Below, piece by piece: positions 1 through 64,000 of a stretch of DNA of 64,000 nucleotides (position 1 is the first letter of the stretch; each line of letters opens with the position of its first letter). Below the pieces are notes generated by a model, which saw only the letters and a program-made list of their open reading frames with translations, was not told where the DNA came from and made no database searches. This stretch comes from Deltaproteobacteria bacterium (GTDB lineage Bacteria > Desulfobacterota > Deferrimicrobia > Deferrimicrobiales > Deferrimicrobiaceae): NCBI GenBank assembly GCA_016220005.1, contig JACRIV010000014.1, forward strand, positions 695 to 64,694, given 5' to 3'. The position numbers and the translations under genes were made by a program.

Positions 1-232
1 AGTCTTCTCAGACCAGCAGAGCGCAGTCCCTCTCTTCCTCGGTTCCACGGAGGAGGTCGTTGTGCGGCGGGTGCCCCGACCCCGCCTCCCCGGGCGGGAG
101 AGGGAGCCGGCGATTGCCGCGCTCGGAGATTCTCTGCTGCTGAGCCGTCCTCCCCCCGCATCTCCCTTGTCCGCGTGAAACAGATGTCAACGGGTGTCCA
201 ACACGAACACGACGACAAAGGAGAACGAGTTG

Positions 233-484
233 ATGAAGAGCATTCGGTGGGCAGTGACGGTTGTTGCGATCGCGACGTTCCTGGCGATTCCCGTGATCTC
301 CCTGGCGGGGGATGCACCCGCGGAAGCTCCGAAGGCGGAGGCTGCGGCCCCGGCGCCCGCGGAAGCTCCGAAGGCGGAGGCTGTGGCCCCGGCGCCCGCG
401 GAAGCTCCGAAGGCGGAGGCTGCGGCCCCGGCGCCCGCGGAAGCTCCGAAGGCGGAAGCTCCGGCTGAGGCGCCTGCGAAATAG
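233..484 (+). CDS. small secreted low-complexity protein with AEAPKAEAAAPAP repeats (signal peptide MKSIRWAVTVVAIATFLAIPVISLA)
   Basis: ATG at 233 preceded by AAGGAGA. N-terminal hydrophobic signal. The body is encoded by 39-bp tandem repeats. The ORF-track start at 194 is probably too long. Confidence 0.5.
   Translation: MKSIRWAVTVVAIATFLAIPVISLAGDAPAEAPKAEAAAPAPAEAPKAEAVAPAPAEAPKAEAAAPAPAEAPKAEAPAEAPAK
320..470 (+). repeat. 39-bp tandem repeat x about 3.8 (gcggaagctccgaaggcggaggctgcggccccggcgccc)
   Basis: Units begin at 320, 359, 398 and 437 (the last degenerate). They are in frame and encode a 13-aa AEAPKAEAAAPAP unit. Confidence 0.8.
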
Positions 485-714
485 CCGGGTCATGGAGGGG
501 GGGCGGGGAGCCCCGCGTCCCCGCGCCCCCTCACCCCTTTGCCGGTAGACGCCCGATCGGCTCCGCCGCGGCCCGGGGAGGGGGTTTCGCGGATTTTCCC
601 TCCGAACATTGACTAATACTCCTTGCTGATGTCTATTGGATTACTGGTCGTCCCGCGGGGCCTTCGTCCTGCCGGGATGCCCGGCAGCGCGATTCCAAAT
701 GAGAGGCGAGCGCC

Positions 715-3261
715 ATGCGCGTCAGGCATTTCCACGTCCGGCCGAACATCCCCGAAGAGCTTGAGCCTCTCGTGGATCTGGCGAGGAACCTGTGGTTCTC
801 CTGGAACTGGGAGGCCGTCCAGCTCTTCATCCGCCTGGACCCTGCCCTCTGGGAAAAGTCCTATCAGAACCCGGTCCTGATGCTCGGCACCCTTTCCCAG
901 GCCGACCTCAATGCCGCGGCCCGGGACGAGAGCTTCGTCGCCAACGTCCGCCGGGTTCACGAGAACTTCATGAACTACCTCAAGGCCCCGGGGTGGTTCC
1001 GGGAATCCCACGGCGGCGAAAAGGATTTCCTCGCGGCGTACTTCTCCTGCGAGTTCGGGATCGACGAAGGGCTTCCGATCTATTCGGGGGGGCTGGGCGT
1101 CCTCTCGGGGGACCACCTCAAATCGGCGTCCGACCTGGGACTGCCGCTGGTCGGCGTAGGACTCCTGTACCAGAAGGGGTATTTCCGCCAGGTCCTGAAC
1201 CTCGACGGGTGGCAGCAGGAGCTCTATCCGGACAATGACTGGTTCAACATGCCGGTGACCCTGGAACGCGCTCCCGACGGCAGGGTGCTCACGATCGACG
1301 TTCCGGTCGGAGGCGAGACCGTCAAGGCGAGGATCTGGCGTGTCCAGATCGGCAAGACGCCCCTCTACCTGCTCGACAGCAACGTCAAGGAGAACGCCCC
1401 CCGGATGCGCGAGATCACCACGACCCTCTACGGCGGGGACCGGGACATGCGGATCCGGCAGGAGATCCTCCTGGGGATCGGCGGGGTCCGGGCTTTGCGC
1501 GCGCTGGGGCTGTCCCCGACGGTGTATCACATGAACGAGGGCCATTCCGCGTTCCTGGCGCTCGAGCGGATCCGGACACTCATGGCGGAGCACGGGATCT
1601 CCTTTGCCGAGGCGCGGGAGCAGGTCTTCGCCTCGAACGTCTTCACCACCCATACCCCCGTGCCTGCGGGGAACGAAGTCTTCGGCCAGGAGCTCGTCCG
1701 GAAATACGTTCAGCCCATGGCGGAGGAACTGGGCCTGCCGTGGCAGGAGTTGCTGGGACTGGGGCAGGTGGGGACGGCCAAATCGCACGACTTCGGCATG
1801 ACGGTCCTTGCCCTGCGGACCGCCGCCTTCGCGAACGGGGTGGCCCGGCTCCACGCCGAAACGTCGAGGAAGATGTGGCGCGAGCTCTGGCCCACGCTTC
1901 CCGAGGCCGAGATCCCGATCCGCAGCATCACAAACGGGATCCACACCAGGACCTGGCTGAGCCACGAGGTGGGGGAGCTTTTCAGCCGCTACATGGGCCC
2001 ACGGTTCGTCGAGAAGCCCGGCGACCACTCGGTCTGGGACCGCGTGGACGCCATCCCCGCCGGGGAACTGTGGCGGATCCACCAGGAGCGCAGGGAGCGG
2101 CTCGTCTTCTTCGCCCGGAAACGCCTCAAGGCTCAGCTCCAGCGTCAGGGGGCGGGCGCCGGCTCGCTCCGCGGCGCGGAAGAGGTGCTCAACCCCGAGG
2201 CGCTGACCATCGGCTTCTCGCGGCGCTTCGCCACTTACAAGCGCGCGGGCCTGCTCTTCCGGCAGCCGGAGCGGCTGATCCGGATGCTCAGCCACGCGGA
2301 GCGCCCTATGCAGATCATCTTCGCCGGAAAGGCCCACCCGCAGGACCACCCGGCGAAGGAGATCATCAAGTCGGTCATCCACTTCGCCACGGACCCCCGC
2401 ATCCGTCATCGCCTGGTGTTCCTCGAGGATTACGACATCAACGTGGCGCGCTACATGGTCCAGGGCGTCGACGTCTGGCTCAACACCCCCAGGCGCCCCC
2501 TCGAAGCGTCGGGCACGAGCGGGATGAAGGCGGCGGCGAACGGCGCGCTCAACGTCTCCGTACTGGACGGCTGGTGGTGCGAGGGGTACGCGCTGGACAC
2601 CGGGTGGGCGGTCGGCAGCGGCGAGGTGTATAACGACCCGGAGGAGCAGGATTACATCGAGTGCGAAGCGCTCTTCAACCTGCTGGAGCAGGAGATCGTC
2701 CCCCTGTTCTACGATCGCGACAAGGGGGGGCTGCCGCGCGAGTGGATCGCCATGATGAAGTCCTCGATGCGGAAACTGGGGGCGTACTTCAACACGCACC
2801 GGATGGTCCAGGAATACGCGGAGAGCTGCTACCTGCCGGCGCACCGCGCCGGAGCAAGGCTTGCGGAAGGAGGGTTCGCGGGCGCGAAGGCCCTGGCGTC
2901 CTGGCGGTCGCGGGTGGCCGAGAGCTGGTCGCGTCTTTCGATCCGCGTCGAGGAGGTCCGGAAGCAAAAGGAGGTTCCCGTCGGTTCTGCCGTGGGGGTC
3001 ACGGTGCGCGCGGACCTGGGGCCGCTCGCGGCGGAGGATGTTTCCGTGGAGATCTATTACGGCCCGCTCGACACGTCGGGGGAGATCCGGGACGGGGGGA
3101 TCGTCCGGGCGCGGCACGACGGCCGGGACGGGAACGGGGACCTGTTCCGCGCGGAGATTCCGTGCAAGGTCACCGGGCGCTACGGATACACGGCGCGGGT
3201 CGTGCCGCGGCACGCCGACCTGGTGAACCCTTTCACTCCGCTGCTGCTCACCTGGGAGTAG
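715..3261 (+). CDS. glgP: alpha-glucan (glycogen/maltodextrin) phosphorylase, GT35, with DUF3417 N-terminus
   Basis: 848 aa. N-terminal WFSWNWE motif, the pyridoxal-phosphate region (TSGMKAAANGALNVSVLDGWW) and overall GT35 architecture. Confidence 0.85.
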   Translation: MRVRHFHVRPNIPEELEPLVDLARNLWFSWNWEAVQLFIRLDPALWEKSYQNPVLMLGTLSQADLNAAARDESFVANVRRVHENFMNYLKAPGWFRESHGGEKDFLAAYFSCEFGIDEGLPIYSGGLGVLSGDHLKSASDLGLPLVGVGLLYQKGYFRQVLNLDGWQQELYPDNDWFNMPVTLERAPDGRVLTIDVPVGGETVKARIWRVQIGKTPLYLLDSNVKENAPRMREITTTLYGGDRDMRIRQEILLGIGGVRALRALGLSPTVYHMNEGHSAFLALERIRTLMAEHGISFAEAREQVFASNVFTTHTPVPAGNEVFGQELVRKYVQPMAEELGLPWQELLGLGQVGTAKSHDFGMTVLALRTAAFANGVARLHAETSRKMWRELWPTLPEAEIPIRSITNGIHTRTWLSHEVGELFSRYMGPRFVEKPGDHSVWDRVDAIPAGELWRIHQERRERLVFFARKRLKAQLQRQGAGAGSLRGAEEVLNPEALTIGFSRRFATYKRAGLLFRQPERLIRMLSHAERPMQIIFAGKAHPQDHPAKEIIKSVIHFATDPRIRHRLVFLEDYDINVARYMVQGVDVWLNTPRRPLEASGTSGMKAAANGALNVSVLDGWWCEGYALDTGWAVGSGEVYNDPEEQDYIECEALFNLLEQEIVPLFYDRDKGGLPREWIAMMKSSMRKLGAYFNTHRMVQEYAESCYLPAHRAGARLAEGGFAGAKALASWRSRVAESWSRLSIRVEEVRKQKEVPVGSAVGVTVRADLGPLAAEDVSVEIYYGPLDTSGEIRDGGIVRARHDGRDGNGDLFRAEIPCKVTGRYGYTARVVPRHADLVNPFTPLLLTWE

Positions 3262-4486
3262 CCGGCGTCCGGACCGGACCCCTTGGCCGGCTTGGTGGTT
3301 TCGGGGGCTTTACGGTCGAGACGAGGAGCGACGCGAGGAGCGCGAGCAGGGCGGCGATGAGGAACGCCGTGGTGTAGCTCTTCGTCGCGTCGTACAGCCA
3401 GCCCCCCAGCATCGGGCCGATGATCCCCGCCGTGCCCCAGGCCGTCACCACGAGGCCGTAGTTGTTGCCGATGTTGCTGACCCCGAAGAAGTCGGCCGTC
3501 GCGGAGGGGAAGACCGCGAGCTGTGACCCGTAGCAATAACCGATCAGGAACACCGATACGAAGAGGAAGGGGCGCGTCGAGACATCCGGCTCGAAGAAGA
3601 GCAGGACCGCCGTCAGCCCCATGACGAGCGCGAGCGTCCTCGTCCGGCCGATGTGATCGGACAGCCATCCCGAACCGATCCGCCCGCAGCCGTTCCCCAC
3701 GGCAAGGACTCCCACCGAGAGGGCGGCGTCCGGGCGGGAAAAGCCGGCCCCCTGGGCGAAGGCCGCGAGGTGGCCGATGACCATCAGTCCCGCGGTGGTT
3801 CCCAGAGCGTACGCCGGCCACATTCTGCAGAAAGCCCGTGTGCGCAGCATCTCCCCCGGAGCGAAATCGTGGAGAGTCCGGAAGGCACCGTCTCCCGGCG
3901 GGGGCGGGGTCCATCCTTCCGGCGACCATCCTTCCGGGGGGTTCCGCACGAAAAAGGAACCGGCGATGGTGACGAAGAAAAAGCCCATCCCCAGAAGCGC
4001 GAAGGTGTCCCTCCAGCCGTAAAGGTCGATGAGAAGCCCCGCCAGCGGCGCGATCAGCGCCCCCCCCGCCCCGTAGCCCATCACCATGAGGCCCGTCACC
4101 AGCCCGCGCCGGTCGGGGAACCATTTCATTCCGACGGCGAGCGGGCAGGTGTATCCGACGCCGCTGGCGAAGCCGACCAGGACGCCGTAGAAGACGTACA
4201 ACCACAAGAGGGAGTGGGTGTACCGTGAGAGGAAGATCCCCGCCGAGAAGAGGAGCGCGCCGGTGAGGGCCACGGGAGCCGGTCCCTTCCGGTCCTGCCA
4301 TCTTCCCCCGATGAGCACTCCCGTCGCGATGCACGCGATGGAGAGGGTGAAGGCGACCGACACCTCCGCCCGCGTCCAGCCGAACTCCTTCTGGAGGGGG
4401 GCGAGAAAGACGCTCCAGGCGTACGCGGCGCCGAAGCAGAGGTTCATCGCCACTCCCCCCGCGACGCGGAACCAGCGGTTCATCAT
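3248..4486 (-). CDS. MFS transporter, oxalate/formate antiporter (OFA) family
   Basis: 412 aa with 12 predicted TM segments. N-terminal MNLCFGAAYAWSVF motif typical of the OFA family. Convergent with glgP and overlaps it by 14 nt. Confidence 0.7.
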   Translation of the reverse strand: MMNRWFRVAGGVAMNLCFGAAYAWSVFLAPLQKEFGWTRAEVSVAFTLSIACIATGVLIGGRWQDRKGPAPVALTGALLFSAGIFLSRYTHSLLWLYVFYGVLVGFASGVGYTCPLAVGMKWFPDRRGLVTGLMVMGYGAGGALIAPLAGLLIDLYGWRDTFALLGMGFFFVTIAGSFFVRNPPEGWSPEGWTPPPPGDGAFRTLHDFAPGEMLRTRAFCRMWPAYALGTTAGLMVIGHLAAFAQGAGFSRPDAALSVGVLAVGNGCGRIGSGWLSDHIGRTRTLALVMGLTAVLLFFEPDVSTRPFLFVSVFLIGYCYGSQLAVFPSATADFFGVSNIGNNYGLVVTAWGTAGIIGPMLGGWLYDATKSYTTAFLIAALLALLASLLVSTVKPPKPPSRPRGPVRTPATPR

Positions 4487-4487
4487 C

Positions 4488-5258
4488 TCAGGCGTCCCGT
4501 TTCGGGCGGGGGGATCCTTGGTAGATTTCGGCGCAGCGCTCCGGGGACATCCCCAGCCGATGGGCCAGGCGCAGCCCCCACATGAGGAGGATCGTCCGCG
4601 CCGGGCCCTGCGCCTCCCACCGCCTTGCGGACGTGGTGATCGGCACGGGGAGGAGAACGGTCTCCCCTCGGGCGGTCAGGAGCCGGGACAGCGCCACGTC
4701 TTCCATGAGCGGAATCTCCGGGTAGGCCCCCATCGCTTCGAAGACCTCCCTCCGGACGAAGATCCCCTGGTCGCCCGTGTAGGCCCGGAAAAGCCGTGCG
4801 CGGAGGTTGATCATCCTGCCCGTCAGCCGGAGCATCGCCGTCCTGTAGATCGATGCCCCGGCGGAGAGGCTCAGGCGCACGCGGAACGCTCCGCCGAGGC
4901 AGCCTCCGTTCCGCATGGCCATGCGGACCGCATCGATGGAGCCGTGCGGAAGCTCCGTGTCCGCGTGGAGAAAGAGAAGGACGGCCCCGGAGGCGCGGCG
5001 GGCTCCGGCGTTCATCTGCATCGCCCTTCCCGCGGCGGACGCAAGCGCGGCGTCCGCAAGGCGGCAGGCGGTTTCCAGCGTGCCGTCCGTGCTGCCCCCG
5101 TCGACGACGACCACCTCGTCCGCCCCGGCTTCGCGGGCGGACCGTATCACCTTCGGCAGGGACGCCTCCTCGTCGAGCGCGGGGATGACCACCGAGACCG
5201 TCGGGCCTTGCCTCACCGGGGACATTCCCATGGGGGACATTCCTATCTCGAGTTTCAT
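4488..5258 (-). CDS. family 2 glycosyltransferase (TIGR04283-like)
   Basis: VSVVIPALDEE...VVVDGGSTDGT...MEDVALS motifs. The start is ambiguous among four in-frame ATGs (5258, 5240, 5231, 5225) that lie within short direct repeats. Confidence 0.65.
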   Translation of the reverse strand: MKLEIGMSPMGMSPVRQGPTVSVVIPALDEEASLPKVIRSAREAGADEVVVVDGGSTDGTLETACRLADAALASAAGRAMQMNAGARRASGAVLLFLHADTELPHGSIDAVRMAMRNGGCLGGAFRVRLSLSAGASIYRTAMLRLTGRMINLRARLFRAYTGDQGIFVRREVFEAMGAYPEIPLMEDVALSRLLTARGETVLLPVPITTSARRWEAQGPARTILLMWGLRLAHRLGMSPERCAEIYQGSPRPKRDA

Positions 5259-5330
5259 GTTGAGGAGTGTCCCCCCCCGCGTTGAGGAGTGTCCCCCGCC
5301 TTGGGAGAGGAGTGTCCCCGCCCATCCGCC
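5215..5330. repeat. cluster of short direct repeats: ggggacattcc x2 and gaggagtgtcccc x3
   Basis: Read directly from the sequence at the DedA/GT2 gene junction. The repeats encode the DedA C-terminal tail and the GT2 MSPMGMSP N-terminus. Confidence 0.7.
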
Positions 5331-6067
5331 GGCGTGGCCCCGGCGGGGCGATCCTTCCGGATACGCCGGACGATGCCGGGGAGGAAGAAGGAAAAGGCGA
5401 GTAGCGCCGCGGGAAAGAGGATGTTGAACTGGAACAGGTCCGCGGGGCCCCGGAAGGAAGCCACGATCTCCTTCAGGTTGCCGACGAAGAAGGAGACGAT
5501 GGCGACGGCCGGGGCGATCCCCAGGATAGTCCCCCAGAAATAGTCGGAGAAACGGATGCGGGTGGCGCCGGCGGCGTAGTTCAGGACGATGAAGGGGAAC
5601 CAGAGGATGCGCAGGTAGAAGACGACCGCAAACCCGTGTTCCTCCGCCTTCCGGTCGAGATCGGCGAGCTTTCCGACCAGGAATCCTTCCGCGAAGCCGC
5701 GGAGGAAATAGCGTCCGAGGAGAAAGGAGATCGATGCGCCGGCCACGGCCCCGAGGATGTTGTAGGCCGCTCCGAGATACTTTCCGAAGATGAGCGCCCC
5801 CGCCGCGGTGAACGGCGTGGCGGGCAGCGCGAGGACCCCGAGTCCATAGAACAGGACGAAAGCGCCGGGCCCGAACACGCCGGCGGCCTGTACGTAGAAG
5901 TCGATCCGCGCGACCAGTTCCTTCCTCCCCTCCTGCGACAGGCAGAGACTTCCCACGGGCGTGAGGAAGAGCAGGTATCCGACGGTGCCGGCGAAAACGA
6001 AAAAGGCGGCGAACTTCAGGATGTTCTCTATCTTGATCGTCAATCGGCGCTCCGCATCATCACCCAT
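5255..6067 (-). CDS. DedA/TVP38/TMEM64 family membrane protein
   Basis: 270 aa multi-TM protein with the conserved FGKYLGAAYNILGAVAGASISFLLGRY region. Its stop overlaps the GT2 start by 4 nt, placing it in an operon with the GT2 and MFS genes. Confidence 0.65.
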   Translation of the reverse strand: MGDDAERRLTIKIENILKFAAFFVFAGTVGYLLFLTPVGSLCLSQEGRKELVARIDFYVQAAGVFGPGAFVLFYGLGVLALPATPFTAAGALIFGKYLGAAYNILGAVAGASISFLLGRYFLRGFAEGFLVGKLADLDRKAEEHGFAVVFYLRILWFPFIVLNYAAGATRIRFSDYFWGTILGIAPAVAIVSFFVGNLKEIVASFRGPADLFQFNILFPAALLAFSFFLPGIVRRIRKDRPAGATPADGRGHSSPKAGDTPQRGGGHSST

Positions 6068-6206
6068 TCATATTAAGGGAGAGGGGTGCCGAAGGGAAGG
6101 CATGGGTGTCTGCCGGATTGCCCGCGGCCCCCCAGTACCATGTTGAATGCGTGTCCCCCTCCACTTACAATGAACTGATTCACATATCCGGGAGGGGGGG
6201 ACAAAG

Positions 6207-6866
6207 ATGCGAAGAGGGCGGTTTGCGAAGGCGGTGGCGCTCCTGCTCGTCGTTTCGGCGGGGTGGCTCGTAACGGGCTGCTTCGGGAAGTTCCAGCTCA
6301 CTCGCAAGGTATACGAGATCAACAAGACGTCGGTGGACGATCCGTATGTACGAAGCGCCCTCACGTGGGTCCTCGTGATCGTGCCCGTTTATGGATTCTC
6401 CGCCTTCCTGGATCTGGTCCTTTTCAACGTGATCGAGTTCTGGTCGGGGGAGAACCCGGTCGCGAGCGCGCCATCGACGAAGGTGTACGTCATGGGAGAG
6501 GACAGAGTGCAGTTGACGATCGCCCGGGAGGACGGGGCGACCGTGGCCACGCTCGACAGGTACCGGGGCGGATCGCTCGTCTCCACGCTCCGGGTCCGCG
6601 ACGGGGGCGGCGCGGTGACCGCTTCCGTGACCGAAGACGGCGTGGAGACCAAGCGGATCACCGCAATCCGACTGCCCGACGGCTCGGTAGAGGTGGCGAC
6701 CCTTGCGGCTCCCTCGCCACGGATCGAGCGGCTCTACCCGGCCGCCGTGGAAACCTATCTGGCGCGGGTCGCCCGTATCGCGGGCGAGGCCAGGGCAGCC
6801 CGGGCGGCAAGGATGGGCGCGCCCCGTCTCGCTCCACCGGCCCGGGTCCCGGCGTTCCAGGGATAG
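6207..6866 (+). CDS. lipoprotein (lipobox LVTGC), possibly DUF3332-like
   Basis: Signal peptide plus LVTGC lipobox. The N-terminal conserved block KVYEINKTSVDDPYVRSALTWVLVIVPVYGFSAFLDLVLFNVIEFWSGENP is followed by an Ala/Arg-rich tail. Confidence 0.45.
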   Translation: MRRGRFAKAVALLLVVSAGWLVTGCFGKFQLTRKVYEINKTSVDDPYVRSALTWVLVIVPVYGFSAFLDLVLFNVIEFWSGENPVASAPSTKVYVMGEDRVQLTIAREDGATVATLDRYRGGSLVSTLRVRDGGGAVTASVTEDGVETKRITAIRLPDGSVEVATLAAPSPRIERLYPAAVETYLARVARIAGEARAARAARMGAPRLAPPARVPAFQG

Positions 6867-6985
6867 GAACAGGCCGCCCGCACGGCCCGCGCAGCAAAGG
6901 ACAGGAGGTCGAGGCTGCCGGATTACCAGTAGGCCTCGGCCTCCGGCGGCTGACGTCCGGGGGCCGGGTTTTTCTGGAGGACGAT

Positions 6986-8428
6986 ATGCGGTTTCCCAGG
7001 CTTTCTCTCGTGGACCGTGGGCTCCAGTTCAAGCTCACGATGGTGATGCTGATCCTTCTGGCCTGTTCCATGGGGTCGGTGTTTCTTCCTTATTACCTGG
7101 GGCGCGAAAGCCTCAAGCGCGACCTCGAGGAGAGCTTCCTCGAGCTCTCCAACGCCATCCGGGTGAGCATCGACCAGCTCACCGCCCCCGCCGCGTCCGA
7201 GAAGGACCGGCTGCACGACTACGTGGAATCGCTGAAAAAGACCGGGATCCGCGAGGTGTCGATCGTCGGCGAGGACATGGGTATCATCGACAGCACCGAC
7301 CCGAAGAAGATCGGCAAGCTGTCGCGGATCAAGCTTCCGCCCGAGAAGCTCATCATCAACGCGACCTTCGGCGAGGAGACGCCGGGCAAGATGGCGAGGG
7401 ACCTCGTCATACCGGTGACGCTGGGCGGGGACACGATGGGGTACATCCACGTCCGCATGCGGATCGACGACTTCACGGAGACGATCCGGAGGAACCTGTA
7501 CCTCCGTTTCTTCAGCACGCTGCTCGTCTTCTCCCTGGGGCTCGTCCTGGCGGTCAGCATCTCTTCCCACTACGTCCGGCCGGTGGAGGAGCTGGCCCAC
7601 GCCGCCGAGAAGGTGGCGGCGGGGGACCTTTCCCAGGAGCTTCCGGTCCGCGGCAAGGACGAGGTGGGGCGGCTGACCCGGTCGTTCAACGAGATGATCG
7701 CGAAGCTGCGGCAGAACCGGGAGCTCGAGGAGAAGGTCCGGGAGACGCAGTACTTGACGCAGCTCGGCCGCCTGTCGTCAGGCGTCGCCCACGAGATCCG
7801 CAACCCCCTGAACTTCATCGGGCTGGCGGTCGACCACCTCGACGCGCTGACCGAGGGCAGGAAGCCGGAGGCCGCGCAGGAGAAGGCGCAGATCATCGCG
7901 CGGATCAAGGAGGAGATCCAGAGGCTGAACGAGCTGGTCGCCAACTTCATCACGTACGGACGGCCTCCGGCGCCGGACAGGGCTCCCGTGCGGATCCCGG
8001 AGATCGTCGAGAGCGTGCTGCGGATGGCGGACAACCGGATGCGGACGCAGCGGATCGTGTGCCGGCGCGAATTCCGGATCGGGCCGGCGGTCATGGTGGA
8101 TCCCGACATGATCCGGCGCGCCGTGCTGAACATCGTGGGGAACGCGATCGACGCGATGCCCAACGGCGGCGAGTTGGACATCTCGGGGGGTCCGCGGGAG
8201 GGCGGCGGGTACGACCTCGTGATCGGCGATACCGGAATGGGGATCGCCGAGGAGAACCGCGAGAAGATCTTCGAGCCGTACTTCACCACCAAGCAGTCGG
8301 GCCTGGGGCTGGGGCTCGTCCTCACCCGGAAGATCGTGGAGGCGCACGGCGGGGAAATCATGGTAGATTCGCAGCCGGGGAAAGGGACGCGGATACAGGT
8401 CCTTCTCCCGGGAGTGCAGACGGAGTGA
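6986..8428 (+). CDS. sensor histidine kinase (TM-HAMP-HisKA-HATPase_c), NtrB-like
   Basis: Internal ATG at 6986 with AGGA upstream. H-box GVAHEIRNPLNFI and N/G boxes VGNAIDAM, DTGMGI, GLGLGL. The ORF-track start at 6263 is a high-GC frame extension. Confidence 0.8.
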   Translation: MRFPRLSLVDRGLQFKLTMVMLILLACSMGSVFLPYYLGRESLKRDLEESFLELSNAIRVSIDQLTAPAASEKDRLHDYVESLKKTGIREVSIVGEDMGIIDSTDPKKIGKLSRIKLPPEKLIINATFGEETPGKMARDLVIPVTLGGDTMGYIHVRMRIDDFTETIRRNLYLRFFSTLLVFSLGLVLAVSISSHYVRPVEELAHAAEKVAAGDLSQELPVRGKDEVGRLTRSFNEMIAKLRQNRELEEKVRETQYLTQLGRLSSGVAHEIRNPLNFIGLAVDHLDALTEGRKPEAAQEKAQIIARIKEEIQRLNELVANFITYGRPPAPDRAPVRIPEIVESVLRMADNRMRTQRIVCRREFRIGPAVMVDPDMIRRAVLNIVGNAIDAMPNGGELDISGGPREGGGYDLVIGDTGMGIAEENREKIFEPYFTTKQSGLGLGLVLTRKIVEAHGGEIMVDSQPGKGTRIQVLLPGVQTE

Positions 8429-8432
8429 GGGG

Positions 8433-9806
8433 ATGAAGGGGACGATCCTCGTCGTCGACGACGAGCGGAACCAGCGGGAGATCCTGGGCTCCATCCTGCG
8501 GAGCGAGGGGCACAACCCCGTTCTCGCGGGAAGTGGGGAAGAGGCGCTGCGCGCACTCGAGCGGGAAGCGGTCGACCTCGTGCTGACCGACCTCGTGATG
8601 CCCGGGATGACGGGGGAGGAACTGATCGATGCGGTCCATGCCAGGAACCCGGGCCTTCCGATCCTCCTCACCAGCGCGTACGGGACGATCCAGACCGCCG
8701 TCGACGCGATCAAGAAGGGAGCCTATTACTATTTCGAGAAACCGGTGGACCGCGCCCGCCTCCTCATCATCATCGAGCGCGCGCTCGAGACCCTTCGCCT
8801 GCGGGAGTCGCACCGCGTTCTCTCGGAGAAGCTGTTCCCCGGGGCGCCCCAGATCGTAGGGGAGCATTCAGGGATCCGGGAGATCAAGAGGATCCTGCCC
8901 CGTGTGGCGAAAAGCGAGGCCACCGTCCTGCTCTGCGGCGAGAGCGGCACCGGGAAGGAGGTGATCGCCCGGAACATCCACTCGATGAGCGAGCGCTCCC
9001 ACGCCCCCTTCCTGGCGGTCAACTGCGCCTCCCTTCCGGAAAACCTCATCGAGAGCGAGCTGTTCGGGCACGAGCGGGGGGCCTTCACCGGCGCCCACCG
9101 GCGGGAGATCGGCCTTTTCGAGGCGGCGGAGGGCGGGACGCTCTTCCTCGATGAAATCACCGAGGTGAAGCGGGAAATCCAGGCGAAGCTCCTCCGGGCC
9201 CTCCAGGATCGGGAGATCCGCCGCGTCGGGGGGAAGGAAAATATCACGGTAAACGCCCGGATCATCGCGGCGACGAACCGGGACCTGGAGGAGGCCGTCA
9301 AGGCCGGACGGTTTGGAGCCGACCTGTTCTACCGCCTGAACATCCTGAAGCTGACCCTGCCGCCCCTGCGGGAGCGGATCTCGGACATCCCGGCGCTCGC
9401 GGAGCATTTCCTGTCCCGGCACGGGGAGAAGGGGGTTCCGCCCGTCAGGGAGATCACGAAGGAGGCGATGCGCCTGATGATGTGCTACCCCTGGCCCGGG
9501 AACATCCGGGAGCTTTCCTCGGCGATCGAACGGGCGGTGGTCCTGGCCGAGGAAGCGAAGATCACGCCGGCGGAGCTTCCTCCCGAAGTCCGGGGCGAAA
9601 GGAATCCCTCTCCCACGGAGCAGTCTTTGTATCCTATATATGAGCTGCCCCACATGGGGGTCGATTTCGAGAAACTGGAGGAGAGCCTTCTGCGCCAGGC
9701 GATGGAGTTGTCAGGCGGGATAAATACCCGCGGGGCCGAGCTTCTCCGGATGAGCTACAAGACCTACGTCTACCGCTTGAAGAAGTTCGGGATCATCCCC
9801 CCCTGA
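8433..9806 (+). CDS. sigma-54-dependent response regulator, NtrC family (REC-AAA+-Fis HTH)
   Basis: REC domain with the phospho-acceptor Asp. AAA+ motifs GESGTGKE, GAFTGA and ESELFGHE. C-terminal HTH. Begins 5 nt after the kinase stop. Confidence 0.9.
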   Translation: MKGTILVVDDERNQREILGSILRSEGHNPVLAGSGEEALRALEREAVDLVLTDLVMPGMTGEELIDAVHARNPGLPILLTSAYGTIQTAVDAIKKGAYYYFEKPVDRARLLIIIERALETLRLRESHRVLSEKLFPGAPQIVGEHSGIREIKRILPRVAKSEATVLLCGESGTGKEVIARNIHSMSERSHAPFLAVNCASLPENLIESELFGHERGAFTGAHRREIGLFEAAEGGTLFLDEITEVKREIQAKLLRALQDREIRRVGGKENITVNARIIAATNRDLEEAVKAGRFGADLFYRLNILKLTLPPLRERISDIPALAEHFLSRHGEKGVPPVREITKEAMRLMMCYPWPGNIRELSSAIERAVVLAEEAKITPAELPPEVRGERNPSPTEQSLYPIYELPHMGVDFEKLEESLLRQAMELSGGINTRGAELLRMSYKTYVYRLKKFGIIPP

Positions 9807-9984
9807 CCCCCTCCCCATTTGGGGAAATCGATACCCAAAAGGGGCAAGCCGCCTGCGTTTCACCTCGGTGGGGCAATTGATAACTAATTGATTCAATTAT
9901 TCTATTTATGGCAGATGGGGTTGGCATCAATTTTGAGTTAATAATCTGCACGCACCATAAACTCTCCGTATAGGAGGAAGGAAG

Positions 9985-10443
9985 ATGAAGAAGCTGTTCG
10001 CGTTGTTCGTGGCAGTGGCGTTCGCCCTGTCGCTCGCGACGATGGCGGTCGCGGCCGAGGAGAAGAAGGCGGCGCCGGCGCCGGCGGCTCCGGCGAAGGC
10101 CGAGCCCGCGAAGAAGGAAGCGGCTCCCGCGAAAAAGGAAGCGGTCAAGAAGCCCAAGGCGCAGGTTGTCACCGGCACGATCGAGGCGCTCGATGCCGCC
10201 GCCGGGACGCTGACCGTCAAGGGGAAGAAGGAGCCCGTGAGCCTGAAGGCCGGCGAGAAAGTGAAGCTGGACGCGTTCAAGGTGGGTGACAAGGTTACGG
10301 TTACCTACTCCGAAGGCGTCGCCACCAAGATCGTCGCGGCGAAGAAGGCCGCCAAGAAGGAAGCCGCCCCGAAGAAGGAAGCCGCCCCGAAGAAGGAGGC
10401 AGCCCCCGCTCCCGCCCCCGTGAAGCCGGCGGAAAAGAAGTAA
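9985..10443 (+). CDS. small secreted Lys/Ala/Pro-rich protein with a central beta-rich domain
   Basis: Signal peptide MKKLFALFVAVAFALSLATMAVAA. KKEAAP repeats at both ends. Strong RBS AGGAGGAAGG. Confidence 0.55.
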   Translation: MKKLFALFVAVAFALSLATMAVAAEEKKAAPAPAAPAKAEPAKKEAAPAKKEAVKKPKAQVVTGTIEALDAAAGTLTVKGKKEPVSLKAGEKVKLDAFKVGDKVTVTYSEGVATKIVAAKKAAKKEAAPKKEAAPKKEAAPAPAPVKPAEKK

Positions 10444-10493
10444 CATCGAAAACGAAGAAGGACCGCCCCGCCCCACAAGGGCTGAGGCGCCTC

Positions 10494-10529
10494 GGGCAGG
10501 GGGACACAATCCCCCTGCCCATTTTCTTG
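10494..10529 (+). terminator. rho-independent terminator
   Basis: GGGCAGGGGGA-cacaat-CCCCCTGCCC hairpin followed by ATTTTCTT. Confidence 0.6.
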
Positions 10530-10613
10530 GTGCGCAAAGCCCAGTGCATTGACTTTTCCCGATGCCTTTGATAGACATTCTTCTTGCTTTATCCCCCAAC
10601 ACGCGAGGACCCT

Positions 10614-11738
10614 ATGAGCCGAAAGATCAACTTCAACGCCGGACCCGCCGCCCTTCCTCTCCCCGCTCTGGAGCGGGCTCGCGACGAGTTCCTCGACTTC
10701 GCCGGGAGCGGCATGTCGGTGATGGAGCACAGCCACCGCGGCAAGGAATACGAGGCGGTTCACGACGAGGCCATCGCCCTTGTCCGGGAGCTCCTCGGCG
10801 TCCCGTCGAGCTACGAGGTCCTGCTGCTCCAGGGAGGGGCCACGTCGCTGTTCGCCTTGGTGCCCATGAACCTCCTCGAGAAGGGCAAGACCGCCCAGTA
10901 CCTCGTCACCGGCGCCTGGGGCGAGAAGGCGCTCGGCGAAGCGAAGATCGTCTCGGCGATGTTCGGCGCGAACGTGACGGTCCAGAACATCGGCGCCGGC
11001 GAAGGCAAGGAGAAGAGCTACACACGGGTGCCGGCGCCCTCCGAGGTGAAGGTCGACCCCGGGGCCGCCTACCTGCACATCACCTCCAACGAAACCATCC
11101 ACGGGGTGGAATTCGACGTCGACGACTCCCGCGCCTTCCCCGACACAGGCAGAGTGCCTCTCGTCGCCGACATGTCGAGCGACTTCTTCTGGCGGCCCTT
11201 CGACATTACGAAGTTCGGCCTGGTCTACGCCGGCGCCCAGAAGAACATCGGCCCGTCGGGCGTGGTGGTCGCGGCGGTTTCGAAAGAGCTCGTGGAGAAG
11301 GGGAGGAAGGACATTCCCAAGATCTTCCAGTTCCGCACCCACGCAGAGAACAAGTCGCTCTACAACACCCCTCCCACCTTCGGTGTCTACATGGTCCGGA
11401 ACGTCCTTGCCTGGCTTAAGGCTGCGGGCGGCCTCGCCAAGGTCGAGGAGGTGAACCGGAAGAAGGCGGCACGCCTCTATGGCGTCATCGACAAGAACCC
11501 TCGGTTCTTCCGGTCGCCGGTGGAGAAGGAGAGCCGGTCGGTGATGAACGTGGTCTTCCGCCTTCCCAGCCCGGAGCTCGAGGAGCGGTTCATCGCCGAG
11601 GCCAAGAAGCGCGGCATGGTGGGTCTCAAGGGACACCGCTCCGTGGGCGGAATCCGAGTTTCCGCATACAACGCCGTCTCCTACGAGTGGGTGGATACTC
11701 TCGCCGGGTTCATGGAGGAGTTTGCGGGCACGAAGTGA
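10614..11738 (+). CDS. serC: phosphoserine aminotransferase
   Basis: Begins [15 protein letters not shown], the canonical SerC N-terminus. PLP-dependent class V fold. The ORF-track start at 10584 is 10 codons too long. Confidence 0.85.
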
Positions 11739-11744
11739 GAATAG

Positions 11745-14654
<2,910 letters not shown>

Positions 14655-14694
14655 CATACGCGGCTGTTGGCCGTTACCATAACACACTTCGGAA

Positions 14695-14770
14695 GAGCCC
14701 ATAGCTCAGTAGGTAGAGCATCTGACTTTTAATCAGAGGGTCGCAGGTTCGATTCCTGCTGGGCTCACCA
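14695..14770 (+). tRNA. tRNA-Lys (anticodon TTT)
   Basis: Acceptor GAGCCCA/TGGGCTC. D-arm GCTCAGTAGGTAGAGC. Anticodon loop CTTTTAA. T-arm GGTTCGATTCC. Encoded CCA. Confidence 0.85.
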
Positions 14771-14778
14771 GCGCACGC

Positions 14779-14856
14779 GTCCCCATCGTCTAGTCCGGCC
14801 AAGGACACCGCCCTTTCACGGCGGCGACGGGGGTTCAAATCCCCCTGGGGACGCCA
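14779..14856 (+). tRNA. tRNA-Glu (anticodon TTC)
   Basis: Acceptor GTCCCCA/TGGGGAC. Anticodon loop CTTTCAC. T-arm GGGGGTTCAAATCCCCC. Encoded CCA. Confidence 0.85.
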
Positions 14857-14863
14857 TTCCTTC

Positions 14864-14963
14864 GTTGCCGTCCCGAGGGGGATTTGAACGCGAGCCCGCG
14901 CCGACCGGACGCCACTCCAGTTGCCGTCCCCAGGGGGATTTGAACCCGAAGCAGGCGCCACTC
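14864..14963. repeat. two tandem degenerate copies (56 and 44 nt) carrying an inverted copy of the tRNA-Glu T-arm/3' acceptor
   Basis: gttgccgtccc[g/c]agggggatttgaac is the reverse complement of the gggttcaaatccccctggggacg portion of the adjacent tRNA-Glu. Both copies end in gcgccactc. No complete cloverleaf could be drawn. Confidence 0.6.
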
Positions 14964-15028
14964 TTTTTCCCCGCCTCCGAACTCCTTTCCTTGCATTTTA
15001 GGTTGGCTCGACTAAAAATAGTACGGTT

Positions 15029-16846
15029 ATGGATTTTCTCCGCCCGGAAAACCTTCTCCGATACGGCTACAAGGACTGCCTTCTCTGCGAGGTCGAGCGA
15101 AAGGGAGAGGAGAAAAGATGCCGGCGCTGTTCCGGCAGGGTGAACCAGCGCGACCGGCTGCTCTGGGAGATCAACCGGGGGAGGATCCGCCGCATCTCCG
15201 GAAGGCTGTCCCTGATCTATCCCGGTTTCGGCCATTTCTACAGCGGCAGGATCCTCCAGGGGATATTCTGGGCCATGCTCATCCCCCTGAGCGTCGGGCT
15301 GGTCCTGAGCGTCTGGCAGGGCCCGACGATCGGCCATGCCGTCCTCCTCCTCGGCTTCGGCATGATCTATTACCTCTCCTGGCTCGACGCCCGCCGGGGG
15401 TTCCGTGTGACCCTCGCCCCCTGCCAGGAGGCCTGTCCGTCCCACCTGAACGTCCCCGACTATATCGCCCTCGTGCGCGAGGGGCGCCCGCTGGAGGCGC
15501 TCGCCCTGGTCCACGACAGGCTTCCGTTCGCCGCCTTCTGCGGGAGGGCGTGCCCGCACCCCTGCGAGCAGAAATGCGTCCGCAACGAATACGACGCCCC
15601 CATCTCCATCATGGCGATCAAGCGATATGCGGCCGATCTGGGTTACGAGGCGCTGGTGGCCCCCTCCTCCGAGGTGGGGGACGGGGTCCCCGCGCCCCGC
15701 GTGGCGGTCATCGGGGCGGGCCCGGCGGGGCTGTCTGCGGCGAACACGCTCGCGCGTCTCGGTTGTCGCGCGACGGTATTCGACGCGAACGAGGAGCCCG
15801 GCGGAATGATGCGTTACTCCGTCGCGGAATTCCGTTTTCCCTACGAGGCGGGGCTCTCGGACGCCAGGACGATCCTCGCCCGGGGGGTCCATTTCCGGGG
15901 CGGGAAACGGTTCGGGCGGGATTTCACCTTCGCCGACCTCGCGGAAGAAGGGTTCGACGCCGTGCTGGTCGCCGTCGGCACGAATGACGCGGTCCGCCTT
16001 CCCGGCGTGGGGGGAGGGGACGAAGGGTTCATCGATGCCCTGATGTTCCTTTCCGGCGTGAGGCGCGGCAAGCTGTACCATCTCCGCGGCAGGCTCGTGG
16101 TCATCGGCGGCGGGAACGTCGCCATTGACGTGGCGAGGGTAGCGGTCCGGCTCGGGGCGGAGGACGTGACGATCGCTTGCCTGGAGTCCAGGGAGACGAT
16201 GCCGGCCTTCCGCTGGGAGGTCGAGGATGCGCTCGCCGAGGGGGTGAAGCTTCTGCCGGGCACGGCGGTGAAGAAGTTCCTGCTCCGGGAGGGGCGTGTT
16301 TCGGGATTCGAGGCGCTCGAAGTGGAGAGGATCGAGTTCGACGCGAAGGGGCGGATCGTCCCCCACACGGTCCTGGGAAGCGAGTTCGAGGTCCGCGCCG
16401 ACACGGTCGTCATGGCCATCGGAAGCCGCGCCGACATGGACTTCATACCGCCGTCCGCATCGCGCAAGCCCCTGGATGCCGCCCACCATGTTTATCGGTT
16501 GATTTTTAGGGAAAAGGAAATTAGAATCCCCGCCTATATGTGCGGCGACTGCGTGCGCGGCCCGGGCACGGTCGTCGAGGCGTCGGCCTCCGGAAGGGCG
16601 GCGGCGTTGAATGTTTTCGAGGATCTCTGCGTCCAAGAGGTCAGGAAAGCGCGGTTCGAGGATAATTACAGGCGCGCGGCCGAGCCGCAGGTCACCGACC
16701 GGCCCGAGTGGCGTTGCCGGCGGCCCGTGCCACGGCTTTCACCGGAAGAGAGCCGGCGGACTTTTCAGGAAGTGGAAAAGAGATTTGCCGAGGAAAGCGT
16801 TCACCACGAAGCGGAACGCTGTGCGCGGTGTAATCTCTGGCTATAA
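15029..16846 (+). CDS. membrane-anchored glutamate synthase small-subunit (GltD)-like NAD(P)H-dependent FAD/Fe-S oxidoreductase
   Basis: N-terminal zinc-ribbon CLLCE...CRRC plus 2 TM helices. GltD-type Fe-S region CQEACPSH...CGRACPHPCEQKC. Two Rossmann motifs VAVIGAGPAGL and VVIGGGNVAIDVA. Confidence 0.7.
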   Translation: MDFLRPENLLRYGYKDCLLCEVERKGEEKRCRRCSGRVNQRDRLLWEINRGRIRRISGRLSLIYPGFGHFYSGRILQGIFWAMLIPLSVGLVLSVWQGPTIGHAVLLLGFGMIYYLSWLDARRGFRVTLAPCQEACPSHLNVPDYIALVREGRPLEALALVHDRLPFAAFCGRACPHPCEQKCVRNEYDAPISIMAIKRYAADLGYEALVAPSSEVGDGVPAPRVAVIGAGPAGLSAANTLARLGCRATVFDANEEPGGMMRYSVAEFRFPYEAGLSDARTILARGVHFRGGKRFGRDFTFADLAEEGFDAVLVAVGTNDAVRLPGVGGGDEGFIDALMFLSGVRRGKLYHLRGRLVVIGGGNVAIDVARVAVRLGAEDVTIACLESRETMPAFRWEVEDALAEGVKLLPGTAVKKFLLREGRVSGFEALEVERIEFDAKGRIVPHTVLGSEFEVRADTVVMAIGSRADMDFIPPSASRKPLDAAHHVYRLIFREKEIRIPAYMCGDCVRGPGTVVEASASGRAAALNVFEDLCVQEVRKARFEDNYRRAAEPQVTDRPEWRCRRPVPRLSPEESRRTFQEVEKRFAEESVHHEAERCARCNLWL

Positions 16847-16872
16847 ACCAACACGGAAGGGGGTGAGTTCGG

Positions 16873-17217
16873 ATGAAGAAGTTCGCAACTTTCCTGGCGA
16901 TCGTCGCGGCGGTACTGTTCTCGGCCGGGCTGGTCATCAGCGCGGAGGCTCCGGAAAAGATCACCATCAAGTTCGTCCAGAAGACCAGGCCTCCGGTGGA
17001 GTTCCCCCACAAGGCCCACATCGCGAGGGCGAAGAACTGTCAGGAGTGCCACCACAAGAACGAGGCCGGCAAAGAGGAGAAGTGCTCCAACTGCCACAAG
17101 GCCAAGACGGAAGGCAAGGTGGTCGAGTTCAAGGAGGCCATGCACACCAAGTGCAAGGACTGCCACAAGAAACACAACGGCCCGACCAAGTGTGACGACT
17201 GCCACAAGAAGAAGTAA
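16873..17217 (+). CDS. periplasmic tetrahaem cytochrome c3-family protein
   Basis: Signal peptide. Four CxxCH motifs (CQECH, CSNCH, CKDCH, CDDCH) in about 90 mature residues. Confidence 0.85.
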   Translation: MKKFATFLAIVAAVLFSAGLVISAEAPEKITIKFVQKTRPPVEFPHKAHIARAKNCQECHHKNEAGKEEKCSNCHKAKTEGKVVEFKEAMHTKCKDCHKKHNGPTKCDDCHKKK

Positions 17218-17251
17218 ACGCTTTGCGAAAGGGATCACGGGAAAGACGGGA

Positions 17252-17283
17252 AAGGGCGGGAACCCCCCGCCCTTTCGTATTTA
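17252..17283 (+). terminator. rho-independent terminator
   Basis: AGGGCGGG-aacc-CCCGCCCT hairpin followed by TTCGTATTT. Confidence 0.6.
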
Positions 17284-17350
17284 GATTGACTACCTGTCCT
17301 CCAATATAGTATACAGTATACGTTTATCCATCATTCGAAGGTGAATCCCC

Positions 17351-18730
17351 ATGGCGGACGATAAGCGCAGTCAATCCCCGATGGACAAAGTGTGGAATCT
17401 CTTCACCTCCCTGAAGCTCGCCATCACCCTGATCATCATCATGGCCGTCGCCTCCATCTTCGGGACGGTCATCGAGCAGAACCAGCCGATCGAAAAGTAC
17501 CGGCAGTTCTACAGCGACGCGACCATCAGGATGCTCGACGCCCTGAACCTCTTCGACATGTACCATTCCTGGTGGTTCCTCCTCCTGCTCGTGCTGTTCA
17601 CCGTGAACCTTTCGTGCTGCACACTCGACCGGCTGCCGCGGGTCGTGAAGGTCGTCCGGAACCCGAAGACGAGACTCGACGACGGTCTCGAGAAGACGCT
17701 CCCCCTGGTGGACCGGTGGAAGAAGAAAGGATCCCTGCAGGCCTGGGCCGAGAAATACGCGGAAGTCGTAGGGGGTGCGGTAGGGAAACCCCTCGTGACG
17801 CAGAACAGCGAGACGCTGCACCTCTATGCCGAAAGAGGCGTCGTCTCCCGCTTCGGCGTCTACGTGACCCATCTCTCCATCATTATTATTTTCATCGGGG
17901 CGATCATCGGCAACGTGTTCGGCTTCAAGGGATACGCCAACATCGTGGAGGGGCAGTCCGTGCGGTCGATCCCGACGCGGGGAGGCTCCCGGCCCGTCGA
18001 CCTGGGGTTCGAGGTGCGGTGCAACCGGTTCGCCGTCAGCTTCTACACGGACCAGTTCGGTAACCCGACGCAGCAACCAAAGGAATACGCCTCCGACCTG
18101 AGCGTCATCGAGAACGGGCGGGAAGTGCTCCGCAAGAAGATCGTCGTCAATGACCCCCTGCAGTACAAGGGGGTCTGGTTTTACCAGTCGAGCTACGGCC
18201 CGGCCGGCGGAGCCTCCGCCCGCGTCAGGGTCAGCAGCGCGAACGGAGGCCCGGTGGCGGATCTTTCGTTCCATGCGGGCCAGCAGGTGGAGATCCCGGG
18301 GTACGGGACCATCACCGGCGTGGATTACCAGCAGGACTACCGGGGGTTCGGCCCCGCCCTTCTGGTGGTCCTTAAGAAACCCGGCGGGCAGGCGACGGAG
18401 TTCTGGCTGCTGCAGGGGCGGCCCGATTCCGACCGGCAGAGACAGGATCCGTACTTTCTCTCCTTCGGGGGCCTGAGCCAGGCCTACTACACCGGTCTCC
18501 AGGTCGCCAGGGACCCCGGCGTGAACGTGGTATGGCTGGGATGCGCCCTCATGGTCCTCGGCATCATCATCGCGTTCTTCATGTCCCATCAGCGCGTATG
18601 GGTCCGCCTGACGCCTGCCGCCGACGGCCGCGTGGAGGTCGTCCTCGCCGGTTCGGCGTCCCGAAACAGGCTTGCTTTCGAAAGGAAATTTGAGAAAATA
18701 CAGGACGATTTGAAGGCGCTCGCGGTTTGA
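17351..18730 (+). CDS. resB: cytochrome c biogenesis protein ResB/Ccs1 (System II)
   Basis: N-terminal TM helices, a large periplasmic domain and a C-terminal TM with the conserved W-rich end. Sits immediately upstream of ccsA. Confidence 0.8.
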   Translation: MADDKRSQSPMDKVWNLFTSLKLAITLIIIMAVASIFGTVIEQNQPIEKYRQFYSDATIRMLDALNLFDMYHSWWFLLLLVLFTVNLSCCTLDRLPRVVKVVRNPKTRLDDGLEKTLPLVDRWKKKGSLQAWAEKYAEVVGGAVGKPLVTQNSETLHLYAERGVVSRFGVYVTHLSIIIIFIGAIIGNVFGFKGYANIVEGQSVRSIPTRGGSRPVDLGFEVRCNRFAVSFYTDQFGNPTQQPKEYASDLSVIENGREVLRKKIVVNDPLQYKGVWFYQSSYGPAGGASARVRVSSANGGPVADLSFHAGQQVEIPGYGTITGVDYQQDYRGFGPALLVVLKKPGGQATEFWLLQGRPDSDRQRQDPYFLSFGGLSQAYYTGLQVARDPGVNVVWLGCALMVLGIIIAFFMSHQRVWVRLTPAADGRVEVVLAGSASRNRLAFERKFEKIQDDLKALAV

Positions 18731-18776
18731 AGGCCCTTTCTTTCATTCCCGCAGTCGCAACAGGAGCAGCATCGCC

Positions 18777-19616
18777 ATGATCAATGTGCGTCTTTTCGAC
18801 TTGACTACCCTCTTGTTCGGCGTGGCCTCGGTGAACTACGTGGCCGCCCTCTACGGGAAGAGAGACACTCTCGCCCGCATCGGCACCTGGATCTGCGTGG
18901 CCGCGGCGGTCGTCTCGACCGCCGCTCTCGGCGTCCGGTGGGCCGAGTCCTACCGGATGGGGATCGGGCGGATCCCGGTCACGAACCTCTACGAGTCGCT
19001 CGTGTTCTTCGCGTGGGCGGTCAACCTCTTCTATCTCGTCGTGGAGTGGAAGTACAAGAACCGCACCTTCGGCGCCTTCGTCATGCCCATCGCCTTCCTG
19101 ACCATGCTGTTCGCCTTCACGAACGAGAGCAGCATCCAGCCGCTCGTGCCCGCCCTCCAGTCCTACTGGCTCCACGCCCACGTGATCACCTGCTTCATCG
19201 GGTACGCGGCCTTCGCCGTGTCTGCCGGCGTGGCGGCGATGTACCTGCTCAAGGCCAGGCGCGAGGAGTCCAAGACCCCGGGCGGGGTGGTCGGCCTCTT
19301 CCCCTCCAGCAAGGCGCTCGACGACCTGGTCTACAAGGCGATCATCTGGGGGTTCCCGTTCCTGACCGCCGGGATCATCACGGGGGCGGCTTGGGCGAAC
19401 TACGCATGGGGGACGTACTGGTCGTGGGACCCCAAGGAGACCTGGTCGCTCATCGTCTGGCTCGTGTACGCGGCGTTCCTTCACGCCCGGATCACCCGCG
19501 GCTGGCACGGCAAGCGGGCCGCGATCCTGTCGATCGCCGGCTTCCTGGCGACGGTGATGTGTTACCTCGGGGTCAACCTGGTGCTCTCCGGGCTGCATTC
19601 CTACGGCGGCTCGTAA
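18777..19616 (+). CDS. ccsA: cytochrome c-type biogenesis protein CcsA/ResC (haem export/lyase, System II)
   Basis: Multi-TM protein with the WWD-type Trp-rich motif AAWANYAWGTYWSWDPKETWS and conserved His residues. Confidence 0.85.
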   Translation: MINVRLFDLTTLLFGVASVNYVAALYGKRDTLARIGTWICVAAAVVSTAALGVRWAESYRMGIGRIPVTNLYESLVFFAWAVNLFYLVVEWKYKNRTFGAFVMPIAFLTMLFAFTNESSIQPLVPALQSYWLHAHVITCFIGYAAFAVSAGVAAMYLLKARREESKTPGGVVGLFPSSKALDDLVYKAIIWGFPFLTAGIITGAAWANYAWGTYWSWDPKETWSLIVWLVYAAFLHARITRGWHGKRAAILSIAGFLATVMCYLGVNLVLSGLHSYGGS

Positions 19617-19670
19617 TACGCGGGTGACATAGAGACGTTCACTACTACGGTACGGGCAGGGAGGTGCCGC

Positions 19671-20969
19671 ATGCGAAAGTCTGTCGGTTCCATCGGGGTG
19701 GCCGTACTGGTACTCGGGATTTCGGGTTTTCTCCGCGGTGAATCCCTTGCGGCGGATGCCTGCGTGACGGCGGAATGTCACGCGACGATGGGAAAAGCCG
19801 CCTTCGTGCATGGCCCCGTCGGGGTGATGCAATGCGCCGTGTGCCACCTGGAGGCGAAGAAGGGGCACCCGACGAAGAAGGGACCGGACTTCAAGCTGGC
19901 GGCGACAGGCAAGGCCCTCTGCGAGAAGTGCCACCAGCCGGTGGACAGGTTCGAGTACAAGCATACCCCCGTGAAGAAGGGGGAGTGCCTCGGCTGCCAC
20001 GACCCACACCAGTCTTCCGCGGCCAAACAGCTGAAGAAGGCCAAGACGTCGGAGCTGTGCCACACCTGCCACAAGAACACGCAGCAGGCGAAGAAGTTCC
20101 TCCACGGCCCCGTGGCCACCGGCGACTGCAACGTATGCCACAACCCCCACTCCTCCCCGAATCCCAAGCAGCTCGTCGCGCGGGGTAACGACGCCTGTTT
20201 CCTCTGCCACGAGGACCGCAAGGCCGAGTTCACCCGGAAGTACCCGCACAAGCCGGCCCAGGAGTCGTGCCTGAAATGCCACGACCCCCACAATGCGGAC
20301 CATCCCTTCATGCTGGCGAGCGAGGGGACAGGGCTTTGCCTCGGCTGCCACAAGAAGATGGAGGAGCACCTAAAGACCGCGGCCGTCAAGCACGGGGCCC
20401 TCCAGAAGGGGACGTGCACCACCTGCCACACCCCTCATTCGTCCGACTACCCGAGGCAGTTGAAGACGCACACCAAGGACATCTGCTACACCTGCCACAA
20501 GGATATGGGCGCCAAGGTCCGCGCGGCGAAGAGACTGCACGGTCCCGTCCAGCAGAACGACTGCTACGCATGCCACGATCCCCACGGGAGCAGGAACCCG
20601 TTGATCCTCAAGAAATACTTCCCGTCGGAGTTCTACAAGCCGTACGCGACGGAGAATTACGCGATGTGCTTCGACTGCCACAACAAGGACATCGCGCTGG
20701 ACAAGATCACGACGAAGCTTACGAACTTCCGCAACGGCGACACGAACATGCATTTCCTCCACGTGAACAAGGAGAAGGGGCGCTCCTGCAAGGCGTGCCA
20801 CGAAGTCCACGCAGGGAACCAGGACAAGCACATCCGCAAGGAAGTGCCGTTCGGCAAGGCATGGATGCTGCCCGTCACCTACACGAAAACCCAGAACGGG
20901 GGCACCTGCGTCGTCGGCTGCCACAAGCCGAAGACCTACGACCGCGTCAGCCCCGTGAAGTACGAATAG
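19671..20969 (+). CDS. multihaem cytochrome c with at least 13 CxxCH sites; repeated c7-like modules
   Basis: Signal peptide. 13 canonical CxxCH plus one CX4CH and one CX3CH site. Recurrent H-G-P-V...C..CH.PH spacing as in polymeric c7-domain cytochromes. Confidence 0.85.
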   Translation: MRKSVGSIGVAVLVLGISGFLRGESLAADACVTAECHATMGKAAFVHGPVGVMQCAVCHLEAKKGHPTKKGPDFKLAATGKALCEKCHQPVDRFEYKHTPVKKGECLGCHDPHQSSAAKQLKKAKTSELCHTCHKNTQQAKKFLHGPVATGDCNVCHNPHSSPNPKQLVARGNDACFLCHEDRKAEFTRKYPHKPAQESCLKCHDPHNADHPFMLASEGTGLCLGCHKKMEEHLKTAAVKHGALQKGTCTTCHTPHSSDYPRQLKTHTKDICYTCHKDMGAKVRAAKRLHGPVQQNDCYACHDPHGSRNPLILKKYFPSEFYKPYATENYAMCFDCHNKDIALDKITTKLTNFRNGDTNMHFLHVNKEKGRSCKACHEVHAGNQDKHIRKEVPFGKAWMLPVTYTKTQNGGTCVVGCHKPKTYDRVSPVKYE

Positions 20970-20979
20970 GAGGGGGGGT

Positions 20980-21990
20980 ATGAGCAGGTCCCGTCGTCGC
21001 GTCCCGTTGTTTGTATTCACCTTCCTCGCGGCGGTGTGTTTCTCGACGGTCCCGGGGACAGGGTCGGCGTTCCGGAACGTCAAGGAAGGCGCCCCGGCGA
21101 TCCCCTTCACCCTCAAGGACTTCGAGGGGAAGGATTTCGAGTTCAAGCCCGACTCGGGCAGGGTCACGATCCTGTCGTTCGTGAAGCTCGCGCAGGACCG
21201 GTCGAAGGACCAGCTCAGAGATCTCGTAGCCTTGCAGGGCGAGCTCGGGCCCAAGGGGGTGGACTTCCTCATCGTCTCGAGCTATACGGACACGCCCGAG
21301 GACGCCAAGAAGGTCGCCGCGGAGATGAACGTCAAGTTCCCGATCCTCCTGGACAAGGACCAGAGGGTCTACGGGGACTACGGGCTGTTCATCCTCCCCT
21401 CCACGGGCATCGTCGGGAAGGACGGGAAGTTCGCCTTCGAGCACTCCAGCCACGGGCGCGACTTCAAGGACGTGGTGGGGGGGAAAGCCAAGGTGCTCGC
21501 CGGGCTGATGACGGAAGAGGAGTACAAGAAGCTGGTCACGCCGGTCGAAGCGGTCCGGAAGAGCAAGGAGGAGAACGAAGCCGAGCGCTTGCTGGCTCTC
21601 GGGCGGACGCTGTTCAAGCGCGGCATGCCCGACAAGGCGGCCGATAAGTTCGCCAAGGCGGTGGAGCTCGACCCGAAGAACCCGGGGGGGCGCATCGCCT
21701 ACGGAGAGTCCCTGGTGGCGTTGAAGAAGTACGACGAGGCGCTCGTCCAGTTTCAGAAGGCGAAAGAGCTTTCTCCCGCGAGCAAGGATGCGCAGTTGGG
21801 CATCGGGACCGTGCATTTGGAGAAGGGCGAGCACGACAAGGCGATCCGGGAGATCTCCGAGGCGGCGATGCTCAACCCCAAGCCCGAGAAGGCGAATTTC
21901 TGGCTCGGGGTCGCCTACGAGAAAAAGGGAGATCTCCCGAATGCGGTGAAGTACTACCGAAAGGCCGTCGAGAAGCTCATCAAGGAGTAG
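20980..21990 (+). CDS. Cys-less thioredoxin-fold (TlpA/redoxin-like) domain fused to TPR repeats
   Basis: The N-terminal half aligns with the TlpA fold (bacterial thiol-disulfide oxidoreductase), but the WCxxC position reads SFVKLAQDRS with no cysteine. The C-terminal half carries TPR-like repeats. Confidence 0.6.
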   Translation: MSRSRRRVPLFVFTFLAAVCFSTVPGTGSAFRNVKEGAPAIPFTLKDFEGKDFEFKPDSGRVTILSFVKLAQDRSKDQLRDLVALQGELGPKGVDFLIVSSYTDTPEDAKKVAAEMNVKFPILLDKDQRVYGDYGLFILPSTGIVGKDGKFAFEHSSHGRDFKDVVGGKAKVLAGLMTEEEYKKLVTPVEAVRKSKEENEAERLLALGRTLFKRGMPDKAADKFAKAVELDPKNPGGRIAYGESLVALKKYDEALVQFQKAKELSPASKDAQLGIGTVHLEKGEHDKAIREISEAAMLNPKPEKANFWLGVAYEKKGDLPNAVKYYRKAVEKLIKE

Positions 21991-22007
21991 CCGGAGGAGC
22001 GGAAATC

Positions 22008-22727
22008 ATGGCGGCGATCCGTCCGAGATCCCGGTTCTTCCTGGTCTTCCTGGCCGTCGCGGCGGGGGGGATTCTCCTCCCCGCTTTTCCCGTATCCGGT
22101 GATCCCGGCAAGTCCCCCCTGGCGGTCCTTGCCCCGGGCGATGGCGCCCTGGTGTCGGCAGGGCGTGTTCTCGTCATCGGGAGAACGGCCGGGGAAGGGA
22201 TCGTGCGGGTGGAGATCGACGTGAACGGCAAGGGGAAGCAGTCCGTCCCGGTCGCCGGCGGGGGGTTTTCGGCTTCGGTCCCCATTGCCGCCGGCAGGAA
22301 CGTCATGCGGGTGAGCGCAGGGAAGGCGTCGGTCACGACCATTGTCTCCGCGGCGGCGAACCTCTCCGCATCGGGCAAGGGGGCATACGTCTACCACGAG
22401 GGGGTGGAGAAGTGCGCCGAATGCCACGGAGCGGGGAGGAAGGGATATGCCGTCGCTTCCCCGAAAGATTCCCTCTGCTACAGGTGCCACGACCGGGTGG
22501 ACGGAAAGAAGCATCTGCACGGCCCGATGGGGAGCGGAGACTGCACGGCGTGCCACGATCCGCACGGTTCGTCCCACAAGTCGCTGACGGTGGCGCGGCC
22601 CGACTCGCTGTGCGTCACGTGCCACGATCAGAGAAGTTCCGAAGGCCATATGAATAAGTCCAGGGGGAAGGCGTGCACGTCTTGTCACGACCCGCACTCG
22701 TCGGACCGATCATTCCTCCAGAAGTAG
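22008..22727 (+). CDS. pentahaem cytochrome c with an N-terminal beta-rich domain
   Basis: Signal peptide and five CxxCH motifs (CAECH, CYRCH, CTACH, CVTCH, CTSCH). Confidence 0.8.
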   Translation: MAAIRPRSRFFLVFLAVAAGGILLPAFPVSGDPGKSPLAVLAPGDGALVSAGRVLVIGRTAGEGIVRVEIDVNGKGKQSVPVAGGGFSASVPIAAGRNVMRVSAGKASVTTIVSAAANLSASGKGAYVYHEGVEKCAECHGAGRKGYAVASPKDSLCYRCHDRVDGKKHLHGPMGSGDCTACHDPHGSSHKSLTVARPDSLCVTCHDQRSSEGHMNKSRGKACTSCHDPHSSDRSFLQK

Positions 22728-22758
22728 TTGTCCGGGGGGAATGACTTTCAGGGGGGAG

Positions 22759-23892
22759 ATGATGGGAAGGAAGGGGAAGGCGGCGAAGGCCCTTGCCTCG
22801 CTTCTGCTTTTTGTCATCGGGTTGTATGCCGCCCCGAAGGCCGCCGCCGCGTTCAAGAACGTCCAGGGGGGGATGGAGGCGCCCGCTTTTCGCCTGAAGG
22901 ACGCGGCAGGCAACGAGGTTTCCCTCGACGCGTTCAGGAAGGAGAAGGCCGTGCTCGTCGTCTTCTGGGCGACGTGGAGCGGCCGGTCGCTTGCGGAGCT
23001 CAAGGACGTCCAGAAACTGCTCGCGGAGATGGAAGCGAAAGGCCTGAAGGCGGTCGCCGTCAACGTGGAGCACGAGCACATGACGGACGAGGACTTGCGG
23101 GCAATCAAGGATAAGGTCGGGGAGCTCAAGCTGACATACCCCGTCGTGTTCGACTCCGGCCTGGAGACGTTCCGCAGCTACGGAGTGGTTGCGGTCCCCT
23201 CCACGGCCATCCTGGGCGAGGGAGGGGTGGTCCGCAGCGCGGTCAACGGCTACCCGACCTTCGTCCTCGCCGAGATCAGGGAACAGGTGGAGGTGCTGCT
23301 GGGCATAAGGAAACCGGAGACCGCCGTGGCGGCGAAGGCGGACACGGCGCATAAGCCGACCCGGCAGGCGCTCCTGAACTACAACCTCGGGCGCAGGCTT
23401 TACGCTTCCGGAATGGCCGACAAGGCCGAGCCGAAGCTCAAGACCGCGGTCGGCGCGGACCCGAACTGGGCGGCTCCCCACGTGCTCCTGGGGGACATCT
23501 ATCTCGCGAAGGCGAGGAAGGACCCGAAGAAGGCCGAGGAGGCGAAGAAGGAGTTCGAGGCCGCCATTGCCGCGGACAAGGGAAACGTGGTGGCGAGGAC
23601 CGGTCTGGCCCGGGTATACTGGAACGCGGGCGCGGCCGCCGACGCCGAGAAGGAAGTCGGCGAGGCGCTTTCGATCAGCGGCTCGTATCCTCCGGCCCTG
23701 ATGCTCAAGGCCGCTGTTCTGGCCAGGAAGGGAAATCTCCCCGAGGCGGACAACCTGATCCGCAGCGCACTCGAGCTTTCCGGGAGGGACCCCGAGGCGC
23801 ATGCCCTGGCAGGACGCGTCTACGAGGAGGCGGGGGAGCTTCAGAAAGCCGCGGGAATGTACCGGAAGGCGTGGCAATTGATCGGGGAGTGA
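22759..23892 (+). CDS. Cys-less TlpA-like thioredoxin-fold domain (WATWSGRS in place of WCxxC) fused to TPR repeats; paralogue of 20980-21990
   Basis: VLVVFWATWSGRSLAELKDV matches the TlpA active-site context with both Cys replaced by Ser. C-terminal TPR repeats. Start chosen at an internal ATG with GGGGGGAGA upstream (ORF track 22741). Confidence 0.6.
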   Translation: MMGRKGKAAKALASLLLFVIGLYAAPKAAAAFKNVQGGMEAPAFRLKDAAGNEVSLDAFRKEKAVLVVFWATWSGRSLAELKDVQKLLAEMEAKGLKAVAVNVEHEHMTDEDLRAIKDKVGELKLTYPVVFDSGLETFRSYGVVAVPSTAILGEGGVVRSAVNGYPTFVLAEIREQVEVLLGIRKPETAVAAKADTAHKPTRQALLNYNLGRRLYASGMADKAEPKLKTAVGADPNWAAPHVLLGDIYLAKARKDPKKAEEAKKEFEAAIAADKGNVVARTGLARVYWNAGAAADAEKEVGEALSISGSYPPALMLKAAVLARKGNLPEADNLIRSALELSGRDPEAHALAGRVYEEAGELQKAAGMYRKAWQLIGE

Positions 23893-23912
23893 CGGGGGGC
23901 GGCACGGCAGAA

Positions 23913-24029
23913 ATGAGGACACGATTCATCGCGTTTCTGATTACCGCCGCGGCGGCCGGCACAGTGCTCGTGTACGGGATATACCGCGAGGAGATCGGCG
24001 AAGTCCTGTTCAACGCCGCGATGCTTTGA
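23913..24029 (+). CDS. possible 38-aa single-TM small protein (MRTRFIAFLITAAAAGTVLVYGIYREEIGEVLFNAAML)
   Basis: An intact ATG-to-TGA ORF with a hydrophobic core in the 165-nt gap before the NapH-like gene. Weak RBS. Below the ORF-track size cutoff. Confidence 0.25.
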   Translation: MRTRFIAFLITAAAAGTVLVYGIYREEIGEVLFNAAML

Positions 24030-24057
24030 CTGTCCTGCATCGGGGTCGGGTGATCCC

Positions 24058-24948
24058 GTGGCATTCCTGAAACGGCGGATCTTCCAGACGCTGGGGACCG
24101 TTCTGCCCAACTCCTACGTCCAGGGGTTTTCCCTTTCCCTGGCACACGGCGCGCTGAAAATCTCCCCGGCCCTGTACCAGGGATCGCTGAAGAGCATCTG
24201 CACGCCCCTCCTGAACTGTTACGCCTGCCCCTCGGCGCTCTTTTCCTGCCCCATCGGGACGCTGCAGCATTTCATGGTGACGGGGAACGTCCCCTATTAC
24301 GCGGCGGGCACGCTCTCTCTGGTGGGCGCTTCGGTGGGGCGCATGACGTGCGGCACCCTCTGCCCGTTCGGGTTCCTCCAGGACCTCCTCTACAAGTTCC
24401 GGAGCTGGAAGGTTTCGATCCCGGTCTGGACCCGCCACTTCCGGTATGCCGTCCTGGCCATCCTCGTCTTCCTGATCCCTTATCTCACCCACGAGAACTG
24501 GTTCTCCAAGCTCTGCCCCATGGGGACGCTGATCGGGGGGCTCACGTGGGTCACCCTCGAGCTGAACGTCCGGGCGATGATCCGTTACCTCTTCTGGGTG
24601 AAGATTTCCATCCTGCTCTTCTTCGTCACCACGTCGCTCCTGGTCAAGCGCCCCTTCTGCCGCGTCGTCTGCCCGCTGGGTGCGATCTTCTCCCTGTTCA
24701 ACAAGTCCAGTTTCATCCAGTTGGCATGGAACCCGGACACCTGCACCCGGTGCGGCAAGTGCCAGAAGATCTGCCCCGTGGACATCCGCCCGGACCGGAA
24801 CCAGACCAACCCGGATTGCCTCCGCTGCCTGGACTGCACGCGCTGCCCCAGCCTGAAGCTGACGACCGTCCTCCACAGGAACCCGTTCGCAATGCCGTCT
24901 CCGGCGGGCAAGGGAGCGGAGGGCGTCGAGGAGGTCCTTGCCCGTTGA
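24058..24948 (+). CDS. NapH/MauN/NosR-type membrane-bound polyferredoxin (4Fe-4S)
   Basis: GTG start. TM helices with CX3CP motifs (CGTLCP, CRVVCP). Two C-terminal ferredoxin clusters CTRCGKCQKICP and CLRCLDCTRCP. Confidence 0.75.
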   Translation: MAFLKRRIFQTLGTVLPNSYVQGFSLSLAHGALKISPALYQGSLKSICTPLLNCYACPSALFSCPIGTLQHFMVTGNVPYYAAGTLSLVGASVGRMTCGTLCPFGFLQDLLYKFRSWKVSIPVWTRHFRYAVLAILVFLIPYLTHENWFSKLCPMGTLIGGLTWVTLELNVRAMIRYLFWVKISILLFFVTTSLLVKRPFCRVVCPLGAIFSLFNKSSFIQLAWNPDTCTRCGKCQKICPVDIRPDRNQTNPDCLRCLDCTRCPSLKLTTVLHRNPFAMPSPAGKGAEGVEEVLAR

Positions 24949-25889
24949 CCGTCCGCAATCGACTCCCGCTCCTCCCGCTCCTCCTGCTCCTCCTCCTCAC
25001 GACTCCGACCGGCGCCGCCGAGGAGCCCCTCGTCCTCTTTCCTCCGGACCTTACCCTGGCCACGGAGGGGAAGATCAAGATCTTCGCCTACGTCCCCGGC
25101 GGGAAGACCCCGCTCTCCGTCTCGGTGAACGGAATCGCGAGGGATCCGTTGAAGGGGGAGGCGTTCCGGAGCGGGGAAGCGGAGCTGTCCCCCGGGATGA
25201 ATCTCCTCGACGTGGGAGGGAAATACCTTCGCGTCTTCCTGATCCCCGGCACGAAAATGGAGCAGTTTCGCATGCCCACGGAAAAAGAGGACGCCCCGCT
25301 CGTCTACCGATCCTTCCGCCTGCACCCCGCGCTGGATGACGGCTGCGCGGGGTGCCACACCCTCGAGGGCGGAAAGCTCAAGGCGATAGACCAGAAAGAG
25401 GCGTGCTACGCCTGCCACGACAATTTCGAGAAGGAGGAGGAGGGGAAGAAGAAATACGTGCACAGCCCCGTGGCCGCCGGGGAGTGCACGGGGTGCCACG
25501 ACCCGCATTTTTCCAGCCGTACCAAGCTTCAAAAGCTCGAAAAGGGGTGTATGGAGTGCCACGATCCCTTCCCGACGGAAGGGGTCGTCCACTATCCCGT
25601 CGGGAACGGGGAGTGCACGGCGTGCCACAGCCCGCACGCGGGGCCGGCCCCGAAGCAGCTCGTCCGCGCCGGCAACGCCCTTTGCCTGGGATGTCACGAG
25701 CACGCCCATATCCAGCACCGGTCCGCGACGGTACTGAAAAATCCGGAAATCACCCAGATTCCCCCCGACATTCCGAGAGAGAAAGACCAGTTGTCCTGCC
25801 TTGCGTGCCATCGGCCCCACCAGTCCGGCGAGCGGCGTCTTTTCCGCAGGAATCAGGGTGAGCTATGCAAGACCTGCCATCTGGTCTAG
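24945..25889 (+). CDS. octahaem cytochrome c
   Basis: Probable TTG start overlapping the upstream stop. Signal peptide. Eight CxxCH motifs. The coding frame is confirmed through the stop at 25889. Confidence 0.7.
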   Translation: MTVRNRLPLLPLLLLLLLTTPTGAAEEPLVLFPPDLTLATEGKIKIFAYVPGGKTPLSVSVNGIARDPLKGEAFRSGEAELSPGMNLLDVGGKYLRVFLIPGTKMEQFRMPTEKEDAPLVYRSFRLHPALDDGCAGCHTLEGGKLKAIDQKEACYACHDNFEKEEEGKKKYVHSPVAAGECTGCHDPHFSSRTKLQKLEKGCMECHDPFPTEGVVHYPVGNGECTACHSPHAGPAPKQLVRAGNALCLGCHEHAHIQHRSATVLKNPEITQIPPDIPREKDQLSCLACHRPHQSGERRLFRRNQGELCKTCHLV

Positions 25890-25918
25890 CGTCCCCCTGA
25901 AAGGGGAATGACAGCCGA

Positions 25919-27415
25919 ATGCGATTTGTTCCCCGTTCCCTGTTCTTCAAGATGTCCCTGTCAATCAGCCTCGTGCTGGCGGTCATCTTCGGGGCGTCCT
26001 CCTACATCACCTTCCGGATCCAGTCCGAACAGGCGCTCGACGCCACCCGCAGCCAGGCGATCCTGCTCACGAGGGCGTTGAAGAACACGATCCGCATCGG
26101 GATGGAGACGGGACACATCGAGTCCCTGATGTCGATCTTCCACACCGTGGGGGCGCTGCCGGGCGTGGAGAAGCTGCGGGTCTTCGACGAGGAGGGCCGG
26201 ATCCTCTACTCGGCGAAGCTGTCGGAAATCGGGAAGCTCACCGACGAGCTCGACTACGCGGTCTACCGGAGCCCCGAGCGGAGCACCCCGTTCCAGAGCG
26301 CCAATACGGGCCACCGCTCGTTCTGCATGGTGGAGCCGGTCGAGAACGAACCGCGGTGCCAGCGATGTCACCGCAGGGAGATCGAGACCCTCGGTGTCCT
26401 CGACGTCTGCCTGTCCATGGAGGAAACCGAGAAAAAGATCGAGTTCAACCGGCTCCTCATGCTCTCCTTCACGGGGCTGGCGATCGTCCTCACCTCGGGC
26501 ATGACCAGCATCCTCCTGAAGCGGTTCGTCTCCAATCCCGTCGCGAAGCTCGTGGGCACGATGGAATCGGTGGAGGCCGGGAAGCTGGACGGGAGGGTGG
26601 ATATCCGCAGCGGCGACGAGCTCGGCCGCCTCGGGAACAGCTTCAACGAGATGATCCGCAAGCTCTCCGAGGCCCAGGCCGAGATCGAGAAGTTCCACCA
26701 CCGGCAGCTGGCACGGGCGGACCGGCTGGCGTCCCTGGGCGAGATGGCCGCCGGGATCGCCCACGAGATCAAGAACCCCCTCGCCGGCATCTACGGCGCG
26801 GCGCAGGTCCTCTCCAAGGAGTTCCCCGAGGGGGACCCCAAGCGCGAGATCCTGGACGAGATGATGGCGCTCATGAAGCGGCTCGACAACACCATCAGGG
26901 ATCTCCTGAACTTCTCCCGGTACACGGAGCCGCAGTTCTCGGAGGCCAGCTTGAACGACGTGATCGACAAGGTCCTGTTCCTCGTGAAGCAGATCCCCGA
27001 AGGGAAGCGGGCGACCATCACCCGGGAGTTCGACCCCGCGATGCCGGAGATCGAGATGGACCAGGAACAGATCAAGCAGGTCTTCCTGAACCTGGTGCTC
27101 AACGCCCTCCAGGCGAAGCCGGGAGGCTGCTCCCTCACCATCCGCACCTATTCGGAAGTCCCGGCGGACGTGCCCGACGTCAAGCATAACGCCCGCTTCG
27201 TGACGGCCTCGGTGACCGACGACGGCCCGGGGATTCCCGCCGACAAGATCGGGAAGATCTTCCAGCCGTTTTTCACCACGAAGGAAGCCGGAACGGGCCT
27301 GGGCCTCTCGATGACCCGGAAGATCCTCGATCTCCACGACGGGTGGATCACCGCTTCCAGCGAGGTGGGGAAAGGGGCCACCTTCCGGGTCTTCCTCCCC
27401 AAGGTCAAGCTGTGA
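25919..27415 (+). CDS. sensor histidine kinase with a haem c-binding (CxxCH) periplasmic sensor domain
   Basis: TM1 (residues about 10-32), a periplasmic domain containing CQRCH, TM2, HAMP, H-box GIAHEIKNPLAGI, and HATPase_c (DDGPGI, GTGLGL). Confidence 0.8.
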   Translation: MRFVPRSLFFKMSLSISLVLAVIFGASSYITFRIQSEQALDATRSQAILLTRALKNTIRIGMETGHIESLMSIFHTVGALPGVEKLRVFDEEGRILYSAKLSEIGKLTDELDYAVYRSPERSTPFQSANTGHRSFCMVEPVENEPRCQRCHRREIETLGVLDVCLSMEETEKKIEFNRLLMLSFTGLAIVLTSGMTSILLKRFVSNPVAKLVGTMESVEAGKLDGRVDIRSGDELGRLGNSFNEMIRKLSEAQAEIEKFHHRQLARADRLASLGEMAAGIAHEIKNPLAGIYGAAQVLSKEFPEGDPKREILDEMMALMKRLDNTIRDLLNFSRYTEPQFSEASLNDVIDKVLFLVKQIPEGKRATITREFDPAMPEIEMDQEQIKQVFLNLVLNALQAKPGGCSLTIRTYSEVPADVPDVKHNARFVTASVTDDGPGIPADKIGKIFQPFFTTKEAGTGLGLSMTRKILDLHDGWITASSEVGKGATFRVFLPKVKL

Positions 27416-27519
27416 CGGAGTGAAACTTCTCCCGGGTGCATTCCGTATACATATCGTGGGCCCTACCCCGGGTGTTCGGTTATAATCGATAAGATTATCT
27501 TAAAGGACCCCCCCAGAAG

Positions 27520-28971
27520 ATGGCGCGTTCCAAGATACTGGTGGTGGACGACGAGCGGATGATCCGCTGGTCCATCCAGCAGGCGCTCTCCAAGGACGGG
27601 CACGCCGTGGCGACGGTGGAGACCGGCGAGGAGGCGGTCGCCCAAGCCACCGACGACACCCCCGACCTCGTCCTGCTGGACATCACCCTTCCCGGAATCG
27701 ACGGGATCGAGGTCCTGCGCCGCCTGAAGGCCCACGAACCCGCCATCACGGTGGTCATGGTCACCGCGACCGAGGAGCTGAAGACCGCCGTCGAGGCGAT
27801 GCGCCTGGGGGCGTATGACTACGTCAGCAAGCCGTTCGACATCGACCGCCTCCGGGTCATCGTCCAGAATGCCCTGGACCGGCACGAGCTGAGCCAGGAA
27901 GTGGAGTTCCACCGGAAGGAATCCGTAAAGAAATACGGTTTCCACCGGATCATCGGGGTCAGCCGCAAGTTGAAGGACGTGGTGGAGATCGCCCGGAAGG
28001 TGGCGAAGTCCGAGGCGGCGACCGTCCTCCTCCAGGGGGAGAGCGGCACCGGAAAGGACCTGCTCGCCCAGGCGATCCACTACGAAAGCAGCCGGGCCAC
28101 CCGCCCCTTCATCCCCATCAACTGCACCGCGCTCCCGGAGGAGCTTCTCGAGTCGGAGCTGATGGGCCACGAGAAGGGCGCCTTCACCGACGCCAAGACG
28201 ACCAAGAAGGGGCTCTTCGAGGTGGCGGTCGGCGGAACGATCTTCCTGGACGAAATCGGCGACATGAAGCCGGGGCTCCAGGCCAAGCTGCTGCGGTTCA
28301 TCGAGGGCAAGGCGTTCCGCCGCGTGGGGGGCCACCGGGACATCTCGGTGGACGTCCGGATCATCGCGGCGACGAACAGCAACCTGGCGGCACTCGTCAA
28401 GAGCGGACAGTTCCGGGAGGACCTCTTTTTCCGGCTGAACGTGATCCCGATCCACATCCCTCCCTTGCGGGAGCGGAGGGAGGACATCCTGCCGCTGGCG
28501 GGACACTACCTTGCCGAGTTTTCCAGCGACTTCAAGCGGGACCTCCGCCGGTTCTCGGAGAGGGCGAAGAGACAAATGCTCTCGCACGACTGGCCGGGGA
28601 ACGTCCGGGAGTTGAGGAACGTAATCGAGCGGGCGATCATCCTGGGCGCCGAGGGGCAGGTGGACACCCTCGACCTGCCGGTTGCGGAGAGCCGGCTGGA
28701 CTGGGGTGCGTACACCGCCGGATCCCCGGACAGTGCAGGGGGAGAGGCCTCGGCGGAACCGGTTGGAGATTCTCCTGCCGGCCCGCCGGAGGGACCAGGC
28801 GCCGTGTTCATTCTTCCCCCCATGGGGATTGTGTTGGAGGACGTGGAGAGGGACTTCATCCGGCAGGCGCTGGAGATGACCCAGGGGAACCAGACAAAGG
28901 CCGCGGAATCACTCGGATTGACGCGGGATGCCTTACGGTACAGGATGAAAAAATACGGTTTCTTGCAATAG
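27520..28971 (+). CDS. sigma-54-dependent response regulator, NtrC family
   Basis: REC domain. AAA+ motifs GESGTGKD, GAFTDA and ESELMGHE. C-terminal Fis-type HTH. Confidence 0.9.
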   Translation: MARSKILVVDDERMIRWSIQQALSKDGHAVATVETGEEAVAQATDDTPDLVLLDITLPGIDGIEVLRRLKAHEPAITVVMVTATEELKTAVEAMRLGAYDYVSKPFDIDRLRVIVQNALDRHELSQEVEFHRKESVKKYGFHRIIGVSRKLKDVVEIARKVAKSEAATVLLQGESGTGKDLLAQAIHYESSRATRPFIPINCTALPEELLESELMGHEKGAFTDAKTTKKGLFEVAVGGTIFLDEIGDMKPGLQAKLLRFIEGKAFRRVGGHRDISVDVRIIAATNSNLAALVKSGQFREDLFFRLNVIPIHIPPLRERREDILPLAGHYLAEFSSDFKRDLRRFSERAKRQMLSHDWPGNVRELRNVIERAIILGAEGQVDTLDLPVAESRLDWGAYTAGSPDSAGGEASAEPVGDSPAGPPEGPGAVFILPPMGIVLEDVERDFIRQALEMTQGNQTKAAESLGLTRDALRYRMKKYGFLQ

Positions 28972-29100
28972 CGGCGATTCACTTCACGCATGCTCAACTG
29001 GGCATTTTCCCTCAAGGCGGGTGATATGGCCGCACGGTAAAAACGAGGCTAAGGCCTCTATTAAAAAAGGTATTCCAAGAAGATAAGGGAAACGCGAATG

Positions 29101-29117
29101 TTGGCACCGAAAATGCT
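29101..29117 (+). promoter_or_regulatory. sigma-54 (-24/-12) promoter: TTGGCACCGAAAATGCT
   Basis: TGGCAC at 29102-29107 and GC at 29115-29116 with the canonical spacing. Lies 130 nt downstream of the sigma-54 activator gene and upstream of the NHL-protein/14-haem cytochrome operon. Confidence 0.6.
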
Positions 29118-29184
29118 CAATTACCGGAGGGGGCAGATGGAAAGGGAAACGTGTGGCAGTTCACGCAGTGCAGGGGGTATGAAG

Positions 29185-30771
29185 ATGTTTTCAAACGGAA
29201 AGGACAGAATGGGCAACTTCTGGAAAAGAGGAATTTTCATCGTTTTTCTGACAGCGATTCTGTTTACATCCGTCGCCGGAGTGGGCCTGGCGGAACTCCC
29301 CCCTCCGACCTGGATGCCGGGGTTCCCGATCATGGCCGGGCCGCAGCTGATGCTGATGTGGTCGCCGGTCGCCGGGGCGGTCAAGTACAAGGTGTTCGTG
29401 AACGGCAAGATGGTCGCCGAAACCGCGGTTTTTCAGCATTTCATGCCGGCGCCCGAGGAGGCCGGTGAGTACAAGGTCAAGGTCGTCGCCGTGGACGCGT
29501 CGGGCAAGGACAGCCCGCCGTCGAGGGAGTGGGTGACGAAGGTGTTCAAGCTCGCCCCCCCCGCAACCGTGTACGATCGGGCCACCGAGAAGTCCGTCAA
29601 CCTCCGCTGGGAGGTGGTCCCGTCCGCGATGGTCTATAACGTTTACAAGCGGGTTGGGAAGGCGACCGAGTACAAGCTGCTGGCCTCCGTGCAGGATACC
29701 TCCTACACCGACTCCGACGTGAAGAAGGACGTGGAGATGCGCTATGCGATTTCCGCCAAAGACGCCTCGGGGAAGGAAAGCGCAAAGTCGAAAGATGTCG
29801 TCGCCATGATCAAGACCGAGGTCATTTCCAAGGCCGCCTATCAGGATCTCATTCCGATCACGAGCAAGGTTCTCATGGTGATGCGGGGCGGGACCCTGCC
29901 CGACGGGCGGGTCGACACGGTGAAGAACCCCGGGGGGGTCACGGAGGTCGAAGGACAGCTTTTCGTCCCTGACGCAACCCGCGGCATCGTCCACGTGTTC
30001 GACCGGGCTTCCGGGGAGTACAAGGGCGCCATCGGCAAGCAGGGGAACGGCCCGGGCCAATTGAACCGGCCGATCGGCATCTCCCATGACCGGGACGGCA
30101 ACCTCCTCGTCTGCGACGCCTTCATGGCCAAGATCGTCCGGCTGAAGCCGTCCGGCGAATTCGTCGACGAATTCCCGTTGCCGCGGTACGTCAACGCGAA
30201 GCTGGACATCAATCTGCAGGCCGGGCCCTCCGACATCCGGCAGCTGTCCACCGGCGAGTTCCTGGTGGTGGACAACGCCAACAGCCGGATCATGCTCCTC
30301 GATCCCTCGGGGAAATACGTCAAAGACATCGCATTCACGGATGCGAAGGGGGCGACCGGGTTTGCCAGGCCCACCTCCATCGACGTCGACTCCAAGGACC
30401 ATCTCTACATCGCCGATGCGCTCAACGGCCGCATCGTGGTAGCGGAAAAGAGCGGCAAGGTCCTGCTCTCCATCGGGCAGCCGGGGGATATCGTCGGGGA
30501 ATTCGGCGGGCTTCTGGGCGTCTGTGCCATCGAGGACATGAAATGGGTGATCGGGGTCGACTCCAAGCACGCCAACCTCCAGATCTTCAGCGCGGAAACG
30601 GGGAAATACCTGTATTCGGTGGCATCCGAGGACAAGAAGGTCGCACTCCTCCTGTCGATCCCGCAGCGTGCGACGCGACTTTCCGACACGACGATCGCGG
30701 TGTCGGAGGCGTTGATCGACTCGAAGGGCGGGGGGATCAAGATCATCTCGATCGACAAGCAGGTGAAGTGA
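29185..30771 (+). CDS. secreted NHL-repeat beta-propeller protein with N-terminal Ig/FN3-like domains
   Basis: Signal peptide. NHL-like blades (GPGQLNRPIGISHDRDGNLLVCD, SRIMLLDPSGKYV, HLYIADALNGRIVV). The start was moved downstream of the sigma-54 promoter to the ATG at 29185, which has an AGGGGG RBS. Confidence 0.6.
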   Translation: MFSNGKDRMGNFWKRGIFIVFLTAILFTSVAGVGLAELPPPTWMPGFPIMAGPQLMLMWSPVAGAVKYKVFVNGKMVAETAVFQHFMPAPEEAGEYKVKVVAVDASGKDSPPSREWVTKVFKLAPPATVYDRATEKSVNLRWEVVPSAMVYNVYKRVGKATEYKLLASVQDTSYTDSDVKKDVEMRYAISAKDASGKESAKSKDVVAMIKTEVISKAAYQDLIPITSKVLMVMRGGTLPDGRVDTVKNPGGVTEVEGQLFVPDATRGIVHVFDRASGEYKGAIGKQGNGPGQLNRPIGISHDRDGNLLVCDAFMAKIVRLKPSGEFVDEFPLPRYVNAKLDINLQAGPSDIRQLSTGEFLVVDNANSRIMLLDPSGKYVKDIAFTDAKGATGFARPTSIDVDSKDHLYIADALNGRIVVAEKSGKVLLSIGQPGDIVGEFGGLLGVCAIEDMKWVIGVDSKHANLQIFSAETGKYLYSVASEDKKVALLLSIPQRATRLSDTTIAVSEALIDSKGGGIKIISIDKQVK

Positions 30772-30876
30772 TACTCCATCCGGAAAGGAGGGATGAGCGC
30801 GCCGTCCACGTTATTGAAGTGGCTTGTTTAAGGCTCGCATGGAACGCATGAGCGCAACACAAAAAAGGAGGAAAGG

Positions 30877-33099
30877 ATGAGAAAGACGCTTCTGTTCTTG
30901 CTCGCGGCCGCAATGGTCGTGCTTTTCTCGCTTCCCGCCTCCGCCGCGATTGTCGGCAGCAAGCACGACATGACCGGCTTGACGGGAATCACCTGGGCGG
31001 GCACGCAGGGTACCGCGGGCGCCTGCTCCTTCTGTCACATCCCGCACAAGGCGACCGGTGCGAAGGCATGGTCCGGTGCGCCGGGCGGTACCCTGGGCGT
31101 CATCGGCACGATCGGGCAGTTGTGCTATGACTGCCACAACCCCACCGGGAAGTTCCAGACCAGCCCGACCGTCGTCCAGATCAACGTGTTCGACACGCCG
31201 ACCTACCACGGTCTGACCAGCGGCAGCCTGCCGACGGGCGACACGATGGTCGGCTCGGGCCTGCCGTACGTCAACGCCGCGGCTGACAACATCACCCCCG
31301 GCCTGATGGAGTGCTCCACCTGCCACGACCCGCACAACACCGCGGCGGGTTCGGACCCGTTCCTCCAGGGGGCCAATACCGTCAACAACATCTGCCAGAA
31401 GTGCCATCAGGGCCGCGGCGACGTCGCCGTGGCGACCGCGCAGGGTTTCGGCGCGGCCGGCAACCCCGGGACCCACCCCGTGAACGTGTTGGCCAACGCT
31501 GCCAGTGCGACCAAGCCGACGACCGTTCCGGCAACGATGAGCCAGGCATACCGGGGCTCGGTGGTGTCCATCACCGGGGCTACGCCGAGAACCAATGCCT
31601 GGCAGGCCGGCGGACACCTCAACAACGGCCTTACTACGGGAACCGTCGTCTGCGTTACCTGCCATTCGATCCACGGCAGACAGGACGCGGCCCAGACCAC
31701 CGTCGTGGTCTTTACCGACAACACCGACGCGGGCGCCGCCAGGAAGACGCTGCTGTCGGTCGTCGACTCGAACAACGCCTCCAGCCTGTGCCAGGGGTGC
31801 CACGGGACCAACCCGGGCAACGCGGCCAACTTCACCCACCCGGTGAACGTGGCCACTCCCGACACCACGATCTTCAGCACCACGACCTCCCCTTATCAGT
31901 TGGGGCTGGGGACCGGGAACGCCAAGGCGCTCTGCCGCTCCTGCCACGGCGTCCACCCCGCCTCGACCGGCCGCGTAGCGACGGCGCAGACCCCGCTCCT
32001 GTACTCGGCGCTGGAAGGGGCGACGCCGTTCTGCAGCCAGTGCCATCCCGGCTCGGCGACGTTTATCGGAAACCACCACCCGGCCAACGTGCCGTGGTCC
32101 TCGGGAGTGGCGGGGATTGCGGCCAACGCTACCGCCCTCGGCCTGAACAACTCCGCCTGGGCGACCACGAACAACATCCAGTGCTACAACTGCCATGCCG
32201 GCCACAACGATCTCGACAACACCTCGAAGCTCCGCATCGCCAAGACGGCGGGCGTCTGGGGAAGCACGGCGAACACGCTTACCACGACCGGGTTCAGAGG
32301 GGCCTGGACCGCACAGTGCGTGGGGTGCCACTCGGGATACCCCGCGTTCTACACGGCGAACCAGGACGGCCTCCGTTCCCAGGGCAGCCACTTCGTGGGC
32401 AACGTTTCGACCGCGACCCCGAACCTCATGGACTACGTGTTCGCGGGGACCTGGCCGGCCAGCACCACGGCGTGGTCCTACTATGAAGGCACGACCACGG
32501 CTCCCAGGGTGGCCTGCCAGTCCTGCCATACCCTCATGAACAACGGCCTCCCGCGCACGGCCACGCAGCCCCTGCTGCTGGGGAACTACAGCGACAACCT
32601 GGAGGCCCAGGCGATCGGCACCGGGAACGGCCCTGGCTTGTGCCGCAGGTGCCACATCCCGACCCAGGACAAGTCGGCGTCAGCCGCCAACACCTGGTTC
32701 ACCGGGTACCAGACGACCGACACGCGTACTACGCTCATCCAAGCGACCCACCCTCTGGAGAAGATCCAGTCGGGCGCGGCCACGAACATCGCGACGTATC
32801 CGATCGCAGCCGGCGCCTATGTGACGTATCACACCGCCCCAGGGACCAACACGAACAACGTGAACTGCGAATCGTGCCACAGCGCCCACGGGACCTACGT
32901 GGGAATGGGCGGCTACATCCTGAAGGCCGCGTCCGGCGGGGCCGGAGGCACGAACTACTCCGGGAACTTCTCTCCGTCAGCCTCACCGACCAACTGGACG
33001 ACGATCCAGGGGCTGACCCGGGCGAGCTGGTTCCCGACTACGAAGGACGAGACCGGGTTCTGCAACCTGTGCCACGGTCAAGGCACGAAGGCGAAGTGA
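30877..33099 (+). CDS. large secreted 14-haem cytochrome c, Thr/Gly/Asn/Ala-rich
   Basis: Signal peptide. 14 canonical CxxCH motifs spread over 740 aa. Low-complexity T/G/N-rich linkers. Strong RBS AAGGAGGAAAGG. Confidence 0.85.
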   Translation: MRKTLLFLLAAAMVVLFSLPASAAIVGSKHDMTGLTGITWAGTQGTAGACSFCHIPHKATGAKAWSGAPGGTLGVIGTIGQLCYDCHNPTGKFQTSPTVVQINVFDTPTYHGLTSGSLPTGDTMVGSGLPYVNAAADNITPGLMECSTCHDPHNTAAGSDPFLQGANTVNNICQKCHQGRGDVAVATAQGFGAAGNPGTHPVNVLANAASATKPTTVPATMSQAYRGSVVSITGATPRTNAWQAGGHLNNGLTTGTVVCVTCHSIHGRQDAAQTTVVVFTDNTDAGAARKTLLSVVDSNNASSLCQGCHGTNPGNAANFTHPVNVATPDTTIFSTTTSPYQLGLGTGNAKALCRSCHGVHPASTGRVATAQTPLLYSALEGATPFCSQCHPGSATFIGNHHPANVPWSSGVAGIAANATALGLNNSAWATTNNIQCYNCHAGHNDLDNTSKLRIAKTAGVWGSTANTLTTTGFRGAWTAQCVGCHSGYPAFYTANQDGLRSQGSHFVGNVSTATPNLMDYVFAGTWPASTTAWSYYEGTTTAPRVACQSCHTLMNNGLPRTATQPLLLGNYSDNLEAQAIGTGNGPGLCRRCHIPTQDKSASAANTWFTGYQTTDTRTTLIQATHPLEKIQSGAATNIATYPIAAGAYVTYHTAPGTNTNNVNCESCHSAHGTYVGMGGYILKAASGGAGGTNYSGNFSPSASPTNWTTIQGLTRASWFPTTKDETGFCNLCHGQGTKAK

Positions 33100-33136
33100 C
33101 GCTTCGCTGGACTGTAATCTGACGTACCTGTAAAAT

Positions 33137-33178
33137 GGTGCCGGCCCCTGGGATTTAAGGGGCCGGCACCTGCTTCTT
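33137..33178 (+). terminator. rho-independent terminator
   Basis: 13-bp perfect stem GGTGCCGGCCCCT/AGGGGCCGGCACC followed by TGCTTCTT. Confidence 0.7.
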
Positions 33179-33206
33179 ACACCTACGCCCAAGGAGGATA
33201 AAAAGT

Positions 33207-33713
33207 ATGCGTGGATGGAAGATCCCGGTCGCAGCGGCTGCGCTGCTGGCTTGCTTCGCCACGGGCGCCCCGGCGATCGAGGTGGGCAAACCCGCGGTTC
33301 CCTTCACCCTGACGAATCCGGTGACCCAGATGGAAGTGTCGCTCCCGGCCGCCCTCGAGAAGAACCCGGCGCTGATCGTCTTCTTCAATACGTCGTGCGC
33401 GGCGTGCGAGGCGGAGCTGGTCGCCGCCAAGAACTACCTGCACAACAATCCCAACGCCTTCAAGCTGTTCGCAATCGCCATCGACTCGACGTCCGACGCC
33501 CGTGCCCGCGTGAGCAAGTTCATCGAGGACAAGGGCCTCGGCGTGGCCATCGTGCTCCTCGACCCGAAGTTCGAGGTGGCCGAGAAGTACGGGTTCAACT
33601 TCACACCGGCCGCCGTGGGCATCGACAAGGAAGGGAAAGTGAAGTTCGTCGTCAACGGCTTCTCGAGGACGGAGTCGAAAGTGTTTACAGGGAACCTCGA
33701 ATCCCTCAAGTAG
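33207..33713 (+). CDS. TlpA/ResA-like periplasmic thiol-disulfide oxidoreductase (CAAC)
   Basis: Signal peptide. Thioredoxin-fold motif LIVFFNTSCAACEAEL. RBS AAGGAGGA. Confidence 0.75.
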   Translation: MRGWKIPVAAAALLACFATGAPAIEVGKPAVPFTLTNPVTQMEVSLPAALEKNPALIVFFNTSCAACEAELVAAKNYLHNNPNAFKLFAIAIDSTSDARARVSKFIEDKGLGVAIVLLDPKFEVAEKYGFNFTPAAVGIDKEGKVKFVVNGFSRTESKVFTGNLESLK

Positions 33714-33851
33714 ATTCGCAGGCGCCCGTTTCGACTCGCGAGGGGGAATTGCCTTGTAGTGGGCTCCGGCCGGCGGCGACGGGCCGGAGCCCTTTTCGCG
33801 ACCCCTTCGAAGCGGCTTCCCGGACATCTTCCGTGAGAAGGGCAGGATCGA

Positions 33852-35570
33852 ATGTTTTTCCGCGATGATTCAAAGACCCGAGCCTTGTGTATCCCGTTGC
33901 TGCTCTGGCTTATGTGCGCCGGCTGCCGTGACGGAGAGCGGAACCCCCCGCAGCAGGGCGGTGCGAAAACCGCCGCGGAGAACGCCGCGGCGGGGAGAAC
34001 GGCCGACCTTTCGCCGCAGACCGCGGCGCGGGTGGGCGGTCTCGACGTGACGTTGAGCGACCTGAGAGGGGAGGCGGCCGACAGCAAATACGACGCGTAC
34101 AAGGCGGGATCCCCCGAGATGTCGGCCTTGAGAGCCCTGGACAAGCTGATCACGGACCGCTTGCTTTACCAGGAAGCCGCCGAGAAGAAGGCGTACGAAA
34201 ACTCCCCGATCGAACGGGAGTTGCGGGTCACGCAGGAAGTCTGGCTGGCCTCCCTCTATGTCAACGAGGTACTGCGCAGGCAGGTCAAGGTGAGCGAAGA
34301 GGAGATGAAGCCCTTCCTTCCCGACAAGTGGGACTCGGTGGAGATCTCCATGCTGGTGGCCGACGACGAGGCCGCCGCGAGGAAAGCGGTCTCCGCCGTC
34401 CGGGAGGGGAAGTCCACCTTCGAGGAGGAGGCGAAGAAGGGAGCGGGCACCATCGCCCCGAAAAAGGGACGCGTCGGCTGGATCCTGCGGAACACGGCGT
34501 TCTTCACGGACAAACGCCATGTCGACAGGATCTTCTCCCTGAAGCCGGGGGAGATGACGGACCCTTTCCTTGGGCCGCTGGGATGGACGGTGGTCCGGGT
34601 CGACAATCGCCGCGGGCTCTCCAAATTGGAGATCGAAGAGATCAAGAATACATCGCGGGAGGGCCTGTACAACAGGAAGTTCGACGAGCTCCTGAACCGG
34701 GACGCCGCCCTGCACAAGTGGACGCAGTACGCCGACAATACCGTTGCCAAGTCGCCTGGCGCAGTCGTCCTGGAGGGGCTGGGCCGGGTCTACACCAAGG
34801 CGGACTTCGACACGTTCGTCAAGATCCACCTCCAGTCGGGACACCTGATCCAGCAGCCCGAGACTCCCAGGGAGATCCTCCGCAACTTCGCGCGGCACAT
34901 GTCGTGGGCGGAGGAGGCGGGGCGGGCAGGGCACGACAGGCGCACCGAATTCATCGAGAGAATGAGGAGTTTCCGGATCGCGAGGACCGCGCAGGCCGTG
35001 GAGGCGAAGATCAAGGAATCCGTGAAACCCGATAAGGATGAGCTTCTCGCTTACTACAAGAAGAACAAGAACCGGTTCCGGGAGGAGGATTCCCTCTGGC
35101 TCCTGATCCTTTCCGCCGGCGGCCAGTCCCAGGCCCGCGAGTTCCGGAAGCGGGCGGAGGCCGGCGAGGACTTCAAGTCGCTCATCCGGCAGGCGGGGAG
35201 CGACGCGCCCGACGCCCGCGGGGCGGAGGAAGTCGGCCCGCTGACCCGGAAGATGTTTCCCCCGGACCTGGCCGCCATCCTCTTCTCCCTCCGCGAAGGC
35301 GACGTCTCCCAGGTCATCCCGCTGGCGGGGCAATACATCGTGGCCAAATGCACGCGGTTCAAGGGGGGTAAGACGAAGAGCTTCGAAGCCGTTCGAAAGG
35401 AAGTCCTTAACGCCTACCGGAACGACAACTACATGCCCTTGCTCGAAAAAAAGGTGGCGGAGCTGAAGGCGCGCTACCCCGTCCGGATGAACGAAAAGGC
35501 TGTCGAGATCGTCGCAAACGAGATCAGGGAGGAGGCGGCGAAACGTGGAGGCAAGCCGAAATACCACTGA
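33852..35570 (+). CDS. SurA/PpiD-like periplasmic chaperone with two parvulin (PpiC) domains; lipoprotein
   Basis: Lipobox LMCAGC. SurA-N-like region. Parvulin signatures GRVGWILRN...PFLGPLGWTVVRV and GQYIVAKCTRF. Confidence 0.65.
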   Translation: MFFRDDSKTRALCIPLLLWLMCAGCRDGERNPPQQGGAKTAAENAAAGRTADLSPQTAARVGGLDVTLSDLRGEAADSKYDAYKAGSPEMSALRALDKLITDRLLYQEAAEKKAYENSPIERELRVTQEVWLASLYVNEVLRRQVKVSEEEMKPFLPDKWDSVEISMLVADDEAAARKAVSAVREGKSTFEEEAKKGAGTIAPKKGRVGWILRNTAFFTDKRHVDRIFSLKPGEMTDPFLGPLGWTVVRVDNRRGLSKLEIEEIKNTSREGLYNRKFDELLNRDAALHKWTQYADNTVAKSPGAVVLEGLGRVYTKADFDTFVKIHLQSGHLIQQPETPREILRNFARHMSWAEEAGRAGHDRRTEFIERMRSFRIARTAQAVEAKIKESVKPDKDELLAYYKKNKNRFREEDSLWLLILSAGGQSQAREFRKRAEAGEDFKSLIRQAGSDAPDARGAEEVGPLTRKMFPPDLAAILFSLREGDVSQVIPLAGQYIVAKCTRFKGGKTKSFEAVRKEVLNAYRNDNYMPLLEKKVAELKARYPVRMNEKAVEIVANEIREEAAKRGGKPKYH

Positions 35571-35580
35571 GCTGGACCGC

Positions 35581-36165
35581 ATGACGGGTGGGGGGGCCAG
35601 AAAGGGAATGCCGTGCGGGGCGGCGGTGATTGCCATGGCCGCCGCCTTGGCGCTGACGGCCGGCCTGATGGGGCCGCCCCGGGCGTGCGCCACCTCCCCC
35701 GAGAAGGACGGCAAGATGGTGGGGAAGGCTTCACCGCGGTTCACGGCCGTTGATCTTGACGGCAAGACGAGAAGTTTCGAAGAGGTGAAGAACGGTTCGC
35801 ACGCCGTGGTGGTCAACTTCTGGGGGTTGCGCTGCTCGGCCTGCATCCAGGAGATGCCTTACCTGGACGACATTTACAGGAAATTCGCCAAGGAAGGCCT
35901 GTTCGTCTTCGGGGTGAACGTGGACGGGATGGACAGGGACGCCATCCGGAAGAAGATGAAACAGATGAGTCTCGCCCCCAGCTACTGCATCGTCGAGGAC
36001 CCGGATATGAAGCTCGCGGACCTTTTCAACATGAGGGCCGCCCCCCTGACCTACGTCATCGATGCAAAGGGCATCATACGGTTCCAGCACGAAGGGTTCG
36101 AGGAAGGCGACGAGAAGGAGCTGGAGAAGGCGGTCGACTCCGTCCTCCGCGGCAAGGCGGATTGA
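35581..36165 (+). CDS. TlpA family thiol-disulfide oxidoreductase (CSAC)
   Basis: Signal/anchor peptide. AVVVNFWGLRCSACIQEMPYL. Start chosen at the ATG at 35581 (ORF track 35545). Confidence 0.75.
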   Translation: MTGGGARKGMPCGAAVIAMAAALALTAGLMGPPRACATSPEKDGKMVGKASPRFTAVDLDGKTRSFEEVKNGSHAVVVNFWGLRCSACIQEMPYLDDIYRKFAKEGLFVFGVNVDGMDRDAIRKKMKQMSLAPSYCIVEDPDMKLADLFNMRAAPLTYVIDAKGIIRFQHEGFEEGDEKELEKAVDSVLRGKAD

Positions 36166-36202
36166 GGGAAGAGTACGGCTTCCTTTTGCAGGAGAGCGGG
36201 AC

Positions 36203-37357
36203 ATGGGAAAGATGACGCCAGGTGAAAACCGGGCACGCCGCGGTGCGAATGTTCTCCTGAAGTCGTTCGTCCTGGCGGTTTTCCTGACCGCCGTGATCGC
36301 CGGGACCCGGTCGTTTTCCGGGGAAACCGCCGGAAGCCCGTACCAGGGTTCCGAGAAGTGCGCCCCCTGCCATCAAATCCAGTACAAGGGGTGGGTGAAG
36401 ACCTTCCACAGCACGGTGGTGCAGGACGCCAGGAAGAACCCTTCCGCCATCATGGCGGACATGAACGCCCCCGACCTGCCCTTCAAGAAGGAAGACATCG
36501 ACCTCACGATCGGCGGCCACTGGGACCAGCGGTACCTCACCAGGATCGGGGACGATTACTACATCCTGCCGAGGCTATGGTCGGTCCAGAGCGGGAAATG
36601 GCGCCCCTACAGCACCTATGGGTGGCAGAAGCGCCCCTACTCGAAGTATTGCGTCGGGTGCCACTCCGTCGGCTTCGACCCGAAGACCAGGAGGTTCAAG
36701 GAGCATTCCGTGGGCTGCGAATCGTGTCACGGCCCCGGGGCGGAACACGTCGCCAATCCCGCCAGGGAGAACATCGTGAACCCCAAACGGCTCCCCGAGG
36801 ACCGGTCGGAGGATATCTGCGCCTCCTGCCACGTCAGGGGGAAGGACATCTCGGGCGAATACTTCTTCCCCATCGGGTGGAAGCCGGGGAATGACCTCGC
36901 GAAATTCCTCGTTCCCATCGAGAAAGACGAGGGAGAGAGCGACCACAACGCCATCCACCGTCTCTGGGACAAGTGGCGGGCGGACCGGGAGGCCCAGGCA
37001 AGGTCCCGTTGCGAGGTGTGCGGCATCCATCAGAACGTGAAGCCCCAGGGGCAGCAGATAAGCGTGGACGCGATCTGCATGAGCTGCCACGAATACGGGG
37101 AAAAGATGTCGAGCCACACGCACCACAAGGCCGACACGAAGATCGGCTGCGTGGACTGCCACCGGCAGAAGAACCCGGAATCGAATGAAAACAAGGAGAA
37201 CAACGTCCACTCTTACGGATACTTCCTGATCCACCCGCAGGGGTGCTGGGACAAGGAGATCTACAAGCAGTGCGGGAGCTGTCATTCGGGAAAGACAGGG
37301 CAGTGGGCATATGATATCTTTAAAAGTTGGGAAAAAACGGTGATCGTGGACCATTAA
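36203..37357 (+). CDS. heptahaem cytochrome c (c554-like N-terminal signature)
   Basis: Signal peptide. Seven CxxCH motifs plus one CxxCG. Begins EKCAPCHQIQYKGWVKTFH. Start ATG at 36203 after GCAGGAGAG. Confidence 0.8.
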   Translation: MGKMTPGENRARRGANVLLKSFVLAVFLTAVIAGTRSFSGETAGSPYQGSEKCAPCHQIQYKGWVKTFHSTVVQDARKNPSAIMADMNAPDLPFKKEDIDLTIGGHWDQRYLTRIGDDYYILPRLWSVQSGKWRPYSTYGWQKRPYSKYCVGCHSVGFDPKTRRFKEHSVGCESCHGPGAEHVANPARENIVNPKRLPEDRSEDICASCHVRGKDISGEYFFPIGWKPGNDLAKFLVPIEKDEGESDHNAIHRLWDKWRADREAQARSRCEVCGIHQNVKPQGQQISVDAICMSCHEYGEKMSSHTHHKADTKIGCVDCHRQKNPESNENKENNVHSYGYFLIHPQGCWDKEIYKQCGSCHSGKTGQWAYDIFKSWEKTVIVDH

Positions 37358-37359
37358 CC

Positions 37360-37935
37360 ATGACCAACGGGGGCGCGGTGATGAGGGGTGCGTCGCAGCT
37401 GTTCGTGCTTTTCCTTCTGATCGGTATGGTTCCGACGGGAACTCTCCCTGCGTTCGCGCAGGACACGGCGATGCGGCTGAAGATCGGCGAGAAGGCGCCC
37501 GACTTCAAGCTGAAGGACGTGATGACGGGCAAGGTGGTCAGCCTTCACGAGTTCACGGGCAAGAAGGTGGTGATGCTCGAGTTCTGGGCCACCTGGTGCG
37601 ACATCTGCAAGCGGGAGATGCCCAACCTCGTCAAGCTCCACACCGGGTGGAAAGACAGGGGCTTCGAGCTCCTCTCGATCGTCCTCCCCTCCGGCAACGT
37701 CGACGACATCCGCAAGATCGTGAAGGATAAAAGGATCACCTACGCCGTCCTCCTGGACGCCGACCTTTCCGTGGCGACGAAATCCTTCGGGCTTGCCGGC
37801 CCCATCCCGCTGAAGGTGGTCATCGACCACAAGGGCGTCATCCGCTACACGCACGTGGGCGACTATCCCCCGGGGGAGGATGAGCTGCCCTTCGTCCTCG
37901 AAGACCTCATCAAGGAAATGGGGAAGGGGAAGTGA
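37360..37935 (+). CDS. TlpA family thiol-disulfide oxidoreductase (WCDIC)
   Basis: VVMLEFWATWCDICKREMPNL. Signal peptide. Start chosen at the ATG at 37360, just after the cytochrome stop. Confidence 0.75.
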   Translation: MTNGGAVMRGASQLFVLFLLIGMVPTGTLPAFAQDTAMRLKIGEKAPDFKLKDVMTGKVVSLHEFTGKKVVMLEFWATWCDICKREMPNLVKLHTGWKDRGFELLSIVLPSGNVDDIRKIVKDKRITYAVLLDADLSVATKSFGLAGPIPLKVVIDHKGVIRYTHVGDYPPGEDELPFVLEDLIKEMGKGK

Positions 37936-38471
37936 GCCGCTGCGCCGTGCGCGTGACACCCTTCCGTCGGCGGGGGGTGGCCCTTCTTCTCTCCCTCTGC
38001 TTCCTGGGCATCGCCGCGACCGCCCTTCCCGCGGACAAGACCGTCGAGGTGGGGCATGCGGTCCCGGACTTCTCCCTGTCCGGCCTGGAGGGGCCGAAGG
38101 TGTCTTTCAGGAAGGACATCCTGGGCAAGGCGCCCCTCACCCTCCTGTTCTTCATGACCACCGCGTGCAGCGCGTGCTACGAGGAGCTCCAGGAGATCAA
38201 CGAGTTCGTCGGGGAAAACCCCGGCAAGGTCGACGTCTGGTGCATCGCGGTGGACCTGCGGGGGGCGCAGACCGTGGGTCCGTTCCGGCAGGCGAACAAG
38301 TTCCGGGTGAAGTACCTGATCGACCCGAAGTTCTCTCTCCCCAGGACATTTGGTTTCAACTATACCCCGTCCCTCGCCTTTGTCGATTCGAAGGGCGTGC
38401 TGCTTCACAAGAAGGGCGGCTACACGCCCAATGAACGCCTCTCCGACCTGATCCGGACGTTCCTCAAGTAA
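37932..38471 (+). CDS. thioredoxin-like protein (CSAC)
   Basis: GTG start overlapping the upstream stop (GTGA). LTLLFFMTTACSACYEEL. Signal peptide. Confidence 0.65.
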   Translation: MSRCAVRVTPFRRRGVALLLSLCFLGIAATALPADKTVEVGHAVPDFSLSGLEGPKVSFRKDILGKAPLTLLFFMTTACSACYEELQEINEFVGENPGKVDVWCIAVDLRGAQTVGPFRQANKFRVKYLIDPKFSLPRTFGFNYTPSLAFVDSKGVLLHKKGGYTPNERLSDLIRTFLK

Positions 38472-38480
38472 AGGATCTCG

Positions 38481-39674
38481 ATGCCTGCCTGGAAAAGGGT
38501 TTACCTGCTTGTCGCAATCGGCCTGCTCCTCCCGCCGGGCGCGTGGGGGTTCGGCCCCGGCGCGAAGGGATACGCGGGCTCCGAGAAGTGCCGGAAGTGC
38601 CACGAGGAGATCTACATCCAGTGGAAGCGGACCCCGCACGCCAACATGCTTCGGGACGCGAAGAAGAACCCGGACGCAATGGCGGCGAAGGATTTCTCCG
38701 GCGTTCCCTTCAAGAAAGAGGACGTCTGGTGGACGATCGGGAGCCACTGGATCCAGAAGTACCTGACTTTCATCGACAATGACTACTATGTTCTCCCGAA
38801 GTACTGGAACCTCGTCAACAACGACTGGGAGCCGTACTCGATCTTCAATTGGAGGGAGCGGCCCTACACGATCTACTGCGACGGGTGCCATACTACCGGG
38901 TTCGATCCCGAGACGAAGTCGTTCCACGAACCGTCCATCGGCTGCGAGGCGTGTCACGGCCCCGGCGAGAAGCACGCCGCGACCGGCGCGGCGGCGGACA
39001 TCGTGAACCCCGAGAAGCTCTCGAAGGAGCGGTGGGACATGGTGTGCGAGGCGTGCCACACGGACGGGAAGGACACGAAGGCCGGCGGCCAGTTCCCATT
39101 CCCCGCGCGTTACCGGCCCGGGGAGGACCTCACGAAATATTTCACCGATTTCTTCGCTCCCAAGCCCAAGTCGAAGAAATGGTACTGGGGGACGATGGAC
39201 TACAAGGAACGGCACCGGATGTTCCTGTTCTGGCAGTCCAAGTTCTATTCGACCGCGCGCGCGTGCGACGTGTGCGGATTCGATCGGGGGATCACGGTCA
39301 AGGATGAGCGATACATGAGCCGGGACGAGTATTGCGGCACGTGCCACGGGAAGATCTACAAGTTCGCCTCGGTCCACTCGCACCACGATTCGAGGACGGT
39401 CCGCTGCATCGACTGCCACACGCCGCAGGGGACCTCCGGGGGGCAGCGGTACAGCATCCACGACCACAAGTTCGACTTCTCGGGGCCGGAGCTTCCGTGC
39501 GTCGAGTGCCACGAGGAGAAGGATATCCGAGGGAAAAAGGCGGAAAACCACGACTTCCACTTTTCCCGTGTCAAGACGCCTGGAAGCCTGACCCTGGAGC
39601 AGGCGTGCGCCAGGTGCCATCCGGACAAGGGGATCCCCGAGATCCTGAAGGACTGGAAGCCCGGAGCGAAGTAG
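38481..39674 (+). CDS. octahaem cytochrome c, paralogue of 36203-37357
   Basis: Signal peptide. Eight CxxCH motifs plus one CxxCG. Begins EKCRKCHEEIYIQWKRTPH. Colinear with its paralogue. Confidence 0.8.
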   Translation: MPAWKRVYLLVAIGLLLPPGAWGFGPGAKGYAGSEKCRKCHEEIYIQWKRTPHANMLRDAKKNPDAMAAKDFSGVPFKKEDVWWTIGSHWIQKYLTFIDNDYYVLPKYWNLVNNDWEPYSIFNWRERPYTIYCDGCHTTGFDPETKSFHEPSIGCEACHGPGEKHAATGAAADIVNPEKLSKERWDMVCEACHTDGKDTKAGGQFPFPARYRPGEDLTKYFTDFFAPKPKSKKWYWGTMDYKERHRMFLFWQSKFYSTARACDVCGFDRGITVKDERYMSRDEYCGTCHGKIYKFASVHSHHDSRTVRCIDCHTPQGTSGGQRYSIHDHKFDFSGPELPCVECHEEKDIRGKKAENHDFHFSRVKTPGSLTLEQACARCHPDKGIPEILKDWKPGAK

Positions 39675-39677
39675 CCC

Positions 39678-41585
39678 ATGGCTCTTTCCGCCGCAGAGAC
39701 CTTCGGCAATCTCGCGAAGAACAGCCGCCTGCAGAACGCGCTGATCGCCCTGTTCTTCCTGGGCATCTCGGCCCTGTTTTTCAACAAGATCTTCACCAGC
39801 GACTATGGCATTCACCTGTCCATCGGCAAGCACTTCATCGAAACCGGCAAGGTTCCCGACAAGGAATTCATGAACTACCCGCTTCTGAATCAACCAATGA
39901 ACTACGAGGAACTCGGTTTCCAGGCCATTCTCTACACGGTCTATCGCGTGGTGGGATCGGACGGCGTCTCCGTGTTCGTCTGGCTGATGGCCACGCTCTC
40001 CTTTTTCTTCATCTACAAATCGCTGCGGGCAAGGGACATCAACCCCTATATCGCCCTGTTCACCATGCTGATTTTCGCGATGCCGTTCCGGATTCGCCTG
40101 CAGCCCAGGCCGGAGATCATCGCCTACTTCTTCACCTCGTACCTGATCTACGGATGTTCGCTTTTCTACTACAAGGGAAACCGGAAAATCCTCTACACGT
40201 TCCCGCTGGTTTTCCTGTTGTGGGCCAACATCCACCCCTCGACGCTGGCCGGGATCGGGGCTGTGGGCGCATTCGGGACGCAAAGCCTCGTGGTGATCTA
40301 CCGGGACAAATTCGCCAAGGCTTCCCTGAAAAACAACCTGTTCGTCCCGCTGGGGATTTTCGTTCTCTGCGTTCTCGCCACGTTCCTGAGCAAGCACGGG
40401 GTTGAAAGCGTGTTGACCCCCGTGAGGCTAATGGTCAACCCCAACCAAATGACCGGTATCTCGGAGATGACCTCCGTGAAGAATTCCGGCTTTTACGAAT
40501 TCTATAAATACATTCTCGCGGTAAGCGTGGTGTTCGGAGCGCTTGGCCTCATTGCCTGGAAATTGAAGATCCACGACATCATCATGGCCGTGTACGGCTT
40601 GAAGCTGCCCCTTCAGGTGGCCCGCGGCATGGCGTTCATGTCGGTCTTCGCCATTCCGATGGTCGCGCAGTCCTTCGACGGGTTCCTGCGGCGGATCCGG
40701 ACCTACCTGAGCCGGCGCGAGGAGGCTTCGCTCAAGGCCGGGATGAAGGCGGTGAAGGAGAAGGAGCCTTCCCGGAAGAAACAGGGGAAAAAGGTACATC
40801 CGGCCGCAGAGCAGAAACCGACCCCCGCCTCGCCTGCGCCTCTGCCCGCCCTCCGGTATTTCCGGCTGCCGATCGTCCTTGCCTGGCTGGTCTTCCTCGG
40901 GGCGACGGGCTACGGGGCCTACTACATCCGCGTGGGCACGGCGGACATCGTCGAGAACGGGATCGGCCTGACGGAGCACAAGTTCTCGCTGAAGTCCGGC
41001 GAGTTCCTGAGGAATCTTGACATCAAGGGGAACATGTTCAACTTCTTCGACCTGGGGGGGTTCGTGGAGTGGCAGGTCTACCCCCGGAAATTGACCTTCA
41101 TCGACGGTCGGGCAGGCAACCCCACGTTGTTCATGGAGCACCAGGCGATCACGTCGGGCATGGGGGACATGGAAAGCACGTTCCGGAAGTACAACATCAC
41201 CTATGTCATCACAAAGACGGTCGACTCCGCGGGGATGGTGCTGCCCCTGATCAATTACCTCGCGATGAGCCCGAGCTGGGAGCTCGTGTTCGCCGACGGG
41301 CTTGCGGTCGTTTTCGTGAAAAACATACCGGAGAACCGGGCGATTATCGACAGGTACAAGATCTCCAAGAATGTCCTCGGCGCCCAGATCGTCAGCGAGA
41401 TGTTGCATTCCACCTACCTGGGGATCAACAGGTTCTTCGTTTATTACACGATCGGGAACATCTACATGAACAGCGGCGATTATGGAAACGCCCGGAAGTT
41501 CTTCGAATTGGCGCGTTCCATCCACGACGACCCGAATTTGGCGGCCCTCGTCAGCCGGCTGGACGGCATGCAAAGAATGCGCTGA
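39678..41585 (+). CDS. GT-C fold membrane glycosyltransferase (PMT/ArnT-like) with a C-terminal periplasmic TPR-like domain
   Basis: About 11 N-terminal TM helices, a KQGKK linker, further TM helices and a soluble C-terminus with a TPR-like motif (NIYMNSGDYGNARKFFELA). Lower GC than the cytochrome island. Confidence 0.5.
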   Translation: MALSAAETFGNLAKNSRLQNALIALFFLGISALFFNKIFTSDYGIHLSIGKHFIETGKVPDKEFMNYPLLNQPMNYEELGFQAILYTVYRVVGSDGVSVFVWLMATLSFFFIYKSLRARDINPYIALFTMLIFAMPFRIRLQPRPEIIAYFFTSYLIYGCSLFYYKGNRKILYTFPLVFLLWANIHPSTLAGIGAVGAFGTQSLVVIYRDKFAKASLKNNLFVPLGIFVLCVLATFLSKHGVESVLTPVRLMVNPNQMTGISEMTSVKNSGFYEFYKYILAVSVVFGALGLIAWKLKIHDIIMAVYGLKLPLQVARGMAFMSVFAIPMVAQSFDGFLRRIRTYLSRREEASLKAGMKAVKEKEPSRKKQGKKVHPAAEQKPTPASPAPLPALRYFRLPIVLAWLVFLGATGYGAYYIRVGTADIVENGIGLTEHKFSLKSGEFLRNLDIKGNMFNFFDLGGFVEWQVYPRKLTFIDGRAGNPTLFMEHQAITSGMGDMESTFRKYNITYVITKTVDSAGMVLPLINYLAMSPSWELVFADGLAVVFVKNIPENRAIIDRYKISKNVLGAQIVSEMLHSTYLGINRFFVYYTIGNIYMNSGDYGNARKFFELARSIHDDPNLAALVSRLDGMQRMR

Positions 41586-41588
41586 TCG

Positions 41589-42623
41589 ATGAAGGGGACC
41601 GGCACCCTTTTCCTATCCGTCGTCATCGTCAACTGGAACGGCAGGCATCTGCTCAAAGAATGCCTCGATTCGATCCTCGCCCAGGGGGATGAGGATCTCG
41701 AGGTCATCGTCGTCGACAACGGATCCCGGGACGGCTCGCCCGATTTCCTGAAATCCCACTATGCCCGAAAGATCCTGCTGATCGAGCTCGCGACGAACGA
41801 AGGGTGGTCGGGCGGGAACAACAAGGGGATCGAGAGCTCCCACGGCGAATACGTCCTGCTTCTGAACAACGACGTCTGCCTGGGAAGCGATTTTTTCCGG
41901 CGTCTCCGCGAAGGGATCTCGATGCATCCCGGCGCGGGGATGTACGCCACGAAAATCCTCAATTACCACGATCGTTCGGTCATCGACAACACCGGGCACG
42001 TCATCTTCTGGGACGGCACGGCACGCGGCAGAGGACGGCGGAGAAAAGACGGGCCGGAATTCGGGAAGGAAGAGGAAGTGCTCTGCCCGAGCGGCGCCGC
42101 CGGCGTCTACAAGAGGGAAATCTTCGAAAATGTCGGCCCGATCGACGACGATTACTTTACCTACGGGGAGGACACCGAGCTGGGCCTCAGGGCGAGGCAG
42201 GCCGGCTACCGGTGCTATTACCTCCCCTCCGCGGTCCTCTACCACAAATACTCCGCATCCGGCGGGCCGTTCACCCCCCGGAAAATCTATTACGTGGAAA
42301 GGAACCGGGTTTGGACCGTCATCAAGCTCTTCCCATGGTACCTTGTCGCCGTTTCCCCCGTGATGACGATGGCGAGGTACGTCTTCGGGCTGTACGGGCT
42401 GGTTTCCGGGAAGGGGGCCTTGGGGAAGCTGCGGGAGAGCTATTCTTCGAGGGAAGCCATCGGCTCCCTCGTGCGTGCCTATGCGGACGCATTGAGGAAG
42501 GTCCGCGTGATGTGGAGGAAACGACGGTCGCTGCGGGAGACGTCAAAGCTCAGCGACGGGGATTTCGTGCGGATGCTGTACCGTTTTTCAGCGGGCATAA
42601 GGGAAGTGAGCTACAACGATTAG
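41589..42623 (+). CDS. family 2 glycosyltransferase (rhamnosyltransferase-like)
   Basis: SVVIVNWNG...VIVVDNGSRDGS...NNDV motifs and YGEDTELGLR (DXD/ED region). Confidence 0.8.
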   Translation: MKGTGTLFLSVVIVNWNGRHLLKECLDSILAQGDEDLEVIVVDNGSRDGSPDFLKSHYARKILLIELATNEGWSGGNNKGIESSHGEYVLLLNNDVCLGSDFFRRLREGISMHPGAGMYATKILNYHDRSVIDNTGHVIFWDGTARGRGRRRKDGPEFGKEEEVLCPSGAAGVYKREIFENVGPIDDDYFTYGEDTELGLRARQAGYRCYYLPSAVLYHKYSASGGPFTPRKIYYVERNRVWTVIKLFPWYLVAVSPVMTMARYVFGLYGLVSGKGALGKLRESYSSREAIGSLVRAYADALRKVRVMWRKRRSLRETSKLSDGDFVRMLYRFSAGIREVSYND

Positions 42624-42655
42624 GACCCGAGGGATCGGGGACGGGTAACCGCGGA

Positions 42656-43570
42656 ATGCCAGGAAACGGCGGAAGACGCGTCATCGGGCCGGCGAAGGAA
42701 AATATTTGCGCGGTCGTCGTCACCTTCAACCCCGACCCCGGTTTTCCGGAGCGCATGGCAGGGATTGCAGGACAGGTGAGCAGGATCGTGGTCGTGGACA
42801 ATTGCTCGGCCCCGCGGGCCAGGGACATGCTGAATGCCACCTGTGTTCGGCCCGATGTCGACCTGATCCTCAATGACGAAAATCTCGGCGTGGCGGCAGC
42901 CTTGAACCAGGGTGTGCGCCGCGCCGGGGAAAGGTCCCTCCGATGGGTCCTCGCCCTGGACCAGGATTCCACGGCGGAGGGATTCCTCGTGGAGACGCTC
43001 ATCGATGCTTTCAACCACTATCCGGGGAAAGAGAGGATCGCCGTCATCGGGTCGAACTACTTCGATGAAAAGAGGGGGAAGCGATTCATCAAGAACGATC
43101 GTGCCGATCCTCCTTGGATCGAGCAGACGACGGCCATCACATCCGGGAGCCTGCTCTCGATCTCGGCGTTCGAACGCTTCGGTCCTTTCCGTGAGGATTT
43201 CTTCATCGACCACGTCGACGACGAATACTGTCTGAGGGCGCTTTCGAAAGGGTTCAAGGTGATCCTGTGCCGCCGGCCCGTGATCCGGCATCCCATCGGG
43301 GCGGCGATGGCAATACCCCTGTTCGGGAAGCCGGTCTGGACTTCCGGCCATTCCGGGATCCGGCGTTATTACATGATCCGGAATTTCGTCGTTTTGGCCC
43401 GGGAATACCTCTTCACACGGCCGGGATGGATCCTTTCGCGTGCTTACCGGCACGCCGCCTTTGCGGTTTTGGCGCTGCTGTTGGAACCCAGCAGGGGGGA
43501 AAAGCTGCGGATGATGGTGAGGGGGATGCGTGACGGGCTTGCCGGGAGGATGGGCAGGCTCCCCGCCTGA
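42656..43570 (+). CDS. family 2 glycosyltransferase
   Basis: ICAVVVTFNPD...VVVDNCS...ALDQD and DHVDDEYCLRA motifs. ATG at 42656. Confidence 0.75.
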   Translation: MPGNGGRRVIGPAKENICAVVVTFNPDPGFPERMAGIAGQVSRIVVVDNCSAPRARDMLNATCVRPDVDLILNDENLGVAAALNQGVRRAGERSLRWVLALDQDSTAEGFLVETLIDAFNHYPGKERIAVIGSNYFDEKRGKRFIKNDRADPPWIEQTTAITSGSLLSISAFERFGPFREDFFIDHVDDEYCLRALSKGFKVILCRRPVIRHPIGAAMAIPLFGKPVWTSGHSGIRRYYMIRNFVVLAREYLFTRPGWILSRAYRHAAFAVLALLLEPSRGEKLRMMVRGMRDGLAGRMGRLPA

Positions 43571-43581
43571 GACCTACAGGT

Positions 43582-44457
43582 TCAGACGTGGTGGCGCCGC
43601 GCGGTCACCTTGGCCTGAAGCGTCGAGAAGGCAAACCGTGCGAGGTGGCTTCTCCGGAGGAGCTCCATGCCGCCTCGGCGTATGACCTTGAGCAGGGATT
43701 TGCGCACAGCCGACATCCGGACGTAATCCTTGTCGATGTATTCGTTGAAGATCCTCCAGCCGTCGCCGAAAAACGCAGGGTCTTTAATGTACTCCCAGGT
43801 CAACTGGCCCTCGTGCCGCCGGAACTTCGAAAGCGGCTCGGGGAGGAAGACGAAATCCCCCTGTTCCAGGAGATGGAACCACATCTCCAGGTCGATGAGC
43901 TGCTTGTACGTCGTTGTGAAGCCCCGCTCCGCGTGGATTTTCCGGAACAGCACGGAAGTCGGCTCGCCGATGAGGTTTCCCTTCAAAAGACATCTCTTGA
44001 TCACGTTGAATCCGTTGTCTTCGACGAAGCGGTCGGAATAGGAGAGCACCTTCAGGGGGCGAAGGCTGTCGTTCACCAACATCCTTGCCGAGCCCGCGAG
44101 GCTTGCGCGGGGATGGGATTCCATCGCCGACACGAGCTTCTCGAGGCACGCCGGCTCAAGGAGGTCGTCGGCGCAAAGGATCTTGATGTAGTCCCCGGCG
44201 GCGTATTTCAAGCACAGGTTGAAGTTGCCGGTCTGGCCGACGTTCCTTTCGTTCCGGTAGTACCTGATCTTTGCGCCGGAGTCGATGTACTTCCGAACGA
44301 TATCGGGCGTCTTGTCGGTGGAGCAGTTGTCCACGACGACCAGTTCGTAGTCGGGGAAGGTCTGCGCAAGCACCGAACCGACGGCGTCCGGCAGGTAGTG
44401 CGCGTAGTTGTAAGTCGGTATGCAGACGCTGACTTTGGGGGGATTGTGATCGACCAT
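43582..44457 (-). CDS. family 2 glycosyltransferase
   Basis: VSVCIPTYNYAHYL...VVVDNCSTDKT...CADD motifs. Start chosen at the internal ATG (MVDHNPPKVS). Confidence 0.75.
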   Translation of the reverse strand: MVDHNPPKVSVCIPTYNYAHYLPDAVGSVLAQTFPDYELVVVDNCSTDKTPDIVRKYIDSGAKIRYYRNERNVGQTGNFNLCLKYAAGDYIKILCADDLLEPACLEKLVSAMESHPRASLAGSARMLVNDSLRPLKVLSYSDRFVEDNGFNVIKRCLLKGNLIGEPTSVLFRKIHAERGFTTTYKQLIDLEMWFHLLEQGDFVFLPEPLSKFRRHEGQLTWEYIKDPAFFGDGWRIFNEYIDKDYVRMSAVRKSLLKVIRRGGMELLRRSHLARFAFSTLQAKVTARRHHV

Positions 44458-44546
44458 GTCGGGTGTCCCGCGGGTGACTCCTATGCTAACATCTTGAAAT
44501 AAGGTGTGGCAATCGCTTTGAATTTGCTGGGTTTCCGGGGAGGCGG

Positions 44547-45572
44547 ATGCGGCAGGAGACGGATGGCCGATTGGGGGTGAACGGGCAACGCGTCTCCGTC
44601 GCCATGTGCACTTACAACGGTGGCGCTTTTTTGCGTGAGCAACTCGACAGTATTGCTTCGCAGACACGGCTCCCGGACGAGACGGTGGTATTCGACGACA
44701 GGTCTTCGGACGCGGACGCTACCGTGGAGATACTGAAAGATTTTGCCGCCAAGGCTCCTTTCCCCGTCCGGGTCACGGTAAACACGCAGAACATCGGCTC
44801 CACGAAAAATTTCGAGCAGGCGATACGAGCCTGTACCGGCGGCATCATCGTTCTTTCCGACCAGGACGATGTCTGGCTTCCGGACAAGCTGGCGCGTATC
44901 GAAGCGGTTTTCTCTTCCTCTCCAAGGATTGGCGTAGTGTTCACCGATGGGGAGGTCGTGGATGATGCCCTTCGCCCTTTGGGCTACCGACTCTGGCAGG
45001 CCTTCGGGTTCACGCGAAAGATGCAGCGGCGGCTGTCGACGGGGGAGGCCACGGAGGTGCTGCTCAAGTATAACGTGGTCACCGGTGCGACGATGGCGTT
45101 CCGGTCCGAATATGTCCCCCTCGTGGTTCCCTTTCCGGAAAGCTGCGTGCACGACTGGTGGATCGCACTCCTGGTTTCCTTCATCGCCGACCTTGCGATG
45201 ATCCCGGAACCTCTCATCAAATACCGCCAGCACTCCGCGAACCAGATCGGGGGAATAAAGCTCGACTGGTCAGGGAAAGTCGGAAGGGCGCGCGGCGTCG
45301 GAGAGGATGTCCTCCGGGAAGTTGCCGACGGATACCGGGCGGCCTACGACAGGCTTTGCTCTCGTGCGTCATCCCTTAAGAGGGAAGAATTGCTGTCCCG
45401 GCTTGCCGAGAAGGTCCGTCACTTCGAGGCCCGCAGCGGACTGCCGGACACGGTATTCGGGCGGTTGCCGGTGACCATCAAGGAATTGGTTTCGCTTCGG
45501 TACCACAGGTATTCTCTGGGCACGAAGAGCTTTTTCAAGGACTTGTTTCTGCACCCGGCCGGCCCGCGATAG
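44547..45572 (+). CDS. family 2 glycosyltransferase (WbbL-type rhamnosyltransferase-like)
   Basis: VSVAMCTYNGGAFL...VVFDDRSSD...SDQDD motifs. RBS GGGGAGG. Confidence 0.75.
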   Translation: MRQETDGRLGVNGQRVSVAMCTYNGGAFLREQLDSIASQTRLPDETVVFDDRSSDADATVEILKDFAAKAPFPVRVTVNTQNIGSTKNFEQAIRACTGGIIVLSDQDDVWLPDKLARIEAVFSSSPRIGVVFTDGEVVDDALRPLGYRLWQAFGFTRKMQRRLSTGEATEVLLKYNVVTGATMAFRSEYVPLVVPFPESCVHDWWIALLVSFIADLAMIPEPLIKYRQHSANQIGGIKLDWSGKVGRARGVGEDVLREVADGYRAAYDRLCSRASSLKREELLSRLAEKVRHFEARSGLPDTVFGRLPVTIKELVSLRYHRYSLGTKSFFKDLFLHPAGPR

Positions 45573-45725
45573 GTTCACATATGGTAAAAATAGTTTTTAA
45601 ATCATGAAGTCGCAAATGGCACATCCCCCTCGAATCCACATCGCAAATGATATCCTCAAAATGAAAGCGTTATCGGGTTTACGTGTTGTTTTCTCTTTAT
45701 GTCGTAGTTCCTTGAGTAGCTTGGG

Positions 45726-46739
45726 TCAATGCTTTTTAAAAACAGATGTGTATGTTCCTCCCCATCCTTCAAGCCGCTGTAAATTTTTAATCACCAAGTG
45801 AAAAACGGGCATATCGATAATCCTTAACGCCATTCTTGACAAACGGGAAATTTGATTTTTTATTTTATAACTCGCAGCAGTGCGGTGTTTATCCGACGCA
45901 CTATCATGAAAGTCCTCTTCAAGGGATTCCTTCTTTATGAGTGAATACAAATATCTGATTGCATGACTGACGGATAAATCCCACCAATTGTATCTGCTGA
46001 AATTAACGCTTCCTTCGTCCCTTGTTGTTACAAGGGCAGTTTCCAATCCTTGAGATTCGGCGACTTTTGTAAGCACCGCCGGGGGAATAAGTGTTAAATG
46101 GCGGGGAGCGTCCAAATGAGCCCAGAAACGATGAAAAATCTTGAATTGAAGAGATTTTGGATTAGGAGTGGCGATAATAAGTATTCCATCTGGATTCAGT
46201 TTTTCGGATGCGGCCTTAATCACAGCCAAGGGATCGGGTAGGTGCTCTATGACGTGCCAGAGAGCGATCACATCGTATAGGGTTGCCTCGTTTAGTCTTG
46301 AACAGATATCCGTGCTATTTATGACACTTACACCAACCACATCGGACAGAAATTTACAGCAACGTTCATCCATTTCCATCGTATCGACATGAAACCCAGC
46401 CCTTTTCGCGAGAAATGCGAATACTCCGTAGGCCGGCCCGATTTCCAGAAGTTTACCATGGGAGGTGTACGTTAATAGGAGATCAAGCTTATATTTTTCC
46501 TGTTCGGCCTTCTGCGCCAATCCATTTATAGTGGGCAAATCATACGCCGGATAATAATCCGGATAAAAACGACTCATATTTTCCGGGATTGGATGGAGGA
46601 AAATCACTCCGCAACTTTTGCAGATGTAATATTTAAACGATTCATGAGAAAGTCTCAGGTTGAAATCGAACGTATCGAAGTAGTGTGTTCCTTCTTTGTT
46701 GCAAAACGGGCAAGGTCTCCGCATATTAAAAACTCTCAT
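45726..46739 (-). CDS. class I SAM-dependent methyltransferase with an N-terminal zinc ribbon (sugar C-/O-methyltransferase-like)
   Basis: CPFCN...CKSCG zinc ribbon. The SAM motif LLEIGPAYGVFAFLAKRAG and ALWHVIEHLPDP. Sits in AT-rich DNA. Confidence 0.65.
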   Translation of the reverse strand: MRVFNMRRPCPFCNKEGTHYFDTFDFNLRLSHESFKYYICKSCGVIFLHPIPENMSRFYPDYYPAYDLPTINGLAQKAEQEKYKLDLLLTYTSHGKLLEIGPAYGVFAFLAKRAGFHVDTMEMDERCCKFLSDVVGVSVINSTDICSRLNEATLYDVIALWHVIEHLPDPLAVIKAASEKLNPDGILIIATPNPKSLQFKIFHRFWAHLDAPRHLTLIPPAVLTKVAESQGLETALVTTRDEGSVNFSRYNWWDLSVSHAIRYLYSLIKKESLEEDFHDSASDKHRTAASYKIKNQISRLSRMALRIIDMPVFHLVIKNLQRLEGWGGTYTSVFKKH

Positions 46740-46747
46740 TGCTGTTG

Positions 46748-47626
46748 TTATCCTTTTATCGCAGACACGCCCCAAGCCGATGCCGACAAGGCCTGTTTCA
46801 TATTTACATTGCCGTTTGAATATCGTCGCGTCTGATTATCGGCGATCAATAAATTTCCTTGATCTCCCTGCCAGAACGTATTGCTTTTATCCCAATCCTC
46901 TTTTTCGTAGCACGTTCCATCCCTACCGACCACCAGCACTTTTAGATTCCTTCTCAATACCTGTTTCGTCAAACTGTTTTTGCCGCTTTCAAATCTGTGG
47001 ACATCATTTTTTGTGCATATTTTGCTTAGTTTTATGCTCATCATAAGATCTCGCGAGATGACAAATCCATTGGTGCGTATGTGGTAATTCGGGAAGGGGT
47101 CGTATTGTGTTCCATATTTCTTTTCAAGAAATCGCCTGATTATATTCGCATGTAAATTTCTGATGGCAATAGGGACGTGAATTACCCTGCCTGCAATGGG
47201 TATGTTTTCTCGAATGGCAGGCATGCCTAACACATTTGTGTAGTGACTTTCCCACGATCCGGTTGCTCCGGCAACACCGACGAAACTTTGTTGTATGACC
47301 TTATACAACTTTAAGAGCCAATCTTTATCTAATATTATGCTGAATGAGTTTAAAAAGCAAAAATATCGATAGTTATATTTATTCGCAACCTTAAAATATG
47401 GAACCAGATCAAATCCAATGTCTGAGACAACATATTTTTTATGAGGGATATTCCTTAATAATTTGGAATAATCAGAAATACTTTTTTTTGAGTGGAATCC
47501 TTTGAATATGAATAAGAGGTCGTGTTCGACTCCCCCTTTGTATTTTAAGTAAGAATCTATAAACCTCTCGAAGGGAGTTAATCCGTTTTTAGCGCGGACC
47601 AAATGGGAAACGCAGATTTCCGCCAT
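46748..47626 (-). CDS. hypothetical protein (no recognisable family), in the AT-rich glycan island
   Basis: 292-aa ORF in roughly 25-30% GC DNA. Intact ATG. Its context between the methyltransferase and Wzx suggests a glycan-modifying enzyme. Confidence 0.4.
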   Translation of the reverse strand: MAEICVSHLVRAKNGLTPFERFIDSYLKYKGGVEHDLLFIFKGFHSKKSISDYSKLLRNIPHKKYVVSDIGFDLVPYFKVANKYNYRYFCFLNSFSIILDKDWLLKLYKVIQQSFVGVAGATGSWESHYTNVLGMPAIRENIPIAGRVIHVPIAIRNLHANIIRRFLEKKYGTQYDPFPNYHIRTNGFVISRDLMMSIKLSKICTKNDVHRFESGKNSLTKQVLRRNLKVLVVGRDGTCYEKEDWDKSNTFWQGDQGNLLIADNQTRRYSNGNVNMKQALSASAWGVSAIKG

Positions 47627-47657
47627 TCTATAGCAATCCTGAAGACTATATTTACAA

Positions 47658-49175
47658 TTATATTACAGTTAGATATCTGCTAAATTCCTGCTTCAGCCAT
47701 TCGCGTGTATGCGAAAACAGGAGAAAAGAGAATAACAGGGAAAGAGTAAATGTCGAAAACACCCAGAGAGTTGAGGAGGATAGGGAAGCATTGCTTGGGA
47801 AAAGCAATCTGGAGAACAGGACAATCACGAATACGGCGATGAGGGGAGAGCCCACATCGGAAAGATACCATTGCCACATCTGGTCCTTGAAGATCCGTGA
47901 GTGCATGAAAGGGATCTCGATCAGAAAATATCCTGCGTTGAGGAGAATCCATATAATCGCTGCGCCGACCGAGCCGTACGTCGTGACCAAGACGATAAGG
48001 AGCGGCACCAATATGATCACGGCGATCAAGTTCTTGTAAAAAGACAATTTTGTCCAGCCGTATGACAGTTGAAGCGTATAGGGGAGGATCATAATAGAGT
48101 TCAACAAGGTTCCGGTAAGAAGAAGGCTCATCAGCAGATGTGTGTTCCGGACCGTCCCTGGATCGTTGATCCACAATAAAAGGATTTCGCGGGAGTAGAA
48201 TATTGCGGTGATAGCCACCGGAAAGACAACAACCGAGAGAAACTGGCATCCCCTGTGATAAAGCGCGGAAAGTTCCAGTTCCTTCCCCTCCGCCACTAGT
48301 TGCGAGAACTTGGGGAACAATGCCGCGAAAACAGGGTGAACCAGGAGATTCAATGCGTTTGCGACGTTGAAGGCCAGGATGTAATACCCGAACATCTCGA
48401 GACTCAGGAGCTTGCTGAGGACGATTTTGTCCAGCTGGGTGAGGATCGTCGCGACAACCGAAATCCCCGTCATGCCGGCGGCAAATTTCCAATGTTTTTC
48501 CAGAAGGGATTTATTGAAAGAGCTTTTCACACCTGTTTCGGGGAGAGAGGACCATAAGCATGCGCCGAGGAGACATGTCTGAGAAACGCTTACGAGAATT
48601 TGCCACTTGAAGTAGGCTTCGATGGTCGGGGAAATGAGCCACAGGACCAACACCGCCCCGACGGCTTGGACGGTCGCCATTCCGGTCCGGACGACATTAA
48701 ACAGCACTTGACGTTGCAATCCCATAAGGCCGCCCGTGTAAAAAGCGGCCGGCCACTCGAATGCAACCACGATCCCCATGACCTCCAGGGCCTTCTCCAC
48801 GGTGCCTACGCTTATGCCTTTGGTATTCAACCATTTTTGCGCGATTTTGGGTGCGCAGGCGAGGATGCCGATTGCAATGAGGATGCCGATTCCCCAATAG
48901 ATGATCTCCATGGTTCGGACGAGTTCCCGCGATTCCTGTTCATTGCCCGGAACCGCGGAGAGGCGCGCCAACTCCCTGCTGACAGTTGAGCTCAGTCCCA
49001 GGTCCAGGATGGAAAGCAGGCCGATCAGGGAGATATAAACTCCAATAAGCCCATACGATTCAATACCGAGAAACTTGATGTAAAGGGGGACGAAGACAAT
49101 GCTGATGATTGCGGTCCATCCCTTGCCCGCGAAGTTGGCGATGATGTTCCGCCGGATGCTGGGAGGGGAGGTCAT
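47658..49175 (-). CDS. wzx: Wzx-type oligosaccharide flippase (MOP superfamily)
   Basis: 505 aa with about 14 TM helices and the typical polysaccharide-biosynthesis-protein topology. Its start overlaps the stop of the reductase gene (ATGA). Confidence 0.7.
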   Translation of the reverse strand: MTSPPSIRRNIIANFAGKGWTAIISIVFVPLYIKFLGIESYGLIGVYISLIGLLSILDLGLSSTVSRELARLSAVPGNEQESRELVRTMEIIYWGIGILIAIGILACAPKIAQKWLNTKGISVGTVEKALEVMGIVVAFEWPAAFYTGGLMGLQRQVLFNVVRTGMATVQAVGAVLVLWLISPTIEAYFKWQILVSVSQTCLLGACLWSSLPETGVKSSFNKSLLEKHWKFAAGMTGISVVATILTQLDKIVLSKLLSLEMFGYYILAFNVANALNLLVHPVFAALFPKFSQLVAEGKELELSALYHRGCQFLSVVVFPVAITAIFYSREILLLWINDPGTVRNTHLLMSLLLTGTLLNSIMILPYTLQLSYGWTKLSFYKNLIAVIILVPLLIVLVTTYGSVGAAIIWILLNAGYFLIEIPFMHSRIFKDQMWQWYLSDVGSPLIAVFVIVLFSRLLFPSNASLSSSTLWVFSTFTLSLLFSFLLFSHTREWLKQEFSRYLTVI

Positions 49176-50023
49176 GCCTTGAGGTATCTCGCAAGGGCGT
49201 CCCGCCAGTGCGGCAGCCTGATTCCCAAAAAGGCGGCCTTCCCGTTGGCAAGTACTGAATAGAGCGGGCGACGCATGGTTCCCGATAATCCCTTCCTGTC
49301 AACAGGCGTCACTTTCACGTCAAGTCCCAGAACCTCGTAAATTGCTTTCGTGAACTCGTACCAGGTGCATTCGCCCTCGTTGACGAGGTGGAAGAGGCCG
49401 GGCGCGGCTCTGCGGTGTTCGATCAGCGCCAGGACGGCCTTCGAAAGATCGTCGGTCGATGTCGGGCAGACGACCTGGTCGCAGCTCATTTCGAGTTCGC
49501 GCATCTTGGCGGCGTCGGCGATCCGATTGTCGACGAAGTTCCCGCCCTTGGAAACCGCGCCGGAACGGCCGTAGAGCCCGCAAGTCCGGATGACGATGGC
49601 GGAGTCCGGGGCGGTTGATAGGGCGGCATGTTCGCCGGCCAGCCTGGAAATGCCGTACATCTGCAAGGGGGCCGGCCGGTCGTCTTCCAGGTAAGGCGTG
49701 CGCTTGTCGCCTCCGAAGACGTAGTCGGAGCTGAAGGTGACGAGGCGGCAACCGGCGTCGCGGCAGATCGCTGCGAGGTCGCGGACGGCGACGCAGTTGA
49801 CCCGGAACGCCGTAAGGGGCTCGACTTCGCACTGGGGGACATTGTGGAATGCCGCCGTGTTGATGACGACGTCCGGCCGGTGATCGCCGATGACGGACTC
49901 GATAGCCCCCCGGGAGGTCACGTCGAGCACTTCTCGCCCCGGAGCGAAGATATCGTGTCCCCCGGCGTTCCGGAGGATGTCGCCGCCCAGCTGGCCCGTC
50001 TTGCCGATGAGGAGAATTTTCAT
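49172..50023 (-). CDS. NDP-4-dehydro-6-deoxyhexose 4-reductase, RmlD (dTDP-4-dehydrorhamnose reductase) family
   Basis: 283 aa. [13 protein letters not shown] Rossmann motif and the YxxxK catalytic motif MYGISRLAGE. The ORF-track start at 50425 is an extension. Confidence 0.8.
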   Translation of the reverse strand: MKILLIGKTGQLGGDILRNAGGHDIFAPGREVLDVTSRGAIESVIGDHRPDVVINTAAFHNVPQCEVEPLTAFRVNCVAVRDLAAICRDAGCRLVTFSSDYVFGGDKRTPYLEDDRPAPLQMYGISRLAGEHAALSTAPDSAIVIRTCGLYGRSGAVSKGGNFVDNRIADAAKMRELEMSCDQVVCPTSTDDLSKAVLALIEHRRAAPGLFHLVNEGECTWYEFTKAIYEVLGLDVKVTPVDRKGLSGTMRRPLYSVLANGKAAFLGIRLPHWRDALARYLKA

Positions 50024-50562
50024 CCGGAAGACTGCTTCCCGAAAAGAGGGTAGGACCGATCTTTCCGGGAGATGACGGGGTTGTCCAGCGGCCACCGGAT
50101 CCCGAACGCAGGGTCGTCCCAACGGACGCCGCTTGCATGCTCGGGGGAGTAGAACTCGAACATCTGGTAGAAGACTTCGGTGTCGTCGGAAAGCGTCTGA
50201 AAGCCGTGCGCGAACCCCTCGGGGATGTAGAACATCTTTAGATTGCTTTCCGTCAGTTCCAGTGCTGTCCACCTGCAATATGTGGGGGAGTTGGAGCGAA
50301 GGTCCACGATGACGTCGTAAATTGACCCGCGGGCGCACCGCACCAGCTTGGCTTCGGCTTTCGGCGGCAGTTGGAAGTGCATCCCGCGCAAGGTGCCTTT
50401 CTTCCTGTTGAAGGAAACGTTGCACTGCGCCACGTCGAACTTGAGGCCGTATTGTGCGAACTCCTTCCGGCAGAAGCTGCGGGCAAAATACCCCCGCTCA
50501 TCCTCCATCGGCTGGAGATCGATGACATACGCGCCTTTCAGCGCCGTTTCCGTGAAGATCAC
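50020..50562 (-). CDS. NDP-4-dehydro-6-deoxyhexose 3,5-epimerase, RmlC cupin family
   Basis: 180 aa. [13 protein letters not shown]...RGMHFQ...EGFAHGF motifs. GTG start forming a GTGA overlap with the upstream stop. Confidence 0.75.
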
Positions 50563-51794
50563 TCGACGACCCGGACTTCCGGAATGGGGAGGATGAATTT
50601 TCCGCCCCTTTCGCGGTAAGCCTTCTGTTGCTCCAAGATCTCCTCCGCGAAGTTCCACGCCAGGATCAGCACGTAGTCGGGCATGTCCGCAAGGAGCCTG
50701 TCGGGGGGATGGACGGGCAGGTGCATGCCGGGTGTGAAGAGGTTCTGCTTGTAAGGGCTCTTGTCGACCGTGTATGCGACGAGGTCCGTCGAAATGCCGC
50801 AGTAGTTGAGAAGGGTGTTCCCCTTCGCCGGGGCGCCGTACGCCGCGACGCGCATCCCGGAGGACTTGAGCTCCTTGAGCAGTCGAATGAGATCGGACTT
50901 GATCTTTGCGGTCCTCCGGGCGAATTCGACGTAGGTCTCTTTCGCGTGGAGCCCCTTCCTTGCCTCCTCTTCCAAGTGCCGCGGGACCGTGCCGGCGACC
51001 GGTCGGGATTTCTGGTGGGAAATGTAATAAATGATCGACCCGCCGTGGATCGGTACGTGCTCCAGATCGAAGAGCTCCATCCCGTACAGGTTAAAGAGAT
51101 AGGACATCGCCCGGACGGAGAGGTAAGAATAATGTTCGTGATAGACCGTGTCGAATTCGGTTTTCTCCACAAAGTCCACCAGGTATGGGGCTTCGATGGC
51201 GAGGACCCCGCTGGGCGCGAGGAGGTGTTTCAGCCCCTTTACGAAATCGTGGATTTCGGGGACGTGCGCGAAGACATGGCGCGCGAGGATGACATCGGCG
51301 GGGCCGAATCGCTCCTTGATGGTCCGGGAGGTTTTTTCGTTGAAGAAGTCGACGAAAGTGTCGATGCCGGACTCGATGGCGACCCGGGCGATGTTTGCGG
51401 CGGGTTCCACACCCAGGACTTTCACTCCGGTCTTCTTGAAATAATGCAGGACGGTCCCGTCGTTGCTGGCGATCTCGACGACGCGGGAATTTTCGTTCAG
51501 GCCGAATCGTTCCTTGAAAGAGGCCGCGAGATAGTCGGAATGCCTGTGGACCAGATCCGACGTGGCGGAAAAATAGATGTAATCGGAGAAGAGCGCTTCC
51601 GGTGGCACGACGTACCCGATCTGGACGAGCCCGCACTCCTCGCAGAGGTACAGGTCCAGCGGGTATTTCGGCTCATTCCCTTTTTTCAGGGATTCCTCGG
51701 TGAGGAAGCTGTTCGCCAGCGCCATCGTGCCGAAGTCAATGATCTTGCAGATGGATTCTTTGCCGCAGAATCTGCAGCGCACGGGCGGTCTCAT
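50559..51794 (-). CDS. TylCIII/NovU-type sugar C-methyltransferase (zinc-ribbon + class I methyltransferase + C-methyltransferase C-terminal domain)
   Basis: CRFCGKES...CEECG zinc ribbon. SAM motif [12 protein letters not shown]. Length (411 aa) and the C-terminal domain are characteristic of deoxysugar C-methyltransferases. Confidence 0.65.
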
Positions 51795-51800
51795 TCTTGA

Positions 51801-52919
51801 TCAGGAAATTTGGCCCAACGGGCTGTTCTCGTATTGCCCGATCTGGCGGAGGCAGACTTCCCGAAGGTCCCCTTTCTCCTTGTAGGCCCTCGTCCAGGCG
51901 ACCACCCGGTCGATGGCGTCCTCGAGGTTCCAACGGGGGGACCAGCCCAGCCGGGTTCTTGCCTTGGAGCAATCCAGCTTGAGGAAGTGCGTCTCGTGGG
52001 GATGCTCTCCCTTGTCGACCTCGTAGGAAGCGCCGGGACCCCAAGCCTTGCAGAACCGGCGGACGATCCATTCCACCGGCTGGGCGCCGTGGTCTTCCGG
52101 GCCGAAATTCCATCCCTCGGCGTAGGCCGGCCCGTCCTCGACCAGTCTCTGCGCCAGGGTGAGGTACCCGCTCAACGGCTCCAGCACGTGCTGCCACGGT
52201 CGGACGGCGCGGGGGTTGCGGACCCGGATCTTTTCCTGCTTCAGGATGGCCCGGACGCAGTCCGGGACCAGCCGGTCCTGCGCCCAGTCGCCGCCGCCGA
52301 TGACGTTGCCGGCCCTTGCCGAAGCGACCCCGACGCCGTGGGTTTTGTAGTCACGGGGGTTGAAAAAGGAGCTCCGGTAGGCGGAGGTGACCAGCTCCGA
52401 GCACGCCTTGCTGCTGGAGTAGGGGTCGTACCCGCCGAGCGGCTCGTTTTCCCGGTATCCCATGACCGATTCCCGGTTCTCGTAGCATTTGTCCGTCGTG
52501 ACGTTGACGACGGCCCTCACGCTTGCGCACTTGCGGACGGCTTCGAACAGGTTGACGGTGCCCATGACGTTCGTGGAATACGTTTCCACCGGGTCCCGGT
52601 ACGACTCCCTTACGAGGGGCTGGGCCGCCATGTGAATGACGACGTCCGGCCGGCTGTCCGCCATCGACCTCGATAGCTTGTCGCCGTCCCGGATGTCGGA
52701 AACGACTGACTTCACGAGCGTGTCGACGCCGCACAGCTCGTAGAGGCTCGGTTGTGTCGGCGGTTCCAGCGCATACCCCGTGACTTCCGCTCCCAGGCGG
52801 TGCAACCAGAGGGAGAGCCACGCCCCCTTGAACCCGGTGTGCCCGGTCAGGAAGACCCTCCTGTTCTTCCAGAATCCTTTCAATCCCACACTTTCCACGG
52901 CGCTTTTCCGGCGCGCCAC
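51801..52919 (-). CDS. rfbG: CDP-glucose 4,6-dehydratase
   Basis: FWKNRRVFLTGHTGFKGAWLSLWL, YDPYSSSKAC (YxxxK) and the overall RfbG/DdhB architecture. Probable GTG start. Confidence 0.8.
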   Translation of the reverse strand: MARRKSAVESVGLKGFWKNRRVFLTGHTGFKGAWLSLWLHRLGAEVTGYALEPPTQPSLYELCGVDTLVKSVVSDIRDGDKLSRSMADSRPDVVIHMAAQPLVRESYRDPVETYSTNVMGTVNLFEAVRKCASVRAVVNVTTDKCYENRESVMGYRENEPLGGYDPYSSSKACSELVTSAYRSSFFNPRDYKTHGVGVASARAGNVIGGGDWAQDRLVPDCVRAILKQEKIRVRNPRAVRPWQHVLEPLSGYLTLAQRLVEDGPAYAEGWNFGPEDHGAQPVEWIVRRFCKAWGPGASYEVDKGEHPHETHFLKLDCSKARTRLGWSPRWNLEDAIDRVVAWTRAYKEKGDLREVCLRQIGQYENSPLGQIS

Positions 52920-53656
52920 GACGCCTCGAGCTGGTTCTTGTCCCGCATCGTGTCCATCGGCTGCCAGAAGCCGCGGTGCCTGTAGGCGACGAGCTCCCCG
53001 TTCTTCGCCAGGTGCTCAAGCGGCTCATTCTCGAAGACGGTATTGTCGCCTTCGAGGTAGTCGAAGATTCCGGGCTCGAGGACGAAGAAGCCGGCGTTGA
53101 TCCATCCCCCGTCGCCCTTCGGCTTCTCCCGGAACCCCAGGACCCGGTCGTTCTCCCCCAGGTCCAGCGCTCCGAACCGGCCGCCCGGCTGTGCGGCGCT
53201 GATCGTTGCCAGCCTGCCGTGGGACCGGTGATAGGACACAAGGTCCTTGATGTTGATGTCCGACACGCCGTCTCCGTAGGTGAGCATGAACGGCCGGTTG
53301 TCCGTGTATTGCCGGATCCTCTTGACCCTGCCGCCCGTCATGGTGTCGTTACCGGTGTTCACCAGGGTAACTTTCCATGGCTCGGCGGTGTGGGTATGGA
53401 TCTCCCGCTCGGTCGGCTTCCGGAAGTCGAAGGTGACGTCGGACTCGTGCAGGAAGTAGTGCGCGAAATATTCCTTGATGACGTATCCCTTATACCCGAG
53501 GCAGATGATGAAATCGTCGAACCCGTAATGCGAGTACAGCTTCATGATGTGCCAGAGGATCGGCTTCTCCACGATCTCGATCATCGGCTTCGGCTTGAGA
53601 TGCGATTCCTCGCTGATCCTGGTGCCGAACCCTCCGGCCAGAATGACCACCTTCAT
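52880..53656 (-). CDS. rfbF: glucose-1-phosphate cytidylyltransferase
   Basis: MKVVILAGGFGTRISEESHLKPKPM and the RfbF/DdhA-type C-terminus ...RGFWQPMDTMRDKNQLEASW. Confidence 0.85.
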   Translation of the reverse strand: MKVVILAGGFGTRISEESHLKPKPMIEIVEKPILWHIMKLYSHYGFDDFIICLGYKGYVIKEYFAHYFLHESDVTFDFRKPTEREIHTHTAEPWKVTLVNTGNDTMTGGRVKRIRQYTDNRPFMLTYGDGVSDINIKDLVSYHRSHGRLATISAAQPGGRFGALDLGENDRVLGFREKPKGDGGWINAGFFVLEPGIFDYLEGDNTVFENEPLEHLAKNGELVAYRHRGFWQPMDTMRDKNQLEASWRAGKAPWKVWD

Positions 53657-54000
53657 TTCGGATCGCCCTCCTTCACCTCTTCCTTCAGCAGCGCCAGCTC
53701 CTGGGCCATCCTCTTGTTCATCTGGTGGAGCTTCGAGATCGCGATCGAAAAGTGGATCAGGATGAGCATGATGAAGAGGATGCCGACGAGGAACAAAAGG
53801 GAGGGGGGGTAGGCGATCCCGACGATGCGCGACAGGCGGATCAGCCAATCCTGCTTCACCGACAGGACGAGGATCACCATGCTCCCGCAGAGCCACAGGA
53901 TCGAGTACTCCTCCCGGAGGCGGCGCCGCCGGACCATCTCGAGAATGTAGACGAGGAGGGCGGCGGACATGCACACCGAGAGAAGGGTCACCCTGCTCAA
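53653..54000 (-). CDS. DUF2304 family small membrane protein (partner of a polyprenol-phosphate glycosyltransferase)
   Basis: 115 aa, 3-4 TM helices. ATGA/TTGA overlaps with both neighbours. Typically found paired with a DPM1-like GT2. Confidence 0.5.
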   Translation of the reverse strand: MSRVTLLSVCMSAALLVYILEMVRRRRLREEYSILWLCGSMVILVLSVKQDWLIRLSRIVGIAYPPSLLFLVGILFIMLILIHFSIAISKLHQMNKRMAQELALLKEEVKEGDPK

Positions 54001-54704
54001 CCGAATCTCCTAATGGCGTTAATGAGGAAAGAGAGCGTCACCTTAACCATATAATATATCGCCCCGAACGTCGTTATGGAGGATTTTCCCTCGACGCGGG
54101 CGTACATCCGGACCGGGACCTCCGCCGTTCCGGCCCCGAGGCGGTGCATCAGGATGTAGGCGTCCACCTCCGGGTAGTCGGAAGGGTAGTGGCGCGAATA
54201 GAACTCGATCAGCCGGCGGTTGATGGCGAAGAAGCCGGACGTGGGGTCGGTCACGCGGTAACCGGTGAAGAGGTTCACCAGGGACCGGAAGAACCGGATG
54301 CCGAAGATGCGGGGGATCGACCCGCGGTATCCCGCCTCCCCAAGGAACCTGGAGCCGATCGCCGCATCGGCCTTGCCCGCCAAGATGGGCTCGAGCACCC
54401 GGGGGATGTCCTCGATCTCGTGCTGCCCGTCGCCGTCGATCCGTACGAGCGCCTCGTAGCCCCGGTCGCGGGCGAACAGGAACGCCGTCTGTGCGGCGCC
54501 GCCGATGCCCAGGTTGCAGGGAAGGTCCAGTACGGTGGCCCCGGCCGACCTTGCCGCGGCAGAGGTCGCGTCCGTAGACCCGTCGTTGACCACGAGGACG
54601 TCGTAGGGGAATCTCCGCCTGAGGGCGGAGACGATCTGCCCGATCGTCTGCTCCTCCTGGAACGCGGGGATGGCGATCAGGACGCGATGCGGGGGTCTGT
54701 CCAT
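53997..54704 (-). CDS. polyprenol-phosphate sugar synthase, GT2 (DPM1/GtrB/ArnC-like)
   Basis: VLIAIPAFQEE...VLVVNDGSTD...DGDGQH motifs, 235 aa. Start at the internal ATG (ORF track 54893). Confidence 0.75.
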   Translation of the reverse strand: MDRPPHRVLIAIPAFQEEQTIGQIVSALRRRFPYDVLVVNDGSTDATSAAARSAGATVLDLPCNLGIGGAAQTAFLFARDRGYEALVRIDGDGQHEIEDIPRVLEPILAGKADAAIGSRFLGEAGYRGSIPRIFGIRFFRSLVNLFTGYRVTDPTSGFFAINRRLIEFYSRHYPSDYPEVDAYILMHRLGAGTAEVPVRMYARVEGKSSITTFGAIYYMVKVTLSFLINAIRRFG

Positions 54705-54738
54705 CTCTCGAAGGGTCCCGGGGATCGCCCGGGGCCTC

Positions 54739-55317
54739 CTACTGCACGACCTTTTCGATCTCCTTCTTGAGCTGGGGAGGCGCCACGGTGCCGACCGCAG
54801 AGAACGCGACAACCCCTTTCTTGTCGATGAGGAAGAGAGCGGGAGTCCCCGCGACCCCGTAAGGGTCTGCGACCATGAAGGAGTCTCCCACAAGCTCGTC
54901 GAACACGATCCGGAACGCGATTTTCTCGTTCACGACGAACTTGTCGATCGCCTTTTTCAACTCCTTGCCGTCGAGGTTCACGCCGACGACGTGGAGCCCC
55001 TTCCCGTAATATTGCTTCGTCATATCGTTGATCAGCGGGATCTCCTCCCGGCACGGGCCGCAGAAGAACGACCAGAAGAAAAGCAGGACCGCCTCCTTGC
55101 CGCCGCGGTCCTTGAGGCGGAACTCCTTGTCGGCGAGATCCCTGACCGCGAAGTCGGGCGCCGTGCTGCCGACCTTCAGGGTCTCTATCCCCTTGACCGT
55201 CGGGATCTTGGTGTAGGAACTTCCCTTGCTCTCCTGCGCCGCCGACCACCCGCTGGAAACAGCGACGGTTACGGCAACGGTGATCGCGACGATAGAAACG
55301 GCCATCCCGCTTTTCAT
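54739..55317 (-). CDS. TlpA-like periplasmic thioredoxin (CGPC)
   Basis: Signal peptide. AVLLFFWSFFCGPCREEIPLI. The 474-aa ORF-track entry is a frame extension over the next gene. Confidence 0.75.
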   Translation of the reverse strand: MKSGMAVSIVAITVAVTVAVSSGWSAAQESKGSSYTKIPTVKGIETLKVGSTAPDFAVRDLADKEFRLKDRGGKEAVLLFFWSFFCGPCREEIPLINDMTKQYYGKGLHVVGVNLDGKELKKAIDKFVVNEKIAFRIVFDELVGDSFMVADPYGVAGTPALFLIDKKGVVAFSAVGTVAPPQLKKEIEKVVQ

Positions 55318-55328
55318 GGCGCCCTCGC

Positions 55329-55874
55329 TCACTTCCTGATTTCCTTCACGGCCTGTGTGACGACGTCGCGCAGGTGCTTCTCGTCGCCCTGCTTGTAGCC
55401 CACGTGGTAGAACCGGATCTTCCCGTTGACGTCGATGAGGAGCGTCGTCGGCAGGACCATCGCGTTGAAGGAGGTGGCGACCTGCCGGTTCTTGTCGATG
55501 ATCACCGGGAAATTGATCTTGGTCTCCATCCCCTGCATGAACTTCACGACGCGATGGGTGCCGAACGAGTCGAGGTTGACGCCGACGACGACGAGCCCCT
55601 TGTCCTTGAACTCGTTGAAGATATCGATCAGCTTCGGCATTTCCTCGATGCAGGATGCGCAGTAGATCGACCAGAAGTCGAGGATGACGACCTTTTTCCC
55701 CTTCAGCTTGGAGTACTCGATCGGCTGGTTTTCGATCGTGTGGCCGTTGAACATCGGCGCCGCGTCGCCTTCCTTGATCCCCCCGCCCCCTCCAAAAAAC
55801 GCCCCCGCCGGCCGTGCGATCGCCAGGATCGCCAGCGCGGCAAACACGAAACGGATCGGGGATCTGCGATTCAT
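55329..55874 (-). CDS. TlpA-like periplasmic thioredoxin (CASC)
   Basis: Signal peptide. VVILDFWSIYCASCIEEMPKL. Confidence 0.75.
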   Translation of the reverse strand: MNRRSPIRFVFAALAILAIARPAGAFFGGGGGIKEGDAAPMFNGHTIENQPIEYSKLKGKKVVILDFWSIYCASCIEEMPKLIDIFNEFKDKGLVVVGVNLDSFGTHRVVKFMQGMETKINFPVIIDKNRQVATSFNAMVLPTTLLIDVNGKIRFYHVGYKQGDEKHLRDVVTQAVKEIRK

Positions 55875-56179
55875 TTCGGGACATCCTCCGAGAGTAATTT
55901 TTCAACTTATACCACAGGCTTCTCGTAAAACGAAACAGGAAACGTCCGGCTTCGCAAGGCAGGACGGTCCGCTTGACGAATTCTTTACGACCGCTGTAAC
56001 ATATCGGCGAAACGCGGGTATTCTTTGGTGGATGGATACGGTTTCTCCAAAACCTCCAGGAGGTCTTCGATGAAGAAGATCCGCTTCGCGGCTCCCAAGG
56101 TGGTCGGCTCTTCCAGCGTTCACCCCTGCTGACCGGTTGCCGGGCAGAAATCGCCAACCCCATTTATCCTCCCCGGGAG

Positions 56180-57703
56180 ATGAGGATGAAACTCACAAAA
56201 CGGCGCCGGAACCTTGCGTTCTTCGTTGTCGCGCTGCTCACCGGCATCATCGCCCCCGCCGCCCTGGCCGATCCTTTCGTGGACATCTCCGGGACTTCCG
56301 GGCTGGCGCTCAACGGGCGAAACAAGGGTGTCGCAATCGCCGACGTCGACGGCGACGGCCTTCTCGACATTTTTATCTCCAACAAGGGAGGCCCCAGTCA
56401 CCTTTACCTGAACAACGGCGACGGCACTTTCCGCGATGTTACGGAAGAAGCCGGCCTCGAAGAGACCGGCTATGCGATGGGATCGGTTTTCGGAGACGTG
56501 GCCAACCACGGGAAGCCCGACCTCTACGTGGCCAAGGGCGGCCGGTACGAAATCGAGTCCAACCGGTTGTATTACAACGTCAGCACCCCGGGCCACCCGA
56601 AATTCATCGACATCACCGAGTCCGCCGGGGTGGGGATCAAGACGTTCACCTACGGCGCGGCGATGTTCGACTACAACAAAGACGGGAAGCTTGACATCTA
56701 CTGCGCCAACTACGGCGTCGGGCAGCGCAATATCCTCTTCAAGAACGTCTCCACCGGCCATCGCCCGGAGGACGTGAAGTTCGTGGACGCGTCGGACGAG
56801 GCCGGCGTCGGCTCCGCCGCCTGGGCGTGGAGCGCGGTCGCCTTCGACTTCGACGGCGACGGCTGGGACGATCTTTACGTATCGAACGGCCAGTACCCCG
56901 GCGAGGGCAGGAACATCCTCTACAAGAACCTGGGAAACGGCAAGTTCAAGGACGTGACGGACGAGGCCGGCGTCGCAAATAACGCTTGGGCGCTCGGCAC
57001 CGGGGTGGGCGACATCAACAACGACGGCTGGCTGGACATGTACGTTTCCAACTATGTCGGCGGGAACAAGCTGTTCCTCAATCCGGGCAACGGGAAGTTC
57101 AAGGACATCAGCAAGTCCTCGGGCACGGCCCGCGACGGATGGGGGAAGGGCACGGCCTTCGGCGACACCGACCACAAGGGGTTCCAGCACATCTTCGAGG
57201 GCGACTGCAAGTTTTCAAAACAGTTCTACCACAACAACGGGGATCTGACGTTCACCGACATCATCGACAGGTATCCTTCCATGAAGTTAGAGACGATCCG
57301 CACCAAGGGGGTCGCCTTCTTCGACATGGACAACGACGGAGACCTGGACCTGATCGTGATGAACTGGGAGGTCGGACCCCGTCTGTTCCGAAACGACCAG
57401 AATGACAAGAACTGGATCAAGGTGAAGGTCGAAGGGACGACCTACGACGACCCGGCGTACCAATACCGGTCTACCCGCGACGCGGTAGGCGCCAAAGTGC
57501 GGCTCTACAGGAACGGGAAAATGATCGCGTTCCGCCAGGTGATGACGGCCAACGGTTTCTGCTCCTGCCCCCCGCTGGAGGTCCATTTCGGCGCCGACGC
57601 GAACTACAGGTATGACATCGAGGTCACGTTTCCGAGCGGGATCAAGGTCGTCAAGAAAAACGTATCCACGGGCGTGTTCCATCATATCCGGGAGGACGAG
57701 TAG
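56180..57703 (+). CDS. secreted FG-GAP repeat / ASPIC-UnbV (CRTAC1-like) protein
   Basis: Signal peptide. Repeated DxDGDGxxD Ca-binding FG-GAP motifs (DVDGDGLLDIF, DFDGDGWDDLY, DINNDGWLDMY, DMDNDGDLDLIV). C-terminal UnbV/ASPIC-like segment. Confidence 0.6.
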   Translation: MRMKLTKRRRNLAFFVVALLTGIIAPAALADPFVDISGTSGLALNGRNKGVAIADVDGDGLLDIFISNKGGPSHLYLNNGDGTFRDVTEEAGLEETGYAMGSVFGDVANHGKPDLYVAKGGRYEIESNRLYYNVSTPGHPKFIDITESAGVGIKTFTYGAAMFDYNKDGKLDIYCANYGVGQRNILFKNVSTGHRPEDVKFVDASDEAGVGSAAWAWSAVAFDFDGDGWDDLYVSNGQYPGEGRNILYKNLGNGKFKDVTDEAGVANNAWALGTGVGDINNDGWLDMYVSNYVGGNKLFLNPGNGKFKDISKSSGTARDGWGKGTAFGDTDHKGFQHIFEGDCKFSKQFYHNNGDLTFTDIIDRYPSMKLETIRTKGVAFFDMDNDGDLDLIVMNWEVGPRLFRNDQNDKNWIKVKVEGTTYDDPAYQYRSTRDAVGAKVRLYRNGKMIAFRQVMTANGFCSCPPLEVHFGADANYRYDIEVTFPSGIKVVKKNVSTGVFHHIREDE

Positions 57704-57786
57704 CGGAGACCCTGCGTGCGATCTTCCCCGCCCCGCTGCACGCCCGGATGCGGCGGGGCTTTTTTTCTTGCTCTCCGAGGTAGCCG

Positions 57787-59202
57787 ATGACACGCCATAG
57801 CCGTTTCCTTTCCCCGCTCCTTCTGCTCGGCGTGATCGTTTCCCCTGCCCTGGGGGCGCCCGTCGAGTGGGACAAGCCGACGATCTCCGGAAACGTCACC
57901 TGGTCAGGGGAGATCGTTCTCCGCCAGAACGTGGTGGTTTCCCCGGGGGCGACGCTGCGCATCCTTCCGGGCACGTCCGTCACGGTGGGGACCGGCAAGG
58001 GGATCGGGCTTACCGTTCTGGGCCGCCTTCTCGTCGAGGGGGAGGAAAGGGCGAAGGTCACGTTCCTGCCGGAAAAGCCGAGATGGACGAAGGTGTTGTG
58101 GGGGGGGATCAGGCTTTTGGGCGGGCCGCGGGCGGGGCACTTGCTTTCCGGTTTCCGGATCGAGGGGGCGCAGGAGGGGATTACCCTCACGGAGACGTCC
58201 GCACGAATCGCAAACGGGGTCTTCGCCGCGTGCGAAACGGGAGTCCGCGGGAACCAGAAGTCGCAGGCCGCGGTGGACAACTGTCTCTTCGAGGGGAACG
58301 ACGCCGGTGCGGTCATCTCCCTGGGGGGGGAGGGGATCTTCCGGCGGTGCCGCCTGGTCAACATCGAGGGGTACGGCATCGTCGCGGACAAGGGAGCGGT
58401 CCTGAAGATGTCCGGTTGCTCGTTCTCCCGGGGGAAAACCGGAGTCTTCTCCCTGACGGACTCTCCCTTCAGAGTGGAGAACAGCACGTTCCTCTCGCTG
58501 GAAAAGGGAATCGTCGTCCGCCAGGCGGGCAGGGATTCGGTGATTTCCCGCTGTTCGTTCGAAAACAACGGTACCGCGATCCTGGCGGTCCAGTTCTGCG
58601 CCGTCGAGGTTGCCGATTCCGTGTTCCGCGAGAACCTGACTGCCCTGGACGTACAGGAATTCTCGGCCCCGAAGATCCACCACAACCGGTTCGAGGCGAA
58701 CCAGTCGGCGGTCAATCTGCTCCGGAAGTCGCACGCCGTGATCGAACACGACGTTTTCGTCCATAACCGGAACGCGGTGGTCGTCAACTACTCCTCGTAC
58801 CCGAAGATTTTCGGGAACAACTTCGATCGGAACGACATGAACGTCCGGCTGGAGAAATTCCAGTCCGGGGATTGGGAGGAGCGCGTGGGCTCGCAGGGGC
58901 TCATCGGCGCCGAGGTGGTCAGGCGTGGCTCCCGGAACGTGGAGTTGGCGACTCAAAAGATCCCGTTGCCCAAACGTATCGACGCCAAGGGGAATTACTG
59001 GGGACCGGACGCCGACCGCGATCCCGTCAAGGGGACGCTCGGGAAGATCTGGGACGGGAGGAAGTTCGGGCCGGTCCGTTACGAAGGGTTCGGCGACGCG
59101 GAGTACGACATCGATGTAATAGACTTCTCGGAAGAGGTTCTTTCGCCGGTCCCGGAAGCCGGGCCCCGGGGCGGAGCGATCGGCACAGGAGAGACCCGAT
59201 GA
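57787..59202 (+). CDS. secreted right-handed parallel beta-helix repeat protein (NosD/pectate-lyase-like fold)
   Basis: Signal peptide. Repeated beta-helix rungs (NxxxxGIxL/ NNGTAIL / NRNAVVVN). Confidence 0.55.
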   Translation: MTRHSRFLSPLLLLGVIVSPALGAPVEWDKPTISGNVTWSGEIVLRQNVVVSPGATLRILPGTSVTVGTGKGIGLTVLGRLLVEGEERAKVTFLPEKPRWTKVLWGGIRLLGGPRAGHLLSGFRIEGAQEGITLTETSARIANGVFAACETGVRGNQKSQAAVDNCLFEGNDAGAVISLGGEGIFRRCRLVNIEGYGIVADKGAVLKMSGCSFSRGKTGVFSLTDSPFRVENSTFLSLEKGIVVRQAGRDSVISRCSFENNGTAILAVQFCAVEVADSVFRENLTALDVQEFSAPKIHHNRFEANQSAVNLLRKSHAVIEHDVFVHNRNAVVVNYSSYPKIFGNNFDRNDMNVRLEKFQSGDWEERVGSQGLIGAEVVRRGSRNVELATQKIPLPKRIDAKGNYWGPDADRDPVKGTLGKIWDGRKFGPVRYEGFGDAEYDIDVIDFSEEVLSPVPEAGPRGGAIGTGETR

Positions 59203-60182
59203 GGCACAGCGTGAGAGCGGCGGCAGGTCTCTTTGCAGGGACGGCGTGTTTCCTTTTCCTTTCTTCCTGCGGATCCGCAACGCGGAGCGCGGGAATGAAA
59301 GCTCCCGATGCAGGTCTTCACACGGTGTTTCCGGGGACGCCGCCGAGCAGGGAGGCGCAGGCGGCGATCGAGGAGGCAAAGTCGGGGGACCCGGCGAAGA
59401 TCCGGGCCCTTCTGCCCTACTTCCTCACGGAGGACAATGAGCGGCTCGTCCGGTTCGTGGTGACCCTGAAGGGAAAAGCGGTCCCTCCGCTGCTCGAGGC
59501 GCTGGACGACCCCGAACCCTGGAAGGCGGAGCTGGCCGCGGGATTGCTGGGGGAGCTCCGGGCCAGGGAGGCGGTCCCGAAGCTCACGACGTTCCTTCAG
59601 AGCGGCAGGCCGCGACGATACGTGGCGGCTTGGGCGTTGGGCGAAATCAAAGATCCCGCCTCCATCCCCGTGCTGATCGCTTCCTTGTCGGACAGGACCG
59701 AAGGAGTGGTAAAGGCGTCGACGCGGGCCCTGATCAACATCGGGAGGAAAGGAACCGCACCGCTGATCGCCGCCCTGCCGTCTTCGTCCGGACGTCCCCG
59801 GAAGGCGATGCTGCGCGCGCTGGAGGATATCGAGGACACCCGCGCCGAGGGCGTCATCCTGGAGGTGCTGAACGCCGAAAAGGACCCGGTCATCCAGGCC
59901 GCCGCGGCGCGCGCCCTGGGCAAGTGCGGAACGGCGAAATCCTTCGCCCCCCTGGAGCGCTGGCTGGAGGAGGGCGATGTCATGGTGCGGGTGGAGTGCG
60001 CCTGGTCGCTGGGGATTCTCGTGGCCAGGCCCGCCGAGCCCGCACTGCGCAGGACGCTGGAGTATTCGGACGTGAACGTAAGGGAATGGTCGGCGCGGGC
60101 GCTCGAGAACATCACCGGGAACCGTGTTTTCTACCGCGACGCCTCGGGGAAGATGATCCTTCCCTACAACCTGTACCGGTAG
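59199..60182 (+). CDS. HEAT/PBS-lyase-like repeat lipoprotein
   Basis: Lipobox LSSCGS. Repeated (V)R..AA.ALG.IGD...P.L HEAT-like units. ATGA overlap with the upstream stop. Confidence 0.5.
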   Translation: MRHSVRAAAGLFAGTACFLFLSSCGSATRSAGMKAPDAGLHTVFPGTPPSREAQAAIEEAKSGDPAKIRALLPYFLTEDNERLVRFVVTLKGKAVPPLLEALDDPEPWKAELAAGLLGELRAREAVPKLTTFLQSGRPRRYVAAWALGEIKDPASIPVLIASLSDRTEGVVKASTRALINIGRKGTAPLIAALPSSSGRPRKAMLRALEDIEDTRAEGVILEVLNAEKDPVIQAAAARALGKCGTAKSFAPLERWLEEGDVMVRVECAWSLGILVARPAEPALRRTLEYSDVNVREWSARALENITGNRVFYRDASGKMILPYNLYR

Positions 60183-60191
60183 GGGACCGCG

Positions 60192-61157
60192 TTGCAGAAC
60201 GACCTTCGGATTATCGCGTCGCTCTTTCTCGATCAGGCGAAGGCCCTGTGGCCTTTTTACCTGGCCGGGATCGTGTTTGCGGCCGTCATCAAGACGCTCA
60301 TGTGGGACCGGCGCATCCGCGCCTCGCTGGTCCATCACGAGAGGGCATCGATCTTCGTGGCCACCTGCGCCGGTCTTGTGTCCCCCCTTTGCTCCTGCGG
60401 GATCCTGCCGGTGGTGATCGCGCTGTCCGCGGCGGGGGTCCCGCTTCCTCCCGTGCTGGCGCTGCTCATTACCTCCCCGCTGATGGGGCCGGACGCCTTC
60501 CTGATCACCGTCGGGCAGCTCGGCTGGACCTATGCGTTGTGGAAAATGGGGATCGCCGCGGTAGTGGGACTGGCAACGGGATTCGCGGCCTTGTCGCTTT
60601 CCCGGCGCGGGATTCTACGGGGCACGAGCTTCAAGGTCGAGAGGATGTACGGGGAGGGAGGCGCCGTCCGGCCGGGGTTCGAGGAGATCGTGAAGGCGGG
60701 ATGCTTCTCTCACGCCGGCGAGCCGGGCGGGGTCGTCGACCGCGAGAACCGGGGTCTTTTCTTTCTCGAGCGTCTGCGGGACATGGGGCTCCTGGTCGGG
60801 AAATTCCTCGCGGCGGCGCTGCTCCTCCAGGCCGTCATCACCTATTACGTCCCCGCCAACGCCGTCGAGCCGTTTCTCGGCAGGAAATCGGCGCTCTCCG
60901 TGCTGTTTGCGACCCTGATCGCCATCCCCCTGCCGCTGTCCCAGGTGGTGGCGCCGTCCGTCATCAAGGGGTTCCTCTCCGCCGGGATGAGCCCCGGGGC
61001 GGCGATGGCGATGTTAGTGGGAGGGCCGGTGACCAGCATCCCGGCGCTCTCGGTTCTCCTCGGCGTCTACGACCGCCGGGCGTTTGCTCTTTACCTGGGG
61101 ATCGGGGTGACAGCGGCATTCACCGCCGGAACCCTGTTCCAGTCCTTTTATGGATGA
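60192..61157 (+). CDS. DUF318/YraQ-type permease
   Basis: 8-TM protein with the conserved CSCGILPV motif typical of this family. TTG start (uncertain). Confidence 0.5.
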   Translation: MQNDLRIIASLFLDQAKALWPFYLAGIVFAAVIKTLMWDRRIRASLVHHERASIFVATCAGLVSPLCSCGILPVVIALSAAGVPLPPVLALLITSPLMGPDAFLITVGQLGWTYALWKMGIAAVVGLATGFAALSLSRRGILRGTSFKVERMYGEGGAVRPGFEEIVKAGCFSHAGEPGGVVDRENRGLFFLERLRDMGLLVGKFLAAALLLQAVITYYVPANAVEPFLGRKSALSVLFATLIAIPLPLSQVVAPSVIKGFLSAGMSPGAAMAMLVGGPVTSIPALSVLLGVYDRRAFALYLGIGVTAAFTAGTLFQSFYG

Positions 61158-61199
61158 GATTCCGGGGAAGACCCCGACAAGGGGAAGGAGGTTCTGCGG

Positions 61200-62012
61200 A
61201 TGAGAGGGCGTGCGCCGCTTCGTCCTGTTCGTTTCCTCGTTTTCATGGCAATCGCCACGGTCCTGGCTGCAGGGATAACGCTTTTTCCGGGATGTGCAAC
61301 CCCGAAGGGCGCCGGGAAGACGGATGGCGCCGTCGGATCGGCCGGAACCGCGCCCTCGAGCGGGGTGGAGGGGACCGTGTTCGTTCCTGCCGAAGGCGTC
61401 TACATCTATGTCTACAGGAAGGGGGCGGACCCTCACGGCCCTGCCGACGTGATCCTGCACGCGCCGACGCCCGCGGAGGGCAATTTCGCCATCGACCTTC
61501 CGCCGGGGGATTACGTCCTGGTGGCCCGCCGCCGCGCCAACCTGGAGAACAGCGGGCCGATGTCCGCCGGCGACTTGCGCAGCGTCCCCGTCCCCGTTCA
61601 GGTGCGCGAGGGGCGGAAGGTCTCCCTGAACCTGCTGATGAACGCCAAGGAGGACACGGAAGTCCGGTCCTTCACCACTCCCAAGGAATGGACGACCGCC
61701 GTCGCCGGGAAAGTTAGCGATCCCGACGGCAACCCCATCGAGGGGGCCCGGGTCCACGTCTACACTTATGTCCAGATGTCCGAGCGGCCCAAGTACGTGA
61801 GCGAGAGGACCGGCCCCGACGGGAAGTATCTCGTCTTCCTCCCGAAAGGGGGGACCTATTATCTCGCCGCGCGAAACCGCTTCGGAGGGCCCCCGCGGAT
61901 CGGCGACTTGTATGGCCGGTACGAGGAGGGATCGATCAACCCGACCGGCGTGGTGATCCGGGACGGCGAGAGGCGCGAGGGGATCGACATCACCGTCTTC
62001 AAGGTGTGGTAG
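61200..62012 (+). CDS. putative lipoprotein with two carboxypeptidase-regulatory-like (CarboxypepD_reg) beta-sandwich repeats
   Basis: Signal peptide with a Cys. Repeated G.V...G.P..GA.V.........T...G.Y.L.L..G.Y.L.A modules. Confidence 0.5.
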   Translation: MRGRAPLRPVRFLVFMAIATVLAAGITLFPGCATPKGAGKTDGAVGSAGTAPSSGVEGTVFVPAEGVYIYVYRKGADPHGPADVILHAPTPAEGNFAIDLPPGDYVLVARRRANLENSGPMSAGDLRSVPVPVQVREGRKVSLNLLMNAKEDTEVRSFTTPKEWTTAVAGKVSDPDGNPIEGARVHVYTYVQMSERPKYVSERTGPDGKYLVFLPKGGTYYLAARNRFGGPPRIGDLYGRYEEGSINPTGVVIRDGERREGIDITVFKVW

Positions 62013-62018
62013 CAGCGA

Positions 62019-63161
62019 TTGCCCAGGACCATTCCGCGCACGGATCGATCCGCCGGCATCCTCCTTTTCTGCTGGCTTCTTTTGGCGATGCCGGCCTGTT
62101 CCCTGAAACACCCTCCGGCCGCCGGCAACTTCCCGGAGAAATCCGGACCTGGCGAGGGAACCGGCATCGCCGTACGGGTGACGTACCGCGAAGCGCCGCA
62201 GGCCGGCGCCAGGGTGGAATGGCGGCGCCAGCCGGTGGAGGAGAAGGAGTCTCCCGCCGAGCTCGGCATGACGGATGGGGGGGGGAACGCGGCGTTCGAT
62301 CTTCCCGCCGGCCGGTATTTCCTCGTCGTTCAGTGGCGCGGCGACGGCAATTACGAACGTCCCATCGCCCGGGGGGACCGGTTCACCTATTTCGGCGGCA
62401 ACCCCGTGTACGCGGAACGGGGTTCCTTCCGTGAGTTGTTCATCGGCCTGGAGGAGTTCGTCGAAGCGGAGCCTCCGACGACCGCGCCGCAGGGTGGAAC
62501 CGGCGTTTCCGGCCGGGTGATCGCCGGCGGGGCCCCGGTTGGGAGCGCTTACGTGGGCGCCTATCTGCGGACGGATACGGCCTTCAGGGACCTGGGGTTC
62601 GCCGCTTCCGCGCCCACGGGGGAGGACGGCGGCTTCCTTCTCGATCTCCCGCCCGGAAAATATTACCTGGTCGCGAGAAAGAGGGCGGGAGGCGGGGTAG
62701 CGGGTCCGCTTCGGAAGGGAGACCGGTTCGGGTACTACGCCGCGAACCCGGTGAGCGTAACCCCCGGACACTACACTCCGGTGGTGATTTCAGCGACCTC
62801 CCTCAAACTGCGCAACGCCCCGGCCTACTCCGGGGAGTACAAGGCCGCTTCCTCGATCGAGGGGCGGATATTGGATCCGGCCGGCAAGCCGAAAAGGGGG
62901 GTGTACGCCGCGCTCTACGACAACCCCGACCTCCTGAACAGGCCGATTTTCCTCTCGGACGTGACGGGGGAAGACGGTCGGTACCGCCTCCCCGTTCCCG
63001 TCCCGGGGACCTATTATCTCGGCGCGCGCAGCGGCTACGGCGGCTCCCCGGCTCCCGGCGACCTCTACGGGCGGTATGAGGGGAACCCGGAACATGCCGT
63101 GACCATCAAGGAAAGGGACCACCTGACCGGCGTCGACATCGTTGTGAACGAGGTGTGGTAA
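62019..63161 (+). CDS. paralogous putative lipoprotein with three CarboxypepD_reg-like repeats
   Basis: TTG start. Three modules homologous to the upstream gene and the same C-terminal end (GVDI.V..VW). Confidence 0.5.
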   Translation: MPRTIPRTDRSAGILLFCWLLLAMPACSLKHPPAAGNFPEKSGPGEGTGIAVRVTYREAPQAGARVEWRRQPVEEKESPAELGMTDGGGNAAFDLPAGRYFLVVQWRGDGNYERPIARGDRFTYFGGNPVYAERGSFRELFIGLEEFVEAEPPTTAPQGGTGVSGRVIAGGAPVGSAYVGAYLRTDTAFRDLGFAASAPTGEDGGFLLDLPPGKYYLVARKRAGGGVAGPLRKGDRFGYYAANPVSVTPGHYTPVVISATSLKLRNAPAYSGEYKAASSIEGRILDPAGKPKRGVYAALYDNPDLLNRPIFLSDVTGEDGRYRLPVPVPGTYYLGARSGYGGSPAPGDLYGRYEGNPEHAVTIKERDHLTGVDIVVNEVW

Positions 63162-64000
63162 GATGCCGGTTTTCCTGGCAGCCGCCGGGACCTTGGCGTA
63201 CGAGGTCCTTCTTACACGCGTCTTCTCCGTCGTGATGTGGTACCACTTCGCCTCGCTGGCGATCGCCATCGCGATGTTCGGCCTTGCGGTGGGAGGGCTA
63301 CTTCCCTACCTGCTCCTGCGATGGCGAGGCGCCCCCGGGGGGCCTGCGGAGCTGCCTCCCTCCGCCGGGGTGTGGTTCTCCTCCGTATCGCTCCTTTTCT
63401 CCATCGCCCCGTACCTCGTGCTCCTTCTTTTGTCGCGGTACCCTCTGTGGGGGGGGAGGCTCCTGGAAGTCTTTCACCAACCGTACTTCGAGCCGTTCCG
63501 CGCCGGCGCGGGTCACTTGCCCCCCGGGGGGGATGCGCTGCAGATCGGCCTCCTGCTGCTGTTTTTCTCTCTTCCCTTCGCCGGGGCGGGGGCGGTATTC
63601 GCCGTTGCCTTCTCCGCACAAGGAAAGGAAGGGAAGACGTACCTCGCGGTGATGGGAGGTTCCGCGGCGGGGGTTGCCGCCTATCTTGCCGCGATGCGGG
63701 GCGGCTCGGGCCCCGCCGCGTTTCTCTTCCTTTCGACCCTGTTCTCCCTTTCCGCGGCGGCGTTCGCCGCCAGGAAAGGGGGCGTACCGGTTCTCGGGTG
63801 TTTTTTCATCTTTCTTTCGGCACTGCTCTTCCTCGCTGGAGTACTGGAGAGCAGGTATCGGTTTGCCGAGATCCGGTTCGTGCGCGGGCGATACGAGCCG
63901 GGGATCCTTTGGGCGCGTTGGGACGCCGTTTCCCGTGTGGCGGTCTACCCCGTCTCCGACGAGGAATCGGCCAAAGCTTGGGGGATGAGCCCGGCGTACG
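63162..64000 (+). CDS. polytopic membrane protein, 5' partial (possibly spermidine-synthase-like family N-terminal membrane domain)
   Basis: Continuous ORF from the ATG at 63162 to the window end. LAYEVLLTRVFSVVMWYHFASLAIAIAMFGLAVGG motif and several TM helices. Absent from the ORF track because it has no stop within the window. Confidence 0.4.

Follow-up and report, generated by a model that had tools for sequence, protein, structure and literature searches.

A cytochrome operon and a glycan cassette

The window analysed here, a stretch of 64,000 nucleotides, comes from a metagenome-assembled genome deposited as 'Deltaproteobacteria bacterium' (GCA_016220005.1, JACRIV010000014.1:695-64694). 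The genome itself falls in candidate phylum MBNT15 (Ca. Deferrimicrobiaceae, Ca. Deferrimicrobium). Within the window, a 635-residue membrane protein stands between genes for cytochrome c maturation and multihaem cytochromes on one side and a glycan cassette on the other (Table 1). Gaps of 3 nt separate its reading frame from the stop codon of the 8-haem cytochrome gene and from the start of the first GT2 gene. An earlier note had described a GT-C membrane glycosyltransferase directly after a cytochrome gene, together with five GT2s, a flippase, an NDP-sugar pathway and a distant GT2-DUF2304 pair; every one of these parts lies where it had been placed, and the sugar pathway is of the CDP type.

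Table 1. Genes of the cytochrome operon and the glycan cassette, with their support
Feature	Position	Strand	Remarks
ResB and CcsA, System II cytochrome c maturation	17351-18730, 18777-19616	+	Pfam: ResB, E 6.6e-107; CcsA as Cytochrom_C_asm, E 4e-57
Fer4_5 polyferredoxin-like protein	24058-24948	+	Pfam Fer4_5, E 3.7e-15
NHL beta-propeller gene	29098-30771	+	Pfam; just before 14-haem cytochrome
14-haem cytochrome	30877-33099	+	Pfam; 14 CXXCH, 11 NxS/T, 21% Ser+Thr
7-haem cytochrome	36062-37357	+	Pfam
Two TlpA/ResA-like thioredoxins	37327-37935, 37932-38471	+	Pfam
8-haem periplasmic cytochrome c, signal peptide	38481-39674	+	Pfam cytochrome families; 8 CXXCH
GT-C-fold glycosyltransferase (fold from model)	39678-41585	+	635 aa; intact ORF; GC3 0.85; family without annotation
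GT2, rhamnosyltransferase/EpsD-like	41589-42623	+	344 aa; Pfam Glycos_transf_2, E 1.1e-23; NCBIfam
GT2	42656-43570	+	304 aa; Pfam, E 2.2e-11; start coordinate checked
GT2	43582-44457	-	291 aa; Pfam, E 1.3e-34
GT2	44547-45572	+	341 aa; Pfam, E 1e-22
Methyltransf_23 methyltransferase	45726-46775	-	Pfam; true start probably internal
Protein of no assigned family	46748-47626	-	292 aa; in low-GC island
Wzx/MOP-family flippase	47658-49175	-	505 aa; Pfam Polysacc_synt, E 4.7e-20; NCBIfam MOP flippase
RmlD-like reductase	49172-50023	-	Pfam; CDP-sugar pathway
RmlC-like epimerase	50020-50562	-	Pfam; CDP-sugar pathway
TylCIII-type C-methyltransferase	50559-51794	-	Pfam; CDP-sugar pathway
CDP-glucose 4,6-dehydratase	51801-52919	-	TIGR02622, 508 bits, above cut-off
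Glucose-1-phosphate cytidylyltransferase	52880-53656	-	TIGR02623, 429 bits, above cut-off
DUF2304 small membrane protein, GacJ/Rv3632-like	53653-54000	-	115 aa; Pfam, E 5.6e-26, 91 bits (cut-off 25.5)
GT2, predicted polyprenol-phosphate sugar synthase (GacI/PpgS/AglJ-like)	53997-54704	-	235 aa; Pfam
Two TlpA/ResA-like thioredoxins	54739-55317, 55329-55874	-	Pfam AhpC-TSA/Redoxin

ResB and CcsA, whose orthologues lie 5' of the 635-residue protein in most MBNT15 loci, open a conserved string that this protein closes. Wherever upstream sequence is available in MBNT15 (40 loci), it comes last in a ResB-CcsA-Fer4_5-(TlpA)-(cytochrome) string, directly preceded by Fer4_5 (19 related loci), a TlpA-like thioredoxin, CcsA or an orthologue of the 8-haem cytochrome (15 loci, 64-79% identity). 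The order cyt431-Tlp202-Tlp179-cyt397-GT-C is kept in L001, L005, L011, L017, L023, L027, L033, L035 and L040, and in a Binatia relative (L053) ccmCDEFGH follow directly 3'. In MBNT15 the cytochrome c biogenesis operon is the constant neighbour, and what varies is the cassette on the glycan side. The commonest gene directly 3' is the 344-aa GT2 (16 loci). Further on in the cassette, an island at 45726-47626 (GC 42%, GC3 0.42) has orthologues in L003 and L006, and the second thioredoxin pair forms the right-hand flank, 34 nt 5' of the 235-aa GT2 and co-directional with it, as in L027.

The fold of the 635-residue protein

What kind of protein closes this string? Its Pfam search gave no GT-C call, the one match being a sub-threshold TPR hit at residues 587-615, and the NCBIfam search gave zero matches. 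An AlphaFold2 model of the full length (pLDDT 82, pTM 0.80), on the other hand, matches GT-C enzymes exclusively. In Foldseek, STT3, PglB or AglB fill the top 14 places (E down to 3e-8), with ArnT, AftD and AftA below them, also significant, and AftB a further significant match. Since the fold matches make this call and no sequence model does, the GT-C label rests on fold, and the model makes it nearly certain that the earlier assignment was right. Among the window's other membrane proteins (MFS, DedA, ResB, CcsA, Wzx and a permease of the ArsP type) none was found that is polytopic and bears a large periplasmic domain, which leaves this one as the sole GT-C, as had been claimed.

In the protein, about 11 transmembrane helices span residues 16-421. 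An OST-type alpha/beta periplasmic domain, whose core uniquely resembles AglB-S2, follows at 422-560, and a short TPR-like tail at 566-633. The description 'TPR-tailed' holds weakly here, where the tail comes to about two helical hairpins, and clearly in distant relatives, 31 of 36 of which have genuine TPR arrays. Residues D42, R140/R144/E146, W182/N184/H186, S262-E263, R316 and M453-F-N-F-F-D-x-G-G-F462 are invariant. Across the wider superfamily the FFD triplet varies, and D42, R144, H186, E263 and R316 stay invariant or nearly so at about 20% identity, as expected of a catalytic site. This conservation speaks against an inactive GT-C derivative that would serve cytochrome maturation as a scaffold or chaperone, its tail handling the apocytochromes, as does the recurrence of polyprenol-P-sugar synthases as neighbours. 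A scaffold would fit a gene that invariably closes cytochrome maturation operons, the Thr that replaces the first Asp of the superfamily DxD motif in this family, and the match of the CcmH/CycH TPR model to the tails of 18 of the 36 relatives; TPR models, however, cross-match freely, and such a role is very improbable.

Among known enzymes, those of GT66 (STT3/PglB/AglB) are the best overall fold matches. When the superfamily core was aligned with C. lari PglB by hhalign (E 0.014, 269 columns), the loop glutamate E263 paired with the TIXE glutamate E319 and R316 with R371; a second alignment placed 'YPRKLTFIDG' on PglB 'YSDVKTLIDG', just past WWDYG, so that a conserved aromatic-aromatic-Asp-x-Gly motif and 'FIDG' stand where PglB has WWDYG and 'LIDG'. 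As a sequence-level tie this single pairwise test is statistically weak. Unlike GT66, the protein has about 11 rather than 13 transmembrane helices, FFDxGG rather than WWDYG, a TPR tail, no STT3 HMM match, an adjacent cytochrome without a sequon and probably a monophosphate-linked sugar as donor. Unlike the GT39 protein O-mannosyltransferases, which use DPM1/Ppm1 donors, it has no PMT/PMT_2 HMM match, MIR domain or DE motif. Nor is the protein an O-antigen ligase or polymerase, a possibility raised earlier, as its fold is OST/PMT-like and a Wzy_C match is lacking.

A comparable description is that of TfpW, the pilin arabinosyltransferase of Pseudomonas aeruginosa, a TPR-bearing GT-C of 646 aa and 11 transmembrane helices encoded directly after its substrate gene pilA. 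By description only, the two are alike in size (about 640 aa), transmembrane number, periplasmic TPR tail, GT-C fold, polyprenol-P-sugar donor and position immediately 3' of a substrate gene, which in the window would be the candidate cytochrome. TfpW, in contrast, is modelled on ArnT and bears a DDx motif.

The donor pair and its link to the GT-C

Among NCBIfam models, the 235-aa GT2 is matched best by PpgS (1.4e-26; 93 bits against a cut-off of 370), AglJ (4.6e-21) and Dol-P hexose transferase, each match falling far short of its curated cut-off, and its sugar product is a prediction. Its stop codon overlaps the DUF2304 gene, which has an AGGAG ribosome-binding site, by 4 nt. That such a pair supplies a GT-C, as the earlier note had supposed, agrees with the documented logic of GacI/GacJ, with the Wzx-type GacK and the GT-C GacL, and of PpgS/Rv3632 (10.1101/180810). 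The window resembles the Streptococcus pyogenes system (GacI/GacJ/GacK/GacL) in combining a short soluble GT2, a DUF2304 activator, a Wzx-type flippase and a GT-C, and that of M. tuberculosis in setting a polyprenol-monophosphate-sugar GT2 beside DUF2304, the two genes overlapping in the window. Unlike in these systems, the window's GT-C comes from a different family, one without annotation, and has a TPR tail behind its OST-type periplasmic domain; neither rhamnan nor arabinogalactan is a probable acceptor, and the genes are split over a 15-kb cassette tied to a cytochrome maturation operon.

Are the two ends of the cassette really partners? They are encoded on opposite strands with 12 kb between them, and sequence conservation is far higher in the GT2 (76-86% identity across more than 120 clusters) than in the GT-C (35-75%). 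The GT-C could thus use another donor or serve the cytochrome operon only, and the pair could serve a transferase encoded elsewhere; in L007 and L008 another polytopic protein, unannotated and of 759 aa, adjoins GT2-DUF2304. However, neither the window nor any locus besides these two encodes that protein, the window has no other GT-C candidate, and the pair lies no more than 10 kb from the GT-C in eight further MBNT15 loci (L007, L008, L009, L022, L027, L029, L037 and L039), in at least four arrangements that differ in order and orientation. These make about eight of about 20 loci with a full downstream flank, over half of which lack the pair within 10 kb; by our own estimate, chance would account for less than 1% per locus. 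In L022 the genes are directly adjacent (GT-C-GT2-DUF2304), as they are in Binatia L053 (GT2-DUF2304-GT-C), a relative of about 23% identity. Other distant relatives (L052, L051 and L136) adjoin ArnC/PgfS-like GT2s, L136 with an ArnE/F-like flippase subunit as well. Neither the pair nor cytochromes are linked to the GT-C in two nearer outgroups or in another superfamily branch (80 loci), where the genes lie between Opp and GlgC. Recurrent co-localisation in rearranged loci and unrelated phyla backs the proposed pairing, and the GT-C probably takes the lipid-linked sugar that the pair makes, separate roles being improbable.

Sugar transfer and its acceptor

Our tentative reading is that four parts make up a periplasmic glycosylation system dependent on a lipid carrier, for which we infer the sugar, the carrier lipid and the acceptor alike. 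Going by homology and the GacI/GacJ and PpgS/Rv3632 precedents, the 235-aa GT2, bound and activated by DUF2304, would take a sugar from a nucleotide sugar and, on the cytoplasmic side of the membrane, attach it to undecaprenyl phosphate. Soluble GT2s and methyltransferases may then extend it using the operon's CDP-6-deoxy-C-methyl-hexose before the flippase, a GacK-like candidate for moving a lipid-linked sugar or glycan, would carry it across the membrane. The GT-C would transfer the sugar or short glycan to a periplasmic acceptor; D42, which lies in the first periplasmic loop, would be the catalytic acid, and E263 and R316 would correspond to E319 and R371 of PglB.

The same parts also match an archaeal Agl-type pathway, a sub-variant that differs in glycan size and mode of transfer. 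Here four soluble GT2s and the methyltransferases would build an oligosaccharide on undecaprenyl monophosphate primed by the AglJ-like GT2, an AglR-like Wzx would flip it, and the OST-like GT-C, with its AglB-type C-terminal domain, would transfer it en bloc to proteins. Such pathways likewise combine an AglJ-like GT2, several soluble GT2s/GT4s, methyltransferases and Wzx; neither the window nor any of eight related loci contains a priming phosphoglycosyl transferase, and the cytoplasmic glycosyltransferases change between loci while the GT-C and GT2-DUF2304 persist. Genes for priming enzymes, however, often lie elsewhere in a genome, canonical OST motifs are absent, and the contiguous GT2-DUF2304-Wzx trio of L007, L008 and L029 resembles gacIJK, which flips a monosaccharide lipid. 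To our knowledge, no bacterial oligosaccharide is assembled on Und-P. We consider en bloc transfer quite unlikely.

What, then, receives the sugar? A surface glycan or lipid, with a side-chain sugar passing from Und-P-sugar to LPS, O-antigen, capsule or exopolysaccharide, would be the acceptor type of GacL, Gtr, YfhO, ArnT and Rv3779, and glycans are what most characterised GT2(+DUF2304)/GT-C systems modify. The link to cytochromes would then be indirect, for example through a polysaccharide matrix that anchors extracellular cytochromes. ArnT, AftA, AftB and AftD are among the significant fold matches, the GT-C borders a variable cassette with a low-GC insert, typical of surface-polysaccharide loci, and the adjacent cytochrome has no obvious glycosylation motifs. 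However, the best fold matches modify proteins (STT3, PMT, PglB, DPY19), the resemblance of the periplasmic domain is specifically to OSTs, and proteins are the usual partners of TPR tails. The window also has no Wzy polymerase, WaaL ligase, chain-length regulator, ABC exporter or priming phosphoglycosyl transferase, and it is towards the cytochrome-maturation operon, rather than the glycan cassette, that the surroundings of the GT-C are conserved. A surface glycan, the main rival reading, is a rather unlikely acceptor.

A secreted protein, which has about an even chance of being the acceptor, is the likeliest choice given the OST/PMT-like membrane domain, OST-type C-terminal domain and TPR tail, the constant position of the GT-C at the end of the cytochrome string, and the genes for other secreted protein substrates beside distant relatives, such as the Flp pilin genes in Pseudogulbenkiania. 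In streptococci, GtrB/PgtC2 and Pgf systems O-glycosylate extracytoplasmic proteins: a GtrB-type GT2 makes Und-P-sugar and a GT-C transfers it (GtrB/PgtC2, PgfS/PgfM1), substrate genes can share the cluster, and GT2 neighbours of the distant relatives match the PgfS model. Unlike the window's GT-C, which gave no YfhO match, these GT-Cs are of the YfhO family, for which a Pfam model exists, and their targets are Ser/Thr-rich disordered tails.

Cytochromes in particular, suggested earlier as targets, are a somewhat doubtful choice, the best candidates being the multihaem cytochromes of the GT-C's own operon, with a linkage through Ser/Thr or another site rather than the classical N-x-S/T sequon. 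Their support is synteny, much stronger than the earlier note could know, but in the adjacent 8-haem cytochrome both N-x-S/T sequons and Ser/Thr-rich tracts are absent. The 14-haem cytochrome is another candidate substrate; its sequons show no enrichment over composition (P 0.41). With 13-55 multihaem cytochromes per MBNT15 genome, some adjacency is expected by chance, and conserved synteny within a single phylum can stem from inheritance rather than function. In Desulfuromonadia, GT2/GT4/GT39/TPR glycosylation genes lie 3' of resB/ccsB and the OmcE cluster and correlate with glycosylated OmcE; the Geobacter clusters beside omcE, which contain GT39, belong to a different phylum, and their link is itself correlative.

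The 635-residue protein belongs to a large superfamily whose sole annotation is "TPR repeat protein". Judged by its model, which has the shape of protein-glycosylating enzymes, it is a real glycosyltransferase that has so far gone without annotation.

Gene content of the glycan cassette and its surroundings

The earlier note had described a glycan locus framed by a GT-C membrane glycosyltransferase and a predicted polyprenol-phosphate-sugar synthase (a GT2) with a DUF2304 partner, and all of its elements were found where it had placed them. Gene calls were made from third-position GC together with Pfam and NCBIfam matches, in a window of about 64% G+C. Between about 15 kb and 43.6 kb, the plus strand carries a single long co-directional gene string. 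Since genes of cytochrome-maturation type lie at both ends of the glycan cassette (39.7–54.7 kb), it is bracketed by them. A promoter and terminator scan gave counts near the shuffled expectation. Judged from the encoded enzymes, the middle of the minus-strand operon would provide a complete CDP-sugar route, the predicted product being the vinelose-like CDP-6-deoxy-3-C-methyl-L-hexose.

Inside the cassette, an island of 42% G+C against about 62% (GC3 0.42) encodes a methyltransferase of the Methyltransf_23 type, together with a protein of 292 aa that has neither a Pfam nor an NCBIfam match. Both genes have counterparts of about 47% identity in two of the fetched comparison loci that carry relatives of the GT-C protein (L003 and L006), and the island looks like a horizontally acquired module. 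In the cytochrome string itself, seven TlpA/ResA-like thioredoxins, two of them fused to TPR repeats, alternate unusually densely with six multihaem cytochromes, suggesting that each cytochrome has a thiol reductase of its own. A second small glycan-related module lies near the start of the window and includes a DedA/VTT-domain membrane protein; DedA proteins are linked to undecaprenyl-phosphate recycling.

Features of the window and of selected comparison loci
Feature	Position (nt)	Strand	Content
Second small glycan-related module	3248–6067	−	MFS transporter 3248–4486; GT2 4488–5258; DedA/VTT-domain protein 5255–6067
String, first block		+	pyridine-nucleotide oxidoreductase, cytochrome c3, ResB, CcsA (System II cytochrome c maturation)
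String, second block		+	13-haem cytochrome, TlpA-TPR fusion, 5-haem cytochrome, second TlpA-TPR fusion
String, third block		+	Fer4_5 polyferredoxin, sigma-54 two-component pair, NHL beta-propeller
String, fourth block		+	14-haem Ser/Thr-rich cytochrome, TlpA, PpiC rotamase, TlpA, 7-haem cytochrome, two more TlpA
String, end		+	8-haem cytochrome 38481–39674; 635-aa GT-C 39678–41585; GT2s 41589–42623 and 42656–43570
Thioredoxin/cytochrome alternation	16873–39674	+	
TPR-fused thioredoxins	20980–21990, 22741–23892	+	
Beta-propeller/cytochrome pair	29098–33099	+	NHL beta-propeller, then 740-aa 14-haem cytochrome
GT2 downstream of string	43582–44457	−	
GT2 downstream of string	44547–45572	+	
Minus-strand operon, start	55874 down to 45726 (whole operon)	−	two TlpA-like thioredoxins; 235-aa GT2 53997–54704; DUF2304 53653–54000
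Minus-strand operon, middle	49172–53656	−	glucose-1-phosphate cytidylyltransferase, CDP-glucose 4,6-dehydratase, TylCIII-type C-methyltransferase, RmlC-like epimerase, RmlD-like reductase
Minus-strand operon, end		−	Wzx flippase, 292-aa unknown protein, methyltransferase (last two in 42% G+C island)
Low-GC island	45726–47626	−	
L007, 759–778-aa polytopic protein	7630–9909	−	
L008, 759–778-aa polytopic protein	7573–9909	−	
L053 (Candidatus Binatia bacterium, JBHIAP010000089.1)	1908–11252		GT2, DUF2304, GT-C (812 aa, TPR), ccmC, ccmD, ccmE, ccmF, ccmG, ccmH
L136 (Pseudogulbenkiania ferrooxidans, ACIS01000002.1)	6862–11919		527-aa superfamily member, methyltransferase, ArnE/F-like small flippase subunit, ArnC/PgfS-like GT2

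An OST-like fold in a TPR-tailed protein family

What kind of glycosyltransferase is the 635-aa protein? Its assignment to the GT-C class in the earlier note was right by fold, and no sequence model could have given it. Pfam returns only a sub-threshold TPR match for the protein and NCBIfam nothing; 32 family members scanned up to E 10 match neither a GT-C family nor STT3, and 36 distant members have no STT3 match, Pfam and NCBIfam giving TPR matches only. A profile searched against PDB sequences found only TPR proteins. The PMT/PMT_2 HMMs (GT39/GT83, ArnT) do not match the protein, and the YfhO HMM, which stands for the GacL type of GT-C, matches neither it nor any of the 32 family or 36 distant members. 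The AlphaFold2 model, on the other hand, which was built on 32 homologues (pLDDT 82, pTM 0.80), retrieves the oligosaccharyltransferases (OSTs) STT3, PglB and AglB first when searched against the PDB with Foldseek (E 3e-8 to 4e-6), followed by ArnT, AftD and AftA.

The model has a polytopic N-terminal membrane domain with the helix arrangement of the GT-C_A class, comprising about 11 membrane helices and a Lys-rich disordered cytoplasmic loop (363–392). After the last of these helices (397–421) comes an alpha/beta domain (422–560) with the C-terminal globular core fold of OSTs (GT66), and then a short TPR-like tail of four helices. The protein thus holds both modules of an OST catalytic subunit. 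By sequence it falls outside the OST definition (STT3/PglB/AglB, GT66), having neither an STT3 HMM match nor a WWDYG motif: where OSTs have WWDYG and 13 membrane helices, it has FFDxGG at a comparable position and about 11. The class that the earlier note had set against its own reading, an O-antigen ligase or polymerase, did not appear, there being no Wzy_C match and no ligase among the fold matches. The transferase is not an O-antigen ligase; it represents a new OST-like, TPR-tailed GT-C family.

Conserved residues were read from a family alignment of 30 sequences reaching down to 34% identity. D42, in FTSDYGIH just after the first membrane helix, does not vary within the family and shows at least 90% conservation across the superfamily (consensus DxDxWWHL; TSDYGIHL in the present protein, the first Asp of the DxD being Thr in this family); going by the helix map, it would be the acidic residue of the first periplasmic loop that is a feature of GT-C_A enzymes. 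Also invariant are R140, Q142, P143, R144, P145 and E146; W182, N184 and H186; S262 and E263, in a low-confidence loop of the model; R316; M453-F-N-F-F-D-x-G-G-F462, W465 and Q466; and F474, D476, G477 and R478. Many members of the superfamily, but not all, have the aromatic-aromatic-Asp triplet. For comparison with C. lari PglB, whose sequence was taken from the PDB search, the wider-superfamily profile was aligned locally with hhalign (E 0.014, 269 columns), which placed E263 on E319 and R316 on R371. The match of E263 to E319 (EL5 TIXE) is to be read with the low model confidence of that loop and with hhalign E values of only 0.014–0.3, the narrow family profile giving 0.3 in local mode and only the broad one reaching 0.014. 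A secondary alignment put YPRKLTFIDG on YSDVKTLIDG, immediately C-terminal to WWDYG in PglB. As sequence evidence these alignments are weak, but they are in line with the fold result.

The superfamily is large. A profile search over 1.84 billion cluster representatives gave 17,914 matches at E ≤ 1e-3, 9,580 at E ≤ 1e-10 and 1,103 at E ≤ 1e-30, of which the looser counts may include TPR-only matches; the top 150 all cover the membrane core and/or the C-terminal domain. Genuine TPR arrays are present in 31 of 36 sampled members and a Pfam model for the core in none, and members are named "hypothetical", "transmembrane" or "tetratricopeptide repeat protein" in their sources. The consensus includes DxDxWWHL, RxxxRP, WANxHG, NPxG, IxE, AxR, GNMFNxYxxGGYLxW and VFIDGR. 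The close family is confined to MBNT15/Ca. Deferrimicrobiaceae MAGs and consists of two clades with about 35% mutual identity, which are paralogues, since at least one MAG (CTSoil_087; loci L012 and L024) carries a copy of each. A separate branch marked by KVFIDGRT has 269 metagenome relatives, and 80 fetched loci (L054–L133) show a housekeeping-like conserved context, with an oligopeptide ABC transporter (Opp) upstream and glucose-1-phosphate adenylyltransferase (GlgC) and an enoyl reductase-like gene downstream. None of these 80 loci has a GT2, DUF2304 or cytochrome gene nearby, and the two nearer outgroups of the family have neither cytochrome nor GT2 neighbors. A superfamily-wide link to DUF2304 or cytochromes was therefore rejected.

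The proposed GT2 and DUF2304 donor pair

The 235-aa GT2 lacks membrane helices, and its best matches are PpgS (1.4e-26), AglJ (4.6e-21) and a Dol-P hexose transferase, all far below the curated cut-offs. The adjacent partner scores 91 bits against the DUF2304 model (cut-off 25.5), and the 4-nt overlap of the two genes is kept in L007. In the Gac system, the DUF2304 protein GacJ binds to GacI and stimulates GlcNAc-P-Und synthesis by it, and a Wzx-like protein (GacK) and a GT-C (GacL) are further components; Rv3632 acts on PpgS as GacJ does on GacI (10.1101/180810).

The proposal of the earlier note that this pair serves the GT-C protein is supported by such precedents and by recurrent co-localization. 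The pair lies within 10 kb of the GT-C gene in eight comparison loci (L007, L008, L009, L022, L027, L029, L037 and L039), and at least four arrangements occur among them, including GT-C-GT2-DUF2304 in L022 and, in L027, a single co-directional cluster that also holds GT4s, a deacetylase and a methyltransferase. In L003 and L006 the fetched flank is syntenic with the window throughout, which would put the pair immediately past its end. In L053, from Binatia, the pair precedes a GT-C relative of about 23% identity, and more distant relatives adjoin a 229-aa GT2 (L052), a 316-aa PgfS/ArnC-like GT2 (L051) or an ArnE/F-like flippase subunit and an ArnC-like GT2 (L136). All these neighboring GT2s have polyprenol-phosphate glycosyltransferases as their best matches. 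Against the pairing, the pair is absent from more than half of the MBNT15 10-kb flanks, the KVFIDGRT branch has no DUF2304 in its 80 loci, and the GT2 is far more conserved (76–86% identity, >120 clusters) than the GT-C protein.

No second GT-C-like membrane protein was found within the window. L007 and L008 encode a polytopic protein of 759–778 aa, matching neither Pfam nor the superfamily profile, which divergently adjoins GT2-DUF2304-Wzx, with a second DPM-like GT2 coming after it; this protein may be a further unannotated transferase of the GT-C type. It was rejected as an alternative partner, being absent from the window and outside the superfamily. The locus is best read as a lipid-carrier glycosylation system of the GacIJKL/PpgS type.

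Cytochromes as candidate acceptors

What does the transferase glycosylate? The strongest signal, which goes beyond what the earlier note had found, is the position of the GT-C gene in the cytochrome string. It is the last gene of a cytochrome-maturation/cytochrome string in all 40 MBNT15 loci with upstream sequence, and both clades are found there. Directly 5' of it (n = 40) lies Fer4_5 in 19 loci, the 8-haem cytochrome in 15, a TlpA-like thioredoxin in four and CcsA in two, and the cytochrome-to-GT-C spacing is tight (0–8 nt). The downstream side is variable, with a 344-aa GT2 next in 16 loci and other genes elsewhere. In L053, the GT-C gene is directly followed by ccm genes of System I, a non-homologous machinery, which ties the superfamily to cytochrome c maturation a second time and independently.

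According to a 2025 preprint, the same pattern occurs in Desulfuromonadia, where resB/ccsB precede an OmcE cytochrome cluster with beta-propeller proteins and a further 15–70 genes come next, encoding GT2, GT4 and GT39 enzymes, sugar-modifying functions, methyltransferases, exporters and TPR proteins. This glycosylation gene set accompanies OmcE filaments that show glycan-like densities and is missing where the filaments lack them (10.1101/2025.10.22.684050). The beta-propeller and 14-haem cytochrome of the window resemble such nanowire clusters (10.1101/2025.10.22.684050). Other protein-glycosylating GT-C systems also adjoin their substrate genes: TfpW, a pilin GT-C compared with the present protein by architecture and gene position only, lies 3' of pilA, and the Pgf cluster includes its adhesins. 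In L136, from a cultured betaproteobacterium, the 527-aa superfamily member is divergent from two Flp pilin genes and a Tad pilus cluster; this is likely a pilin-glycosylation system, and the organism offers a tractable model.

Secreted proteins are the favored acceptors, with the co-encoded cytochromes as leading candidates. The main rival is that the acceptor is a surface glycan. Neither a priming phosphoglycosyl transferase nor Wzy, WaaL, Wzz or an ABC exporter was found within the window. The case for cytochromes is limited in that all its support is synteny, and MBNT15 genomes encode 13–55 multihaem cytochromes each. The 14-haem cytochrome is coil-rich in composition, with 21% Ser+Thr and 11 N-x-S/T sequons; sequon enrichment was rejected, the count being that expected from composition (P 0.41 versus shuffles). 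The lack of any N-x-S/T sequon in the adjacent 8-haem cytochrome led to the rejection of its classical N-glycosylation; this cytochrome also lacks a Ser/Thr-rich tract, and none of the cluster proteins has a Ser/Thr-rich disordered tail of the streptococcal type.

Reading the transferase as acting on cytochromes leads to a broader proposal, which is put forward tentatively and is rather unlikely to hold in full: that the superfamily comprises unannotated bacterial protein glycosyltransferases, distant kin of OSTs, which draw on polyprenol-phosphate sugars as donors and whose genes adjoin those of their substrates, and that cytochrome c maturation operons took it up in MBNT15 and, on a separate occasion, in a Binatia genome, where it would glycosylate multihaem cytochromes at maturation as a dedicated step in extracellular electron transfer. 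If this is true, a very large set of proteins now labeled "hypothetical" or "TPR repeat protein" would gain a function, and the OST/PMT lineage of GT-C enzymes would be extended by a new form in bacteria. OmcE and OmcS filaments of Geobacter carry surface glycans, for which the literature searched names no responsible enzymes. The locus is a concrete genetic candidate for the route of multihaem cytochrome glycosylation, and makes the question testable with a defined set of three or four genes plus the cytochrome.

Follow-up and report, generated by a model that had tools for sequence, protein, structure and literature searches.

A two-tiered low-GC segment at the 3′ end of a predicted branched-deoxysugar operon carries a candidate DxD-less glycosyltransferase family

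Pathways to CDP-3,6-dideoxyhexoses are found in enterobacterial O-antigen clusters, such as that of Salmonella, in which ddhA/ddhB (rfbF/rfbG) occur together with wzx and glycosyltransferase genes. A branched sugar nucleotide, the CDP-vinelose of Azotobacter vinelandii, is CDP-6-deoxy-3-C-methyl-2-O-methyl-L-talose. The Wzy polymerases of glycan assembly are polytopic membrane proteins. Among glycosyltransferases with a GT-A fold, the GT14 core-2 GlcNAc-transferase C2GnT-L lacks the DxD motif and replaces the metal by basic side chains, and some non-catalytic GT-A domains lack DxD as well.

Here, we analyzed a stretch of 64,000 nucleotides (the window) from an uncultured, cytochrome-rich deltaproteobacterium with a GC content of ~64% (GCA_016220005.1, JACRIV010000014.1:695-64694). 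The glycan locus in it resembles the Salmonella rfb cluster in opening a CDP-sugar pathway with rfbF and rfbG before a Wzx flippase and transferases, in the lower GC content of transferase and flippase genes relative to pathway genes, and in cassette-like variation between relatives. Apart from the host, it differs in that the Salmonella route branches to 3-deoxygenation, whereas here 3-C-methylation of the TcaB9 type and RmlC/RmlD-type steps are encoded.

Profile searches against Pfam and NCBIfam confirmed the gene identities given in a first-pass annotation of the window, i.e., a methyltransferase (here MT23), a Wzx flippase, and the flanking GT2 and reductase (Table 1). The minus-strand genes are contiguous, with overlaps or short gaps, and MT23, the 292-aa protein (here X) and the flippase form the 3′ end of one operon that has the sugar-pathway genes upstream. 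The arrangement is not that of a self-standing cassette inserted into the genome, as first pictured; this set of genes recurs together across many phyla. Some reading frames extend beyond the called genes: the longest frame of MT23 begins at TTG 46775 (ATG 46724 is the called start), that of the RmlD-type reductase reaches 50425, and that of RfbF reaches 53974, with the family match starting only at residue 107. For the GT2 that heads the run, the NCBIfam matches to PpgS and AglJ both fall below the cut-off. We recognized no Wzy, no Wzz, and no initiating phosphoglycosyltransferase in the locus.

Table 1. Genes and compositional segments of the glycan locus, in positions counted from the first letter of the window
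Feature	Position	Strand	Evidence or remark
635-aa multi-span membrane protein, unassigned	39678-41585		
GT2b, canonical GT2	43582..44457	-	Relatives accompany X in 31/43 related loci; fused to X in some genomes
GT2, convergent on the low-GC segment	44547..45572	+	Pfam GT2, 1e-22; GC3 0.74
Low-GC core	45570..47770		GC 0.406; change-point segmentation and 300-bp profile
MT23, 332-aa class I SAM methyltransferase	45726..46724	-	Methyltransf_23, 68 bits
X, 292-aa soluble GT-A-fold protein, unnamed family	46748..47626	-	N93-S94-x-S96 in place of DxD
Wzx-type MOP flippase, 505 aa	47658..49175	-	Pfam Polysacc_synt, 72.6 bits (cut-off 28.2)
Intermediate-GC segment	47770..49110		GC 0.519; most of the flippase gene
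RmlD-type 4-ketoreductase, 283 aa	49172..50023	-	TIGR01214, 247.6 bits (cut-off 224)
RmlC-type 3,5-epimerase, 180 aa	50020..50562	-	TIGR01221, 184 bits (cut-off 155.75)
NDP-hexose 3-C-methyltransferase, 411 aa	50559..51794	-	Pfam Methyltransf_13 and Methyltransf_14
CDP-glucose 4,6-dehydratase (RfbG)	51801..52919	-	TIGR02622, 508 bits (cut-off 278)
Glucose-1-phosphate cytidylyltransferase (RfbF)	52880..53656	-	TIGR02623, 427 bits (cut-off 300)
GT2 heading the minus-strand run	53997..54893	-	Pfam GT2; resembles polyprenyl-phosphate sugar synthases

An AT-rich stretch inside GC-rich surroundings had been noted at the end of this operon, and sliding 2-kb windows bear it out as the strongest dip of the whole window: the minimum (GC 0.408) starts at position 45701, against a mean of 0.623 over all 2-kb windows and a minimum of 0.575 among those starting outside 42–50 kb. 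Maximum-likelihood segmentation of 40–55 kb placed change points at 45570, 47770, and 49110 (log-likelihood gain 148), with segment GC contents, in order, of 0.594, 0.406, 0.519, and 0.618. The left break, annotated at about 45.58 kb, is indeed abrupt and coincides with the stop codon of the GT2 gene at 45572; the equally sharp right break expected at about 49.2 kb turns out, in the 300-bp profile, to be a GC ramp across the flippase gene. The anomaly is therefore real but two-tiered, and not one uniform three-gene block. Its core (~41% GC) contains the MT23 gene, the X gene, an intergenic spacer of 153 bp between convergent genes, and the final ~110 nt of the flippase coding sequence. Compared with the 33 non-locus genes in the window (mean GC3 0.866, s.d. 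0.034), GC3 is 0.426 for MT23 (z −12.8) and 0.430 for X (z −12.7), i.e., ~0.43 and ~12.7 s.d. lower for the core, and 0.662 for the flippase (z −5.9), while every other locus gene lies between 0.74 and 0.87. The deviation in composition and codon usage that was to be checked is thus present. The A/T3-rich codon usage ascribed to all three genes applies to MT23 and X but not to the flippase, which is still G/C3-biased, though less so than its neighbors, and whose GC3 runs from 0.78 to 0.38 along the gene in 40-codon bins. The depth of the dip, given as 25–45% GC, was overstated, as no 300-bp window falls below 33.7% and the flippase half has 48–57%; the background, put at 65%, measures ~0.64 over non-locus genes and ~0.59–0.60 in the surrounding glycan locus.

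RfbF, RfbG, RmlC, and RmlD each score above their NCBIfam cut-offs, and the 3-C-methyltransferase matches MtmC (4rv9; 5e-110), KijD1, and TcaB9 by sequence in the PDB (E values from 5e-110 to 1e-84). From these family assignments, the upstream genes are expected to encode a pathway from CDP-glucose to a CDP-6-deoxy-3-C-methyl-hexose. Glucose-1-phosphate would be converted by RfbF, RfbG, the 3-C-methyltransferase, the RmlC-like epimerase, and the RmlD-like reductase to a CDP-6-deoxy-3-C-methyl-L-hexose of the vinelose type. A CDP-linked 6-deoxy-L-hexose with both 3-C- and O-methylation, as in CDP-vinelose, is the product predicted for this enzyme set with an extra methyltransferase of the NDP-sugar type, and we infer a vinelose-type sugar, with its configuration and second methylation site, on this basis.

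The further methyl group would be added to the CDP-linked sugar by MT23, probably on oxygen. This protein has a SAM-binding Rossmann domain and a predicted N-terminal four-cysteine zinc ribbon (among 32 homologues, C35 and C38 are invariant, and C5 and C8 reach 90% conservation or more), and its predicted structure is nearest to that of the NDP-sugar methyltransferase TcaB9, with an alignment over 235 residues that exceeds the Rossmann domain alone. Identity to TcaB9 is only 17%, and TcaB9, MtmC, and KijD1 have a Methyltransf_14 C-terminal domain (PF08484), which has no match in MT23, whose last 90 residues are modeled as helical instead. The flippase matches PF01943 (Table 1) as well as PF13440 (59 bits), has eight hydrophobic blocks spanning the protein, scores below the cut-offs of the specific NCBIfam flippase equivalogs, and is 56% identical to the flippases of two related loci (L005 and L007). 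It would export the lipid-linked unit after assembly.

X was initially described as an orphan, but one search gave 921 hits, another gave 2191 clusters, and the family is present in 362 species genomes. A cultured and fully sequenced carrier is Geobacter pickeringii G13 (WP_144400100.1). The exact protein was found, besides the NCBI record of the metagenome-assembled genome, on one other contig only (run SRR12113407). Family members carry the NCBI label “hypothetical protein,” and our literature search found no paper on them. That X belongs to no recognized family was confirmed in Pfam and NCBIfam (E ≤ 0.1), where Pfam GT2 also gave no match; the hhalign probability against a GT2 from the window is 0.8%, and no solved structure was matched in the PDB by sequence or profile. 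X is a soluble protein with a GT-A fold, formed by a single Rossmann-like alpha/beta/alpha domain with GT-A strand order and zero hydrophobic segments, which supports the earlier suggestion of a novel glycosyltransferase. DxD (or DxH/ExD), the metal-binding motif by which most GT-A transferases are defined, is absent after strand 4, with no acidic residue there. By secondary-structure order, the basis on which both the DxD-equivalent position and the catalytic base were assigned, the strand at 88–92 is followed by N93-S94-x-S96, conserved in 128, 125, and 123 of 129 diverse cluster representatives, respectively. About 26 positions are at least 95% conserved in the same set, including D73, R184, K206, E213, and D263; the acidic residues E213 and D263 lie in the motifs FESGK and NLLxADNQT.

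The closest known systems are inverting GT-A enzymes of family GT2 and their relatives (SpsA 1h7l, TarP 6h1j, RmlT 8bz4, PcManGT 6yv7, K4CP 2z86, WrtF 9omh, and the GT31 enzymes B3GalT5/6), but identities are only 7–15% and TM-scores only 0.4–0.5. These enzymes have DxD and use UDP-, dTDP-, or GDP-sugar donors, whereas X has the invariant N-S-x-S and its donor is likely a CDP-sugar. As N-S-x-S stands in the place of DxD family-wide, X probably works without a DxD-bound metal. In this respect it may resemble C2GnT-L: R184, K206, K42, H35, and H182, all conserved, could neutralize the diphosphate, with E213 or D263 as a possible base. C2GnT-L, however, is a eukaryotic, Golgi-resident enzyme that none of our searches matched to X by sequence or specifically by structure. 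On the best reading of the modeled fold and its context, X would be a DxD-less GT-A transferase that moves the CDP-activated C-methyl sugar, at the inner membrane face, onto a lipid-linked acceptor.

This context recurs. In 46 loci spread over diverse phyla, each flanked by 6 kb or more to the left and to the right, genes for the C-methyltransferase (41), RmlC (42), RfbG (38), and RfbF (35) lie within 10 kb of X, and the nearest pathway gene is co-stranded with X in 58 of 64 loci, usually immediately upstream. Fusions of X to GT2 and to Methyltransf_23 domains recur in independent lineages, and G. pickeringii has two copies of X; such paralogues and fusions are typical of transferases. A Desulfolutivibrio plasmid carries a complete pathway gene set without X, as does pSymB of S. 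meliloti for rfbG and the C-methyltransferase, and X occurs on none of 72,556 plasmids, 169 of which have a C-methyltransferase homologue. Because such pathway sets occur without it, X appears dispensable for making the sugar.

Other roles for X are less probable. Its proposed use as a substitute for the missing Wzy polymerase starts from a correct observation, the lack of any Wzy family match in 39.7–54.9 kb, but a soluble GT-A-fold protein without hydrophobic segments is a most implausible polymerase, and a membrane step would more readily be assigned to the 635-aa multi-span protein. A more serious alternative, still unlikely in our view, is that a GT2b-like enzyme transfers the C-methyl sugar, while X adds another residue or serves this GT2 and the methyltransferase as an accessory or scaffold subunit. 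In 31 of 43 loci a GT2b-like gene is found alongside X, several proteins are fusions of the two, the window also holds a WbbL-like rhamnosyltransferase-type GT2, and X lacks DxD, as non-catalytic GT-A domains can. The linkage of X to the pathway is nevertheless tighter (41 of 46), several loci with pathway and X have no GT2b-like gene within 10 kb, and the many nearly invariant positions of X argue for catalysis rather than scaffolding. It is less likely again that X is a tailoring or salvage enzyme on the CDP-sugar, with the GT-A/NTP-transferase fold put to another use, for instance in a mutase or in nucleotidyl transfer or exchange.

How the core came by its composition is a separate question. 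Horizontal acquisition of a serotype-like cassette, as first annotated, is plausible: the foreign composition and the setting in a surface-glycan locus stand, while the locus genes include no transposase, tRNAs occur only at 14.7 kb, and no meaningful repeats mark the borders. GC3 is 0.43 in X and MT23 versus 0.80 in the pathway genes. Over 55 loci, the GC3 gap between X and the C-methyltransferase (mean −0.06, minimum −0.305) is nowhere as large as in the window, whose gap in overall GC (−0.19) equals the most extreme of the set (mean −0.033). Pathway proteins 70% identical to those of the window are encoded at GC3 0.35 on a contig with 36% GC, so the pathway genes track their host. Since they are at host GC here and X and MT23 are not, the latter two were most likely swapped in later. 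The pathway genes would have equilibrated to the host, X and MT23 would have arrived later through recombination inside the operon, the source being a carrier of this module with lower GC, and the flippase would be older, or a mosaic. The best relative of X, 54% identical, is encoded on a contig with 36% GC, as had been expected; for MT23, the best identity is 48%, and neither match is a close donor.

The low GC of X and MT23 could instead be an old state, maintained by selection or local mutation bias (e.g., low expression or silencing) and inherited with the pathway. The locus of G. pickeringii, where pathway genes at GC3 0.76–0.80 are followed by X-MT23-Wzx-GT2 at 0.42–0.47, has the same pattern at the equivalent position, which fits recurrent cassette exchange and also leaves room for long-term low GC. 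The slightly negative mean GC difference of X over the 55 loci and the lack of mobility signatures point the same way, as does the identity of X to clade members (43–52%), which is within the family norm for pathway genes 65–75% identical (48 ± 8.6). The nearest neighbors of X in the window (L005, L007, and L083) are also those of its pathway genes. On the other hand, X tracks host GC in most relatives, reaching GC3 0.87–0.94 in three loci with over 65% GC (L028, L051, and L062), so low GC is no inherent family trait. In the clade whose pathway proteins share 65–85% identity, X occurs in two types at background identity (40–45%), flippases can be unrelated (24%), and the types of X, flippase, and methyltransferase are shuffled. 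Together with the abrupt left break exactly at a gene end, these observations make an old low-GC state rather improbable.

We therefore read the low-GC stretch as the variable glycan-assembly end of a widespread, conserved operon for making a rare branched deoxysugar and placing it in a glycan, with a probability of roughly 0.55, a joint figure for the pathway, X, MT23, the flippase, and later cassette exchange. Glycan loci with a low-GC segment of transferase and flippase genes are textbook material, and the useful result is X, from a strongly conserved family, large and of broad phylogenetic spread, that has no Pfam or NCBIfam model. Its context, fusions, and fold give the family a testable role as the transferase step of the CDP-3-C-methyl-6-deoxyhexose pathway. 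That X founds an unnamed family of metal-independent or otherwise unconventional glycosyltransferases, dedicated to CDP-3-C-methyl-6-deoxyhexoses and mobile with their pathway across at least 10 bacterial phyla, is a tentative proposal to which we give somewhat less than even odds. If X is this transferase, it would bring a new family, unusual in having an active site without DxD, to the glycosyltransferases, allow the annotation of more than 2000 protein clusters, and supply the missing transferase for vinelose-type branched sugars. Environmental bacteria would then have these sugars far more often than the few chemical reports suggest, and in the genomes of Geobacter, Nitrospira, nitrifiers, methanotrophs, Acidobacteriota, Planctomycetota, and others, X would serve as a marker of glycans with branched sugars.

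Gene calls were taken from the external calls of L004, a contig of identical sequence, and complemented by a GC3-aware call. A tandem tRNA pair, distant from the low-GC segment, comprises the only RNA genes detected within the window. The flippase, the 292-aa protein (hereafter X), and the low-GC methyltransferase MT23 make up the 3' end of a continuous minus-strand gene run that also encodes a cytidylyltransferase (RfbF), a dehydratase (RfbG), a C-methyltransferase, an epimerase, and a reductase; promoter and terminator scans gave counts not above those for shuffled sequence. For the C-methyltransferase there are matches to three NDP-hexose 3-C-methyltransferases of solved structure, MtmC, KijD1, and TcaB9 (E 5e-110 to 1e-84), and from established deoxysugar biochemistry the pathway enzyme set presumably converts glucose-1-phosphate to CDP-6-deoxy-3-C-methyl-L-hexose. 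To our knowledge, the sole known CDP-linked sugar of this type is vinelose of Azotobacter vinelandii, which also bears a 2-O-methyl group; a literature search for vinelose found no paper.

Coordinates of features in the window and, where a locus is named, in related loci
Feature	Position	Strand	Evidence or remark
No ORF passing the GC3-aware call	13344-14399; 24110-24585		
tRNA-Lys(UUU) + tRNA-Glu(UUC)	14695-14856	+	tandem
Cytochrome/redoxin flank	36062-39674	+	
635-aa membrane protein	39678-41585	+	at least 5 hydrophobic segments, C-terminal TPR
WbbL-like GT2	42656-43570	+	TIGR01556, 152 bits vs cut-off 200
GT2b	43582-44457	-	canonical GT2
Convergent GT2	44547-45572	+	
MT23	45726-46724	-	332 aa; Methyltransf_23
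X	46748-47626	-	292 aa; without family
Wzx-type flippase	47658-49175	-	Polysacc_synt
RmlD-type reductase	49172-50023	-	score above cut-off
RmlC-type epimerase	50020-50562	-	score above cut-off
C-methyltransferase	50559-51794	-	411 aa; Methyltransf_13/14
CDP-glucose 4,6-dehydratase RfbG	51801-52919	-	TIGR02622, 508 bits, above cut-off
Glucose-1-phosphate cytidylyltransferase RfbF	52880-53656	-	TIGR02623, 427 bits, above cut-off
Operon-head GT2	53997-54893	-	Pfam GT2; first in transcription order
Cytochrome/redoxin flank	54739-56163	-	
L036, X-Methyltransf_23 single ORF	9992-11740		L036 and L064 are two unrelated MAGs
L064, X-Methyltransf_23 single ORF	9902-11770		
L032, X-GT2 single ORF	10001-11836		Methylotenera MAG
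L083, B12-binding radical-SAM (SPASM)	6010-8598		
L002, B12-binding radical-SAM (SPASM)	6534-7958		
G. pickeringii G13 (L086), module with X1	9001-13500		two-tier GC
G. pickeringii G13 (L086), second X	17033-17887		

The first-pass annotation had described X as an orphan, which it is not. We found 921 matching proteins at E ≤ 1e-3 in a 90%-clustered collection, nearly all of 275–300 aa and about 50% identity, and the family profile recovered 2191 clusters at the 50% level (1120 with E ≤ 1e-30). X is encoded in 362 of 185,579 species-representative genomes, from Nitrospirota, Desulfobacterota, Acidobacteriota, Beta- and Gammaproteobacteria, Verrucomicrobiota, Planctomycetota, Chloroflexota, Actinomycetota, and Spirochaetota to one Prochlorococcus MAG, and homologues named by NCBI are labelled “hypothetical protein”. 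The family is strongly conserved, with the motifs HLVR..NG..P, KGF, D.G.D...Y, FLNS.S, GATGS, PFPNYH.RTN.F, FESGK, and NLL.ADNQT. There was no match in Pfam, NCBIfam, the PDB sequences (phmmer), or the PDB searched by family profile, and alignment of the family profile with one GT2 of the window (hhalign) indicated no relationship. Literature searches brought up only work on virenose of Coxiella, on antibiotic sugars, and a gene list for Sinorhizobium, and nothing on the family.

An AlphaFold2 model of X built from 35 sequences was confident (pLDDT 92.1, pTM 0.89), and Foldseek matched it at probability 1.0 to the glycosyltransferases B3GalT5/6, PcManGT, HAS, RmlT, TarP, and WrtF, with TM-scores of only 0.4–0.5. 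In GT-A enzymes the DxD motif sits after the fourth strand. In X, where equivalence was assigned from secondary-structure order, the fourth strand (88–92) is followed by N93-S94-x-S96, and none of 129 diverse cluster representatives has an acidic residue at the DxD-equivalent position; N93 is present in 128, S94 in 125, and S96 in 123 of them. Across the same representatives the acidic residues D73, E213, and D263 and the basic residues R184 and K206 are at least 95% conserved, and K42, H35, and H182 are 90–95% conserved. The earlier suggestion that X might be a polymerase substitute is not supported, and a stand-in for Wzy was rejected on topology and fold, as X has no hydrophobic segment and a GT-A-type fold. 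The other early guess, a novel glycosyltransferase, is supported by the fold, the gene context, and gene fusions. Judged from the structural model and this context, X is predicted to represent a large, unnamed, DxD-less GT-A family linked to the CDP-3-C-methyl-6-deoxyhexose pathway.

Around three X homologues on long contigs lie the genes that also surround X in the window, namely a nucleotidyltransferase, a dehydratase, a Methyltransf_13/14 C-methyltransferase, a dTDP_sugar_isom protein, and an SDR reductase, together with the flippase, Methyltransf_23, and GT2 genes. For a wider survey, 78 X loci were taken from species genomes and their ORFs searched with the window proteins (E < 1e-10), and neighbours within 10 kb of X were counted for the 46 loci having at least 6 kb on either side. 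RmlC-like genes were found beside X in 42 of these 46 loci, the C-methyltransferase in 41, RfbG in 38, RfbF in 35, a GT2 resembling the canonical GT2b in 34, MT23 in 23, the RmlD-type reductase in 20, and a Wzx of the window's type in 13; the RmlD type is replaced by different SDR reductases in other X loci. Of 64 loci, 58 have the nearest pathway gene on the strand of X, and in 52 this gene lies upstream of X. The window's other glycosyltransferases are outside this conserved gene set: among 43 full X loci, the WbbL-like GT2 occurs in just 3, which rules it out as the module's conserved transferase, GT2a in 5, and the upstream GT2 in 1.

Pathway genes also occur without X. Searches of 72,556 plasmids (tblastn) returned no match to X, and none of the 169 plasmids with a C-methyltransferase homologue carries it. 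A Desulfolutivibrio plasmid encodes rfbF-rfbG-rmlC-C-methyltransferase-acyltransferase-SDR without X, and pSymB of S. meliloti, for which ddhA, ddhB, and the C-methyltransferase have been listed (PMC4053727), has rfbG and the C-methyltransferase, likewise without X. Because the pathway genes occur without it on plasmids, X is dispensable for making the sugar. X nearly always adjoins the sugar pathway and not vice versa, as would be expected if X were a donor-specific transferase.

Paralogous copies and recurring fusions also fit a transferase role. A single locus can hold paralogous copies of X, for example two in G. pickeringii (41% and 45% identity). X is fused to GT2 in L032, P0153, P0172, P0226, P0244, P0259 (1038 aa), and P0138, and to Methyltransf_23 in L036, L064, P0127, P0169, P0204, and P0238, where L-numbers denote related loci and P-numbers cluster representatives of the X family. 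MT23, which is without the Methyltransf_14 C-terminal domain, would add its methyl group to the sugar in the nucleotide-linked state, which would be in keeping with a CDP-sugar that is O-methylated, as vinelose is; the fusions of X with MT23 would then couple the producer and the consumer of one CDP-sugar. In L083 and L002, B12-binding radical-SAM (SPASM) genes adjoin X or the flippase and may point to additional methylation or epimerisation of sugars by variant modules.

The three genes had been described as an AT-rich, horizontally acquired insert. The GC anomaly is far beyond chance and two-tiered, as seen from GC profiles, segmentation, and gene GC3 z-scores, with a two-gene core, an intermediate flippase, and no sharp right edge. 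In 300-bp steps, GC drops from about 0.59 to 0.42 at about 45.55 kb inside one or two steps, reaches its lowest value (0.34) at 47.2–47.6 kb, and rises slowly from 0.44 to 0.60 over 47.7–49.3 kb. With 1-kb windows GC is 0.57–0.69 throughout, 45–49 kb excepted, and with 2-kb windows the minimum is 0.408 (start 45701), none starting outside 42–50 kb being below 0.575. Likelihood segmentation of 40–55 kb placed change points at 45570, 47770, and 49110, which separate segments of 0.594, 0.406, 0.519, and 0.618 GC. Relative to 33 genes outside the glycan locus (GC3 0.866 ± 0.034), GC3 is low in MT23 (0.426, z -12.8), X (0.430, z -12.7), and the flippase (0.662, z -5.9), the remaining locus genes having GC3 of 0.74–0.87 (z -3.7 to +0.2). 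The proposed break is thus real and sharp on the left, where it falls exactly at the end of the convergent GT2 (stop codon at 45572), and inexact on the right, the flippase being only intermediate. A recombination junction within the flippase gene was ruled out, as its GC3 bins fall gradually with noise and without a clean internal step.

The X family is not intrinsically AT-rich, because its GC3 reaches 0.87–0.94 in high-GC hosts (L028, L051, L062). X follows the C-methyltransferase in GC across 55 related loci (mean difference -0.033, minimum -0.188; for GC3, -0.06 and -0.305). The differences in the window are -0.19 for GC, equal to the most extreme locus, and -0.37 for GC3, beyond all 55. 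The window's pathway proteins are 65–74% identical to those of one clade, whose members include G. pickeringii, Geobacter MAGs, two Nitrospirota MAGs, and the 36% GC metagenome contig L083. Pathway genes match the GC of their own host (GC3 0.35 in L083, 0.80 in the window) and therefore had time to equilibrate; X and MT23 of the window have not equilibrated. Two types of X occur within this clade, one in the window, L005, L007, and L006 (47–61% identity) and one in L045, L061, and as X1 of G. pickeringii (49–75%), and between types identity is at background (40–45%). The order of X, flippase, and MT23 varies among loci, and the flippases of G. pickeringii and the window are unrelated (19–24%). 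In the cultured and fully sequenced G. pickeringii G13 (CP009788.1; local GC about 0.62–0.65), GC3 is likewise two-tiered, with 0.76–0.80 for the pathway followed by 0.42–0.47 for X1-MT23-Wzx-GT2. The pattern agrees with the classical view of surface-glycan loci, in which conserved genes for the sugar pathway precede an exchangeable block of transferases and flippase with lower GC.

Composition and clade comparison are consistent with, but do not prove, the view that X and MT23 were replaced later in this genome, via recombination within the operon: the nearest relatives are just 54% (X) and 48% (MT23) identical, and at the low-GC borders there is neither an integrase or IS element nor, by repeat, tRNA, and Rfam scans, a tRNA or flanking repeat. 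Long-term maintenance of the low GC of these two genes, rather than recent exchange, is a live alternative. Unusual divergence of X for its pathway clade, as a signal of xenologous replacement, was ruled out, since identities of 43–52% lie inside the normal spread.

The whole glycan locus (39.7–54.9 kb) has a GC of about 0.59 vs about 0.64 for genes outside, and is flanked on both sides by genes for multihaem cytochromes c and several AhpC/TSA-type redoxins; the entire 15 kb may have inserted long ago into an array of cytochrome and redoxin genes. No phosphoglycosyltransferase for initiation (WbaP/WecA type), chain-length regulator, or, as had been remarked, Wzy was recognised among the genes at 39678–54893, so that these functions must be elsewhere or in unassigned proteins. 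The 635-aa membrane protein belongs to no Pfam or NCBIfam family and is without counterpart in the 43 related loci. A YfhO-type enzyme was rejected, since the protein is not similar to the YfhO-like proteins at the ends of related loci; it may instead carry out the missing membrane step, as polymerase, ligase, or GT-C-type transferase. The closest resemblance of the operon-head GT2 is to synthases of polyprenyl-phosphate sugars (PpgS, AglJ, dolichyl-phosphate hexose transferase), with every score below cut-off, and together with the 635-aa protein this GT2 hints at a lipid-phosphate-sugar route beside the Wzx route. The WbbL-like GT2 resembles WbbL-type rhamnosyltransferases and is a possible alternative transferase for a 6-deoxy-L-hexose, but accompanies X in only 3 of the 43 loci.

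The low-GC segment is accordingly a correctly observed but ordinary phenomenon with inexact boundaries, and the premise of an orphan within it was wrong. The part worth follow-up is the X family itself, as a large, unnamed, putative GT-A family without DxD, and G. pickeringii G13, a tractable cultured carrier, offers a convenient experimental system for the X module.

Follow-up and report, generated by a model that had tools for sequence, protein, structure and literature searches.

Known CDP-sugar and C-methyl sugar pathways

In the routes to mycarose (TylC3/TylK) and epivancosamine (EvaC/EvaD), methylation precedes 5-epimerization. Mycarose-type pathways are dTDP linked and 2-deoxygenated, and they serve antibiotic glycosylation in actinomycetes. 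In Yersinia pseudotuberculosis, CDP-L-ascarylose is made by AscA to AscF: AscA and AscB correspond to RfbF and RfbG, and the L-sugar then arises through the action of a 5-epimerase and a 4-reductase on a CDP-4-ketosugar. CDP-vinelose (CDP-6-deoxy-3-C-methyl-2-O-methyl-L-talose) is a nucleotide sugar of Azotobacter vinelandii described in the 1960s, and we know of no genes tied to it. Bacillus cereus reportedly makes its C-methylated CDP-sugars from a four-gene operon. This CDP-cereose/CDP-cillose operon (Li et al. 2017, J Biol Chem 292:7636, as cited in PMC10050317 and PMC7725333) and the CDP-L-ascarylose route are listed among experimentally characterized pathways, and an L-series C-methylated CDP variant is absent from the seven CDP-sugar pathways listed as characterized in 2020. 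A sequence-only reading of the present locus had called CDP-route C-methylated sugars barely characterized, which overlooks the B. cereus operon.

The locus described here lies in a 64-kb stretch of DNA (the window) and resembles each of these systems in part. With B. cereus it shares a collinear CDP front end (rfbF-rfbG-C-methyltransferase, then a short-chain dehydrogenase/reductase [SDR]), with 61, 42, and 41% identity of rfbF, rfbG, and methyltransferase to their plasmid pRML01 counterparts, as well as the predicted product class, a CDP-3-C-methyl-6-deoxyhexose. The B. cereus system makes D-series (gulo/allo) sugars and lacks an RmlC-like epimerase, whereas the window also contains a further methyltransferase and a partner predicted to have a GT-A fold, and its epimerase and RmlD-type reductase lead us to predict an L-series sugar. 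The late steps of dTDP-L-mycarose synthesis (TylC3/EryBIII, TylK/EryBVII, and TylC2/EryBIV) and EvaC/EvaD offer the same logic, in which a 4-keto-6-deoxy sugar is methylated at C3, epimerized at C5, and reduced at C4, but the window pathway is predicted to be CDP linked and to keep the 2-OH, and its genes lie among Wzx and GT2 genes in a surface-glycan locus. Ascarylose synthesis has the CDP front end and the later 5-epimerase and 4-reductase steps predicted for the window; it also requires C3 deoxygenation by E1/E3 (AscC/AscD), whose genes are absent from the window operon, the C-methyltransferase standing in their place. The pathway chemistry is therefore a variant of known pathways and not categorically new. 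Our favored reading, with a probability of roughly 0.7, is that these genes supply every step toward a CDP-activated 3-C-methyl-6-deoxy-L-hexose and also what is needed to use it. The operon's most likely product is a rare C-methylated 6-deoxy-L-sugar, activated with CDP and destined for a cell-surface glycan.

The cassette is part of a probable ten-gene operon

Pfam and NCBIfam matches confirmed the five-gene content first proposed (rfbF, rfbG, C-methyltransferase, RmlC-like, and RmlD-like), with all five genes on the minus strand. The functional unit is larger than these five. Ten genes on that strand, from 54704 down to 45726, are joined by overlaps or short gaps and so probably form one operon, in which the cassette is followed by wzx, orf292, and a second methyltransferase gene, MT2. 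The coupled run begins, with an ATG at 54704, at a gene (53997 to 54704) for a GT2 glycosyltransferase of the polyprenyl-phosphate sugar synthase type (PpgS/AglJ/ArnC-like; PF00535, E 4e-22), whose best NCBIfam match, NF058614 PpgS, scores 92 bits, far under the cutoff of 370. The next gene (53653 to 54000), whose TTG start overlaps the GT2 stop, encodes a small DUF2304 membrane protein (PF10066, E 5.6e-26) with two hydrophobic segments; DUF2304 proteins are usual partners of PpgS-type GT2 enzymes. This gene in turn overlaps the start of rfbF at an ATGA (53653 to 53656), and GAAGGAGGG lies upstream of the rfbF ATG.

Within and behind the cassette, the overlaps claimed earlier were found where they had been placed: GTGA at 50559 to 50562 (methyltransferase stop, RmlC-like start), ATGA at 50020 to 50023 (RmlC-like/RmlD-like), and ATGA at 49172 to 49175 (RmlD-like stop, wzx start). 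Genes called independently on this sequence in a public assembly had identical boundaries (411, 180, 283, and 505 amino acids) and the same 4-nt overlaps. Overlaps of this kind are more common in bacterial operons than any other, so the coupling, though real, is by itself unremarkable. Two details of the earlier description needed correction. Not every junction overlaps, as a 6-nt gap, TGATCAAGAATG, separates the rfbG stop from the methyltransferase start, and the reported 40-nt overlap of rfbF and rfbG (52880 to 52919) holds only for the longest rfbG ORF, starting at GTG 52919. In two other loci (L087 and L089), rfbG starts with an ATG at the position homologous to GTG 52889, which is therefore most likely the true start here and leaves an overlap of 10 nt.

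A CDP-type front end and a sugar 3-C-methyltransferase

Both front-end enzymes clear their curated equivalog cutoffs. RfbF (DdhA; 52880 to 53656, 258 amino acids), a glucose-1-phosphate cytidylyltransferase, matches TIGR02623 over its full length (429 bits against a cutoff of 300), and RfbG (51801 to 52889) matches TIGR02622 at 508 bits against 278 and carries the motifs GHTGFKG and YSSSK. The next gene (50559 to 51794) encodes a 411-amino-acid SAM-dependent NDP-4-keto-6-deoxyhexose 3-C-methyltransferase of the TylCIII/TcaB9/MtmC family. Its three-domain architecture (PF08421, PF13489, and PF08484) includes the C-terminal domain expected of C-methyltransferases (PF08484, E 4e-62), and it aligns end to end with the solved sugar 3-C-methyltransferases MtmC, KijD1, and TcaB9, the best PDB match being MtmC (4rv9, E 5e-110, 41% identity). 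Four zinc cysteines (Cys7/10/51/54) and five TcaB9 active-site residues (Tyr72, His177, Tyr218, Glu220, and His221) are all kept.

Genomic context points to CDP as the carrier. The methyltransferase groups tightly with relatives that all have rfbF and rfbG, and the dTDP-acting MtmC, KijD1, and TcaB9 fall outside this clade; an rfbF-type gene flanks 64 of 80 methyltransferase relatives, and an RmlA-like gene flanks only 2. No rmlA or rmlB paralogue was found anywhere in the 64-kb window or in the flanks of close relatives. The order rfbF-rfbG-methyltransferase-rmlC-rmlD recurs in 12 further loci: L002 to L008, L012, L085, L086, and L092, at 60 to 74% protein identity, and L001, which matches up to its contig end. 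These loci come from Nitrospirota, Desulfobacterota-type, and unclassified metagenome assemblies, with Nitrospirota, Geobacteraceae, Syntrophorhabdales, and "delta proteobacterium" metagenome-assembled genomes named in the records beside metagenome contigs, and the position of rmlC and rmlD is kept in all close relatives with a long enough contig. Together, the recurrent gene order, the rfbF-type neighbors, and the lack of rmlA/rmlB in the window support the earlier reading of a CDP-linked C-methyl-6-deoxy-L-hexose.

The late enzymes and the order of reactions

Both late proteins look like enzymes of dTDP-rhamnose synthesis, which counts against a CDP pathway. The RmlC-family epimerase (50020 to 50562, GTG start, 180 amino acids; PF00908, E 2.7e-67) and the RmlD-family NAD(P)H 4-ketoreductase (49172 to 50023, 283 amino acids; PF04321, E 4.8e-73) pass the equivalog cutoffs of TIGR01221 (184 bits against 155.75) and TIGR01214 (247.6 against 224), and among solved structures they most resemble true RmlC (E 1e-47) and RmlD. 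The operon might then hold two pathways, with rfbF, rfbG, and the methyltransferase making a cereose-type D-series CDP-3-C-methyl sugar that is reduced by the methyltransferase itself or another SDR, and RmlC and RmlD serving ordinary dTDP-L-rhamnose synthesis from rmlA and rmlB elsewhere in the genome. MtmC, the closest solved methyltransferase, has been described as having ketoreductase activity too (PMC3539893), and an O-antigen containing both rhamnose and 3-C-methylrhamnose is known (PMC7203242). We nevertheless regard two pathways as improbable: besides the absence of rmlA and rmlB from the 64-kb window and from the flanks of close relatives, the rmlC and rmlD genes are overlap-coupled directly behind the methyltransferase in at least 11 loci, all eight sampled homologues of orf292 lie shortly after a methyltransferase, RmlC-like, and SDR set, including cases with an SDR of another type than RmlD, and the window's RmlD-like protein departs from RmlD at its catalytic lysine. 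That the late enzymes accept CDP-sugars is our prediction from gene context. One locus, L090, suggests that they may not be CDP specific, as it has the RmlC-like, methyltransferase, SDR, orf292, MT2, and Wzx genes without rfbF and rfbG, alongside an rmlB/A/C/D-like set.

The catalytic motif of the RmlD-like protein is YxxxR rather than YxxxK; Tyr123 and Arg127 align with Tyr128 and Lys132 of Salmonella enterica RmlD, and every solved RmlD has the lysine, a further point against the CDP reading. If the change disabled the reductase, the cluster could be a decaying or nonfunctional acquisition with foreign 3' genes, and the GC contents of wzx (51%), orf292 (39%), and MT2 (42%) do fall below the 58 to 65% of their neighbors. 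Such decay is very hard to reconcile with ten intact ORFs, full-length domain matches in Pfam and NCBIfam profile searches, and preserved gene overlaps. Moreover, the arginine is kept in 9 of 11 close relatives that are only 62 to 71% identical overall, which indicates purifying selection.

Under the favored single CDP pathway, RfbF would convert glucose-1-phosphate and CTP to CDP-D-glucose, and RfbG would convert this to CDP-4-keto-6-deoxy-D-glucose. The methyltransferase would then transfer a methyl group from SAM to C3, beside the 4-keto group; this position and an inversion at C3 are expected from TylC3, TcaB9, and the counterpart in B. cereus. Since C3 is quaternary after methylation, C5 would be the sole exchangeable position left for the RmlC-like enzyme, and C5 epimerization would parallel TylK/EryBVII/EvaD and AscE. 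The RmlC-like enzyme, which carries the WDDP motif, has EvaD (1oi6) and NovW among its recognizable relatives. Reduction at C4 by the RmlD-like protein would complete the route.

A different order is conceivable: the RmlC-like protein, working as a 3,5- or 3-epimerase on CDP-4-keto-6-deoxyglucose, would precede the methyltransferase, and the result would be a stereoisomer other than L-manno or L-talo and possibly of the D series. The enzyme has the full RmlC catalytic set (His62, Lys72, and Tyr132), its family includes mono-epimerases such as 3-epimerases (PDB 4hn0 and 8dak), and the epimerase gene lies ahead of the methyltransferase gene in L087, L089, L090, and L091. However, gene order predicts reaction order poorly, and the mycarose and epivancosamine precedents, as generally known, run the other way, so we consider epimerization first unlikely, if less so than two pathways.

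For the methylation-first route, the expected product is CDP-6-deoxy-3-C-methyl-L-mannose (3-C-methyl-L-rhamnose) or its L-talo epimer. There is precedent for such a sugar in surface glycans, since a bacterial O-antigen contains 3-C-methylrhamnose (PMC7203242). The sugar had earlier been called vinelose/evalose-like. Evalose is a D-manno sugar, so the prediction corresponds to its L-series counterpart or to the vinelose-type L-talo form. Vinelose matches the predicted class (CDP linked, 3-C-methyl, 6-deoxy, L series), with MT2 fitting its O-methyl group, and is a candidate product, subject to talo or manno configuration and the O-methyl position.

Genes proposed to use and modify the sugar

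Behind the cassette, wzx (47658 to 49175) encodes a 505-amino-acid flippase of the MOP family (PF01943/PF13440) with ten hydrophobic segments and occupies the same place in L007, L085, L089, L090, and L091; it and the neighboring GT2 genes would build and export the glycan. The product of orf292 (46748 to 47626) had no Pfam, NCBIfam, or PDB sequence match. It has at least 921 homologues; among the 120 listed, a single one has a precomputed Pfam domain, and 11 of 43 family members match PF13712 weakly. Its AlphaFold2 model (pLDDT 92.9) has a predicted GT-A fold, and we propose that it is the dedicated glycosyltransferase that would transfer the cassette's sugar. The cassette travels with this unannotated, glycosyltransferase-like protein family.

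MT2 (45726 to 46739, 337 amino acids), noted previously as a second zinc-ribbon methyltransferase, is indeed a class I SAM methyltransferase (PF13489, E 9e-19) with an N-terminal CxxC...CxxC zinc ribbon. It aligns with the first two-thirds of the C-methyltransferase at 24% identity, and PF08484 was absent from it in the domain search. We propose that MT2 is an O-methyltransferase for the cassette's sugar, probably giving a vinelose-type sugar. Its action on the same sugar, suggested before, gains support from co-conservation, as homologues (37 to 49% identity) follow the cassette in ten loci (L002, L004 to L007, L085, L087, L089, L090, and L092).

Organization of the probable operon

Ten intact open reading frames, called on the minus strand between 54704 and 45726 and identified with Pfam and NCBIfam, probably make up a single operon. 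It begins with a polyprenyl-phosphate sugar synthase-type GT2 (53997-54704; Pfam/NCBIfam) and a DUF2304 membrane protein (53653-54000; Pfam). The five-gene cassette follows: rfbF (52880-53656; TIGR02623, bit score 429.1 against the cutoff of 300.25), rfbG (51801-52889/52919; TIGR02622, 508.3 against 278.45), the three-domain methyltransferase CMT (50559-51794; PF08421, PF13489, and PF08484), an RmlC-family protein (50020-50562; TIGR01221, 184 against 155.75), and an RmlD-family protein (49172-50023; TIGR01214, 247.6 against 224.05). A Wzx flippase (47658-49175; Pfam), orf292 (46748-47626; no family match), and the class I methyltransferase MT2 (45726-46739; Pfam) complete the operon, and four further GT2 genes lie just past it at 41589-45572. 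An independent gene call on the public assembly reproduced the gene boundaries. The domain searches thus confirmed the cassette content proposed by the sequence-only reading, and two details of its junctions were corrected.

Every junction of the cassette had been described as overlapping. The minus strand does carry ATGA at 50020-50023, GTGA at 50559-50562, and ATGA at 49172-49175, and coupling of the same style continues upstream, where DUF2304 and rfbF share an ATGA (53653-53656) and GT2 and DUF2304 share a TTGA. The rfbG/CMT junction, however, reads TGA-TCAAGA-ATG, without overlap. The proposed 40-nt overlap between rfbF and rfbG presupposes the longest open reading frame; the best reading is a 10-nt overlap with a GTG start at 52889, because the rfbG ATG of two related loci, L087 and L089, is position-matched to that GTG (CCGTGGAAATTATGGGAATAA versus CCGTGGAAAGTGTGGGATTGA) and rfbG of other relatives begins 3 to 9 residues ahead of a conserved FW motif. 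Overlaps of a few nucleotides between stop and start codons occur routinely in bacterial operons; such overlaps favor cotranslation and are unremarkable in themselves. Promoter and terminator scans across 45 to 56.5 kb returned no convincing candidate. GC content in the window is approximately 58 to 68%, with a dip at 46 to 48 kb, and within the operon it falls to 51% in wzx, 39% in orf292, and 42% in MT2, compared to 58 to 65% in the remaining genes. This difference suggests that the 3′ part of the operon (45726-49175) was acquired from a lower-GC donor.

Front end and C-methyltransferase

RfbF matches TIGR02623 over its full length (residues 1 to 257 on model positions 1 to 255) and exceeds the curated equivalog cutoff. 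RfbG likewise matches TIGR02622 over its full length and above the curated cutoff, and it retains both extended-SDR motifs, GxxGxxG as GHTGFKG (residue 14 of the short form) and YxxxK as YSSSK (residue 155). On these matches, the first two steps are securely assigned at the family level, and together they would supply CDP-4-keto-6-deoxyglucose.

The sequence-only reading had taken the third enzyme to be a sugar C-methyltransferase, and this was borne out. CMT contains PF08421 (residues 7 to 69; E = 2.7e-21), PF13489 (84 to 241; 1.4e-15), and the C-terminal PF08484 (248 to 405; 4e-62), and it aligns end to end with the solved sugar 3-C-methyltransferases MtmC (4rv9; E = 5e-110, 41% identity), KijD1 (5t64; 38%), and TcaB9 (3ndi; 37%). 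In the alignment, Cys7, Cys10, Cys51, and Cys54 coincide with the zinc-binding cysteines, and Tyr72, His177, Tyr218, Glu220, and His221 fall on TcaB9 Tyr76, His181, Tyr222, Glu224, and His225, the residues reportedly probed by mutagenesis. Because the full-length alignment and both sets of residues match the 3-C-methyltransferases, the alternative of an N- or O-methyltransferase does not hold. Membership in the family is therefore secure, and we infer that the enzyme methylates C3 of a CDP-4-keto-6-deoxyhexose.

To our knowledge, the solved members of this family all use dTDP-sugars, and the sequence-only reading had looked to a phylogeny of the methyltransferase. In a neighbor-joining tree, the window enzyme falls in a tight clade with its relatives from loci L001 to L008 and L012, all of which carry rfbF and a true rfbG (65 to 69% identity), and the dTDP-acting MtmC, KijD1, and TcaB9 are placed outside it; CDP and dTDP users, however, are not separable. 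We rejected the tree as a readout of nucleotide specificity, since the 41% identity of the window enzyme to MtmC resembles its 44 to 50% identity to CDP-context enzymes from other phyla. A CDP-using homologue from Bacillus cereus is also 41% identical.

Gene neighborhoods bear on the CDP linkage. Scanning a single genome from each species recovered 513 CMT relatives, and we assessed the flanks of the best 80; the records span many lineages, among them Acidobacteria, Gemmatimonadota, Verrucomicrobia, Planctomycetota, Chloroflexota, Heliobacteriaceae, and archaea. An rfbF-type cytidylyltransferase (≥39% identity) flanks the methyltransferase in 64 of these 80 loci and an RmlA-like gene in only 2; the other 14, several of which are short contigs, have neither. 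The competing possibility, that the late enzymes are dTDP specific and served by rmlA and rmlB elsewhere, finds no paralogue of either gene within the 64-kb window.

Epimerase, reductase, and the proposed product

The order rfbF-rfbG-CMT-rmlC-rmlD recurs at 60 to 72% identity in every member of the methyltransferase clade with a long enough contig (L003 to L008 and L012). L002 has the same order but with an insertion and frameshifts, and the L001 contig ends within rmlC. Three loci found by a different route (L085, L086, and L092) share the five-gene order.

Relative to solved RmlC, the RmlC-like protein conserves His62 (GMHFQ), Lys72 (AKLVR), and Tyr132 (VFYQM). It passes the curated TIGR01221 cutoff, yet its neighbors in all close relatives are rfbF, rfbG, and CMT, and the RmlA and RmlB partners of a dTDP-rhamnose pathway are missing from the window. 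The RmlD-like protein is a full-length match above the TIGR01214 cutoff, with PF04321 spanning residues 1 to 282. Its SDR triad, Thr104-Tyr128-Lys132 in Salmonella enterica RmlD, is incomplete: Ser99 and Tyr123 are present, and Arg127 replaces the lysine, giving YxxxR instead of YxxxK. All five solved RmlDs that we aligned have Lys, whereas 9 of the 11 cassette relatives have Arg, with Lys in L002 and L008. As a natural experiment, the reductase could show whether the SDR catalytic Lys can be replaced by Arg.

After CMT had added a methyl group at C3, C5 alone would keep an exchangeable proton, and the RmlC-like protein should for this reason act as a 5-epimerase. TylK, EryBVII, and EvaD epimerize C5 after C-methylation, and AscE does so on a CDP-sugar; by analogy, epimerization here would follow methylation. 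Reduction at C4 would then yield CDP-6-deoxy-3-C-methyl-L-mannose or CDP-6-deoxy-3-C-methyl-L-talose, to which MT2 would add a further (O-)methyl group. The equivalog matches of the front-end enzymes, the conserved gene order, the linkage to rfbF, and the lack of rmlA and rmlB in the window all support the earlier interpretation of the cassette as a CDP-3-C-methyl-6-deoxy-L-hexose pathway, and we put the probability that this is its product at roughly 70%. 3-C-Methylrhamnose is documented as an O-antigen sugar (PMC7203242).

One locus complicates the assignment of the late enzymes to CDP-sugars. In L090 (1-2644 and 5344-11386), RmlC-like, CMT, SDR, orf292, MT2, and Wzx genes occur without rfbF or rfbG and adjoin a divergent rmlB/A/C/D-like set; the locus may represent this pathway in a form supplied with dTDP-sugars. 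The case for strict CDP specificity of the late enzymes is weakened by this substitution, and dTDP-sugars may thus also serve as substrates for these enzymes and for orf292.

Comparison with known systems

Most known examples of branched (C-methyl) deoxysugars come from actinomycete antibiotics and are made via dTDP intermediates; CDP-vinelose is the classical CDP-linked example. As far as we know, CDP-vinelose-like sugars have been recognized since the 1960s only as metabolites, and the cassette may at last link genes to sugars of this type. Our literature searches on vinelose, on 3-C-methyl-rhamnose biosynthesis, and on CDP-dependent C-methyltransferases in O-antigen loci returned nothing beyond the B. 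cereus work, proposals for Coxiella virenose (GDP or dTDP routes), and a Sinorhizobium meliloti gene list.

In B. cereus, a four-gene operon reportedly directs the synthesis of CDP-cereose and CDP-cillose. Both are among the seven characterized CDP-sugars named in a 2020 survey, together with 6-deoxygulose, ascarylose, abequose, paratose, and tyvelose; an L-series C-methyl CDP-sugar is absent from those seven (PMC7725333). The cassette would thus predict an eighth type, common in environmental and uncultured bacteria. A plasmid copy of the B. cereus genes is collinear with the window across rfbF-rfbG-CMT (61, 42, and 41% identity) and then runs into a broken SDR gene. Whereas the cereose-type operon has a 4-reductase and no epimerase, the window has an RmlC-like epimerase inserted and an RmlD-type reductase, which makes it a variant rather than a member of that operon type. 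It also differs from the 3,6-dideoxyhexose pathways (ascarylose, abequose, paratose, and tyvelose), in which E1/E3 (DdhC/DdhD) lie beside rfbF and rfbG: Pfam and NCBIfam detected no E1/E3 domain in the ten operon genes. S. meliloti pSymB carries rfbF-rfbG-CMT only, and we rejected it as the same cassette because epimerase and reductase are missing.

In the Brachyspira hyodysenteriae plasmid pZH1179 (L083, 3530-7215), rfbF, a radical SAM gene, an RmlC-like gene, and CMT stand in a row, with the radical SAM protein in the dehydratase position. Radical SAM genes also occur inside the cassettes of L002 and L086. Given these partial or related versions in B. cereus, S. meliloti, and Brachyspira, the cassette is a recombination of known modules and not a new kind of system. 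It offers a concrete gene set for reconstitution and could supply glycodiversification enzymes that may accept 2-OH CDP-sugars; most of what it adds comes from the orf292 family and from the reductase with Arg at the catalytic position.

orf292 and MT2

Searches of Pfam, NCBIfam, and PDB sequences returned no match for orf292. Its homologues, roughly 280 amino acids long, number at least 921, and almost all of those among the matches listed are without Pfam domains. Structure prediction confidently assigns it a GT-A (nucleotide-diphospho-sugar transferase) fold. In the model, strand 88-92 is followed by an invariant L92-N93-S94-x-S96 (FLNSFS) where a DXD motif would be expected; the other invariant acidic residues of the family are D69, D73, E213, and D263.

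Eight homologues sampled solely by similarity to orf292 (46 to 52% identity) all have a CMT, RmlC-like, and SDR reductase set within three genes upstream, and in six of the eight the homologue directly follows the reductase. rfbF/rfbG, Wzx, and an MT2-like gene usually accompany them, and the linkage persists even where CMT is just 37 to 46% identical to that of the window and the reductase is not of the RmlD type. Such linkage would be expected if orf292 were a transferase that takes the cassette product as its donor. Homologues occur in L002 and L085 to L092; the association does not hold in reverse, since none was found in the flanks of L003 to L008 and L012. MT2 homologues (37 to 49% identity) adjoin the cassette in ten related loci, which makes a further (O-)methylation of the sugar likely.

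More tentatively, we propose that orf292 founds an unannotated GT-A glycosyltransferase family that lacks a canonical DXD, apparently uses a 3-C-methyl-6-deoxy-L-hexose nucleotide as donor, and is coinherited with the cassette. Together with the Arg-containing reductase and MT2, it would form a seven-gene "vinelose-type" module, widely distributed among uncultured lineages such as Nitrospirota, Desulfobacterota, and Acidobacteriota, and this module might encode the synthesis of CDP-vinelose-like sugars. If so, a large family of GT-A-fold "hypothetical" proteins would gain a function.

Neighboring loci

Immediately upstream of rfbF, the PpgS/ArnC-like GT2 and the DUF2304 membrane protein (53653-54704, minus strand) are coupled by overlap. 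In L085, too, a DUF2304 gene and a GT2 gene are paired close to the cassette, and L086 has a YfhO-like GT-C protein there; these associations hint at a polyprenyl-phosphate-sugar (three-component) glycosylation branch. First in the run of GT2 genes is orf635 (39678-41585, plus strand), whose 635-amino-acid product contains several hydrophobic stretches and ends in a TPR region. Its searches gave weak TPR matches and no family match; it may act as a polymerase or as a GT-C-type transferase, the GT-C role being a guess. Just upstream of the glycan locus, at 36062-39674 (plus strand), two multiheme c-type cytochromes flank two AhpC/TSA-redoxin genes. At the other end, an open reading frame whose sequence looks thioredoxin/TlpA-like (54739-55874, minus strand) stops 35 nt ahead of the GT2 start.
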